DNA from: Raillietiella orientalis
Lineage: Eukaryota
Length of the DNA stretch: 64,000 nt
Direction of reading: 5' to 3'
Assembly (NCBI GenBank): GCA_036172245.1
Contig: JAYWIR010000063.1
Span: 248,001-312,000, forward strand
In this document: piece after piece, positions 1 through 64,000 of the stretch
How the letters are laid out: the number at the start of each line of letters is the position of its first letter
Numbering within the stretch: position 1 is the stretch's first letter
Notes under the pieces: model-generated
Seen by the model: the letters and a program-made list of their open reading frames with translations, nothing else
What the model was told of the DNA's origin: nothing
Database searches by the model: none
Program-made: the position numbers and the translations under genes

Positions 1-779
1 CTCAATCAACCAGAAGATTACCTGGAGGTACTTTGGCTTTCATTTCTCGATAAGTTAAATGTCACCACGAATTCATTTTACGTGGAAGCTGCCCCCTCCG
101 CACTTGCAGCTTCCCTGCCTGAAAGCCCCAAGCCGTGCCCGAAAAGCGGGCGCGAGCACGGCGCCAACTCGAAAACCCACCGCAGAGCACCCCATCTTCG
201 TGCCACACGAGGATGGGGTGCTCTGCCACACGAAGATGGGGACCGCGACCCGACGCTACGTTCGCAGCATCCCGGATCCGCGTTTCCGAGTGCGCGCGAG
301 AGCGTGCAGCTGCTGCCCGACTTACGTCCGCCCGTTTGCGGCCCTTCCTCGTCCTCGCTGCCCGCCGTGCCTCCGGGGGAACCCGAAGATGCCCTTTTGC
401 TCACGCAGCCCGGATGGTCGCCCGCATCCATGCCTTCCGCAAGGTGGTCGCCGGATGTGGCGCCATCCTAACTCCATCCCATGCGCCTCCCAACAGAACA
501 GGGCTATTTTTACACCAACAATCGGATGCGCGCGAACCATGACAACGCGCGCTCGACGGGAAGCTACGCAACCTGGCCGTCGGCAAGGTAACGGACGCAA
601 CCGATACCGCTGCCACGGTGGAATCGGCTCTCCGTTCCCGCAAGGTGATCCGGGGGAACGCCGGATCATGGCGCGTGGGAGGGGACTTTTCTTCTCCTTG
701 CAGCTCTCCCGAGCGCGCGCGCGCGCTGGCAGGCGCGGGAGGGGGGGGGGGAGGGGGCAAGCAGCAGCAGACGCAGCGC

Positions 780-1900
780 GAGCCTTCGGACTTTTGCTGT
801 TTCCCTCGGGGTTGCGAAGGGCCGCGCCGCGGAGGTGACGACGCCACGGCCTTGGGATGCGCAGCGGAGGTGAGGCGAAACTTTCGTGCAGAAGACCTCT
901 GAGATGCGAAGCGATGGCACGAGTGCTCAGCTTCCGGCTCTTCTTCCGGTCGCTCCTCTTGTGGGAAGCAGACGCGTGCGGATGAATCTGTGAACGTCAG
1001 GTGGTCCCCATTTTGCAAAAGTCGCTCCAGGAACTGCTCAGTCGGGCGCAGCGCGCGTCCCAATCCAGATGCTTCTTCATCAGGAGCTGCCACGCTTCCT
1101 CGCTCCGTGCAGCAACCCCCGCAAAAAAGCGAAATTGTGCTGACCTCGTGCTGACCACATCAACAACCATCACGACCGATCTGAACTGCCGGTTCTTATC
1201 ATTGGAACTCCCAAACGGCTCCTAATCTTAATGAGTCTTCCCTTCCGATGGTCCGCGGGCTCCGCGCATCCTCCACTTGTTCCACTTGTCCTGGCTTCCC
1301 AGACGTGTCTCCCGGCCTCAGCTTGCCTCGATCGTCTTCCGCGGATGTCAGAAGAATCTTCTTCAGCAGTCACGACCACCTCGCGAAGAGTTTCCTGGGG
1401 TCGCGTTCCGATGGCACCATCCGGTGAGGACAATCGCCTGAAGCATCTGGCCATGACGAAGCCTCATCCGGCAGCCTCACGAGACCAAGGCGGCTTCTGT
1501 TCTCTCCCCTCTCTCCGCAGGGGTGTCTCTGGACCAGCCAGTGATTTGCAGCGGCGTCTTCGCCATCCCCCTTATCCAGGCATTACCCGCCCATTTCCCG
1601 TCTTTCAGCGGCCTGGAGGTTCGACAAGCCGACTTTCTCCCATCCACTGCGTTTCGCCTTTCGGACGGCACCTGAGCTTCGTCTGGCGCGCCGCTCCGCG
1701 CGAGGGTCGCTCCTGTCCCTCGAGGGCAAGCGGTGAACTTTGCTCCAGCGAGTTGCCCTTTCCGATCGCAACGGAGGAACGCTCTCCACTCGTGACTCCG
1801 TCGGGAGAGAATCGGGAAAATAGGGAGCGGCGCCGAGCTCCCGGAAAACAGACGCAGCAGTTCATTCGTGCCCAGGTCGAGTTCTTCACGCGTGCTCTCT
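780..1900 (-). mobile_element. Decayed BEL/Pao-like LTR retrotransposon pol fragment
   Basis: Minus strand reads WQLLMKKHLDWD...WSDFC, resembling the Pao LQxLWxxKLDWD...W region, then a degenerate HxFxDAS-like segment. Contains frameshifts and stops. Confidence 0.45.
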
Positions 1901-2089
1901 GAGCTTCCATCTAAAATTCTATTCTCCAGTGTGAGGGTGGGGGGACAAGCACGCTTCAGGGAGAAGATTTTTTCCACGGGGAGGATCTCCTCCCAGTCCC
2001 CGAGAAATGGAACAGCACCGCAGGATCAGTAAATCATCGTCCAAGTGAGTCGTCCACGTCCGCTTGGGCATCCGTGATGCGCGGCACCA

Positions 2090-2665
2090 GACGTCCTTCG
2101 CCCGGGGGAGAAGGGTCGACAGCGAGAACGTGGGGTATGTCGTGGGTTTAGAGTCCTTCCCCCCGCAAGATGGCGCTGGTTGGCTCACTCGGGTATGGAG
2201 GCACTAGTGGAAGGAGGCCGGATGCCTCCGTTGACAGGCCGGGATTGGAAGTCGATCTTCCGGGATCCTTCCAGGAATCGAGGAGCCCTTCGTCCCCCCA
2301 CTCCTGTTGTGGATAGGGAGTCATCCCCTCCCTCTCGAGGGAGGGACCCTCCATCGCGTTCCATGGAGCTGGTTGATATCCCCCTCGGTGGGCTGCAGGT
2401 CCAGTGTGTCTTCCTTTCCGGGTTTTCTTCAGAGCAGGAAGAAAGGAATGAGAGGTTCCCTTCCGGATTCCCTCCGGAGCAAACCAGGGCGGATCCCTCC
2501 CAATCTTAAGAGGAAGGGACCCCTTCCTTCGGAGCCTTCCTGGATTCCTAGGGTTGTCCCTCCGAGGCTGAAGAGTTACTATTCGCGTTCTCTGGTGGCG
2601 TGTACTCTGCTTAAAGAGCTCTACGAGCCCCCGCAAGGTGGCCAACGGTTCTTTGAAGTCCATCG
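2090..2665 (+). mobile_element. tRNA-derived SINE-like repeat, copy 1
   Basis: Degenerate B-box (gggtttagagtcc) then caagatggcgctggttgg...ctggttgatatcccc...ggtggccaacggttct, shared with four other copies. Confidence 0.55.
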
Positions 2666-3227
2666 TTAACAAATCTGCATTTTATCCGAGGTCTTCCCCA
2701 CCTGAAATGAGGGTGGCTCGTGCCACTTCAGGGCACGGCAGGGATGGATCCAGAGCTCGGCCTCGGGCTCATGGCATTTCATCTGCCCAGTTGAGAATCT
2801 CCGGCGGAAGAGAAGTGCTGGGCTGTCCTACCACATCACGTCGTCATTCTCCTGACGACCCAGTCACATCGGGAAGTTAGGGTCGCTCCCCCACTCCTTG
2901 CCGGACCCTCTTCCGCATCCCTCCGAATTTTCTCCCCGCTCGTTCTGCTCTCCTTCGCACCCTCCTGAAAAAAAAAAAAAGGAAATAGCAAGGGCCCTGT
3001 GTCAGCAGAGATGCTGAACCCAATGGAGCTGGTTGGGCAATCTGGCATTCTTTATCGTGTTCCTCAGTGGAGGTTCGGTTTGTTATCAGCGACCACCCCG
3101 CTCCCTCCACGCAGTTCTGCAGGATGCCACCGCCAATCTTATCTTCAGGGCCTTGTCAGCACGACGTGAGTCACGGGACCACGGCGGTCTTTCGAGGCGC
3201 AGTTCCCGGCTCCCTCCTCCGCCAGAC

Positions 3228-3306
3228 ATGGTGCTGGAGCTGCGAAAGATGATGATCGCCAGCTACTTCCTGCTGCAGCATTTCGTGTGGTCCCTGACGC
3301 CGGAAG
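3228..3306 (+). CDS. Putative first coding/signal-peptide exon of the aGPCR ([26 protein letters not shown])
   Basis: Pyrimidine-rich cag acceptor at 3225, ATG at 3228, hydrophobic stretch, G|GTGAGT donor at 3307. Phase 1 matches the next exon. Confidence 0.5.
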
Positions 3307-6300
3307 GTGAGTGGGTGTAGACACTGCCAACCAGGACCCGTTTGGCCGACCCGTCTTTCCTCCCGCGTCCACCCGGCTTCCGCGAGCGGCTCGGCCGGCT
3401 GCCCCCTTTCACAGGGGCAAGGGAGAGAGTTTTCTGGCGGGCTGGTGCGCGCGCGCACGCGGGGAGGGGACCTCTGGCACATCCCACGGACGCTGCTCGC
3501 TCGCTCGGCCGGGTCGGTCGGGAAATCTCCGTGCAGCATCCCTGGGTTGTGGGGTCCCGGGAAGGGCCGTGCGGACATGGCCCTTCCACGCAGGCACTCC
3601 TCTTTGCCTGAGAAAGCCGTCCCCGCCTTCGCTGCTGACCTTCGGCCATCGCCTTCCGGTCAGGCCTTGCCGCCCCCGTCGAGCGATCTCCGCGCTTCCC
3701 ACGCCGGCTGCGAGAGCCGTGCCTACGCATGGCGGCGGCCGGAACCACACCGAGATCTCCTCCTGCTGGCTTCCGCGCCGGATGTCTCCGAGGAGAATGC
3801 AGGCGCTTCCGCAGCGGCGCCTCCCGTCACCTGGCCTGAGCGGGGGGGAGACTTCCAGCAGACGCGCCTGGCCGTTTCGATCCGCCTCCGGGACGCGCGG
3901 CTTGGCGGCGGGAGATCCTGCGGGAGGGCAAGTTCTGCTCTCCCGCAGGATGGCGGAAGGAAGGCGGGTGACCAGGTCGCAAGGAGGAAAAAATGGCCGG
4001 CAGGAATGGATCGCCGCGAGTCGGAGGAACCGGGGACTCCGACAGTGAAGCGGCCGATGAGGTGGGCGAGATTGCGCGAGTGGTCCAGAGGCTGGGGAGG
4101 CTGGGTCTTGCTGCATCGCTCAAGGGCGTGGCGTAGTTGAAGAGGGAACCACGGAACGAGGAACCGCAAGGAGGCACGTATTCGTTCCCGACTCCTTTCG
4201 TCAGTTGCAGACAGACAGCAGCGGTGACTGCAAATCGGAGGTGCTGCCGGAAGATCCGTTTCCAGGAAACGACACGGCTTCCTCCTTCCCTCCTTTTGCG
4301 AAGGAAGAGGTCTAGGAGACTGAACCCTCAACGGTGCGTCCGTGGCTTCTTGCTGGAATTCCCGCACCGAGGTCCCGCTCTTTTCCTCTTGCTCCCTTCA
4401 AGGGCATATTTTTTCATGGTCGTTTTCTGGAACCGCCCTTCCCTACCGCGTAGTTCCTCGGGCGCACTCCGCAGCAGCGCGTTCGGGACGAGATGGCCTC
4501 CTGCAGAGAAACCGCTCGCCCTGCTTCCGCGCGAGCACACGAACGCGTTCCTCGTTGAACACCCCACCTCTCTCGCCGGCAGGCAGCTTTGCGTGCTTCC
4601 CGCGAAAGCTGCTCGTTGGCCAGGTAACGGACCACCTACTGGTGAGAAAGGGCGCCTTTCACCTGGGTTGCTGCCGTTAAGCATCTCGGCTGTGCTCGCG
4701 CGTTCGAAGGCAGTGCTGGCAGCCCTGCGTTGTCGCTGATCCGCTGCGCCTTGCAAGGAATGGCGGGCACGTGCTGCAATGCGTGACCACGGACGTTCGT
4801 TCCAGGCGATTTCGGTTGCCAATTCCGACTCGACGTGAGACCGCAGACGTGGGTCGGGGGACGCAGCTCTCGAAGGATGCGAGTCATCTCATATTTCTTG
4901 AAACGCGGCCAGCATCCCGCCCGAACTCTCACGAAAGTGTGGTCAGACACCGGATCCCGCCTTCCTTTCAAGCGCTTCCTTGGAGCGCGCGGGCGGACTG
5001 CAGACGCAGAGGAGGCGCTGCTGGCGCCCGGGAGAACGTCGGAGCATCGGCGAGAGGGCAGTGCGGAAAAGGGGACGAGAGTGACCCGTGGCGGTCGTGG
5101 GAGTGCGAACCACCTCTCTGAGACCCACGCTCTCTGCGCTCTCGGCGGCGGCCACTGCTGGGGAGACGCTGCCCGCGGACGAAAGGAGTGACCCGGCCTC
5201 CTCGGAGGTCCGCGTCCCGGGCATCGCCGGAAAGACACGGCGCCATGCAGGCACCATGCGCGGTCGGCACTTCGACTCGACCCACGAGCTTTTTGGCCCG
5301 CCTTAGAGGCCGTGCTGCTTGCGGCCTCTGCGCGGGTTCGAATCTCTCCCCCAGGATGGCGCTGGTGGGCCCATTCGGCTGCGGCGGCACTGGTGGAACC
5401 TGGGAGCCCCTGCTGACCAGCAGGGATTGGAAAAGGACCCTCCGGGTTCCTCTCAGGAATCAAGGAACTGGTTGGTTCCCTTCGGGGTTCCTCCGGTTGG
5501 GAAAATGGGGCCGTTACCATGGTGCTGGTCGACCGCCCTCGGGGTTCCTTGCGGATACGACCAGGGCGAAGAGCGATAAAGGAGCGGACGCTGCATCCTT
5601 GGAACACGCAACCTCGGGCACCATGGACGGCATCAAGGAGCTCCGTGAGCCCCCAGGCGAAAGTCCGCGAGTGCTCTGCGCGCTCACGAGCGGCCCTCCG
5701 GTCGGAAGTTCCACCCCGCCGCTGCCGCCGCCTGCTCCTCGAAATGGCGGTGGCGGGAGCGCGGGGAGCAGGGAAAGGGGAGGGGGAGTCGGGCTGATCG
5801 GGTGGAAGGGGGTTGCTGCGGGCGCGCCCGGCCCGGAGGGTCACCAGGACGTCAACGCGCTTCCCCTCTCGCGCGCCCCCGCAAGGCGGAGGAGGCGCCG
5901 CCTGCCTGTGTCCCCCCTCTCCATGTGGCCGCGAAGTGCACGACCACGACGGGAAACGCCGAGTGGGAGGGCAGTGCAGCCCGGGCTCCCCCCACACGGG
6001 AAGCCTCCCACAGCCCGGCGGCGAAAGTGGGACGTGGCCACTCCCTTCGAAATCCCCACGGAAACGACTTTGCCGCCGGCGGACGCGCCTCCGAGGAGCT
6101 GCCGCCACGCCCGAAGTGACCCCTGAAAGGGACTCGTGCGTTCGACCCCCCAGTCGGTCGCGATCCAACGACCCTCTGGCCCGCGGCAACGCAGCAGCCG
6201 GGCGAGCAACCATTTGCCAGAGAAGCCGGAGCTCGGGGACTCCATCCCCCGGGGCACAGGTTCATGGCGCCCTCCATGCAAGATGGCGGCTCGACCCAGA

Positions 6301-9300
6301 GGACGCCCTTGCGGCTCGCACCCCAGCGGGTTTCGACAACGCCGGAGACGAGCCGATCGTTGCCTCCCTCGGGTCCCCCTTGTTGCCCCCAGCAACGACC
6401 GAGCGTGACACAGGGAAGCTTCCCAGCGCGCCGCGAAACGCGCCGGCAGGAAGTTGGCGACGCCCTGTAGGCCACCATCCCGAACGCCGGAATCCCCAGA
6501 GATCACAAAAAGCAACCGCGTCTGCTTGTCAGGGTTACCACCTCCATTTATTCACACATCAATCCACTTCATAAAGATCGAAAAAAATATGCTCATTATG
6601 TATACATCAAATACATGGCTGTAAATGCATATATACATTACACGTATTAGCATGCAGTTGTACATAAATATCCAATTGTAAACACATATTTATCCTGAGA
6701 TCAAAATCTCGAAAATACAATTCACAAAATAAATTAAATAAATATATAATTCGATATTTGTGCAATCATTTAATTAATCATCAATGTATAGTACCATTAA
6801 TGCATAGCATTTTTAATATAGAATCTTTAATATATACCGTCTTTAATATATTAAATAACCACGTGTGCTTATATAAATAAGCATACGTGTTTATTTTTTA
6901 TCATCTTCACGATGTATATATAACACACATATATTTTATTATATAAATTATGTACACCTTTATCATATATGTCAATAAACATAAATACATACAATCTATA
7001 TGTCAATAAATATCATCAACATATTAATATAGATGATATTTATTAAGATCTAAGTATTAATGCATATTATGTGTATAATAATAAATGTTCAACGTATATT
7101 ATACACCGTACTAATTATATGAATAAATAGGTATATTTGAATAAATTTGTGTTGTATTAAGCTATACGTATTTAATACCCGCAGTAAGGATGTATTTCCT
7201 GCTTTCGACGCGCGGGGTTTCCATGGGTACCGCGGCGATAGGGCAGCCAGCGGTCCGCAAGCGGCGGTCGCCGCGTACGATCGGGTGAGAGGGGCCTTCT
7301 CCGGGCTGCAGACTCACCGTTCGCAGGAAAAGGACGAACATCCCGGCCCTTTGGTACTTCCGGGAGGAGCGGACGGGAACCGGGACTCCGGCAAGGCGAT
7401 CCTCAGGTTCCGGCAACGCCTCTCCCGCTGTCGCCGACGCGTTCCTTTCGGGATCCTCGGCGGAGAGTCTCCGGCGAGGGGCCGGGGGCGCCCTGACCGC
7501 CGGGCCCGACTTATAGAGGACCTCCCGCGGCAGCACACAACAACGGGCGCTCCCCCGGTAGCACCCGGCTCGTGTCATCCGCCATACCCGCTTGCCTCCG
7601 AGAAGCTCTCATCCGACAAGGCACCCAGTCGCCACGCGGGGGGCGGCGGGCTGCGCGGCGCTCTTCACGTCCATGTGGACGTCCCCTCGCCGAGTCAGCC
7701 CTGCGTCCAGCTTCCCACCGGCCGGGGAAGGGAGGGGCGGAGCAGGGGAGCGGGGGGGAGGACGGCCGTCGCCTTTCCCTCTGCGCCGCCGCGACTCTTT
7801 CCGACCGCTTGCCGGCCGCTCTTGTCGCGTCCGGCAGCAGAGAAACGCCCTAGGGCAAAGCACCTTCCAGGCACCTTCCTCCCCCTTTCCACACGCTGGC
7901 CCTCCCGCACTGCCCCGAGAATTTGGCGGCGCCTCCACAGTTTGCTCTTGGGTCCCTATGAGCCTAGTGGCGCCCGCGCGAACATCCCCCTCCCCCCCCA
8001 CTTCTGCAGTTGCATCCGATGACCTTGAGAGAGTACCTTCCGATGCCCGTCAGTTAGCAGGCGTGCACGCCGCGGCGCTGCGCGTGCGACGATGCGCGAG
8101 CGGCCTCCACGGTTTCCGCCGGAACACTTCTCGCGCCCGGCTCCAGAGCTATGGCGCGCCAGCTGTGGAGGCGGACGAACCGAGACGGACTGGCCACCTA
8201 GGTCGGTGACTCGTCTCGAAGAACCTCTGGGCACCGTGGCGATCAGCAGCAACCCAGGGCTGCCAGAACCGCCTTCCAACGTGCGAAGAGAGCCGAGAGC
8301 AATATGGGCCAGGGTGGAGGTCGGGAAATCATTCCCTGGGATGAGTTCTCGGGAGCGGAACTTGACCGGCGCTCCGGCTGGGGTGTGGATGAACCCCAGC
8401 CACACGGGAAACGCAGCAAGCGGATGCGTTTGAAACGCGGCGGACGCGTTCCGCGTTGCGCGCGAGAGCCGTGGATCGCGCGTGCTTGCTGGCGATGGGT
8501 CCCCGAGCGTGGTGGAAGCGGGGCGGTCGCCGGTCCGGCTCGGAGCGAAAGGGGGAGAAGAAACGAAAGTGAAATTTGCGTCCCGCGTGTGTTGCGCGGG
8601 TCGTTGGCTCGCATCGCGGGTGGCTCCGCGGGTCCGCGTGGCGGTTTCCCGCGCCGCGCCATGAGAACCCCTGCGTGAGACTCCTCCCGGCATCGCCGCT
8701 CCCTCTGTTCTCGCGCGAGAGGAGGTAGGGGGCCGGGGAGGAGGTAGATTCAAGGGCCGGACGCTTCGTTGTGGAGCGACCACGCATGAGTTCCCCCCCA
8801 TTAATGGAGAGGGCATGGGTGGGTCCCCCGCCGCCCTTCCGGTCATCTTGCCTTCCTTGAGCGCTGCTTCCAGTTTCAGTTTTCAGCCTCCAGCAAGTCC
8901 GCTGCATTCTGACCGCGGAGACAGCGATGCTGGAGTGGACGTGCAACGCGGACGAGGTGCACGCGTACTCCATACGGCTGGTCAGCTCCCACGCATCCTA
9001 CACCGTCCGCCTCATGCCCGAACTGCCTCAGGGAACGTACCGCAGCGTCTTCCCGGTGGGCATCTGCCCGGTGAGGGACAAGCTGAGCGTGAAGATCTCC
9101 TCGGAGGACACCATGGACATGGGTGAGTCGGAGGTGCCCCCATCTCACTCCCCGGGGGCGAGCCCTCGTTCCCAGAATTTTTCGACCTTGACGAGGACTG
9201 CAGCGGCGAATACGCAGCGCCGAGGTTCCTCGAGGTCGAGGCCGGTGGCAACGGCTCCCTCTTCGTGTTCCACAACTACCGGAGCTACGCCACCGCCTAC

Positions 9301-12300
9301 TCGATGGACGACATGCGCTTCTATGCGGACTTCCAGTGCGGGACAGAGAGCTTCAAGTTCTTCTTCGAGGAGACGACGGACGAAGCCGTCGAGGTGAGAG
9401 ACCAGGAGCACTGCGACCTGGGCATTTCCATGCGGCAGGACGACGATGAGAAGCACTACGTGCTGGCCAAGAGGACATTCACTTCCGGTGAGGGAGGCCC
9501 CGAAAGGGGGACCCTGGGGAGATACGTCGAACGGAAATCCGGGATTCGTGCGTGCGCTCTTCCTCTTCTTCCTCCTCCGCGGCGGCGGCGACGTCTTCCT
9601 CCCGGTCCGCTCGCCAGCGCCCTGCGGGTCCCTCGAGAGCGACTTCGCGTCTTCCGGATCACCTTCCTGCATGCTGGTTTTCCGGGACGGCTCCCGGAAC
9701 ATACGGACGCCGCCGGACCGAGCGCGGGATCCAAAGCGCGACTTGGGTTCCCGACGTCCAGACGTCCGTCGTGGTGCGCGAAGGTTGGCTGCCGGCTGGA
9801 ACAGCGAGGCCCCAGAACGGAACTGATCTTCTCCGGACCCGCCCCGGGGAGGCTTGCCGCATCGTGGGAGCTTCTACGACTCTTTTCCGCCGCGTCCCCG
9901 TCCTATCGCTAAAGGAGGGCATCCGCTCTCTAGTCGACCGGAAGCACTGCTTTGGGGTAGCTCGAGAACCTGGATGGTACGTCACGTGACTGGTCGACGA
10001 GGGAGTGGCTCTCGCAATTCCTGGGAGGGCATTCGGACTCCCCACTCCCGACTGTCGCCTAGCAAGCGGAAGGCCAAAGCTGGCGTCGAGAGCACGCCAA
10101 TCCGATGCAGAGCCTCCGCCATCTCGCGGGAGGACGGGGAACCTGCGACGCGTCCAGCCCGGCGCCCGTCCTTCGCGGATGCCGCGCTAGGTGACGCGCG
10201 TGAAGGCGCGTCGCTCGCGACTGGTGAGCGGAAACCGAAAGCGTCAGCCGCGCAGTTGTGGTCTCAGAAGTTCGGAGATTCGAACCCTCCCATGAGCTTG
10301 GCGCCTTCGACGGCCCTGGAGCTGCTCAGCACTCACGGACCCCTGTGGGTGTCGGGAGTCGTGGAGGGGGACGACCCCAGGCGGATGAGCGGACCGCTGC
10401 CGCGAAGTTCAGCCTCGCCGCGAGATGCGCGCAAACCTCGGGGGGCGGGTCAGCGCCCTTCGAGCTGTACCTGGAAACCACGGGTGACATCCTCTGGTTG
10501 TGCACCTTGGCTCCGGAGGCTGTGGACCCCGTGACCGCCGTGGGTTCGAATCCCAGCGTGTGCGTGGTCGGTTTCGAAGCTTTTCGGCAGAGTGGCTCTG
10601 GTTGGCCCACAATCGGGTGCGGCAGTGGTGGAAGAGGCCGGATTCCCCGTTGACTGACCACCGGATCTGGTTGATACCCCCCTAGGGGGTCGCCTCTCCA
10701 GAGTGTCAGAAGCGCGCTGTTCCCTTCCGGGCTAGCTTCAGAGGAGGAAACCGGGAGCGATTCCCTTGCGGGTTCCCTTCGGAGAAGAAATTCAGGAGCA
10801 GCACCTTTCCGTGTTCTCTTCGGAGAAGAAGCGAGAAGAGGACCCCGAGGTCTCTCCAAAGGGAGCTAGGAAGAAGACGTTTCCCCCGGCCTTCGGGGTT
10901 CCCTTCGGAGACAACCAGGTCGAGGGTTCCCTCCCAGGTCTTCCTGGATCCACAGAGTGGTCCCTCCAGGGTCACTCTCCAGCTTGAAGGGTCGCACGCA
11001 CTGCCAGGTGGCGTGGACAGTGTCAAGGAAGAGTTTCTTGAGTCCTCCGTGAGGTGGCGAACGGCTTCTGAGCACTCCTTGGGAACCAGAAAAAGAGAAA
11101 AGAAATTCCGAGGGAGGCTGCAAGGAGCCAACAGATGGACGAGCGAAGGCCGTCGCCGCTCGCCGCACGCAAGCAGGAATCGCACTGATATCCTCCTCTT
11201 CCTGCTCGTCCCTCCCTTCCTTCTTCTCTTCCTCTGCTCTTACTTCCTTTCCCTCTCCTTCCCTCCTCCTCCCCCTCCCTTCCTCTCTCCTCCTCCGTCC
11301 TCGTTTTTCTTTAGTTCTTCCTCCTTTGACAGCTCGCAAAGCCAGACTGAACGTAATGAGCCACTTGAAAGTGACCCCCGTCCACTGTAGCTTGGAGAGG
11401 GTCTGCCTATCCTGCATTGTTCGGGACAGCTGACAGTTCCTTCCGGATGCTGGCTGCGTCCGTTGGTTCGGCAAGAGGCATCGGTAGCAGTGGATGGGCA
11501 ATGCGAGGTTGGCGCCATCGTGCGGGACGCAGCGACGCGGCTTCCGCCAAGCGCGGGTCGCGCAGTAACCCGGCACGCGCGTCGGTAGCAGGCAGGGCCG
11601 CGTGCGCCATCACGCGGGAGGACCGGACAACGGCGGAGACATCCGGGAGCCGCCCGGTCGGCCCAGCAATCCGTGGTGACCTTCCAGCGAGCTTCGGCGC
11701 TTCTGGCGCCGCTCAGGCTCTCTCGTCCTGGCTCTCCGGGCCCGCTCTTCCCTGGGGGATCGGGAGAGAAGAAGGAGGTGGGGGAAGAGGGAAGGGGGAG
11801 GTAGATGTGACGACGATTCCCGCGAGGACGTCCCAGCGAATGTCGTTTCCTTTTCTTTTCCTTTTTCCGGTTCGCTTGAAGCTCTCTTCATCGAAAGCTG
11901 CTACATGGAGGACCCCCGACCCTGCTTCTGGTTCTCGCAGGGGCTCATGCAGACCAAGTGCCCTGCTGGGTACATACTGTTCCAAAAAAAGTGCTTCCGG
12001 CTACCCGCCGAAGGGGACATCCATCCGATCGACTACATGACCTACCCGGACGCTCTGAAATTCTGCGAGGCCAACGGAGGGCGCTTGCCCCTGGCAAGCG
12101 TGGAGGAGGAACTCCAGGCCCAGCAGTTCATCGCGGCCTACTACCCGCAGCTGATCGCCCTGCCGGCCGACGTGACCCCCGACGTGTGGATATGGAGTGG
12201 TCAGGCGCTGGACGAGTGCTTCGTCTTCCGGGGGTTCGGCTTCACCCCGACCGAGAAGTACAAGCGCGCGGGCACCTCTCCCTGCTACGACACCAACCTG

Positions 12301-15300
12301 GTCCTCTGCGAGACGAACCCGACCTCTGATCCAGGCGAGTGGCAGGAATGCCACTGCCTCCGGGACATCAACGGAGGTGAGAAACTCCTTGCTCGCTAAT
12401 CCCTTTCCCCTTGGACCTCTCCTCCTTCCGGCCCGCGCCAGATGACTTCATAACCCTGGACAGCTGCAACGGCGGCAAAAGCGTGGACAAGCTGTACATC
12501 GTGTCGCCAAATGACTCCCTGATCTCGATCGACTTCGCCCTGGTCGGCTTCGTGGACGGGGAGGTTTCCCTGGCCTGCCAGGGACCGCAGCGCCAGAGGG
12601 TTCCTCAAGTCGCGGCTTGCGGAGCCGAGAATTCTTTCGCATGGGTAAAGTACTTGTAAGTTTTGCATCCTCACCACGCTGACGCTTTTGCCTGATTGGG
12701 CGGTCCAGTTTGATAGCTCCTTCCTCCTCTTACCTCTCTCTTCTTCTTCCTTCTGTCTTCCTCCTTTGAAAGCTCCTTCCTCCTTACAATGGCCGTCCGC
12801 TTTTTCCTCTGATACGCTCCTTCGCTCTCGTCTTCACGAGATACGCCATCAACCGAGCCGAAGGGCAAAGCGAAGGCTTCGTCTTTCGCTGCACGCAACG
12901 AGCCAACTAAAACCGGCCCCCACCCAGTCGGGTTTCAAGCGCCCCCTCCCTGCGTTATCCACGTCGTCTAACATCTCCTTCCGGAGGATTCGGGGCGATT
13001 CCTTCACGCGTTGGCGAGGAGAGAATCTCGAAAGACCCGTCCGCGGGTTTCCTGCCGACGGCCATCACGCAGAAGCGTGCTGTTGAGGATCCCGGTGGTA
13101 AGGGACGCACTCCGACGTATTCTGGTCGATTTTTCTAAGGTCCTTCAAATTCTAAAAATAGATTCCCAATTGACACGGTGTCTCTTTTTTCTTTGGCATG
13201 TCAAGATGGTCGCGTCCGGTGCAAGAGCTTTCTCCAGTTTCGGGAGAGTTCTCAAACCATGGATGAGTGGCGCAGGTGAGAGCATCAGCCGCTCTGCGGA
13301 CCCGTGGCTCTCACCCTCCCTCCCACCATTATCTGCGGGTGGCTGGAGATCCGGTTTGGGGTCCCGGCAACTGCATCCGACCCCGTCCTCCAGCATGCGG
13401 CAACCCGGACTCGTTTTCGTGACAGGTAGCGCGCTCCCGACGACGACCTTGAAAGGAGTGCGCGCCCAGGACGATGTTCTTCTTCGCCCGCGTGCGCATT
13501 CCTCTTCGTCACATGGCAAAGGCTGCCTACCGCAACACCCTCCTCCCCACCTCGGGTCCCTAGCAGAGCGAAGAGGGGGGAGGTCGGCTCTTCCGAACGT
13601 GTGCGCCACCCTGGTCTGCACCCGGTCACGCCGGGACAGTCATCTAAAAAATGGGTGAACCGGAAGTCGGAGTGGGCGGAATCCCCTCAATGCAACAGCA
13701 CGGCAAGAAAAAAAGGGAAGTTTGCTGGAGGTGACTATCGGCACACAGGCCGGCTTTTAAGGGAGTCCGAAGCAGGAGGTAGAGGCAGGATAAATAAAGA
13801 AAAAGGATAAGACGGGAGCATGTGGACAGGAGTCGTCGATCTGGAATTCCTTCCTGAAGCTGACTGCGCATGCTGGCGGTCTCCCTAGAGACTTCTGGCA
13901 GGCGAGGCCATCTTGTAGTCATCCTCATCAAGGCGGCTGCCATACTGGAGACCTCCCTTCGCTGCCATGCTGGCGACCTCCTTCCGCTGCGAACGTGACT
14001 CTGTCACAACGCAGACTGCCACGATGGCGCGGATGCGGCATCTCGTCGCCTGCCTTCAGCCCGCATTCCGTGAAGGAACAACGCGGCAAGGCCATGGCGC
14101 TGTCCTCCCGGTGGCGGACCGCCGAAACGCTTCCACCAGAGGTCCTCCGTGGCACCGCAGTCCAACAAGAGGTGCGGCAGCGATCCCACCGCCCCGCGTC
14201 TCCGCATCCATCCTGGAGGTTCACCACTCCCGCACTGCCACCGGCGCGCATCGCCCCCTGGCTGCGCGAGGACTTCGTCTGACTTCCCAGGACGCGCGGC
14301 TTTCTTCCGTTCCGGGCACCTGAACCCCGCGTGGCACGCGGCGCGTTTTGCATCCGGACCTCCGCTCGCGGCAGTCGCCAGGTTTTGCCCCGGTTCCCAC
14401 CCGCTGACCTCCTCCCCCTGCCTTCCCGAATGCCACGAATCCATCTTCTGTCATTTCGGATGACTGAGGTGGATGTGGGAAGCGGAGGAGCAGCAACGTG
14501 ACGGGAGTTCGCTGCCGCTCTGCTCGCCCGGGTTCCAGGCGGCGCGGATGCAGGGAATATCCTCCGAGCAAACTCGCGATTCCCGCCTCTTTCCGGATTC
14601 TGCAATCTCTGCCAGTTTGGCACCTTCGTCTCCGTCTTCCTGCCCCACGGCTCCACCCCTATCAACTTGGGTGTCACTAGTGATTTCTTCTCCGACCAAC
14701 TCACAGCTTACCATTTTTCTTGTACGCTCTGCAAGAACAAAGGGATCATCGACTGAATCTCCTAGGTTTTTCATCTTTCCTTTTGCAATGGTGGCCAGTT
14801 TTAGAGTTCCCGGTCCGTCGAAACTGACATTGTTAACCTTTTATTTCTTTCGTATATGGTCTTGCTCCCCCGAGCTCTGCAGCGAGGAAAGGTCACCACC
14901 ACCATATTCGGTGCTTCTTGCAAAATGAACGCCGGCGGAAAACCTCATGCCTCTCCCTCGCCGTTCGGGTTGGCGCTAGGCGGCGCGGGTTCCGCTGGAA
15001 CGCCACAGGGTCCGCTCTTGTTTTCGCCTGCCACTCTTTGCACGCTTTTTCCTGGTGCCAGTTGTGCGTCTTCGGCGCTGAAGACACGCACGGCAAGCTT
15101 TGCTGCCAGCGGTCGCAGAGGCTTCATTTCATCTCCGCCAACTGCCTCCGGGCCTCTACGCCTCCTTCATCGAACCTATTGGTCCCTGCCCGGCTCTTCG
15201 TCGCTTCGCCTCGCTTTCTTTTCCCTGTTGGGGGAGCCACTGTGAACCCAGTTAGGGTTGATTCCACCTGCGACCCACTCCAGCTCCGGTGCTGAACCTA

Positions 15301-18300
15301 TTTTACCGTGCGCTCGTGGACTCACATCGTCATCCGCGGAGCACCGGGGCACACGAACGGCAGCGCCAACTTCTCCGATTTGGCTCGACTTGTTCTTGCC
15401 TTTTCCTGCACCCTTCAGCTAACCCTGCGGCAGTCACCCCTTCCACCTCGCGCCTCGACTCCGCCGTGGCCTCCGCCGCTCCTGCTGTGGTCGCAGCCAG
15501 CAAAGAAGGCGTGTCGCGCGCGCGCTCATTGTGATCAGGGGACGCGCAGTTCCCGCTCAAAGCTCGCGTGGGTCGGGGCATCGCACGGGGCCGGAATCCA
15601 CCGTTGCATTGGGACGCTCGCCGTCTCCCTGACGACGAGCGTTTTCGGTGGTCCCGCAGGGATGCACGGTAGCGACGGCAGGAGACGTGTTGGATCCCCC
15701 CCTTCGTGCTGTGGCTGCCGTCCGCAACGGACACGTCTAGCAGACCGTCCACGCAGCAGTGCCTCCGAGGTCTGCGTGGTTTTGCTGTCAATCGTGGTCA
15801 GTGGACCGGAAGCGCTAACCACCTGCTCAAGACCGTGCACGTAGCTCTTTTTCCGGCGCTCCCTCCGAGAGATCGCGCAGGTCCTCCGACGGGCGGCGTC
15901 CACCGCTGCTCGCGCGCTGTTGAGCTTCCTGGTCGTTTCCCTGACGGCAGCTGTGGTTGGCCGCCGGCGAGGGGCGCAACAACCTCGCGCGGCTCGCCGA
16001 AGGGACCCCTTTCGCACGCCGAGGAAGGAAAGGAGGGAGGGAACTGCGTGGGCGAAAGGGTCGTCCGGAAGCAGAACCTCTGGACGCGCGCGAACCTCTG
16101 AGGAACGCACCGCGCGCGCGATCGCGCCCTTCGAAACGCCTTCCTATCTTTCAGGTGCCAAGGAACTTCCCTCTGCACACTAAACATGATGAAAATTCGG
16201 AAGATCTTCTCTCACTCCTGTCCGCAGCCCCTGAGGGCAGAGCTCATCTTACAGTACCACTTTGTCAGAGCCTCCGCCTTCTATTGCCTCCCCGAGATGG
16301 TCTTTGACGAGAACATGTCTTCCTGCTTTGCAACTTCCCCGTCGACGAACACGGCCGGGGAGTCCCAGGATTTCTGCCGTTCGATCGGCGGCGACCTGGG
16401 TCCCATGACCGTGGCACCTTCGAAGGCCCTGGAGCTGCTCAGGACTGATGGACCCCTCTGGGTGTCGGGAGTTGTGGAGGACGACCCCAAACGGATGAGC
16501 GGACCGCTGCCGCGAGGGTTCAACCTTGCCGCGAGATACGCGCAACCCTCGGGGGGCGGGTCAGCGCCCTTCGAGCTGTACCTGGAAACCACCGGTGACA
16601 TCCGCGGGTTGTGCATCTTGGCTCAGGAGGCTCTGGACCCCGTGACCACGCCGACGAGATCTTCGAGTACAGCAGCCACACCGACGAGATCTTCGAGTAC
16701 AGCAACCACACCGACGAGATCTTCGAGTACTGCAGCCACACCGACGAGATCTTCGAGTACTGCAGCCACAACGACGAACTCTTCGAATCCAGCAACCACG
16801 CCAACAAGCTCCCGTAGCCCGACAACCACGTCGACGAGCTCCCGGAGCACCTCCTCCTCGCAACGCGTTTCCACTTCGACCGCAGGTTGGCCGCGCCGAG
16901 TCGCTTCGGCCCTGCGACTCTGGGTCGACCTTTCCTTCCTCTCCGCTCCCAGGGCCGTCCCCGTCGCAGCCCACGAACCACTCGTGGACGTCAACGACGC
17001 CAGGCAGCTCCGTTTCCTCCCGCAGCGCCCCTGCATCGACACCCTCGCCAGCCACGACCACTCGCTCGACCACGGAAGCAGCCACTACCAGGCGAAGTAG
17101 GTGAACTCCGCTGACCCCGGCGCTGCGCTGGCGTCTCATCGGATCGCGTGCGCCATCCTTCGCCGGTGGCGGGAAGCGCGAGCGCTTCTGGGCTGGGGCC
17201 GCACTGGCAGTCGCGGGTTCGAATCCCAGCGTGTGCGTGGTCGGTTTCGGAGCTTTTCGGCAGAGTGGCTCTGGTTGGCCCACAATCGGGTGCGGCAGTG
17301 GTGGAAGAGGCCGGATTCCCCGTTGACTGACCACCGGATCTGGTTGATACCCCCCTAGGGGGTCGCCTCTCCAGAGTGTCAGAAGCGCGCTGTTCCCTTC
17401 CGGGCTAGCTTCAGAGGAGGAAACCGGGAGCGATTCCCTTGCGGGTTCCCTTCGGAGAAGAAATTCAGGAGCAGCACCTTTCCGTGTTCTCTTCGGAGAA
17501 GAAGCGAGAAGAGGACCCCGAGGTCTCTCCAAAGGGAGCTAGGAAGAAGACGTTTCCCCCGGCCTTCGGGGTTCCCTTCGGAGACAACCAGGTCGAGGGT
17601 TCCCTCCCAGGTCTTCCTGGATCCACAGAGTGGTCCCTCCAGGGTCACTCTCCAGCTTGAAGGGTCGCACGCACTGCCAGGTGGCGTGGACAGTGTCAAG
17701 GAAGAGTTTCTTGAGTCCTCCGTGAGGTGGCGAACGGCTTCTGAGCACTCCTTGGGAACCAGAAAAAGAGAAAAGAAATTCCGAGGGAGGCTGCAAGGAG
17801 CCAACAGATGGACGAGCGAAGGCCGTCGCCGCTCGCCGCACGCAAGCAGGAATCGCACTGATATCCTCCTCTTCCTGCTCGTCCCTCCCTTCCTTCTGCT
17901 CTTCCTCTGCTCTTACTTCCTTTCCCTCTCCTTCCCTCCTCCTCCCCCTCCCTTCCTCTCTCCTCCTCCGTCCTCGTTTTTCTTTAGTTCTTCCTCCTTT
18001 GACAGCTCCTCTGAATTGGGAACTCACCGTGCTCGGGAGCGCTGTGTGGAGCAGACAGATGCAGGGAGGAGAGGGGGACAGAGCGCTCGTTCCCCTCTCC
18101 GCCTGTCGGGCGCCGCCGTTGCGTGTTGCCGTTCCGCCACCTGCCGCGAGAGCGCAGCACGCGCGGAAGCGAAGGCGGCCTCGCGAACGGCTCGCGGTCC
18201 AGCAATCGGTTGCGAAGATGCCCCTCCGAAAGCGGAGGAGGCGCCGGCTCAGCGTCACCCGCGCGAGCGGACCCCACCGATTCACGAGAAATTTGTCGCC

Positions 18301-21300
18301 CCAGACAAGGTCATGTGTCCGCCTGTGTGCATCAGAATGGAGAACAATCGTCATGCGTACTGTTGGCCGGAGTCGGCTCCGGGTCTCGTCCACCACGCCT
18401 GCCCGGAAGACAACTACGGCGAGTCCACCTGGGAGTGTGAGGAAACGGGGAGATGGAAAGGCTCTTTTCCGGATCTGGGGTAAGACGACCCACGCCCCAC
18501 TGAAAGGGGAAGACGCAAGCAAAATCCCGGGATGGCACGGGTGACCTTGGATGAAGGCATCAAAAGTTCACTCTCTCGGAAAGGCAAACGCCTTTCCGAG
18601 AGATCATCAGGGGTCACCGTGCGCGACGGGTCCACCATACCGGCAGCCTTGAGTTCGAGTTTCGTCGTGCAGGTGGGACGCGCCAGAAACCTCCGAGAGC
18701 TGCTCTTGGCGGCTCAGTCCCCGGTAGTCCAGGGGCAGCATCCTGACCGAGCACGGAAACTGAGACGGGATCGTCGCTGCCCTCGGAAGCGGAAGCGCTT
18801 CGCGACCGAGATCAAGCGCGCAGTTGTCCAGCGCCCTCCAGCGGCGAGCACATCCCGTTCACGGGGCGCACGCCGTCTCGTCGCAGGTCGGGGCTGCTCC
18901 GCCCGGCGTATGGGACCCCCACTCCATCCCTCAGGACAGCTCGGGATCCGGGAACGTTAGCCTGCGAGATTGGCGTTCTCACCCGAGCCGCCCTGGGCTC
19001 CACGTTCCGTTCGCTCGCCTACCGGCAGCCAATCCGGGTCGAGCTCGAGAGAAACTGCAGGACGGCAGACGCGCGGACGTGCGGAAGAATTTCCGCCTCC
19101 TTCGAAGGAGGCGCGGCAGCTGCCGAAAGAGCACCGGGCCAGGAAGCAGGGCTCCCCCTCCACACGCATGCGGGAGTCGCTCCTCCCGTCGCCGAAGGGC
19201 AAGAGGGTGCGCTCGTGGGTGTCCCCGCAGGCTCGCGGCAGGAAGCGCCCACTGCGCCACAAGAGTCCCGGAGCGCATCACTTGGAGGCGGCTCGATCAA
19301 CCCCAGTGGCCAAGTAGAATTATCCCAGGTCCTTCCTGGGTCTCTCCACCTCCTTTGGCTGGACGTGTGGGCAACGTGACCCGCCCTTCGCGCATGCGCA
19401 TCGATGGCAAATCGGTGAGTGAGAGGTATCGGCGGTGGACGCGAGGGAGGTGGCGCATCGGTGGGTGGCGTCGCGATCCCCCCTGCCAGAGGTCTCGCTG
19501 TCTGAAGCGATTTCTTTCTGAGAGGGAAGGGGGAGGAAGTGGAGGCTGCTGGAGGGGATATGGTGCCCAGCGGCGAGAAAACATTCCTGGCATGCGCGGG
19601 CGTGGTCCCCGTCGTCGTTAGGGAGACCGCAGAGCGGCTGGTGTGCGACTGCTGCCATTCTAGCAACTGCTTCGGCTTGGTCATCGACCACCAAGATTTT
19701 GAGGACGACCCGTGCAATGCCCTGGGCAACCTGACCCGCCAGATTTGGCAGATCGCCTTCCTGTCGTCCGCCGACTTGAACAGGACTCTGACCGTGCTGA
19801 AGGAGACGGCAGACGAGACGGATAGGGTGATCTCGGGCTGCGCGGACTTTTCCTTCGCCGCGGAGCTCGCCTGGAACGTCAGCAATGCCGCAATGGACGT
19901 CCTGGACGGGCTCTTCAGGCATGCGGTTTCCTGGTTTACTCAGGACAAGGCAGTCAGGATGGAGATGGTCAGCAGAGCGCTGGAGACGATGGACAGTTCC
20001 TCTCTGCTCATCGCCAAGACAACAGGCGGCCAGCACTCGGTACAAAGGAAGGCCTTTGGTGAGTAGAAGGACGGCAGAGCCACTGGGAGGGAAGCGAAGA
20101 GGCAGTGGAACGCTGCCTCCCATCCCCCTTCCAAGGCCACCTCGCCGCGCTGTGGCTGCGCGAGTTTCCCTCTGGTCCACACGGGGCGACCCAGAGGCGG
20201 CTTGCGGAGGGAAGAAGTTCACGCAAGGACTGCCGGATGCCGGCCGCAGGGGGGGTCCCGCAGCTTCGGCGGCCGCGAGGAGACCTCGGCCGTTCGAGAG
20301 ACCTTGCGGAAATGCCTTCAAGCACCCAGCCTAGCCGTTCCCTTTGGCGACCCGGAAAGGTCTCGCTAGAGAAGTCGTGGCAGCTGGCCGAGCCGGGAAG
20401 AAGGGGGGGGAGGAGGACAGCAAGATGCAGCATCCTTGGAGCAGGGAATGTCCGTCGCTGTAAGCGTGCCGTTCGCCGGCCGTCGTCCAGGAAGCGCCCG
20501 TGCCCGTTGGCGTAGTCCGCGATCTGGGTGGGGGAGGTGGAAGGGCGGAGGAAGGGAAAACCCTTCCGTCCCTCTGGAATGTTCCAGCCGGAAGTCCCCG
20601 CCATCTTGATTCGGAGCCAACTTCTTTCTCGTTTGCAGCTCGTTGCGTCCTCCGACAACTCCCTGGAAGATTTTCCTTGGCGCTTCCCGGCTGCCCGCAG
20701 CGGGAGCGCCCCCGTTTAGCTGCTGCCCGCGCCGGCTGGTTCGAACGAAGGGACGAACGAGAAAGACCGCGTGTTGCCAAGGGCAGCGGGTACGAGCCCT
20801 TGGCAAACACCACTGACGGATTCCTGGCGGTTCTGGTCACTACGGGATCAGACACGTTCCTAGAGCCCGTCATTGATAGCATCCAGCCGCTCCCGATTCC
20901 CGGCTACCTCTCGGCTTGGCATCCGCCCGACCTGCGTCGACCGTCCTGGGCGTCTTCTCACGGGAGCACTCGGAGCTCGCGGCGCCCAGCGTCGATCCCT
21001 CACCGCGCCACTGGATGCCGCGTTTGGACTTATTCGGCCACGGCGGGGTTCCGACGCCGCCGTGGTCGCCAGCGCGGGCAGTGCACCTCTCCAATGAACC
21101 ATGCCTTTTCCCCCAACCTTTTTCTTTTTTTTTTTTTACTCTCCCCAAGGAACGGAGAGCGATGGAGGTAATCCCGTTGCGGTGATTGATTCGATTTGAT
21201 GCTCGATTTGATGAAGTTCTCTTTTTCAGCGATGCAAGCCACGTGCTTGCAGAATTCGTCTTCGTCCGTCAGTCTGCAGTCCGACTCCGCGCATGTGGCC

Positions 21301-23967
21301 ATTTCCGGGCAGCTCATCGCTTCCTGGGAATCTCAGCTACCAACGAACGTTTCGTTCCGGTGTCACCTCCCCTTCGTTTTCGTCGTGTACAGCAACCTTC
21401 ACTGCCTCCTGGAGGCGTCCTGGAGAGACAACATGTAAGACTGGGGAAGGAGGGCAGTGCGCCCCTTCGAGCATGACCTCATCCGCGGTCAGATGTTCCG
21501 AGATGCATCGCATCGATCGCAGCAAGGCGCACGCCATGTCGAAAGTCGTGGGGCTGGTCAGGTGGGTAGCCACTGGGAACTCGTCCCATCCCTTCGAGCA
21601 CCCCGTCGTCATCGAGATGGAGCATCTGACCGGCTTCAGGATCCTGGCGCATAGGTGCGTTTACTGGGACCTCAGAGAGAACAGGTGGGCGACCGAAGGC
21701 TGCGAGCTCGTCTCTTCCGAGTTCGGGTACACCATCTGCCGGTGCTCCCACCTCACCAACTTTGCCCTGCTGCTCGACGTGCACAACACCTCCCTCCAGG
21801 TACGCGGTTCTTCCAGGCACCTCCACGCGCCGGGTCGGCCGGCGACCTCGTCGTTCCCTGGGCTGGAGAAGTTCCCGAGAGCAGAACCTCCGCAGTCAGG
21901 GGGTGCTCAAGGGAGGGAATCTTCCTGTTCTCTCCCCCTACCCTTTCCTCGAGCAAGAACGCCGATAGGAGCTAGAGGGGCACCAGAGAGACACGACGGA
22001 GGGTTGCCCTCATCCGGCCTCCCCATTGGCATGAGAAACGTGCGTTGCCGATAACGGACGGATGTTCTCGAAGAGAGGCTCGAAGAGGAGGCAAAGGGGG
22101 GCCGCTTCCGTTCGATTGCTCTGCTGTTTTTACACGGAGAGAGACTTGAAAGCGGCGCGACCCGAGCGCGGCGGCTTCGCGGCGTGACGTCAGCGAGGCT
22201 CCAGGCGGGTCGGTTTCAAGCGGCGCACGCTGCATTTTCGGGTTCCCCCAAGGTCGGAGGATCACCAAAACTCCGATGTGCCACTGCCACTGCTGTCCGA
22301 ACCCCCTGGCGCCCCATGCGACGCGTGAATGAGCGCAGGGTGTTCTCTTTCGAGAGTGCCGAAATTTCGCTCCGAGTTGCCTGGTTTGCAGCACGCAACG
22401 CGCGCCATCCCCCTTCCCGAGTCGGCTGGCAGTGCAGGAGGATGCGGGAGACGCTTCTTCTTTGAGAACCCACATCTGCAGAGCGACGGAAAATGGAGTT
22501 GCCGTCCCCGGTTCCCCCGCGTCGTGCGAGCGGGATGTTTCGAGGGAAAAAGCCACTTCCCACCGTGGAAGCCTCCTTCCGGGAAAGGCGAGAACGCTGC
22601 AACCTCGAGGTCCGCCGAGGTGAGGGAAGGCTCTGCCTGTCGTCCGGCTCTGCCCTTCGAGAGCTCCTTTCCGCTCGCCTGTGTCCCGGACAAACACCAG
22701 ACCAGCAGTCTCGGACTACTTTGTGTCGCGGATGACCTTACGGTGGGCTTTTCGTTCCGCAGGCATTCCAGCAGGTAACGAGCGTCTCGGGGGTACGCTG
22801 CATTTTTTTTTTTTCTCCGTGGAACGCTTTGCACACGGCACGTTCCTGCCCCCTGAGCTTCCGGAGATAGCAAACGCCCTGGCAGGAGCGTGTCATAGTG
22901 CGGCGATATTTGGGGAAGGTGCGTCCACGCGTGGTCGGAGTCTCCCGCCCGCGTCAAGCCCCCTTCGTCCCCTGATCGGGAAGCACTCCCCGTTTCCTCT
23001 TCGTGGAGGTGCAGTGCACGCGCCGGTCGCAGGTTGCCAACGGAAAGCCCAGCGAAGGGGAAGGCGGGCTCGGAGATGGGAAGGCGTTGAGTGGAAAGAA
23101 AATTCATAAGCACTTAAGAAAAGAAGAAAAAGGAGTGGGGGTGGGGGATAACTAGGAGCTCTTTCGACCCCTCGAGGAAGGAGGGACCGGCGAGCGTTCC
23201 GGATCCCTTGCCAAAATCCTCTTCTGGGCCGAAACCTGGTGTGGCCGAACTTCTTCCCACCACCCTTTCTTCCAGAATTTCGAAACCTTCCTGGAACTCC
23301 TGGGGAAAACCGGGTGCTTCGTTTCGTTCCTGTTTCTCGTGGGCACGATCGCCTGCTTCCGGCTGCAGACAGTGCTGCCCTCGAGCCGGCGGACCGCCGT
23401 GCACCTGAATCTGTGCATCTGCCTGGCGGCGTCCGACCTGCTGCTCGTCCTCCCCGTCAAGTCCGAGGCCACCATCGCGTGTGCCATACAGGCCGGCGCC
23501 CTCCTGTACTTCCTCCTCTGCTCCTTCCTCTGGATGCTGCTGGAGGGCTGGCAGATGTACCTCATGATCACCAAGGTGAGTGGGGAGCTCTTCCTACCTC
23601 CGCGCGTGGGGCAGGCGAGCGGCCTCGACCGAGGGGGCCGAGGCGCGCTGGGAGATCCCCAAAGAACCAAAAAATAGGCACAAATCCCTACCCTCGTGTA
23701 GAGTGACGTAGATGAGTATGTAGATTCATGTAAAGATTATAAAAAACACATACATATATATCGATACACATATGTGTAGAATAATATGCATTCCAAACAT
23801 AATGAAAAATAAGCACACATGTGCATTATGCATATTTATGTATCGAGTAATATGTAGATCGGTATATACATGAAGATTATAAAAATAAACACACACCTTT
23901 ATTATATATTTATATAAAGAGCACTATATAGATTACTCTCTCTATATATAGAGAGAGTTATATATAT

Positions 23968-24039
<72 letters not shown>

Positions 24040-24049
24040 ATATATATAA

Positions 24050-24097
<48 letters not shown>

Positions 24098-27000
24098 ATG
24101 TAGAGATTACAAAAAAATAAACACCTATTTCTATTCTGCATACTCATACACATACCTATGAATATGCATCCTAAAAAATAAACACGCATGTTTATTATAT
24201 ATATCAGTATATGTATTTATATGAGGATTAATGCATGTTGCGAAGAATGTAAAAAATAAATTGATTTTCTTATTATGTACATTATGTATGGATTGATGTT
24301 TAAATTTATTTTAACATACATATTATTAATGTTATTTAAAGCATCTTTAATATATATTAATGCATATATTGTATATGGATTAATATACAGACTGATATGC
24401 ATTATGAAGATTATAAAAAATAAACGCAGCTGCCTATTACATATGTTAATATATAGAGAGAGACATATGTAGCCTAATGTACATTATAATGATCATGAAA
24501 AATAAACACATATCTCCATTTAACGTACACATTCATTAATATTTGTTAACATGCAGTATTATTAATAGCAATATTATTTTGAAATATATATTCTCAATAT
24601 AATTACTGTGTATTGATTCGGTATCAGTATGTACACTTAAGACTCTGATCGTTCGAGATTTCGATCACATGATAAATGTACATGTTTATAATTTGATATT
24701 TATATGTCCCTCTCATATATAATTATAATATGTATAAATATATAGCAATATATATAAACAAGACATGTGTATTTATTTTTTACAACTATATCAATCTGCA
24801 TATTAAACCATATACAAACATGCACATTAATATATAATAAATATATTTTAAAAATATTAATAATATGTATAATAATATATGTGAAATAAATGTAAACATC
24901 AGTCCACATATATATAATATACATAGTGAGCTTAGCAGTTTTTTTTTGTAATCTTAATAACACATCCTTATATAAATACTTACGTTCATATATATAATAA
25001 ACGCATGCATTAATTTTTCGCAATGTTTATAATGTATACTCCCCCATATACATAATAGGCTTGTGTGTTGATTTTTCATAACCTTTATAATGTACATGAA
25101 TGTACATACATATCTGTGCATCAGTACGTGTAATAAACCTGCGTGTTCCCATTTCACGATCTTTCGGGATTTCGATGGGAATGCCCCCCGGCGCGAAGCG
25201 CGGAGGTGCGCTCGTGGAAGATGCGGCCACTGGCCGCCCTCTCCACCGACAGGGGCCGCGCTCCCCGCACCCTCTGCGGAGGAACCGACCCACTCCAGCG
25301 ACCGCGGTAGCTCCCCGGACCTGCCCGAGCAACACGGGGCCGCGCCGTCCGCTGGTCCTCCGGAACCGCAGCATCCATCCCTCGTGGGCGGCCCAATTCC
25401 CCTTCCCTTCTCTTGCAGGTCTTCTACAAGCAGCTCCCCTTCTTCTATTACTTATCCTCTGCTTACATCGCTCCCCTGCTCGTTGTGGTGGTCACGGCCG
25501 CGGCCTCCCTAGGTCACGCGTTCGGAGGGGACAGGTAATGCAACCTTTCCGAGAAGAAGTTTCTAGAGTGAGGGCAGATGCTGGCTGGCCCGCGATGGAG
25601 AGGTCTGGATCTTCGCCACGCCCGTGCTCATCGTCATAGCGGTAGGCGCGCCTGGGGTCACAGCGGGACGGTGGACTTCCGCAGATCAACCTGGTCTTCT
25701 TGGGGGTCTCCATGTGCACCTACGTCCGCACCAAGAACCAGATCCGCAGGTTCAACGGCAAGTCTTCCAATCTGGTGCGTGGCACCATCATGTTGCTGAT
25801 GATCTTGGGGGTGACTTGGGTGCTCGGTTTCTTCGTGGTCAACTTCGGTAAGCACGGCAAGAGGAGGAGGAGGAGGACTCTCTTCGGCAAACAGATGGAC
25901 TTGGCGTGTACATCTCCGTCTTGTTCACGGTGATCAACGCGTTTCAAGGGATGTACATCTTCTTCTTCTTCATCCTCAGCAACAAATGCATCTGCAGAGA
26001 TCTCAAAGAGAAATGGACGAAGAACAAGGTAAAGTCTAAAGCTGACGGTGTCGTCATGCGCTCAAGGGGGGAAGGGGGGATCGTCGAAAGTGGGATCTGC
26101 GCCGAGTGCGAGGGGCCCCAGCGGCTTTCAGAGACAGCGCGACGGGCGGCATCTCTTTTCCCCCACACGCCCCATGCTGCAGCTGGCGACCGTGCCAGTC
26201 GTCAGCTGCAGCGGGCGCCAGACGGCTGCGCAGGGTTCGGCCCCTTGTCGCGCGGGGTGGAGCGGGCCCGTCGTCGCAGGCGGCGAGGTGGAGGACGATG
26301 CGGAGAGGAGTAGGATGGGGGTGCAACGGCGCCGTCATCGCAAGGAAGGGACTCGCGGGCCACTCCCACCCAGGTCAGGCTCGGAGCGCGGTATGCCGGC
26401 CGTTCCGCGTCTTCCCTGCAGGAGAACGACCCTCGCCCGCTCATTTGGCCGCGGGGGTCGCCTGGTAACGAGCGCGACCATTTGCTGCACGCCGACGCCG
26501 CTGGAAGCCGGCCGGACGACGACTCCCCGTTCCTGAGGAAGGTCTCCTGCGACGGAGACCCTCTTCTCGCGGGAAACGCTCGTCCGTGGTCCGGAAGCAT
26601 CGCGCGATGCTCCACCTATTTTTAAACGTCCCCGTTTCTTCCCGTTGCCAGAGTGACTTCCTCCCCTCTCGGCTCGGAAGGAGTGGCATCGGATCACTCG
26701 CACGGGGCATCCGCTCAGCATGTTCTCCTTTTTTTGGTTACCCTTTCCAAGTAACTCGCATACGCGGGCCACCAGTCGGGAGGTGATTGGCAGCTTTGCG
26801 GCCTCGAGGGTGAATCTGCGTCGACTGCAAGGCCAGACCCGCGCGTGGAAGGCAGGGCCGTGTGGCCGGCGCTTGTGGGTCCTCACCCGAGGGGCCCCTC
26901 TTTCTCTGCTTTCGGAGCTGTCGGACATCACCATCCGCTGGGCTCGCATCGCTGCCTGTTGCTGCTCTGGGCCGGATCCGCCCGTGAGCCGTGCGAGGAG

Positions 27001-28280
27001 GGGACGCGAGCGCCTTGCGCCTCCGGTGGGTCCCGCTCACCCCAAGGGGACGACAAGCGGGACCCCCGCTCGGCGTCCCACCCCAAAGCGTCTGCTGGAG
27101 TGGTACACTGCGATATCAGGCTCCGGAAGGGGCAACGGGAGGTCGCGTCCACTTGCCGGAGACGAACCCGTTTCCTGGCGACCCGGTGACCGAGGCCTTT
27201 CGGGACCTCGAACTCTTGCAAGGGTGCCGCGTCGCGAGCAGCACGCTCACGGGAGTGCGGTCAACTGCTCACCCCAGACCGCATGCGGTTGCCGCGCGCT
27301 TGCTCAGCACCCGTTTCCATGAAGACACTCCCCGGAACAGGCATGAAAAATCCCAGCTATCCGCGGAAAATCAGTCTGGGTCCGGCGACCTCTGCGGACG
27401 CTTCTCAGGCAGCATTAGCGAGGAGTCGAAGAATTCCTGTGGCAGTTCGTGAGTTCGCCTTCCGGTGACCACGTGAGAGGACCGCACCGCCCGCGGTCCG
27501 GCGTCGCCTTCCCATGCCCGCGAAACCTCCCGCTGGAATTCCCGACCACCGGACGGGAGGAGGCGAAGGTTCCGGGTACTCCTGCAAGATGCCACTGCCG
27601 TTCGGTCGCTCCCTCCGCCCGCATCTAGCCGGACATCTCCAAGCAGCACAAGGCGTTTCCGGCCGGAAGACCGGAGGCTTCCAAGGCCACGCGCAGGTTC
27701 GTCTCGAGAGCATCGTCCGAGGAGGGTTCGAGTGCAACATTCCCTCTGGGTCTCATCTCCCTGGGGCCGACCGTTCGCTCGTCCCCTCCCCATCCGCGTT
27801 CCCTGGAGTGGGAAGGCGCAGAAGAAGCGGACTGTGCGCGGAAGGCGGGAGCCAGCACGCTCACGGGCGCGCGCGCGCAGCGGACGACCGTGTGCGGTGC
27901 GGTCACGCTGTCGTCGCGTCGGGGCCGGCCGACCTTCCACCTGCTCCCCCTCCTCGACCCGCCCGCGTGGACACGTCCGCTTTTCCCGCTCCGGAGCGCG
28001 CCCTCAGACCACTCGACAGCGGCAACGCATGGCGGCGGGTCGCGGCTCTGGTTGACCTCCGTCTCCTTCACAGAAGTGGCTGAGCTTCCAAATGCTGTCG
28101 CACGTCAGCTCCCTCACCACGGGCAGCAGATTTCCGCTGGACCATCAGCACACCTCGAATGTCGTCTTCAACGACAGTAGCCCAAGCAGGAACCTCTTCA
28201 AGAAGCAGCGCTGCCCAGGCAACGCGCCCAGGGGGACGGAGCGCGGCCGACGCTCCGGCGAGGCAATCATCTCCTCCTGA
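3228..28280 (+). CDS. Adhesion GPCR (latrophilin/Cirl-like 7TM with HRM + GAIN/GPS, two CTL-like domains, mucin stalk); spliced gene
   Basis: GT-AG exons with consistent phases: 3228-3306, 8874(or 8880)-9122, 9176-9487, 11882-12376, 12442-12644, 16228-16885, 16953-17096, 18305-18479, 19664-20058, 21230-21434, 21493-21799, 23276-23575, 25419-25534, 25578-25641, 25685-25847, 25895-26028, 28074-28280. HRM, GPS and secretin-family TM motifs are recognisable. The 5'-most exons and the last exon are less certain. Confidence 0.85.
5290..5660 (+). mobile_element. tRNA-derived SINE-like repeat, copy 2
   Basis: gggttcgaatc B-box at about 5334 followed by gatggcgctggtggg...ggcactggtggaa...gggattggaa, similar to copy 1. 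Confidence 0.55.
6490..7225. mobile_element. AT-rich foldback-like element, copy 1
   Basis: Abrupt AT island. AAGATyrTAAAAAATAAACAC-like units point forward on the left (6490, 6572) and reverse on the right (about 6885). Core 6661-6713 matches the reverse complement of 24652-24706. Confidence 0.55.
7900..8400 (+). mobile_element. Possible LINE 3' (zinc-knuckle) relic
   Basis: LREYLP...C...EH...PELW...IW resembles the zf-RVT C-terminus; heavily decayed. Confidence 0.3.
8874..9487 (+). CDS. Two aGPCR N-terminal exons (8874/8880-9122; 9176-9487), extracellular domain of unassigned family
   Basis: Coding-like, GC3-rich codons ([18 protein letters not shown]...; [20 protein letters not shown]...[11 protein letters not shown]), GTGAG donors at 9123 and 9488, 53-nt intron. 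Confidence 0.65.
10287..10537 (+). pseudogene. Frameshifted partial duplicate of the aGPCR second CTL exon (16401-16648)
   Basis: About 90% identical by eye, with a 3-nt insertion and a 1-nt deletion (gcgaagttc vs gcgagggttc). Lacks the exon 5' end and acceptor. Confidence 0.8.
10540..11105 (+). mobile_element. tRNA-derived SINE-like repeat, copy 3 (inside the duplication)
   Basis: gggttcgaatccc B-box, body motifs ctggttgatacccc and ggtggcgaacggcttct, A-rich tail gaaaaagagaaaagaaa. Confidence 0.55.
10543..11335 (+). repeat. Near-identical direct duplicate of 17216-18008
   Basis: ORF translations 10706-11185 and 17379-17858 are identical; only about two substitutions seen in about 790 bp. 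Confidence 0.92.
11882..12644 (+). CDS. C-type lectin-like domain exon (11882-12376) plus following exon (12442-12644)
   Basis: [13 protein letters not shown]...[16 protein letters not shown]...VWIW...C...C...LVLCE is the CTLD pattern. Long polypyrimidine tract before 11882; donors at 12377 and 12645. Confidence 0.8.
12700..14800 (-). mobile_element. Decayed L1/Tx1-like LINE, RT region
   Basis: [17 protein letters not shown] resembles the DQEKAFDRVNWxFLFxxL RT motif; many stops. Boundaries approximate. Confidence 0.45.
16228..17096 (+). CDS. Second, degenerate CTL-like domain plus Ser/Thr-rich mucin stalk (exons 16228-16885, 16953-17096)
   Basis: C-x-CF...[12 protein letters not shown]...LWVSG...LC followed by ([10 protein letters not shown])n and an S/T-rich exon; splice phases fit. 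Confidence 0.75.
16647..16800 (+). repeat. Coding 30-bp tandem repeat (cacaccgacgagatcttcgagtactgcagc-like, about 5 units)
   Basis: Visible period of 30; encodes [10 protein letters not shown]. Confidence 0.9.
17210..17780 (+). mobile_element. tRNA-derived SINE-like repeat, copy 4 (aGPCR intron)
   Basis: Nearly identical to 10540-11105 (offset 6673). Confidence 0.55.
18305..18479 (+). CDS. HRM (hormone receptor motif) exon of the aGPCR
   Basis: C...CWPESAPG...CPE...G.STWEC...G.W...PDLG, spliced to NC at 19664, matches the HRM consensus (PDLSNC in latrophilins). Confidence 0.88.
19664..21799 (+). CDS. GAIN domain exons (19664-20058, 21230-21434, 21493-21799) ending in the GPS motif
   Basis: CVYWD...WATEGC...[17 protein letters not shown] is a canonical GPS with an intact H-L|T cleavage site and Stachel sequence. 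Confidence 0.92.
23276..26028 (+). CDS. 7TM_2 (secretin/adhesion family) exons of the aGPCR
   Basis: [71 protein letters not shown] across five exons with canonical splice sites. Confidence 0.92.
23650..25175. mobile_element. AT-rich foldback-like element, copy 2, in the aGPCR intron after the TM3 exon
   Basis: Forward units at about 23731, 23871, 24101, 24170, 24405, 24491; reverse units at about 24766, 24938, 25063, 25141. Shares its core with copy 1 in opposite orientation. Confidence 0.6.
23968..24094. repeat. (TA)n/(TC)n compound microsatellite
   Basis: Directly visible dinucleotide runs. Confidence 0.95.
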
Positions 28281-29239
28281 GAGACCTGTGCCCTCCGGTG
28301 GGCTCCGACGGTTCCTGCCCGGGGCGGCCTCAGGTGCAGGGCGGAAGCCTCTTCTCGGGGCGAGACGGGAGACGCCAGTCAGCCCGTTCGATCAATAGAC
28401 GCCATTTTGATCGGAGGCTGTCCACGTTCCAGGAGCCGGCGGGACGGAAACCGGGGACGGGCACCTCCTCCTTTCCAGCTTCTGCAATGTCCAGCCGGCT
28501 GACTGCCGCGAACGGATGAGGAGAGCGCTCCTGCGCACACGCGCTCGCTAGAAAAGAAGTCGTGCCAGAGAGGAACACGGAAGTGTCGCGAGGACTGTGG
28601 CGTCCACGGAGGATGCCTGCGTTCACAAAATCCGCATTCTCCGACCTTGGCTTGCCTCGGGCTTGGACCTGGACCGCGCGCAGAGCCCCTTTGTACCGTG
28701 GCCACAAGACACATGATTCGTGTATTGGTAGGAGGGGAGAAGGCGAGCCAAGGGGTTGGCCAGGTCGCTTCGGGTCCTGGGGACCTCGCCTGCTCACCCG
28801 CCCCCTCCTCTCTCTTCCCTCTCGGAGTGAGGTCACGACGTGCTGTACCTGCAGCGTTTCCTCGGATGCGCTGGAATTCCTGCCGACCACACTCTCGGTC
28901 AAATCCACGCGCGTGCCGTGAGAGGAGGGAACCCGAGCGTCCGCGCCTCCTGTCGTCGCCTGCTGGACCACTGGCGGACGCGCAGCGAATGGCTTTAAAT
29001 GGGGGCTCGCTGTGTGCCAGCAGCGAGCCATCATTTGAAGCCATTCGCTGCGAGAGCACCACGCAAGCCGGGGCTCGCCGACTCTGCAAGTCGAACGCGT
29101 CCTTCGGCGCCTTGCGAAGCGCTCGCCCACACACTTGACCTGGACCGCAGATGAAGCCGCCGCCGTTTCAGTCCTCCGGCCTCCTAGCTGTTTCGTCCGA
29201 ACTCGCCTCCGCCCACCGGGTTGTCACCTGAGTGCGCTG

Positions 29240-29960
29240 GGACGTTTATTTCATATAGGAATAAAACGAACATTTACGATCTGTGTGGTTGAACCTTTCC
29301 TACCACGTCCGCTTCACCGGGAGCCTGCCGGGTTACCGGCTCGCAGACCGGTGAGGTCTACCACGGCAGCTGAGGGGAGTGTGGCAAACAAAAAGAGAAA
29401 AAAGAAAGAAAACATAAAACTAAACAAATGAATTTGAGGGGTGAGGCGGATGGTGCGGGAAGGGATCACGTTCTGCTGGGGACGGCCCTCTACATCCTTT
29501 CAAGGATGCGGGCAGGCTTTTGCTGCATGTAGCTCTTCAGGTGGGACCATCTCGTTGCCATCTTCAGAAAGTGAACGGCAAAGTGGTCGTGGCACCCCTG
29601 TCGCTGTGTGCTCCTTTTGTGTGGCTCCTGGCTGCCACAATCCCGAGTAGGCAGCAGAGGGATGCTGGCCGAAGGGCGTCACGTACGAGGAGGTCTTTCA
29701 GAATCTCTGGAGTTGCCGCCGGAGTTTCCTAGGGTCGCAACGAAGCCACAGGGCAACGCAGTCCACAAGCGGGTGGAGGAGGGATTCGTTCTCCGCGCCT
29801 GTTACAGTTCGGATCCAGTGCTCTTACCCTGTGTCCAGCGATGCCGGCGGGCCTTGCACGGAAGGTCCGCCGTTTGCGCTGGATGGAATGTGGCACTGGT
29901 GAAACCGCTTCCGATGACGCTGCATCAGTCCACGTGGAGGCTGGCGATACTCTTTGGTCC
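29240..29960 (-). mobile_element. L1/Tx1-like LINE 3' end with 3' UTR
   Basis: Minus strand DPNCxR.GE.ESLLH.LVDCVAL (frameshifted zf-RVT-like), then T-rich UTR and AATAAA. Collinear with 40000-40650 on +. Confidence 0.6.
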
Positions 29961-30049
29961 ATCCGGCCCGGCAAGAGAGCGCTTATAATCGGCATCGAAA
30001 ACACCGGAAAAAGGAGCGACCCATCGGCATCGGGAGCACACAGAGAGGC

Positions 30050-31500
30050 GTCTGAAAATGTCCCTGGGGACGCCCTAGGATCGTCGCGAAGGATCCAAAG
30101 GGGTTGGAGGGCAGCCAACCCACGGGCAGGTGAGGGAGGGACTCCATTTTCTTTCATCTGCTGTAGTTGGGGCTCACTTCCTCCCCCGGTCCCAGTGGTG
30201 TCGGTGGGCGTTGCACGGGAGGCCCCAATGCAACAGAAGGATCGCCGACTCCTGCCGCTTTGGGGAGGAGGGAAGCACTGCTCCAGCACTCCGGGGATCA
30301 CTGTACCTCCGCCGGAGGGATTTGTAGCAGCTCCCCCCAGCGCAGCAGCCCTTGTGGTGAAACAGTCGGAGTGGCAGCATCTGTCAGCTCCCGAGTTGTC
30401 TACGTACTTCAATCTTTTTTCCTGCTGTCAATGGTGCACGTCACCTCCCACTTTGCCGGAAGGTCACTGTCCCATAGGTAGGGCGGCACTGGAGCAAGAG
30501 GTGCGAACGACGCTCAAAGCAGATTTATGGTGCTACTCAGTATCTCCCTTAACGACTGACGAGCGTATCTGCTGGTGCGCAGGCAGATGCGTTCTGCCTC
30601 GTCGTGCCATTGATTTTACCATGTGCGAAAACGAGGTCAAAGAGATTGCGAACCCTTTTGCTTTTATTCACGGCCCTTTCCGCTTCCGCGGGGCGGGCTC
30701 TGGAACCTGAAGCCCTTCCGCTGTCTCCAACGAACGGAGGTCAAACAACTATGTTTTGTTTTTATTCGCTGCCCTTTCCTAGGTGCGCAGCGGTGTCTGC
30801 TCGGGCATCAGCGTGGTCGACCTCCACGTTCAGGAGAACCTGCAAACGCCCCGTCTGCATTTGAAGGGATAGTAGCAGTCGAAGTGCGACTTGCATCCTA
30901 AACGCTGATCCGACTCATCTCCGCTGGCGTCCACCTCTTCTCCCTCCTCTGATTCTTCTCTGAAAACGGAACCACCATGCAACTCGAGTACCGAATTGGT
31001 TCGAGGAGCAGTTGCAAAGTTGCTAAGGACTGCCGCAGGGCGTTGCGAGGTCAGCAGCTCAATCGCATTCCCAGCAGAGGGATGAGAGTGCGAATGCAGA
31101 GGAAGTCTTTCTCGGGAATCCCTCGCTGCTCGAGGAGGAAGTCGAGATAGAAGCCGCGCTGCACCTGAGGGCTGGGCCTGAAGGGTGCGGCGCAGGCTGC
31201 GCGACCACGCGCGCTGCTACAGAGAAACGCCACCGCGAAGAAGCCAGGGAGATGCCCCACGTGAGGGTCGTTACGGTGACCCTCCACAGTCCGGATGAGA
31301 GGTCGCCGACCGCCTCCCTCGCAAGCGAAGAGGGACAGGTTGCATCCCTGAGTCCTCCCGAACGTACGCTTCCCCACCCGGGCGGACACCGCTTGGGCGC
31401 AGCGAGGGAAGTCCGGCGAGTGCCGTCGTGCTCGCCTGTCGCGCAGCAACGAGGCACGCGTTTCCAACGCAGCTGCTTGCGCACCGACTTCGCGCGCTGC
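30050..31500 (-). mobile_element. L1/Tx1-like LINE relic (RT to zinc knuckle)
   Basis: 30200-30235 is the reverse-complement match of 40008-40045. FLLEQRGIPEKDFLCIRTL resembles the RT LxxxGFPxxFIxWI motif. Confidence 0.5.
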
Positions 31501-33649
31501 AGCTGTAAGTGCCCGCCGCGCCCTGCAAGCTCTCCAGGTTGGCGGGAGGAGCCGCGCGGCGCTCTGATCGTGGCGCCCCGAACGACCGCGTGGATGGCGG
31601 CGGCTTTTCCCCCGCTTTCATACTCTCCAGTGCCACCGGACCCATGGGTTCCGTTTTCTCCTTCTGATGTCGCGTCGTCCTGGCAACGGATCTCCTTGGC
31701 GACCATCACTGGAAGATTCGCAGCTTTCAGCTCCAGTCCACCACTCCCTGGAACGTCCACCGACAGTGGTTCGCTCCCAGCGGCCGCAGGCGAGACGCTT
31801 CTTGCTCCGGGGGCGTTGGAACCTCAAACGGCTCGCCTGTGCGTTCGCGCTGCGACGCGGGGAGGCGCCGCCGGCCTCCCCGCGTCGGCTCTTGCTTCCT
31901 TCTTGAGCTCCGCTCTTTGCCCCGAGGACGACCTCGGTTCGGAGACGCAGGAGCCTGGCAACCGCAGCAGCAGCCGCGCGTCTCACTTACGGAGTTCAAG
32001 AACAATCAGCCCAAGGAAGAGCGAACCCACGCGCGTTTTCAACATGGCTGTCGGTAGTGGTCACTTCCGAGCGGAGCTGAATGAAGCTGGAAAGAGAGGA
32101 ACCTCAGATGCTCCCAAGAGGAGCAAAAAGCTCGGAAAGGAGCGGACGGGACTTACGAAACTGGCAGGACAGGCGTTTGGCCAAAAAGGCGAGCCGAGTT
32201 AGCTGGTCAACTGGGACGTTCTCGAATGGCAACTCTGCCACGTAAGTGGACGAGGGTACTGGAGCAGCTACGAAAAGCGACCAGTCGGTCACGTTACTCC
32301 GGCAACGCAGGGAGACAAAACTCTTGCAGACGAAGATCTGTTACTCGTCGCCAGTCCAAAGCCGGCCGCTTCCGGATGCACGCAGATCCGCTGATCCAAA
32401 GCGCAGGTCGCGGTCGCAGCATTTATAGGGTCGAGCTGTCCCGAATGCCAGCATGTTCGCCGATCTTCTGCGCTGCCCACGCCGCGATCTCGGGTTTCCC
32501 GGGAAACCGCCCGAACCGTCCGGAAATGAGCGTTCCAAATTGCCCAGCGTGCGTGAAAACAGTTCCTCCGGGAAGCGCATGCACGCAGCTGGCTACGGTG
32601 ACATCTCAGCTGCTCCGCGTGCGTCCCTCAAATGGTACCCTCTCTTGGGGTAACTCTTTGAACACGGCATATCTCCACCCATCCCGGTGCTGCTCCCGCG
32701 CAGCACAGGCGCCCATCCGCACGCTGGCGCTTTGAACGTCTGCAAAGATGCCTTATGATGCGCCTCATCCCTCCTCCTCCAATGGTGGGGAATGCTTTCG
32801 TCTCGAGAAGGGAGGCAGCTGCCTGCTGTACCGCCGTGTTCGAGCGGGCTGCGCGGAGACCGGAAGACCTCTTGCGAACCACTGCTCCACTTTCCTCCTT
32901 GATGGAACGAGAGGTCCTCAGAGGGCAGGGTTGGTAGGGCTGACCTATGCAAACCCTCTTCTGCAACCAGCTGAAGGAAGTCTTCCGGGACCGAAGCTGG
33001 AGATCCCATCCGCGGGTCTCGCCGCTTGACGCAGCCGCAGACACCCCTGGTTCCTGGACGGACACCGCGGTGGTGGCCTCCTGGCTCCGCGGCGGAGGTC
33101 CCTTGCAGCTCTGGCGCGACACCCAGGCGGTGAGAAGAGGGGGATCTCCATTTCAGTGTGAGCAAGACTTCAGGAGGGAAGACGTGGAGAACGTCGAACG
33201 AGCGGGTCGTGTGTGTCCTTCACCCCTCCCCCACTCTGGAATAATCGGGCGGTCCCGCCTGCCTTTCGTCCGCTCCTACCCCGAAAGGACCTCCCTGCCT
33301 TCCCTTCGCCGGTTTCGTCAGCCGGCAGCAGAACGTCGTCAGGGTCCCCGGGCCGCGCGCTAGGCTCAAAGTCGGCGAAGGGATATCCGCCGCCACTTCC
33401 CCGTATCCAGTCCCGACCGGAGTCCGGACAAGGTCGCCCACAGCGAGGGCCATACGGATCTAGGAAGGGCAGACCCTGCGCCCATTGAGAGAAAGGGCGT
33501 GCGTCCCACGGATCCCGGTGCGCCGACACCCGCTGCTACGCTCACGAGTCCACTGGCCGCGGGCTCACCTGCCGCGCCGCTGAGCGAGTGGTGCTCTCGT
33601 TGGAGCTCGGGGAGGGGAGGGAGAGAAAGTGGTCCGCGACTCGGGCGGA

Positions 33650-35100
33650 CGCACATGCAAGGGCGAATTCTGTCGTCCCCAGATGCCCAGGTCGCAGGGG
33701 AATCCGCTGAAGGGCGACTTCGCCGGAGTCGACCCGCGCGAAGCGCGCCAGACGAGCTCTCGCTGGCACCTTGCCAAGTCGAGAGGCTCGATGGGTTGTC
33801 CGTGGTGCAACGGACTTCCCATTTGGCCGGCTGGCTTCTGCCCAGATGCTTCCTGAGGGAGGGCAATGCTTCGGCTAGGGAGGTTCTTTGCGCCCACATA
33901 CACGTGGTGGACTGCACGATGACGTCCTGCAGCGGACGGCTGTTGTAGCAGGAGTGCAGCAGTCTCTGCCGCATCTCCAGGCTCGCTTCGTTGTTCTTGG
34001 CCCACGTGCGAACTGTTTCCGGAAACCAGTCACTACCGTTCGAGGGCGGGCAGGAAATCCAGGTGTTCTCCCTGGTCAGCGTGGCCACTTGCCGGAGCTC
34101 CGGTCCGCAGCTGGACACGTTGCGTCTGCGCCGCCGCGCCAGCAACGAAGACGGTCCCACATAGCCGGTGGCTCGCTTGACCAGGTATCTTGCGGGCTCG
34201 AACCAGTTTGTGCTCCAAAACTTCGCCACTAGGGAAAGCGTCCTCCACTGGAGCTGTCGCTTCGGGTGCTCGAGCGTCAGGAGGCTGAGGCCTCTGTCAC
34301 GATGCAGAGTGCACAAGTCCTTCAGGTGGACTCGGGGCCTCCCTGTGCCCCAAAGGGCGATTCGTAGGTGGTCCTTTGTCCTCCTTTTAATGCTTCTTGG
34401 TAAGAAGCAAACAAAAAGCAAGAGGAAGAAGAGGGAAGCCACAAACATGTTCCACACAGCGGCCCATTCCAGCAAGAGAAACCTGCCATCCCGGAACCGG
34501 CTGATCGCCAACTCTGCCTTCTGGAGACAGCTGGACCACGCCTTCGTCGGAGAATAGTTCCCTTCGTGCTTCTTCTTGGTGTGCCCCCCGAAGAACTGAT
34601 AGTCCCTTACCTCTGCGTGGACACTTTCGTGTTCCCGCTATCCTAGAAACAGGATGTTATGCTGTTTCTGCACTGGGGACTCCAGTGCAATCAGAGCAGA
34701 CACCTTTCCGGAGGAGTTGCCTCCCCAAACTGTCTTAGGTGCGAGGCAATGGAATGGTTTCTGCACCTCCTGTTGGAATGCAGTGCCCTGGAGGGCATGT
34801 GGTGGAGACGCGCTTCGGGGTCCGTCGACCGCAGGACTCCGCAACGGACTTGCTGAGACACTTCGCCGGAGGCGAACTGAAGAAGGGGACTGCAATAGCA
34901 ACGATTTGTTGCATCCGCGTCACAGTGATAGCCTGCCAGTTGTTGGGGTCAGGTTCGTGGCAAAGAGAGGACACCAGCATGGCAGCAGCCCTCATTAAGA
35001 CAGCAGCAAATTAGCCTCATCTTCCACAGGAAGTCTCCAGGGAGATCGCCACAGTCCAGCATGGCTTCTAGAAGGGAAGAAATGCCAATAACCAAAGACC
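33650..35100 (-). mobile_element. L1/Tx1-like LINE ORF2 relic (late RT and post-RT region)
   Basis: KAWSSCLQKAELAISRFRDGRFLLL...LWGTGRPRVHLKDLCTLHRDRGLSL resembles the L1/Tx1 post-RT FLWxG...GGLGL region. Nucleotide match (tgccctccctcagg) to 39763. Confidence 0.6.
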
Positions 35101-38100
35101 TTCTGTCTCGACCCTCCCGTCATTTTTTTTTTATTTATTGTCCTCCTCCCCCGTTCCTTTTTGGAAGCCAGCCTGCGGGTCGATGGTTAACCTGAAAGAA
35201 CTTATTTTTTTTTTTTTTAACATTTTTTGTTTTTGAGGGCGACTCTCCTTTCTGTCTTTCTTGTAGTTTGATTTTTAAAATAAATGCGAAGCGACGGTCC
35301 GGGCCCCCCACGTCGGTCCCTGCAAAGCAGCGCGCCCCGCCCCCCTCCTCCCCCAGGGAGAACGGAGACTCGGCGCACCCCGCAGGAACACGGGGGCGAA
35401 GAAGCAGAGACAGCCGACTCCCCACCCTCGGGACGCCCCCCGGGTGACACCTCCGAGCGGGAGACCCGGAAGAGCGCTCGCGGCACGGAGACGCCCTCTC
35501 TCCCTTCTGAACCGGCCGGCCGGCCGCCCGCAACGAGCGCTCCCGCCTGCCGAGGAACGGTAGCGCTTCGCCTCCGGTGACGTCACGCACCCGAGCACGG
35601 CGGCCGCGACCCGCACACGCGAGAGAGGAAGAACCAAGGGCAGGGGTCGTAGGGGCAGGGCGGCGTCCTCCGGGCGGTCCTCCTCGTCCCCCAATGCACG
35701 AAGGACGTCGGCGACTCCCGCCGCCCTCGCGCGGAGGTACTGCATGCCCGGCTTGCGGTCGCGGATGCCGGCGCGGACGGAAGAGGCGCGACTTCCGGTT
35801 CCGGTGCTCAGTAAGGCTGGCCGCGGGACGGCGGTCAGGAGCGGGGCGCGCGGAAGGCGGGGACGTGGTCATCGTTCGAGGGGGAGACGAAGCGGCCTGG
35901 GTCATTTCGGGCGCGCAGAAGAATATTAGATGACCCACGACTGGGACGGTCACTCTGGGAGGAAGGGGGGGAAGGGGGCAGACCGTTCCGTCCAATGTCC
36001 TCGGCCTCTTGAGCTTCCTGATGGAGGTCACGGCTCGCCGAGGCTTCCTCCTCCGTCGCCTCGGAGAACGCCTCCAGGCAGAGCCAACGCTGCGCGGGAA
36101 CGCGTGCCAGGGGTGGGTGGGGGTCGAGGGAGGTCAATCCCCACGCACAGAACAATCCACGGAGCGACCTCGTGCCGCGGGAGCGACTCGCCGTGTTCGC
36201 CGCAGTCGGTCTTTCCCGGGCCGCGTCACGTCGCTTTCGCGCGTTCCGCCAGTGGCGCGTGAACTCGCGAGCATCAGCGGGAGGGCGAGTGCTAAGGGGG
36301 TCGGGGGAGAAAGGGGGGTGGAGAAAGGGTGAGATTCTCGCAAGGGTTCTCGCCGAGGCCCGTCGCCGCCAGGAGAGACGCCAGAGTCCGCCGCTTCGGC
36401 TGCATTTCCAGAGATGGTAGCAACCCTGGTGAGGCCACAAAAAAAAAAAACAGAGAGAGCAAAGAAAGCGCGCGCTCAGCAGCTGCAGCGAGTCCCATAG
36501 GATTTTGCCGGCGCACCTGCCGCTCTTGCGGCTGCACGGCATCGCAAGCAGCATGCGTGCTCCCCGTCTCCTTCCTTAGAAGAGACGCTGTAAAACATTG
36601 TAAGACTTTGTAGTAGCTCCACGCACTTTGAGAACGGGGAACGCGCGCGGCCTTTGATGGCGTCCGGGTGACCTTTGTGTCATGGGAACAAGCAGCTTCT
36701 AAAACCACGTTCTGCTGGAGGCAGCCTTTGGACTCCATCCCACCAGAAGCGGAAGCGGACGTTCTCCCGATGTGCTCGCAACACGTCTGGATCAGACAAC
36801 GCCGCCTCGACTCCTCTCTCCGAGCGTCGCAGCCAGCCGCTGCGGGCCGGGGTCACCCCTTGTCAGCAGCTGCCGGGTTCTGGCCTCCCAGGACGGGGGC
36901 CGACTCTCGCCGGGAACAGTTGCCTTGGCGGAGGGAGAACGACCGGATCTCCTGCTCCTCACCGCAAACCGCACTGCCCGGGTGCAGTCGCCGCAGGAAA
37001 TACCGGAAGATCCACGAAGGATGCCCTAAGGGCATCGTTTACCCCCTTGCTTCGGTGTTTCAACTCCCTCAGGCAAACAAAGGACAGCGCGACACTGGCA
37101 AGATGACTGGGAGGTGAACTGCCCTGCTTAGCAGGAAGGGCAGGACTTCCTGGCGGGTGCCCGACCCGAGAGTGAGAGCACGCTGCGAGCCCCCGTGTGT
37201 TCCACTCGAAGTTCTGCAGCGCCGGGTGCAACACCCGGAGGTTCCTGCGGAAGATCTGCTTCCGCTGGTCTCCCTCCCCCCCTCCGCCCTCTTCGAAGCG
37301 TCCGGAGTTGGCGCTGCTGCTAGTCCTGCAGCAAGGTCTCCCTTGCAAGGCACGCCTTCGCCGCTGGAACCGGGCTGCGCCAGCCGTGGTGCGGGAGAGC
37401 GAAAGAGCTCCCGCACCATCAGCTTCCGGGCGGAGCTGCCCTCCAGCACCTTCGTGGCCGTTTCTCGACAGCCTTTCCGATGCGGACGCCAGCCCGACCC
37501 ACCCTCGGCAGCGGCTCGCTGGCATGCGCGGGGAGACGGCGGCTCGGAACGCCAGCAGAAGAGCACGGCACGACAGCGGTGCCATCCGCCGGGCGGGATC
37601 GTTAGAGGGATCGCCGCGAGATGGCCCTGACAGGGAACGGATTGGGAAAGCACTTGCCAGTAGCATCCCGCAGGGGATGGGTGGAACGTCGCGAGACGCA
37701 CGCGGAATGTTCGTTCGGGGAGTTTCCGAAGCTCCCGAACAAACGCCTTTTTAACGTTTTTTTTCGCTCTTCCCTCTCCCACACGCCTTGTCTGTCTATC
37801 GAACCCCAAAGATGGAAGAGAACTTGTGCACTCGGTGGGGCCGAGAGGCCTACCGAAATCATCGGCTTATTTTTAAGAGGAAGGCCCCGGCGTGCCTGGG
37901 AATCCACATTCAGGTGTTTAATGAGTTCGAATACCAGTTGAAGATCACGTTCAGGAAAAGTATGGAACGGAGGGAACCCAAAGTAAATAAATATAAAATC
38001 TGTTTTTCTTTATTTTGTTTTGTTTGTTTGGGGGGTGGGAGGATCAGTGCATTGCATGCTGCAACGTCCCCTGCAGGATACTATCAAGCGAGTTCCAGGT

Positions 38101-38439
38101 GCTCCCCAGGTGGGGGCATCTCGCGGCGATCCTCAGAACGAGTTTCGCCCAGAAGGTGGCGTCAGCTTCGCTCCTTGTGGATCCGGAGCGTTGCACGCGC
38201 GGAATGCCGTGAACGTGCGGCGGACTCGACTTGCTGCCCCCGGCGATGAGGCCACCTCGTGCGTGCGCCCACCTCCCTCCGCTGCTCCAGCACGATGGCG
38301 GCGCCCGCGACGAAGGCGTGGACGCAGCGTCTCCTCCGTCCGCCGCCGTCGCCGACTGAGGGCGCGCCGAAAGTACTCCTCGCGCGGAGAATCGCCGAGG
38401 CGAATCCTTGGACTTTCATCCGGTTTTCTACGGGGCATT

Positions 38440-39050
38440 TCTTCATCAAAAATAGATAAATAAATAACCAGCACAAAAATAGTAGGGACGTCCGTCGGCA
38501 CTACCACTTCCAGACAGTGAGGAGCAGCCAGCCGAGAATTCGCTGCGCAGACCGGCGAGGACGGTCCCCACGGCAAAAGGAAAAATAAATAAATAAAAAC
38601 CTGAACGGGAAGCGAAGGTCTTTAGGGGGGGAGGCGCGGGAAGGAATCGCGTCCCGCTGGGGACCACCCTCTGTATCCCTTCGAGCGTGCTGGCAACGTC
38701 CTTTTGCATCTTCTTTCAGGTGTGGACCATCTCGTCGCCCTCCGCAAGTGTAGGCCTTGGGACGAAGTGGATATGGCGTCCCTGGCTCAGCCTCCTCCTC
38801 TGGTGGCGCTACAGGTAGCCAGGATCCCGCTTGGGCAACAAAGGGCTGCCGGGGATCCAACCGGTGGCAATGTGCCCCGCACCAGGAGGGGTTTCAGGGC
38901 GTCCCTGGGGCGTCACAGGGGGTCCCGTCGCTGCAGAGAGTCCCCACAATGGTCGCAGGACAACGTGGTCCACAGGCAGGTGCGAGAGGGTTCCACGTTT
39001 CCCCGACCTGCTGCAATCCGGGCCCACCACTTTCCCCTCCCGGACCTAGT
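38440..39050 (-). mobile_element. L1/Tx1-like LINE 3' end
   Basis: gctggggaccaccctctgtatcccttc...tttcaggtgtggaccatctcg matches 29475-29555. Confidence 0.55.
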
Positions 39051-39059
39051 GACGTCGGC

Positions 39060-40650
39060 GCGCACCGACAGGAGGGAGCGGTTCATCAGGAGCGCAGGGG
39101 TCCACTCATGATCTTCCTGGAGAACTCTCGGCGGATCACCGCAGCGAAAAAGTGCACCTTCAGGCGGGTCACCTGGGGTCGCGGTCAGCTGTGCCCAATC
39201 ATCCCGCGTCCTGCACCCGGAGGTGCATCTCAAGGGAGATCTCTCATTTTTCCAGGGTCGCTCTCTTGCGGAGGGCAGCGCTACGGCAAGGGAGGTTCCT
39301 TCCGTCCGTCCACGCTCACTGGGCGGCGTGCGCAACAGTCGCTTCCGTGACCCCGGGCTTGCTGGTCCCTGCCAAGCCCAAGCCCTCGGAGGTGCAGGAG
39401 AGCTGGAGGCAGCCTTCGCAACAGCTCTTCGAGGCCGCCGCAGTCCAAGATGGGTGGGGCAGTTGGAGATGGAAAGACGGGCCAGTGAACCCGAAGGTCA
39501 TTGATCTCCCCGAAAGACAAGGCAGGAGGACGCTGATTGCATCGAAAGTCCCGGTGCGGAAACAGCGGCACCCAGGATTCTTCGCATCGAAATGTGGGGC
39601 CTGGTTGCAGGGCAAGCGTCCGCACGTGTGCTCAGCACAACGAGCGATGTTCGGAACAGGCTCAGTGTTTTGTTGAGCCGTTCCTATAGCAACGGCTCGC
39701 TCCTGAAGATCCTGGAACACCCGCTGAAGAGTGCATGGGCAGAACCCTTCTTGTCGCGACGCTGCCCTCCCTCAGGGAACATATGGACAGCAACCTTGCG
39801 GCTAGATGGGGAATCTCCAGCAGGGGAGGGGACTGTGTGAGTGGACGACGCGTCAGCTTGCAGACGCTGCGACCCCGATCGTCCCACCTCGTGGACTTTT
39901 GCCCTGAGGCGAGTTACTGGGTATTCTGAAGGATGATCTGAGGTGGCCGCCTAGTGCTCCCGGACAGACACATCCTCTCATCAAAGGAGTCGGCGCTGCT
40001 GCTGCTGCACTGGAGCCTCCCGTGCAACGCCCGCAGGCATCACTGGACATGGGGAGAAGTGGACCCGAACTCTTCCAGGTGCGGGAACGTAAATCCATCC
40101 CACACCAGCTTGTAAATTGTGTTGCCCTCCAGCCCCTCTGGGAACGCTTTGACGCGATCCCAGGAACCCCCGGAAGCGACCCCAGGGACGCTTTATGACC
40201 CCTCCTCATACAAGACGCCCTTCGACCGGCAGTCTCGCCAGCACCCCTCTGCTGTTTATGTGGGATCGTCGCGGCCTGGAGCCACGCAAGAGGAGAACAA
40301 AACGCCAGGGGTGCCACACACATCCACTTTGCCGTCAGCTTCTTGAGGAAGACAAAGAGGTGGCCCCACTTGAAGAGCAGCATGAAACAAGAACTTGTCA
40401 GCATCTTCGGAAGGATGCAGAGGACCACTCCCAAAAGAACGTGACCCCACCCCGCAAAACGCCCACCCAACCCCAAATTTGTTTATTTATTTTTATTTTT
40501 GCTTTTTGCTCGCCTCCTTTCCCTCTGCTGCTGCTGGGGCGGACCCCACTCGTCTGCAAACCGGCAACGCGGCAGGTTAGACCTAAGAAGGACGTAGCTG
40601 GACCACAGGTTCAACCACAGGGAATGTGAATGTTTGTTTATCCAGGTGGC
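39060..40650 (+). mobile_element. L1/Tx1-like LINE, 5'-truncated copy with 3' UTR
   Basis: Homologous to 33650-34400 and 29240-29960 (both minus); shared UTR motif aggttcaaccaca. Confidence 0.6.
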
Positions 40651-41764
40651 AATTGGACCCTTCGCATCTCAACGGGAACACTGAAGTGTTCGTGCGCCAA
40701 GGAGGGACCACCAGTCTTTCGGAAAGGAAGGGAGGGCACGCCCAACAGCTGGCTCAACCCTTTTCTGGGGGCAAGGAGCGGCGGCATCCGTCCGCTCACT
40801 CGTGCCGACCACAGGAGCCCGGTCGTCATGGCAACGGCGCGCGGGACCTTCCGCTCCGTGGTCGCTTGTCCTCGGGGCAGACAGCACGGCGGCCTCCATG
40901 AACTCCCCTAAAGGCTCGCAAGGGACGAGGTTCCTCCGGCGTGCCGGTCCTCCGCGATCCCACCGTCCCCTGCCTCCAGGTATTCCGGTCGGTGGGATGG
41001 CGGAAGGGGGGATGCGCAGAGGGGCTTCCCCAGGAGCGAGGGCAATAGCCTCAGGAAGAAAAATCCGCATCCTCCCTCCCCGTGCCTGCTGCTTGGAAGA
41101 AGTTCCCTGGTTCGCCGGTGGGATCAGCGTGACAGTCGGCGTAGTAGCGCTCGCAGCCCGAATCCGTGGGCCGACGGGGCTCTCGGGCCAGTGTTCCGCT
41201 GCGTCGCTCCTCGGGGTTTCCCCAAGGGGTGAAAGTGCGCGCCGCGCCCCTAGCTTCGTGGCGTGAGGAGGATGACAGCGGAGATGCTCCAGGAAATCGA
41301 GGGGCGGACAAGGAGAGCGGTGGTGGCGGCGGAGGCCCCACTGCCCTCCCCACGACGCGCCGAACGGGGAGAAGGCGGCGGGCTCAGTCCCGTAGGCGCG
41401 TCGCCGGGGCGAAAGCCTTCCGGTGAGCCTCCCTTTTGCTCCCCGGCGAGGTCTCCTCCCCGCACCCGGAGTGATCCCGCCAGCAGGGCGCGGAGCTGCT
41501 CCGTCCGAGGCGAAGTTCTTCCTCGTTGCCAATCGGAGGCGAAGGGAGACCTCTCGTCCCTCCGAGGAGCAACCCTGGCTTCCAGGAAATCTCCGTAGGC
41601 GACCGCCTCCTCTCCCTAGACGGCCTCTAGCGTCAGGACGTCTCCTGCACAACACCGTGGGGAGCACTCGTGTCGGGGGGATCCATCCAAGTGCCTCCCA
41701 AAGCCTCCATGCGCGCTGGAGGGTCCTCTGGAGTTCTTTTGCTCACGCTACTCATCTTTCAGTT

Positions 41765-42385
41765 CTTTTTTCTTCTTTTCGGCCCTCGAGGAGGGCTGAA
41801 GAACCGTCGGCCACCTTACGGGCGGATCCAGAAGCTCTTTAAGCGGACTACACGCCACCAGAGGGCGTGAGTAGCAACTGTTCAAGCTGGAGAGCAGCTC
41901 AGGAGGGACCACCCCAGGAATCCAGGAAGGGCTTCGGAGCAAGGCGTCCCTTCCTCTTACGCTTGGGTGGGAACCTGGAAAGGAGTTCTCCGCCCCGGTT
42001 GTCCCCGAAGGGAACCGCTCCTGGTTTCCTTCTCTGAAGAGAACCGAAAGGGAGCAGGCGCTTCTTTCACCATGGATACGCCGGAGAGGCTGAGGGGATA
42101 TCAGTCAACTCCATGGTACGCGACGGAGGTTGCCCTCGAGGGGAAAGGCAACTCCATTTCCGTAACCGGAAGGGAACGGTCGCGAGGGTTGGGCCCCCTA
42201 TCCCAGCCAGTCAGCGGACACATCTGGGTGGGTTCCTGCTGCTTCCGCCGGTGCCACACCAGGTGAGGTCATGACGAGGTTAACCAGCGTCATCTGGCAG
42301 GGGAAACTCGAAGCCACGACGCATCCTCATTTTCTGTGGAGTCGGCCCTCCCCCGCTTCCCCCGGCTGGGATTCGAACGCGCGCC
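41765..42385 (-). mobile_element. tRNA-derived SINE-like repeat, copy 5
   Basis: Reverse complement has gttcgaatcccagc, cagatgacgctggtt, gttgactgatatcccct, ggtggccgacggttct and an A-rich tail; collinear with 2160-2660. Confidence 0.6.
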
Positions 42386-43389
42386 GCCTGGACTTCAACG
42401 CGGGTTCCCGGAGGAGATCCCTAAGGAAGCACCAGTCGCCACCCTGGACTGTACGGGCGGCGCTGGGAAGCAGCGGAGCGAGGGAGAAGGATGGGGCAGG
42501 AGTCGATGCCTCCACTTTTTGTCCATCGCCTTGGGGAGTGGCGGGTAGAGGGTGCAGTCCGTCCCCGGGTAGCGGGCGCGCCCTCCAGGGTGAACAGTTC
42601 GAGCCGGAAGCAGTCGGTGGGCCGCCGGCATCAACCCCGAGGACCGCACCCCCTTCCGAAGAGCGGATGGGCCTGCCGCTCCTTGGGTGCAGAGGAGGGA
42701 GGGAGCAGCGATGCTCATGAACCGTAGGTCCGAGACCCTAAATCGCTGCTGGCTCCTTCGTTGCGGACACCCGCGGGCACGGAGGGGACTCTGGGTGGCC
42801 TTCTTGTCCCGGCGGCACGCAGGAGAGAGCAGGGACGGGACGCCACCACCGCAAATCCCGGCGCGCTCGGTTCGTTCCCTACCGCCGCCTATGCCACGCG
42901 GGCGCTGCACGGGGGAAGTTCCGGCTCGCTGTGTCCGCGCGCGCACAGCAGTTCCCCCCCCCTTCCCTCCTGCCGCGACGCGGAGACTGTTTCCGTGGGA
43001 ACCGCACTCTGCTGTCCGAGACCGCGCGTTCCGACACACAAGGGGAGGAGCGGTCTTGAGAGGTGCCGCTTGCTTCGCATGGGGAGGGCGACGGGCGCTC
43101 CTGGAAGAACCTCCTCCTCGTACCAAAGGGGTTTCCAGGCGAGTTGGAGTTGATGGGGTGAAGACGGGTTGCGCAGAGAGACGCTCTGATCTCCCCGTCC
43201 ACTGCTGGTCTCCCAGCTCCACTCCTCCAAGACCGTGCTCTGACTCGCTGGGCTTGCAGGCGCCCGTCCTCAGACTTTCTCCTTCCCCCGCCGGCTGCAA
43301 CGATCGCCCAGCGAGAATGCAAACGTGAAGTAGCGGCGCTCCGGCTTCAGGCCGAAGTCATTTCGGCGGGTCACCAAGGGCCGCAGCGT

Positions 43390-44000
43390 CCGCTAGCTGC
43401 CGAGTTGTTCACGGTCTAAAATGCTTTTTCCTGTCTCCAATAGGCAGGAAAAAACTCTGCTATCCCTAGCGTTTTGGAGAGAGGGCAGCAATGGGGCAAG
43501 AGGGGTTAAGTTTGAGTGGCTTGGACATGATCTCTCGCATGGGTTATCGAGCGTGCCTCCCTCTCCGGAGGCAGGCGTACTCCGCCTCGCTCGAGCCGTG
43601 GATCTTCTCCCATGTTGAAACAGACTCCTGCAGCCATGCAGTGCAGTTCGCGGGGAGGCAGGAGATCCAGGAGTTTTGCTGCACCAAGGTAACCATTCGA
43701 CGCAGCTGATGGTCACATCATCAGGTGAGGTCTCCCGCGTCAACTGTAAGCAACACCATAAGCCAGGACAACTAACTCGACAAACCAGGACAGCCGATTC
43801 CAAGGAGACCCAATGTCATCAACAAAGACAACCAATTCCAGGAACAAGGACAACTAGCTCCATAAACGAGGAAATAGACAGTCCGCACAGTGTGACGCTG
43901 GTAAGCCATGGAAACGCGGGGATTTGTTGGCTGGTTCACGAGGACGACTTCGCTCTGAGTGCAGAGCACGAAGAACGTGCCCTGCTGTGCGCGTCTAGAA
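43390..44000 (-). mobile_element. L1/Tx1-like RT relic
   Basis: Minus strand gacaggaaaaagcattttagaccgtgaac reads as a frameshifted DQEKAFDRVN motif. Confidence 0.4.
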
Positions 44001-45904
44001 GAACCACCTCACAGACGCCGCTGAATCTACTCGCAAAAGCAACAGGGCGCCGCTCTCCGCCTGCTGATCACGTTCGCCTTGTTCCATCTCGGGTTTCCCG
44101 CGGCTCACCGTTCCGGAGGAGGCGGTCCTTCGAGAGGAGCAGCTCTTTGCACGCTGCTCGAGATGCGAGGGTTTTCTCCGCGCTGAAGAGACCGCAGCGC
44201 GGAGGCCGCTCCCTGTTCTCGCGGCTGCCCGGACGCCTGACGGGGGTTCCCTGTGTGGACGACCCACTCAGCGGAGGTGGCGGGGCGCAGCGAGCGGTTG
44301 GCAGCGCTGCGAAGGGGCTCATCCGCCCGGGCGCTCCTCCAGGCGTTGCTCAAGAGTGACGAGACGGTGGAAGCAGGATTTTTCCTCGCCGTCCAGTCTT
44401 TCACGTTGCGTATGCGATGGTCAGGATATACCTGCCCTCTGGCACTCAGACAGTATCCACGTCCCTTTGCCACTCGGGAGTTCAAAGCTCGACTCGTGGC
44501 TGCTGGCTTCGTCTTGAGAACTCTTCCGCACCAGAGCATCAGTTCGTGGGGCACTACAAATCCTGTCTATTCGAGCTGTAGGTGCTGCGCGACCCATTTT
44601 CTTCCGGTAGTGTTCAGCACCCGGTCCCCCGCGCACCCGTGGCGAGCCTGTCCAGGAAGCATCCTGGTTGTAACCCGACCTCCAGACCGGACGACGCCGA
44701 TGCGGTTGACTCCTTGCGTCCCCTGCGCCACGCATCGAGCGGCGCCTCTGGACTTTCTCGGGCGGGTTCTCGGAAGGCAGGAAGTCGGCGATTCGGTTGC
44801 CATGCGAGCATTCCGTTCGCGAGCGTCCTTTTTTCGGACGTTGCGAGGTCCTGCGTGCCTTTTGTTTCAGAGCGCTGCCCTCAAAGGCGTGGCTGGCCGA
44901 GCACTGGCGATTTCCGCGTGTCTCTCCATCGCCTGCGTGCCACAGGATTCCCCCTGCCGGCGCAAGAAGCGCACGGACCCTCCCTTCCGCTCCTTCCTTC
45001 CGAGTGTCTGAACCGCCGCTTCATTGATATGGAAAACCTTAGCAGAGCCGCTGGTCTTTCCGCCCTTTCACGGTCTTCGTTCCCCATTCAGGACAAGTTT
45101 TTCTTAAGTTGTTTCCTCCTTGGGGCTGCAGCTGAGGAAGTGCTCTGGCACTTGGGACGAAAGAAGCAACGTGGCACTCTCGATCTCCATTCGTACGGTA
45201 CGAAACATCGTCCGCGCACCTCGACACAGAGTCGAGTACGAACCGTGAGCCAAACGACTAGACTGGCGTCACGTGCGACGTGGCGCGCGACAGCCAGCGA
45301 CGTCCGCAAACGCCTGCTGCTCCGCCAAAGGGGTGCATCGTATTGTCAACTGTCCTCTCCGCATGTCCTCAACATGCTGTACTTAATCGGGAAACTGCTG
45401 TTGACCTTGGCTCGGCTAACCTGTCAAGAGAAACCGCAGCAAGAAAAGTGAACTTACGACATGCACGATAGCAAAGAAAAGAAGGAAACAAACAGGAAAA
45501 AAGAAACTGTAAGTACACTCCTGGCTGGTAACGGAACTCGGAAGTCTGTCTTGTACTTCTTGGACATTGGCGCCGCATGCGGATGATGAAGTGCAGCACA
45601 CACAGGGCGTCTCCGGACAGTTCTTCGAAGTTGCCGCACGGAGATGCAATCCGCCGCTGACGCTGTCTCGGTAGCGCGCCGTGGGCCGCCGCTCCCTCTT
45701 CTCTTACCGACCAGTTTAGCAAAAACAGAAATTTCTTGTCCAAGGTGAATTCTTCTCACACACACAGCGTCCTTGCCACCCCGCTTGGCAAAGGACCCGA
45801 AGCGGAAACGAAACGCGCCGGCCGTCGTTCCGATGACGGTTCCCGGTGAGGGAACCAGCGCAGGCTCATGGTGAACTGATGGGTTCGTGGAGAGAGCGGA
45901 GCAA

Positions 45905-46206
45905 GGCATTGTTGCGTGCGCGGCCGGGCGGCGTCGCCTGGAGACCACCCGACGCACTCCGAAATGCGCGCGCGGCTGCCGACACGGAGGCAGACGGAGG
46001 CATTGTTGCGTGCGCGGCCGGGCGGCGTCGCCTGGAGACCACCCGACGCACTCCGAAATGCGCGCGCGGCTGCCGACACGGAGGCAGACGGAGGCATTGT
46101 TGCGTGCGCGGCCGGGCGGCGTCGCCTGGAGACCACCCGACGCACTCCGAAATGCGCGCGCGGCTGCCGACACGGAGGCAGACGGAGGCATTGTTGCGTG
46201 CGCGGC
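45905..46206. repeat. Perfect 94-bp tandem repeat (3 units + 20 bp)
   Basis: Units start at 45905, 45999, 46093 and 46187 (ggcattgttgcgtgcgcggc...). Confidence 0.95.
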
Positions 46207-46719
46207 TAGGCGCCGGCGCTGACGGCGATGCCTGCTCTTCTGTCTCAGACAAGGTCGAGTCGCTCGCCGAACCTCCGGCAGTGCCCCGGGAAAATTCCAG
46301 GTGGCCGCCCTCCGAAGCGGAGGCGGAAACCGGGAAGCGACCCATCGTTGAGGCGCAAAGGCTCGCTCGGTCACTTGGGGCTGTGAAGACTCTGGGAACA
46401 AGGTGGTGGGGACACTGCTTTCCTCTGCCTTTCGTTGCGGCGGCAACATCGGGAGAGTCCGTCGCCGACGTGAGGTCCAAACTGACTCGCGTGCTTCCGC
46501 TGTACTGATGGAGGACCTCCCCCCACTGCCGAAGCTGGTTGCCATACCCAATTCTCTGCCCTCTTATTCTAAAAGTTACAAGAGTTGCCCCTTTTCGGTT
46601 CTGAGTCTATGGACAGGTGCTTCACAACGAACGTAAATTTTTTTTCTTGATCAATTTTTTATTTATGCATTTGTTTAAAAACAAGCAGCCTTTTCTTTTT
46701 TAAAAAAAAAGACAAAAAA

Positions 46720-47070
46720 TAAATTGATATGAAGATATACTAGATGGGCGGCTGGAAAACACAAGAAAACCTTGGGAAGTAGACGTTCAAAATGGTATTT
46801 GCGAAATCGTTTGGTTACAGGACTGCAAGAGTGCATCTTCGCGAGATGCACCCGGGGAAACTTCTCGGAGGACGAGTGTTTGGAAAGTTGACTAGACGCA
46901 CGGAATCCAGAAGCCGAGGTTTCTCGCGAGGGAAGAAAGGGACCCTCGGGCCTCTTACCCTGCTCCCAGACCATAGGTGGAACGAGAAATGTCTGCCCTT
47001 TGTTTAGAGAGTTGGAATGCGGACTCTCCAGGCATAGAAAATGAGTGCCTTATTGTCAGCGCATGGAGTG
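46720..47070 (+). mobile_element. Possible APE endonuclease N-terminal relic of a LINE
   Basis: EIVWLQD and SRG segments resemble APE motifs DIixLQE and SRGVA; weak. Confidence 0.25.
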
Positions 47071-49899
47071 GATATATCTCTTCACGCAGCAGCACGTGCG
47101 TATGCAACAGCGCATGCACAACGGCGCCTACGCAACAATGCACGCGCGCATGCAACGATCGTGCGGTATGCGTAACGCGTCGTTCGTGGAGCCACCAATG
47201 TGATGCAAGAAAAAGTCCGATGCCATTCATGAAAACTGTTGCGGCCGCTTAATTTTGCATTCATTCATTTTTTCCCGGGAAAATGCATCCGGCCATACCT
47301 CAGCTTGCAGCAGCCAGGGAGGCAGAATCTGTAGGGGTGCGTACCTCCAGTAGTGTCCTCCCAGCGCAGCTGGGCACACAGCCAACCCATGCATGCGCAC
47401 CCAGCACAAGAACGGGGCCTGTAGCGCCATCTCTCAAAGTTTGTGAACCTGCAATTTGAAGACGCGGGTCCCAGGCAGCTACCCGAAGTTCCGTGGACAA
47501 CGGGATTTTCGATAAATGTAAAGGAAGCGAGGGCGTGCTCAGACTCCGGCTGTGTGCTGCAGTGCGTTTTCTTCGGCTACTTTTTTCAATCTTTGTTCCC
47601 GCGTAGGAAAAATCTGCATCATTCATTCGTGGGGCAGTCAGCGAGGAGTAAACGTCAAATACGTGCGATTACCACCGGGCATGTGATGCTCGTAATGCAC
47701 GCATGTGCACGCGGGGCAAGGCGAGCTACACGACTTGTGTAGCATCTGAATCAACCCTCTGTGAGTCATGACGATCTGCGCACTGATGACTTGTGCTCGG
47801 GAAGCGAACAAGCGCGGTGCTCGCATCCGAGAGAGCTGGGGACTTCCTCCTCCGGGAACGAGGGTAGTCGGTGCTCTTCCGTCAAGCCATGCGTCCCCTA
47901 GATCGTGATCTCCCTGCGCGCGAATGCAGCAGTAAGTGGAACAGCCTTCCACGGGTGTGTTTCTCGCCTTTGACAACCGAGGTCCCAACGGTGCGCTCAG
48001 GCGCGCTCCAGAGTGGCACCAACGTCCCAAAGGAGTGCTCCCTGAAGTGGGGGCACCGTGAGCGATGGGAACGAGCGCGTTTGTTCGGCATCTCCGAGCT
48101 CCTACCTCTCCTCTGATGAGGATGGCAAAGACATCTTGTGGTGCCAAAATCACATCAAGGGAAGTGTTCCTTGATCGAATATGGAGTTCTCTTCAGCGCC
48201 GGCGAGCTCAGCCGGGCATGAGGTCACCGGCAGACTTTGTGCTCCCTTGCACGAACGGGCAGCTGTCCCAGCGAGACGTCATCGCGTTTCCTGATGAGTC
48301 CTGGACCTTTCGCGACACATTCCACTATGCTTCCCCGGCAAGTTGCAAGTTCTTTAGCTTCGCCATCCGAAACAATGGAGAAAGAAGAAGACCAGCACGT
48401 GCAAAAGAACAGGAGTCTAGGAAGAGCAGGAGAACAAGCCAAGGGTGGAAAGGCGCATGCAAAGTTAAGATCTGCTATCACGGGAGTTTTCTTGTCTCAT
48501 CCCACTTTTATTCCCACTCGAAAGTCCCGAGAATTATTTAGGAAATGGATTTCCGATCTTCCAAAAAGAAGCCGATAGCAGCACCTTCCACAGACCACTC
48601 CTGAGGACGCGAGTAGAGGTGGCGAGGAAGAGTCTCCTAGGAAACTGAAGTTCTGCGACCAGAATGGGAGGTTTTCCTCTGCCGGCTAGAGTCATTCGGT
48701 AGCGGCCCTTAACAGACAGGGCTGGTGGATCTTGAGTATCAATCTTGGACGACGACGATAAGCTCGTCCTGAGCCCGGTAGGAAGTCTCGGACCACCGCC
48801 TTTGCCGCGGAGCGAAGGATTCCGAGAGCGTCCATCTCATCAGCGGCGTCCCGTCTCCTGATCTGGAGAGTTCTTGAAAACGACTTTCCCTAAGGTTTGC
48901 CTCAGTTGCAGAGGTCCTCTCGTGATGGTGGCAATTTCCCTTTCGAGTATTGGCCCTAGGGGTGGTTGATGTCGTTGATGATGGATCGTGTGAATATGGA
49001 GAGCGTTATTAGTAATGAGGGTAATGAGGAACCGGGGCTGTTAAAAGAGTTCCCGTATGACACGGAAGCATCGTAAACGCACTCGTTTCCGGATACCAGA
49101 TGAGCGTTCTTTTCGGTATCTTTTCAGAAACCCACGCAGATTCGTCGTCATCAATTTACTGCACTGTTAATGAGAACCATCGTGTTCAGGGGATTCGCGC
49201 TTCGATCTCGTCCGTCATTAACCACTTGCTTTCCCTTGGAAGATTGTTTCTGAAATTTCTAATCGAAGATGGCAGACATGATGACCACAATTTTTCTCTC
49301 ACAGTGGCAAAATTTTTTAGAAGGATTCGAAAAATGAATCAGCCGCGGTCTGAACTCCTGGTCTTGACTTTCAGTCCCATCGCGGACTACAAACTGATGG
49401 AAGAACCCAAAGGTACAGCCTGAACAAAACACACTCGTGCACACACTCACGAATGGTAAAAAGGTGCTCTGGAACACCTCAAACAGACTGCAAAGATGTA
49501 ACAGAATTTTTCCGAAAACTGTGTGCTGGTAGATCGGTAGCTGAAATTCCAGGGAAGGGAAAAGTTCTTCCAAACGGCTTATTCTGGTTTCGTGAGTTCA
49601 TCACAAAGCCGACTACAAGAAATGAAGGGTGTTTTGAAGGGAAGTCAGTAGTTGAAATCTGATCCAAGAAACAAAGATATTGAGGAAAGAGGCTTGGAGA
49701 GTATTTGAAATACGATTCCGATGATTTATAAGAGGCTGTGAAAACAAAAGGAAGGATTTTTAGGCGTGCCTGAAGAATTTACGCTACCTAGGCTGATTTG
49801 GGAAACAATTTCACACTAAAAAAATGCACAGAGTGGTTCTGAGTGATGTTCATTCTCAAGACAAGCCTCCACGGAGAAACATGGAGGCCAGCGGTGGTG

Positions 49900-50700
49900 G
49901 GTTTCGTGGTTTGCTTGCAATCGTCAGAAGTGGGCACGATCTGCCTTTGGACAGGGGTGTGGGTAGGCCTCTCTCCATAAGAGCAAGGAGCAACTCCAAA
50001 TAATAAAACTCGAAATACAATTTATTCGTTCATGAGGAAGCATGTCCTCTGATTCGCAAGAGAAAGGGATCATTTGAATTTTTAGGACAGTATTGCGTCC
50101 GTCGAATGATGCGCCAAATATTGTCTTTGGTGACCATATGATGTAAAGGTTTGCACATGTGTCCGTATACATGACGAAATACAAGGCAGAGTCCGTTTGC
50201 GCCCTCTATTCTACTGTAAGCTCTAAACACACTTGTGGAAATCTGGAAGGGTGCCTCTGTTTCTGCAGGCCTCTCCAGCAGTGTTTCCCAGTGGAATACC
50301 AGAAAGGTTCGAACCATTACAAATATCTCAATAGTCTGTGAAATAGATGGATAAATAAAAAAGCAAAGTTTCCGGATAGGATGTACTCTAAAGAACATGT
50401 GGCACATTCCAATAGATCATCCTAATAAATCCTTTCCTGTCAAAAACAGCGTGTGGGAGAGCACCAACTATGAGAAAATCGAAAAGTTCATATGTTTTGG
50501 CATTTGCCAAAGTCTTGTCCACATGCGATGTGTGTAGGTTTTGCCATACGACATAATCAACGACTAGCAGCGAGGCTTCCATCTTCATTGCTTAAAGCTT
50601 TCATTCCGTTTTGCAGCTTCAGAAATCGAAACTGCATTCAGCAGTGGACGGCGCAACACGGATACGCTCGTTCCTTTATCTGAGAAGCAACCTGAGAAAG
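49900..50700 (-). mobile_element. Decayed Gypsy-like integrase region
   Basis: Minus strand YVVWQNL...KCQ...PHAVFDR...FPQVCLELTVE resembles the integrase zinc-binding/rve regions; frameshifted. Confidence 0.45.
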
Positions 50701-51732
50701 AAGAAGGGACAAATGGATGCCTTTCGGAGTCTCGCGGAAACCGCGCCTCGGCGACCAGCAGAGCCGAGCCGAGGGTCGGATGTCACGGCGGAAGAAGGAT
50801 GGCGCTGGCGCGAAACGGGTCGGAGCAGCACTCCGGGATTGGGGTTTGTGATCGAAAGGATTGGTGAGGATGAAGGGCTAATAAGGTCGAATCCGAAATC
50901 AAACCAAAGACGCTGGAAAGGTTCCCGGCTCGGAAAACTCGGAACCGTAGTTTCTTCCCTGTTTTCGTCCGTTTGGCATCCGTCGAGTTGCTGCGGGCAG
51001 CGTGCATCCCACTCGAGAAGACGATCTCTTTCTTCCGGGTGCTTCCCCTCAGAGGTGTTTCAGTTCAGCTTTCGAAGGGAGGCCCTGCCGACTCCCAACG
51101 CATTCAAGGAATATGAGGAAGTGAATCTGCACCTTCGCGTTTCGCCCGCCCCGCTGCGGTCTTTGGGAATAACCAAAATTCATGCCCTGTCGGTGAAACG
51201 CGATGGGGATGACCGAATCGTCGCTCCCTCCTCGCCGCTCGTTTGGTTCCCGCCTTCTCTTTTGCATCAGCATCCGCGGGTGCACGTGAAAGGGTGGGTC
51301 AACGGGCAACGCAGCCACCGGCGAGGACTCCTCCCTCCACAGGAGGCAAACCGTGGATCCGCAGATCCCGAGGAGCCTCCGAGTTTCCGGCATCCCGCAG
51401 GAACTCCGGGACGGGGACGAGGGATCGGAATGGCGGGCAGCCTGGACACGTAGCCCGTGTGAGCGCGTGGGGTATTCAGGTGTGCTCAGTACGTGCGAAA
51501 GGAAAAAATATATATATATATATTTTATTTATTTTGTCTTCCAGAAGAGCTGAGCTTCTCTTGGGAGCGAAACGAAATCGTACCGAGGGAAAGGAATGAA
51601 TAAAAAAGGAGTACACAAATACACACACACACGTGGAATAATTCGGTAATGAAGTGAATTGAAAGTATTCGATGAAAAGCAGCATTTGAAAGGTGGCAGA
51701 GGGGGAGGGGGGGAGAGAAAGAAAAAAAAAAC

Positions 51733-51736
<4 letters not shown>

Positions 51737-51771
<35 letters not shown>
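51737..51771. repeat. (CA)n microsatellite
   Basis: Directly visible. Confidence 0.95.
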
Positions 51772-51775
<4 letters not shown>

Positions 51776-52004
51776 CGATCTGATTGAAAGACTTAAAAGA
51801 CGGCTCCGGTCAGTGTAAACGTTTCGAATTTTCGGCAGTGCAGTGTTCTCTCGTGTTGTCGTTTTTTTGAAACATACGTCGTCTCTGAATGGAATGGGAA
51901 AGCGGGAAGGGACTGAGGGAGGAACGTCTGGCTGTTATTTATTTTATTTCCCGTGTCTGCTGCCGGATTTTCCCGCCGTGAAGCACCACCAGCCGGCCCT
52001 CACC

Positions 52005-52316
52005 GGGAATTTTCCCAACCCCCGGACGTCACCACCGCAGGAAGGGTGTTCCCCCCCCCCCTGCTTTCGCCCCCCCCCCCCTCGCAAACACCGTGCACGC
52101 GGTGTTTCGAAGCCCCGAGCGAGAGGACGGCTGCTGCCCGAACGTACACCACCACCATTTTCCCTCCCCCCGTTCCCCGGAATGCCCGTTCCGGGATGGA
52201 AGTTGCTCCTGGGATTCCTCCCCCCCCCTCCCTTTCCCCCCGTGGGGTGGGGTGCACGAAGCAGCCCGTTTCGAAAAAAGTGGGGAGGGGGGGGGAGGCG
52301 GGGATGGAAAATTCCA
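52005..52316. repeat. MITE-like segment with short terminal inverted repeats and C/G runs upstream of USP9X
   Basis: ggaattttcccaacccc (52006) vs ggggatggaaaattcc (52301-52316); left part C-run rich, right part G-run rich. Confidence 0.35.
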
Positions 52317-52845
52317 ACGAGTTTTCGGGGGATTTGTGGGTCTTCACCATTCGAGACGTCGGTTCGTTTGCACGCACAGATTCCGTGTGTGTACATGTGT
52401 GCTCGCAAAGAGTGTGTGCGTACCGTACTCGCGGCTCGTGTATGCCTGGCCGTACACCAGTACACCAGTAAATTGTGGACTTTGTAGCCCCAAAAAAAGA
52501 GGAAAAAAATGTGGTGGTGTGGTTGATCAGCGAAAGCGAAATTACCGCGGGCAGGGAGATGATTGGATGGGTGAATGCTGCCTCAATGTTATCACTCTTA
52601 CTTGAAATTTGTGCTCATTATTTACGTTGTGTTAACTCATTTTTTCTTACCTTTTTTTTTAAAAAAACAAAAAAAAATCGTTCCAAAAAGAACACTTACG
52701 ATTAGGAACTGATGCTTGTGCTATAACGATTTTTGTTCAGAGCTATGAGTTATCCTTATTTGTAAAAATTCGAAAAGAGGATGCACACAGTTTCTGCACC
52801 AAAAGTAATGTATAATAAGTGATCGTCTCAGCTTCTTTCGACAAA

Positions 52846-55800
52846 ATGACCATTGCTGTGCGTGTGTCATCTGTGCAGGAAGAAGAAAAAGAAAAGCACT
52901 CTGTACAGTCTGGGAGCACAGCTCAGGTAACATTTCAGCATTCGTATGGTGTAAGGAATGTAAGGGTTGCTCACTTTAACACCAGATTGATTTGGATAAA
53001 TGCAACTGGAACAATCATAACAGCAATAATCTCAAAGGAACTAAGAATTCCTTTGAGTACTAATTTGTGGTTGAGTAAAATTTTGTCAAAAAAAATTGTC
53101 ATAGTTACATCAAGTACCTTCCAATCATAGCAATTTGTGTTGATACAATTCTGGATTAAGCATATTGCAAAGTGAATTTCCCATTGAAATCAGAGTTTTT
53201 TTTCTTCTGATAAAGTTAAAGATTCAGTAAAATTCTGTACTCTTTGTGTATAAAAAACAGTAAAACCGTATAAAATTCCAAGTCAAAGTTTCTCAAACAT
53301 CATGGTTGAAGAAAAAAAAAAAAAAAAAAACTTCTGCACCTTTGTTTTTGGTTTTTCTCCTGATGGTGTCATGCTATTTGCGAGAAAAGACAATCTGCCA
53401 TGAACGATATCAAGTTTTCTAACAAACTGTTATTTTTTTTTTGCAACATAATTTTGGATGGATGCATACATTTACTGTCGTTTAACATTTTTATTTTTTT
53501 CTTGACCGGATGAAACTTTTTTTCCCTTATGCATACAATTCGGGCATTTGCAAACATTAAAACCACTAAAAGTGATATTGAGCTTACAAATCGAATTCCT
53601 TTATTTTTTGGTATGAAAATTATTTATTTCCATTTCTTTCTGTTATTATTCTCCAGATTCATATCAGTTTTAGTTACTAGTCAGCAAGCATGTGTTGGTA
53701 TATCTAAATATGACCCCGAAAATTTACATGAAATTTATAGAAACTGCTATGGACGAAAATTAAGTGTTATTCTATGATCTTAGAAGTTTTTGTTTATCTA
53801 TGTTTGTTCTATGTTTTTGTTTTTGTTTTGCATTCAGTTGTGTAATTAGGAATTTATGGTTCATTGAACAAACTAGCCTCATCTGTCAAAAAACTTTTTC
53901 AAGATGCATTTCCCTCTTAATAAGTAGGAAGACTTCTTGCACCATGTGCTCTTCATAGTCTGTGGTACAAGGATCTAATGAAATTGATTTTATCTGTTTT
54001 TTGTCAAGTGTTTCCTCATGCTTCATACATGAGCTATTACAAGCTTTTAAGTTGATATCAGCCCAATTCAGGTCCTATCATAGCCTTTTTATTAAGGTTG
54101 TGCACATCGTACCATTTTTTTGGAATAACAATCAGAAACAAGAATAATTCGATGATGGTGCCTTTTAAACAAAAAGACAATAGCTGAAGAAAAGGTAGAA
54201 CTTCAGTTGATTTGGAATTGTCGGAATTATCAAACTTCAGCAGATGGAAAGCTCCCAAAGTTAGACATTAAGACCATTGGAAAGATATCACTTGATTCAT
54301 GTTTTGTTATTTTTGCACATTTCCTCATCACATGATTATAACTTATTGTAAAGGAATGATTGTAAAAACTTTTGCAAACATTCAAAGTAGATACTGCAAT
54401 GCATGCTGGCAAGGTGAAAAAGACATAGAGGTCCTTTATTCTTTAAAAAATAAGAATATGTTCGAGTAGAATAGGTAAAATTTCTGATGTTCCCAGTTCT
54501 GTCGGCAGGAATGGCATCAAAACTGTATATAAAAAACAAATGAAGCAGCATATGAAAGATGGAAAAATGAGCTTAGAAAAAGTATGACATGATTCTAGTT
54601 ATGAAAAGAATAAGAGTGCAGTATTGCACATTATTTTCTGCAGGATATGTTTGTTGCTGCATCACATTTCAAGAATTTTTTATTAGATATTGCTTTAGAA
54701 TTTTATATCTTCTTTCTAGAGCCATAGATTTTGATCAAATTCAGGACTTTGTAAAGAAAAAACTCTTAGCAATGCTCTTTACACACAGTTTCAAAAAGTA
54801 TGTGTAATATGCCCAAAGGTTTGAAAACAGTTTAACAGTAATACAGATGCAGCATTTTTCAGTAATGTGTTGTTTTAGAAGATGATTGTGCTAAGGATGT
54901 AAATAATTAAAAAATTCACACCAAAGCTTGATCATCTATCAAAAAGGAAGAAGAAAAAGAAACAAGAGCTTTCAATAGTGGGATAATCAGTCTGGGATGG
55001 TGTGAAGAGATTCCCTAAAATTTTAGAAAATCAATGTTGAAGCGCAGAAGGAAAGTTGAAGCTCAGTTGAAGGAAACATATAAGTGTCTGACCTTGAAAA
55101 ATGATGCTCAAATCAGTTCAAGACTTGTAGAGATTCTGTTTATAGAGATTCTGCTTCCCTTGACTGTTGTTATATCCTCTGAGCATGTATAAGCAGGGAG
55201 GCAGGAGGAAACAAATGAAAAATTTGATTTTTATCGAGAACGATAGTCAAAAGCTTCTGTTTATAATATGAGACGAATCCTTAAGCAAAAGCATTTGAGA
55301 ATCACTAAACAGAAAATGAAAGATCAGATCAGAAAAAATGAAAAATAACATTCAATTTTTAATTTTTCATCTGTTATTTTATGATTTATACTCTGAGAAA
55401 ACTTGGAAGTTCATTTTGTAAAGATTTTTTATGATGCAGAAATAGAATAACAAAAGTTTTGCTTCTTAGCACATTTGTATTAGTGCATATTGGGATGATA
55501 ATAGAAATTATGAAAATAAATGGAATGCACACGAGGGTTCTTTACCAGTTAGATTGTTTTTCATTTTCCCATTGAATGTTAAGGAAAAATCTATAAAAGG
55601 TCTAATAAACATTATCATTATGATTACAAACAAAGAAATCCTGAAGTTCTGCTGCAATCAATTGTGCCGTACTTAAAATGTATCAGTTGGTTTGACTCTC
55701 ACCTAGCTCAGGTAATTGGATAATTGTGGTAAGAAGTAAAGGAACAAATGACCAACTAACATACAGTTACCTGCAGCTCAGGGTGTTGTGTGTTAGCAAA

Positions 55801-58800
55801 AGGATTAAATCATTTTGTAATTTATGGTAGTCTCAAACTAGTTTTTGTATCAAAAATACATAGCCAAAGAATAAATGTCCATCTCATGACATTTGATGAT
55901 CCAAACAGAAAAATTATTTATAAAAGAAAAATTGAGTTAGTTGTGTTAAAAATCGAGATATTGAAATTCCAAACTACCATCAGGTTTTAAAAATTGATGT
56001 CACATTAGAAATCCGCTGTTACATAAAATTCCCATGCTGATATACTTAGATATCCTTGGAAAGGAATTTTTACTTATTGATAGTTTCCAAGTTTTATTCA
56101 TATTGACTAAAATGTGGAAAAGCAGCATTTGTTGAAAAAATAATTTCCAATTAGTTCTCAGAAGTCCTTGTACTGAAAATTGTAAACTTAAATAATAAGT
56201 GGATGAACATTTAAAATGGATTGATGATAATGAAGTTTTACTAAAAGTTTTGTATTATTTGTTTGTACTTTAAGTGAATTAAATTTGAGATTTGCAATAG
56301 ATTAGATGTCCGAATGGAATTGCCTCCAGCATCTTTACATATTGTAAATGTTTGTCACATGAATGTAAGATTTTTGTTTTATTTCTGTTAGTACAGTTTA
56401 TATGTATACAAGAATCAGCTGATAGCCTTGTATGTAAGGGAAATATTTGCTCCTATCTAATTATAAATTCCAGGGCAGATAATTGTCTTACATCTGTTAA
56501 TGGAATAAAAAATAGAGTAGCTCATAAATTAAAAGGTTTCCAATTTCTGCCATTACTGGTAATAAGACATCTTAGGATTGATAAACGTATTAAAAATTAA
56601 GCGTATTGGATAAACGTATTAATTATTTATGAGGAAAGAAGGTGTTGCTAAATGTTTTTTCCTAATCATTAAGAATTATGTGCTTTATTCATGTATGTAC
56701 TTTTATACTCATCGTATACATATTTATCATTATATGAAAAATGCATGATTTATTACAAAGCAGGAATTTCTAGTTAAAACTTTTAGTTCTTTCAGATAAA
56801 TTCCAGTGACATATCATCCAGAATTATGGAGGAAAATCATCAAGAAGGGCAAATACCTAATTTCCCCTTACAGCAATTGAACAAACTAGATGAGATGATA
56901 AGTCGTCCTCGTTGGATTGTACCAGTTTTGCCTGAAGGGGAATTGGAGATTCTTCTTGAAGCTTCCATAAATCTGTGCAAACTTGGACTAGATTCTGAAA
57001 GTGAATCTTGTCAACAATTTTTCAAAGAAGGCCTTACAATTTCTTTCACCAAAATTTTAACTGATGAAGCAGTCAATGGATGGAAATATGAAATACATGT
57101 TAGTGACATTCATCAAAAAAAGTGCTTTACGTAAGAGGTTTTCCAGAAATGCATCATGAAGAACTGTGAAAGGCTAATAGAATTATGTGTGTTGAAACTT
57201 TCTCAGGATTTCTTTCCCCTGCTGGAGCTCTTAGCTGTAGTGCTTAATCCAAATAACAAGTATAATTAGTTGAAAGTTATTATGTACTCTAGCATTTGGT
57301 ACTAGATTTCATAGTTTCAATAGCAGCAGGCAGTCAGAATCAGTTTCTATAAATTCCTGTATGTCTGAGGAGCAAGTTTTTGCACGCCCAGTGGATAGTA
57401 GAATGCCTCGTGGATGGCTTGTTGATCTAATTAATAGGTTTGGACATTTGGGAGGTTTTCAAATTCTTCTTGATAGGCAAGTATTTATTTCAAATTTAAT
57501 AACTTGGAAAAAATGATTCAAGATTTGAGACAGGACAGAATCTTTCTGTTGCTTTGATTTTTGCTCTGCTAAGACCTTTTGGAAATTGCATTGATCTTCT
57601 CACCAAGGGGACAATTCATAAGTATTTTATCCCTATTGTGGTTAGTAAAGAAAAAGTATTAGAAGATTTTTTTAAAGCATTTTATAGGACATGGTGCCTC
57701 AGTTCTTGGAAAATCTCTCAGATAATGAACTTAAGAAAGAATCTAAAAGTGAATCAAAAAATGATGCTTTGTCTTGTCTGATCAAGTACTTAAAAGATTT
57801 TGCTAGTCGAATGCCTCATGGGGAGGATAGAATGAAACAGTTAGAAGTATTTCGTTTGAAAATAATTCTCAGGTACTGGTTAAAATATTGCATTGTACCA
57901 AGATTTTTTGTGCAGACTGTTACAGATTTCGTCCTTCAATGGAAAGATGAATGCCCTTAATGAGCTAAACAAAATTATCTCAAGCATTGCATATTATTCA
58001 CATCGTCACAGTAATATGGACGAGGACGAATGTTTGACTTCTGAAAGAATAGCGGTAATGAAGTGTTACACTGATATATTTGGTTAATGCAATTTGTACA
58101 GGGATGGATTAAGGAAAACAAAGTTTTGCAGATAGTGTTAAAGGATTCTTTGCACCAGCCACAGTATGTAGAAAAACTGGAAAAAATCATTCGTTTTGTG
58201 ATAAAGGTAACATTCTTATCCTGGATTTTTTCTGCATATGCATTTTCTTTAGGAAAAAACATTGACGATGGAAGATTTGGACAACATTTGGTGTGCACAA
58301 GCAGGAAAACATGAAGCAATCGTTAAGAATGTACATGACTTATTGACTAAATTAGCTTGGGATTTTTCTCCAGACCAACTTGATCATTTATTTGAATGCT
58401 TTCAGGTCTGTTGATTTTTTCTACGTTTATTTTTCAAGATTCTCAAATGTTAGATAAGCTGGACACAAGCAAATCGCAAACAAAGAGAAAAACTGTTGGA
58501 GCTTATACAGAGGCTGGCAGAAGATGACAAAGATGGGATTATGGCTGGCAAGGTATTCTCATTTATGATATAAAGTTATTACTTTCAGAGTATCCAAACT
58601 CAAAATAAACTGATATAAAATACGTAAATTAATAATATTGTTTTGTGTTAGTAAACATAACCATTGCAATGCAGGCATAATCAGTGTATTTTGAGTGCCA
58701 TCTTTTTGCATTTTTATAAAGAAGACATTGAATGTAGGTAAACTGATATCTTATCACATAAGATAATGACAAGCAAATGTTGACTGTCGTACTTTGGAAG

Positions 58801-61800
58801 GTACGAGAAACTTTTCAGAAATGATGGCAGTAAGGATAGAACCTTCATGCTTTTTAAGTTGGCAATGGGCATCCTTTTTGCCATTATGGTCTGCATATCA
58901 GTTTAAGAAATGTGCTACAGGTCGCAATTTTAAACACATGGAATGCTACTTTCTTAAATTTAAAAGTTATGATGGCTACTTCTTTACTTATTTATTTATT
59001 TATTTTTCTACATGATATGAATGCTTTCTAATTTCACTCAACTATTAAGTTAGTTATCTTTCTCGAGTTGCCAGTTTTATGGGGGAGCACAGAGGAAGAC
59101 AAATGAAAAAGATGGAAAATGATTTCTTTTTTTTTTTTTTGAACAACTATGTTCTTAAGAGAGAGAGAGAGAGAGAGAAAACAGTTCTAGAGGGAAAGCA
59201 ACAAGAATAGAATTCTACGTAAAACATTAAAAATCAGTTATTTTTCAATTGATCAAATTTTCAGAAATGATTTCAAAGAGGTATCGGTCTTTGTTTGTAT
59301 CATGCCTGATTTGAACCATAATACTCGAGGAAGAGAGCTATCTTCGGATTTTGGTGAACATGAGATGAATTCTGAAGCGTCCGTGTTCATTTTTCCCAAA
59401 ACTAAAACTGTCATTAACCGACGTTTTGCTGTTTGGTCACATCCCGTGCCAATTTCCGAGTTTTGATCGATTTCAGTTAATTAATAATTATCATTTTTTG
59501 TTTTGAATATGCATCACATTTAAAATTTTTCTTTTGTTCCCTTTCAGTTTTTGGATCTGATTGTTTCATGTTCAGTTCATGGTTTACGTTCTTGCTTGAT
59601 TTTAACCTGATCTTGTTTTCCTTTTTTTTTATCCTATCAAGTTTAGCATAAATATTTGGCATTTTGAATCATGGTTTCATAGAAACGTAAATTTCACAAA
59701 ACTTGGATAAAGTTTTGTAACATTTTGGTTTCCACAGCTTGCAAATTAAATAATCAGTAAATTATGCCATAAGGTAATTTTATTAATGGAGTCTAAAAAC
59801 AGCTGGATGAAATAACTATAAATAAAGGATGCAATATTAGTAATGATAGATACAACTGATATTAAAAATTACTGAGCTTTTGAAGGGATCGAAACCTTTG
59901 CAACAGCAAAAAGATCAAAAGATCCATGTATGATGGTACTTGACTTGTTTTTCCACATAGGTGCTAACTTTGCTTTGGAACTTGGCACATTCTGATGAAG
60001 TTCCTACAGAAATTATGGAACAGTCGTTGATGGCTCTAGTCAGAATCTTGGAGAACAGTTGCTCACAAGATCGTGATGCTCAAAAAATGCAGTGGCTCAA
60101 CCGATGTGTAGATGAGTTGAAGAAGAACATGTGGGTCATTCCAGCCTTGAAGCTCATCCAGGATATTTGTATGCAGTATAGTGAGGCTCCACAGCCAAAA
60201 TTTAATCAGATTTCTCGAGGTCCACATATCATATATAGGTAGGATTGTTATATTATCTATAGCTTCTATTTGTTCATTTATCAATCCATTTCAGGCATGA
60301 GTTGATCAGTAAATTGCATACACAAAATCAAATAGTAGTTTTGGTAGCAGAAAATTTGATCCAGTACATGGATAGTGTCAGACAAAAAGGACAAGGTAAT
60401 CGTGAAATACTAGATTATAAAAATTAGTGTTTATTTCCCTTCAGAAAATATTCATTACGATGGTCGCTATAACCATCTGGTGCAAGTGTCTGAAAGATTG
60501 AATTTTCTCCGTTTCCTACTTAAAGTTAGTTCTATTTTATTATGTATCCCACTTATCAGTTTGATTAGGATGGCAGAATGTGGTTGTGTGATCCTCAAGC
60601 TGAGCAAATCTGGAAATGCCTCACTGAGAACGCAGTCTGTGTAAAGGATAGAGACATATGTTTCCACTGGTATTCCAAATTGATGGGAGAAGAGCCTGAT
60701 TTGGATCCAGAAATCAACAAGAGTTTTTTTATGAATAACATCTTGCAGTTGGATCCTATTTTACTGACTGAAAGTGGATTAAAGTCAGTAGATTAGCGTA
60801 ACTAAAATTTAATTCTATGTTGATAATCTTTAGATGTTTTGAGAAATTTTTCAAGACAGTAAATACAAAAGAGAAAAAACTTATTGCTAAACGAAGGGTA
60901 TACTTGATGGATGATTATGATTTGATTGGCTTGGATTATCTCTGGAAGGTCTGTATGGTGTATTGAGTGTTTGTTTTAATCTTTTTATAGGTGATTTTAT
61001 GTAGTGAGGAAGAAATCGCAAACAAAGCCATTAATTTCATGAAAGAAATCTATACCAATTTAGGCCCTCGTTTATTGGCCAATCAGAAAGAATTGCATGA
61101 AGATTTCATTGCTAATTGTATGGATCGCCTAAAGGCAGCATACGATACAGTGACAATCCTAAAAAAAGATGCACTACAAATGCAACTAAACCAAGAACTC
61201 CATCGCATGTGTAGAGTTCTGAAAGTCATGTACGAATACATTGAAGAATGTGATAATGCTTTTGGAGATGAAAGAATCAATCTCCCTCTTAGGAGGTAAT
61301 ACTAAGTTTCAATTGCTTTTTTTTATTCATTTTTGTCATTAGAGCATGTTTTGGGAAACACATGCCCTTATGTGTTCGTTTTTCAAATCAGGGACGTCAG
61401 TTAGATGATTTAGAAATCTGGTCTCACTCCAATGAAACTCTCGGTAGCATTCGAAGGCAAATATTACAACGTGTGTGCCCAACCAGCATTGCAATGAAAG
61501 TAGAATTGATCTGTAATGGTGAAATGATAGATCCTTCTGAAGATAGAAAATTAATATCTGAGATACCACAGCTAAAAGATAGAATTGTATGCATGTATTG
61601 AAAAATTTCATATGATTGAATATTTGTCTCAGATATCAGCCAAATTTTCCCAGTTGGTATCTAATATGCCTTCTTCTCCAGATAGCAGTTCAGATAGTTC
61701 TGCAGGATCGCCACAGCATCTTTTTGATGGGCTTTCCTTGCAAACCGAAAACCATCTTCCTGGAGTAGTAAGTACATTGAACATATGGCTGAACAGCAGA

Positions 61801-63965
61801 GCAAAAAAAAAAAGTATATTTCATAATCGTAAATTTCACTCATTTCTGAATCTTCATATTGATCTTATGAAGATGCACATTTTATGAAACCAAACCAAGT
61901 TGTGATGTGAATTAAAATTATCATGTAATAAGCATATAAATGCAATTTTATGTTGCCTCAAAATGTGCAGAATAGTGATATTGCACATCGATTTCTCTAG
62001 AAAGTAGTCAAGATTTCTATTTAAAAAAAAAAAAAAAAAAGGCGTCAGTGGAAGTAGTATAAAATCAAAATATATACTTTGTTAAAAAGTATTAAAAAGT
62101 AGTAAGAAAAGTGATCTTGCATTTTTTGCACTAATTATCATATTTTTGAATTGCTGGATTTGTTTTGTTGTTCCTCATTTTAAGCAATTTTTCTTTGATC
62201 TGATGTTTGTAAGCGTACTTGCATGTTTGAAAATTTGTAAATCTTGTTTAGGTACAGAATGCAATTTATATCTATCCAATAATTAGTTTAGAACTATGGG
62301 TAGTTCGCTGGGTGTTTTTGACTTTAAAACTGGATGTATTTGAGAGTGGACACTTTATTATTTTTCTTGTACTGTTGACTTTTAGAATGTAGGGAAAAAA
62401 TAATGATATCGGAGGTTATTAAATAACAAAGTAGTGATTGCTGCTCAGATGGGAGGAGGAAAATGTTTTTTTTCCTCGTTTCTTGGGTCCTTTGTGTTAA
62501 TTAGTTTGGAAGTGTATCATACACATGTCAAGGTCTGCTAAAATTCTACATTAATCTTTATTGAGATCAAGTCGACACAAGCATGAAAAATCTTATGTAT
62601 ATGTTAGACGTGCATAACAAGGAGGAATTATCACCAAGATGTCAGTCACCTTGAAAATTATTTTCTGAAAGCTTAATTTTGAGTGCCTTAGAAAAAAAAA
62701 CATCATTGGATTATATCTTTCAAGAAGAGGAAACTGGTTGATGTAATTTTTTTTATTGAAAAAGAATTAGTTTTGAAAAAGTGAGGAGGAAATATTAATT
62801 CGAACGCAAATTGTCGGGGTAAGGAATGAGAGTCATTTCAGAATATCAGCATCTAGATAGACTGAGGTATTGATAATTGTGAAAATTTGGGTATTGTGCC
62901 ACATAAATCTCAGTTATACACTTCTCATAAAGATCCATGCTGTGTTTAGCAGATGGAGTAATTGAATGTTCTATTTCTTCAAGTGGAGAGCTATAAGTGC
63001 AATTTTTTCAGTAGGCTTTTCACAAAAGGAGTTTTTCAGTCATGCAGTATATCATGATTGGAATTTCCATGAGATATCATTTGAGTATTCGTACAAGTAC
63101 AGAAAGCATCGCCATTCTTATAAATTGATTTTATCATTTCAATATTGCGAGCGTGCCTATTCCATAGTTGCAACTATGCCAAGAGGAATGATGCATGCTC
63201 ATATAAAAGATGCTGATGATCCATTATCATTAACTACAATTTAATACATGAAGAAAATGAGGTTGCAGATAGAGATCCCAGGCATTTTGCATGATTATTT
63301 TCGTGTCTGTTTACTGAAAACAATAGAGTATAGAAATTTTGAATGTGCCGAACCCTTTTTTTAAGAAAATTTGTGTTTTTTTACGTCGAACATAGGAAAA
63401 ATTTGATGGTAGAACTCTTTAAAAATTGAATGAAAACAGCGCAGCATTCAGTGATATTAAATATTTAGTAGATTATTACAAGGAAGTTTTTTAAATTGCT
63501 GCTTTTTTTCCTCTCTCCAGCATCTTTCGCAGAAGCCAGAATATATTGAATTTTTGATCCAGCTGGCTGATCTTGGTTGTGATCTTCAGCATTCACTGCT
63601 GAGAGATTATTCCCGTAGTTTGCTAAAACTTGTTCCTCCGGATGTGCGTCAGTCAGAGAATATAAAAGCGGCATGTTTGAAACCTATGAAGTCAGAAGAA
63701 TTAGTGTCATCACATTTAGAACATTTGTTTCGCAATTCTCCTTCCGAAGTCTTATATAACTTAGAGGTAGTACAATAATGTTCGGCTGTTATTCCCAATA
63801 ATTTTCTCAGGTTTTATATTCGTTTCTTCTTCCTGCTCAACATACCATTGCTGAACATACATTTGAAATTCAGCTGAATTTTATCAAGAAAGGTGGAGTG
63901 GCTATTATACTGGGAATGTTGAATAGGAGCAACTGTTTTTCTGGAGCAGATCATGTTACCAGAAG
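52846..63965 (+). CDS. USP9X: Ubiquitin carboxyl-terminal hydrolase USP9X/fat facets (faf), 5' part; continues beyond the window
   Basis: Exons 52846-52926, 56796-57098, 57147-57259, 57306-57476, 57523-57640, 57688-57872, 57916-58054, 58102-58206, 58253-58405, 58454-58552, 59961-60238, 60295-60395, 60445-60524, 60569-60783, 60834-60948, 60991-61295, 61343-61586, 61633-61767, 63521-63766, 63811-63965. Conserved FAF motifs: [85 protein letters not shown]. Confidence 0.95.
54900..55330 (+). mobile_element. Possible hAT transposase C-terminal relic in USP9X intron 1
   Basis: [13 protein letters not shown] resembles the hAT dimerisation motif IPxTSxxSERxFSxAG; weak. Confidence 0.25.
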
Positions 63966-64000
63966 GTGAGCAAAGAATGTACTGAATGAGACTGAATCTA

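Follow-up and report, generated by a model that had tools for sequence, protein, structure and literature searches.

Why does nuclear base composition change steeply at the edge of a single gene? The question is raised by a 64,000-nucleotide stretch of a Raillietiella orientalis contig (hereafter the window), in which GC-rich DNA gives way to an AT-rich gene. A sequence-only reading had attributed the GC-rich side to a regional AT>GC process, such as GC-biased gene conversion or a local mutation or repair bias, that enriches CpG dinucleotides. The evidence described below retains part of this proposal and relocates the unusual side of the boundary.

Composition of the window

In the change-point analysis, a pair of break points fits best at 46,500 and 52,600, a lone one at 52,580, and therefore the boundary is a 6-kb ramp with a step at its end. 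The plateau on the left (1-46,500) has 61.5% GC, or 62.3% once two AT islands are excluded, the ramp (46,500-52,580, or to 52.6 kb with the paired break points; about 6 kb) has 50.6%, and the AT trough (52,580-64,000, + strand) has 32.4-32.5%; plateau and ramp are assigned no strand. The sharp contrast described earlier is thus present, but its onset lies at 46.5 kb rather than 48.5 kb. CpG observed/expected (o/e) ratios are at expectation left of the boundary (0.96), in the ramp (0.95) and in five non-coding stretches (0.95-1.03), whereas the right side is depleted (0.41). Consequently, the supposed CpG enrichment is contradicted, and the deviation is a depletion on the side of the AT-rich gene. 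The plateau also has a strong deficit of TpA (o/e 0.36). The CGCGCG runs that had drawn attention do exceed expectation (76 versus 33-36), but GCGCGC is similarly in excess (73) and CGCG occurs just 450 times against 374-388 expected.

The trough covers the 5ʹ half of a gene assigned to the USP9X/USP24 family by Pfam matches (PF25010 and UCH), called USP9X here; a homolog search returned two proteins without a name. Gene and trough reach beyond the window to about 317 kb of the contig. The step at 52.58 kb is located approximately 270 bases upstream of the probable start of this gene, whose probable first coding exon, judged by eye, spans 52,847-52,927. CpG-dense patches at 50.6-52.5 kb, directly upstream, might represent its promoter. 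The long first intron has 30% GC, as had been proposed for the gene including its exons, but the exons themselves have 38% (GC3 0.35 over 569 codons, GC4 0.30). Simulated CpG decay to an o/e of 0.38 lowers GC from 0.62 only to 0.52, which rules out such decay as the only cause of a trough at 32%.

The plateau carries a single adhesion GPCR gene with its introns, together with dispersed non-coding repeats. The exons of this gene (11,941-26,028, + strand, edges set by eye) match HRM (weakly), GPS and 7tm_2, and more exons are suspected upstream, near 8.9-9.5 kb. Its GC3 is 0.81 and its GC4 0.82 over 835 codons, with a CpG o/e of 0.90 and introns of 0.60-0.65 GC. Silent sites therefore share the regional GC level on both sides of the boundary, given that the USP9X GC4 equals the GC fraction of its intron (0.30). 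A pseudo-exon (10,288-10,536, +) is 89.6% identical, with indels, to its source, part of an open exon of the GPCR gene (16,401-16,647, +). The count made earlier by eye holds (11 W>S and 5 S>W differences, with 6 that are GC-neutral), but the changes are unpolarised, because no third copy was found among the 40 scored of 3164 candidates; the 11:5 ratio is also compatible with equal counts (p=0.21).

Dispersed repeats, identified by comparison across 648 kb, occupy 18.8% of positions 1-52,600. For the transposon relics that had been described there, no coding remains were found: none of 284 ORFs (at least 105 amino acids) in this interval matches a transposon Pfam family; one ORF of the GC domain matches MAJIN below its cut-off and was rejected. 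Two copies of a GC-rich repeat (10,542-11,335 and 17,215-18,008, both +) differ at 2 of 794 bases and have relatives on many contigs, with 68-91% identity over short stretches. Of the 11 differences in the corresponding 818-base duplicate, nine fall within a misaligned stretch of 24 bases at its start and two have no family coverage, which leaves the duplicate unpolarised. The GC domain also includes two islands of approximately 22% GC that the earlier description lacked, neither assigned a strand. One (6,540-7,190) is TpA-rich and has weak matches at six other places. The second (about 23,700-25,150) corresponds to an element in a GPCR intron (23,655-25,170) with an inverted terminal motif at its bounds; it belongs to a diverged dispersed family that may be MITE- or foldback-like.

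Gene class and composition across the genome

Within 264 kb of the same contig, troughs of this shape occur at about six places, including the far end of USP9X. Six of the seven dips scanned carry a Pfam-recognised gene, five of them of housekeeping type. AT domains on the contig span 4-15 kb and follow gene class, and GC-rich DNA is the majority state. Thus, the GC side is not the local anomaly that had been supposed; instead, the AT side is a bounded, gene-linked domain.

The association with gene class extends across contigs. Helicase loci fall below 0.42 GC in 27 of 30 cases and below a CpG o/e of 0.7 in 27 of 30, whereas one of 30 homeobox loci does so by either measure and none of 14 cuticle loci is AT-rich and CpG-poor (o/e below 0.7). 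Median GC3 values are 0.33 for helicase, 0.84 for homeobox and 0.85 for cuticle loci. CpG depletion is confined to conserved housekeeping gene bodies, and these o/e ratios suggest gene-body methylation over the CpG-poor genes. Exons at 3.436 Mb of contig C11 carry a PPCQ motif and are DNMT1-like, an assignment based on characteristic motifs. A profile search with ADD_DNMT3 gave no match, which does not imply that DNMT3 is absent. MutS-family matches were found at seven loci, along with one Spo11-like match.

Two proposed substitution regimes and their alternatives

We consider it probable that these patterns reflect a gene-scale mosaic, in which GC-biased gene conversion acts outside methylated, low-recombination housekeeping genes. 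Under this arrangement, DNA that is unmethylated in the germ line would drift toward a GC fraction of about 0.6, with GC-biased conversion at recombination as the most likely cause. The drift would fill introns and intergenic DNA as well as silent sites in tissue-specific genes, and would slowly draw repeats and mitochondrial fragments in the same direction after their insertion. In broadly expressed gene bodies such as USP9X, DNMT1 would methylate CpG sites, which would then be lost by deamination. Such genes would also evade the GC bias through low recombination, and would therefore sit near the mutational equilibrium, which is AT-biased at about 0.33-0.36. The step seen in the window would then be the 5ʹ edge of one such gene.

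Evidence for a regional difference in the direction of substitution comes from homologous repeat copies. The comparison of transposon copies across GC contexts, which the sequence-only reading had proposed as a check, reveals that, among copies of GC-rich repeats, GC content rises with that of the flanks (slope 0.12, 118 copies, permutation p=0.0003-0.001; full tracking of flank GC would give 0.20). Copies from the contig of the window (n=39) yield slopes of 0.045-0.084 (p=0.16-0.29). Between-copy GC shift ratios are 1.13, 1.12, 1.16 and 1.25 across CpG and non-CpG transitions and transversions, with pairs that are non-independent. Because the bias is equal at CpG and non-CpG sites and exhibits no context preference, a RIP-like or CpG-specific process is ruled out, and the bias appears to act on all W/S pairs. 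A regional AT>GC process is thereby retained in part, but shorn of its CpG enrichment, its pseudo-exon polarity and its local character.

A possible, although unlikely, alternative is that the bias lies in regional mutation or repair rather than conversion. The spectrum would be balanced or GC-ward outside germline-expressed methylated genes, and transcription- or chromatin-coupled processes would make gene bodies AT-rich. Mitochondrial inserts (NUMTs) offer polarised markers that bear on this alternative. The sample comprised 41 loci in flanks between 0.35 and 0.60 GC, and covered the 30 strongest of 58 COX3 matches, the weakest 28 being probably the oldest. Equilibrium GC (GC*) is 0.54 overall (bootstrap 0.46-0.62) and does not fall below about 0.5 in any of the three flank classes, which favours a mutational origin, but these values lack a multiple-hit correction and hence are pulled toward 0.5. 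NUMTs from the most AT-rich of the sampled flanks (mean 0.38) give a GC* of 0.51-0.53, above the prediction of the gene-scale mosaic, and their CpG>TpG changes are not raised (7/106 versus 41/650). The strong TpA depletion of the plateau also fits a mutational bias, as does TpA>CpA, the commonest T>C context at invariant NUMT sites in all three classes (32/330, 58/548 and 30/255). Likewise, G exceeds C on the USP9X sense strand (skew +0.1 to +0.17), which suggests transcription-linked mutation.

Other observations weigh against it. The repeat-copy shift spans transitions and transversions, and is better fitted by a general strong-allele bias than by one lesion. To our knowledge, AT-biased mutation is near-universal in animals. 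The honeybee study states that mutation is AT-biased in that species as well (PMC4406589). A lineage-wide version, in which a GC-ward mutation or repair bias removed the AT pull from most neutral DNA (NUMT equilibrium GC 0.5-0.65) while methylated housekeeping genes stayed shielded at 0.33-0.36, is doubtful; if true, chromatin state would set the mutation spectrum of each gene, with edges at promoters.

It is similarly improbable that the composition was mainly inherited, with GC-rich repeats piling up in the plateau and barred from compact housekeeping genes, CpG decay and codon selection on GC3 adding the rest, and no regional bias. Consistent with this proposal, the GC-rich repeats tested retain 55-61% GC even within flanks of 43-50%, and therefore were largely GC-rich from the outset. 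Moreover, private changes in one GC-rich family lean toward AT even in flanks of at least 0.58 (S>W 71 versus W>S 42), giving a GC* of 0.47 by majority-rule counting, which is biased toward S>W. Old AT-rich elements remain at 18-27% GC with no tracking of flank GC (slope 0.035, p=0.31), and the repeat share is at least 18.8% left of the boundary versus 3.9% right. However, copies within families still follow their flanks, plateau genes reach GC3 values of 0.81-0.85, and CpG decay alone falls short of 32%. Old NUMTs in GC-rich flanks (L105, L108 and L110) have also gained 9-12 GC points over the mitogenome, whereas those in AT-rich flanks (L089 and L091) have gained none. Across NUMTs, GC* is 0.62 in flanks of at least 0.50 GC (W->S 92/1210, S->W 43/941) versus 0.50-0.53 in other flanks, the direction seen in the repeat copies and expected under the gene-scale mosaic. 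This trend is not significant per locus (p=0.12 and 0.09 under locus permutation, 0.22 in another permutation); site-level Fisher (p=0.03) and likelihood-ratio (p=0.014) values are pseudo-replicated. Spearman correlations for the NUMTs are 0.75 at second positions (15 loci), 0.10 at first and second positions (23) and 0.19 at third positions (29).

An assembly chimera or contamination meeting near 52.6 kb is very hard to credit: the near-identical 794-base duplicate could signal local assembly trouble, but the trough shape recurs along the contig, composition can be predicted from gene class across dozens of contigs, the change includes a 6-kb ramp, and plateau repeats are common to many other contigs.

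Relation to known systems

Our literature search found no paper on the nuclear composition of this lineage. From its sequence, the genome is probably that of a tongue-worm-like crustacean; COX1 gave no support to an ostracod origin, and because no pentastomid was among the at least 120 COX3 hits, this placement is tentative. Given population reads and methylation data, the genome could show gene by gene whether methylation suppresses recombination and conversion, and its many NUMTs are polarised neutral markers close at hand. Housekeeping genes can be recognised here from composition alone, and contamination filters that rely on GC would wrongly split the genome.

In vertebrate isochores, coding, intronic and repeat DNA share one regional GC level. 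The same sharing is seen here at the scale of a single gene, but with opposite polarity, in that housekeeping genes occupy the AT compartment. Very high GC3 in a GC-rich compartment is common to the runaway GC regions of gerbils, where the source ascribes it to GC-biased conversion (PMC7403616); those regions are described as megabase-scale outlier clusters, whereas here GC-rich DNA is the majority and AT domains of 4-15 kb follow gene class. Arthropod gene-body methylation, as reported in PMC7343188, likewise involves CpG-poor conserved and broadly expressed genes, undepleted repeats and a DNMT1-like gene. Unlike in that account, the CpG-poor genes here, for which methylation is deduced from CpG o/e, are also approximately 25-30 GC points lower, beyond simulated CpG decay.

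The closest parallel is the honeybee, for which one study (PMC4406589) describes strong GC-biased conversion and methylated, low-recombination housekeeping genes, and puts forward suppression of recombination and conversion by methylation as a hypothesis. Both genomes have CpG-low, AT-rich housekeeping genes and CpG-high, GC-rich tissue-specific genes, and non-coding DNA escapes CpG decay in both. That study gives a mean of 34% GC, introns of 23% and a non-coding CpG o/e near 1.7, whereas plateau introns here have 60-65% GC with a CpG o/e near 1.0 and a 30-point contrast over 6 kb. For the honeybee, recombination and fixation bias are measured quantities; here both are presumed. Housekeeping gene-body methylation and GC-biased conversion in unmethylated DNA are already known, and the pattern is notable for its magnitude and its grain (62 versus 32% GC within 6 kb, and GC3 of 0.84 versus 0.33 by gene class). 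Overall, it resembles a steeper form of the honeybee methylation-recombination mosaic more than the product of a novel process that creates CpG.

Composition of the window and its genes

The contrast between GC-rich and AT-rich DNA is real. Within this 210 Mb, 491-contig assembly, the GC content of the window falls from 62.3% in a plateau (1-46.5 kb, two AT islands excluded) to 50.6% along a ramp (46.5-52.6 kb) and then to 32.5% from 52.7 kb onwards, with fitted change points at 46,500 and 52,600 (single-point fit, 52,580). The observed/expected (o/e) ratio for CpG stays close to 1 on the left (0.96) and along the ramp (0.95), then drops to 0.41 on the right. The left side is therefore CpG-normal and the right side CpG-poor, which leaves unsupported the proposal of the sequence-only reading that a regional process enriches CpG. 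The CGCGCG runs that it noted are indeed in excess, as alternating runs occur at about twice expectation, but GCGCGC (73) is as common as CGCGCG (76). TpA is scarcest in the plateau (o/e 0.36, against 0.51 in the ramp and 0.67 in the USP9X part), and TpA>CpA is the commonest T>C context at invariant sites of mitochondrial inserts. A 94-base unit is repeated in tandem (about 3.3 copies, 97-98% identity) at 45904-46219, directly ahead of the ramp.

The left side carries one adhesion GPCR gene (Pfam GPS and 7tm_2 above cut-off, HRM below), whose 835 codons in eight exon stretches without stops, with edges placed by eye, have a GC3 of 0.81. GC is 60-65% and CpG o/e 0.95-1.03 in its introns as well as in the 20 kb that follow. 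Within one exon, 16640-16800 consists of 30-base tandem repeats rich in threonine and serine, resembling a mucin-like stalk. The right side holds a gene of the USP9X/USP24 family (PF25010; UCH farther along), with exons of 38% GC, GC3 0.35 and CpG o/e 0.43, and a first long intron of 30% GC, CpG o/e 0.32 and G>C skew of +0.11. Across 52700-64000 its sense strand is consistently richer in G than in C (skew of +0.1 to +0.17), a feature that the plateau lacks. The compositional step lies about 270 bases upstream of the probable first ATG (52847, read by eye).

Dispersed repeats occupy 18.8% of 1-52.6 kb versus 3.9% of the right side (matches within 648 kb of compared DNA). Coding transposon relics, however, were not found on the left: 284 ORFs with a length of 105 amino acids or more gave no match to a transposon Pfam family. 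The plateau is broken by two AT islands, at 6540-7190 and 23655-25170, each with a GC content of about 22%. An inverted terminal motif, which recurs at either end of many relatives, borders the latter island, whose diverged family has 76 matches. Such AT-rich elements (L031-L057 among the loci compared) are dispersed, TpA-rich and internally palindromic, and sit in GC-rich DNA without following the GC content of their flanks.

A gene-scale mosaic

The GC-rich state is in the majority across 264 kb of the contig, and is interrupted by troughs of 31-43% GC and low CpG o/e near contig positions 154, 214, 244-248, 302-316, 384 and 410 kb. Six of seven dips scanned (148 ORFs) contain Pfam matches: CSN8/PSMD8/eIF3K, ATP synthase D, Pre-SET/SET, the rest of USP9X, a proteasomal AAA ATPase and an alpha/beta hydrolase. 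The dip ORF scan gave no match in a shallow dip at 334-338 kb. Across the genome, Helicase_C matches (best 30 of 73) show a median GC of 0.37 and CpG o/e of 0.50, with 27 of 30 below 0.42 GC and 27 of 30 below 0.7 CpG o/e. Among homeodomain matches (best 30 of 90; medians 0.60 and 0.90) only one falls below these thresholds, and among cuticle matches (all 14 included; medians 0.59 and 0.88) none does; a few loci overlap. Median GC3 is 0.33, 0.84 and 0.85, respectively. The bounded unit is thus the housekeeping gene, and the mosaic is real, recurrent, gene-scale and of unusually large amplitude.

Substitution patterns in repeats, the pseudo-exon and mitochondrial inserts

Copies of GC-rich repeats are GC-richer where their flanks are (slope 0.12, p=0.0003, within-family permutation; 118 copies from 15 families, compared pairwise at under 90% identity). 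One-to-one tracking of flank GC by local equilibrium would give about 0.20. The trend persists with more distant flanks (p=0.001), with different merging (0.119, p=0.0007) and without the largest family (p=0.035), and is not significant on this contig alone (39 copies, p=0.16-0.29). Unaligned element parts or insertion preference could contribute to it. The AT-rich family shows no tracking (slope 0.035, p=0.31): whether its flanks have 43% or 70% GC or anything between, its own GC stays at 18-27% (33 loci, Spearman -0.02). The GC excess between copies is similar at CpG and non-CpG sites, transitions and transversions (1.12-1.25). Comparison of repeats across GC contexts gives partial support to the proposed regional AT>GC bias, from the GC-rich families and not from the AT-rich one, and with no preference for CpG.

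The pseudo-exon (10288-10536) is 89.6% identical to its source (16401-16647), with 11 differences from A/T to G/C (W>S), five S>W and six neutral. This is the excess reported earlier, although its direction is an assumption because the scoring of 40 candidates yielded no third copy. The split gives p=0.21 if counts are equal and p=0.007 if per-site rates are equal (85 W, 161 S sites); the pseudo-copy carries G or C at all five synonymous W/S differences, and the non-synonymous ones divide 6:5. The adjoining repeat pair (10542-11335 and 17215-18008) has only two differences in 794 bases, whereas the exon pair is 10% different. Recent homogenisation of one tract within an old duplication, by ectopic gene conversion, would account for this, as would a fault in the local assembly.

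Mitochondrial inserts (NUMTs) were sought with profiles of COX1 (54 matches) and COX3 (58 matches, of which 30 were covered) and polarised at codon positions that do not vary among 120 arthropod proteins for each gene, which gave 478 sites in COX1 and 135 in COX3. With 17 near-duplicate or non-nuclear loci and two lacking flanks set aside, the set comprises 41 inserts, all with flanks of 0.35-0.59 GC. In these, W>S changes number 367 (4199 W sites) and S>W changes 249 (3299 S sites), for an equilibrium GC (GC*) of 0.54 (bootstrap 0.46-0.62). GC* is 0.53, 0.50 and 0.62 (0.47-0.72) in low-, middle- and high-flank classes (9, 18 and 14 loci; mean flanks 0.38, 0.45 and 0.55; p=0.12, permutation by locus), and 0.51, 0.48 and 0.58 once further sites supported by other inserts are added (p=0.09). 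Neutral DNA here thus has a high equilibrium GC, and the regional trend is suggestive. The contrast is clearest in the oldest inserts, of which L105, L108 and L110 gain 9-12 GC points and L089 and L091 none; L092 and L107 run in the opposite direction. CpG>TpG shows no clear rise in any flank class. Several of these abundant inserts are duplicated at 97-100% identity, with at least four copies on contig C33 and pairs near contig ends (L085-L116, L198-L224). L095 (C18, 3640000-3647000) has 21 C<>G changes across 196 invariant S sites, far above every other insert. Contigs C282 and C285 (L083, L084), each about 9.2 kb long, are partial copies of the mitochondrial genome; segment by segment they are 99.5-99.9% identical, and one contains frameshifts. 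COX1 from the mitochondrial contig of the assembly matches pentastomids best (Armillifer and Linguatula, 73-74%), followed by insects (69-71%), and no pentastomid appears among the 120 COX3 matches listed; on these genes a pentastomid lineage is probable.

Candidate mechanisms and known systems

In a neighbour-dependent simulation, a 0.62 GC regime with eightfold CpG transitions reaches GC 0.52 and o/e 0.38, and values of 0.32 and 0.42 require a base regime of about 0.36. CpG decay alone is therefore too weak, and two regimes are needed on top of methylation. The most likely explanation, which we favour with some confidence, is that unmethylated, recombining DNA would gain GC by conversion, while methylated housekeeping genes with low recombination would remain near the AT mutational equilibrium. 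The analysis shows the composition, its link to gene class, the context-free repeat shift, the insufficiency of CpG decay and a DNMT1-like gene, while methylation, recombination and fixation bias are inferred. The DNMT1-like gene has a PPCQ motif and accompanies a DNMT2-like gene, both presumptive assignments by motif. The ADD_DNMT3 profile found no match, from which absence does not follow; MutS_V matches seven loci and a Spo11-like match occurs once.

A regional bias of mutation or repair is an unlikely source of the contrast. Slightly less probable is composition inherited from the repeats themselves: the family adjoining the pseudo-exon is 55-61% GC across flanks of 43 to 65%, and its private changes lean S>W in every flank class (GC* 0.39-0.47, by a method biased in that direction), which also counts against a regional AT>GC bias. 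A chimeric assembly join is very improbable, because troughs recur along the contig and composition follows gene class genome-wide.

Our literature search, in which subscription journals were thinly covered, found only mitogenome and unrelated papers on pentastomid nuclear genomes, GC or methylation. In arthropods, methylation is described as favouring conserved housekeeping genes (PMC7343188), and gerbils exhibit runaway GC in megabase clusters (PMC7403616). Mean GC3 of single-copy genes varies from 13 to 62% between species in a survey of 150 insects, the available text of which describes no gene-class GC3 split (PMC10978632). Most striking here are the amplitude and the gene-scale grain, with regional bias partly supported and CpG enrichment not. 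The closest likeness, judging from the available text, is the honeybee, in which low-CpG housekeeping genes are germline-methylated, with a crossover rate 29% of that of high-CpG genes, and GC-biased gene conversion is strong (B 5.71) (PMC4406589). The Raillietiella orientalis genome probably works in the same manner; however, its plateau is far higher in GC than bee non-coding DNA (34% GC, CpG o/e about 1.7; PMC4406589), and the CpG excess of the bee is absent.
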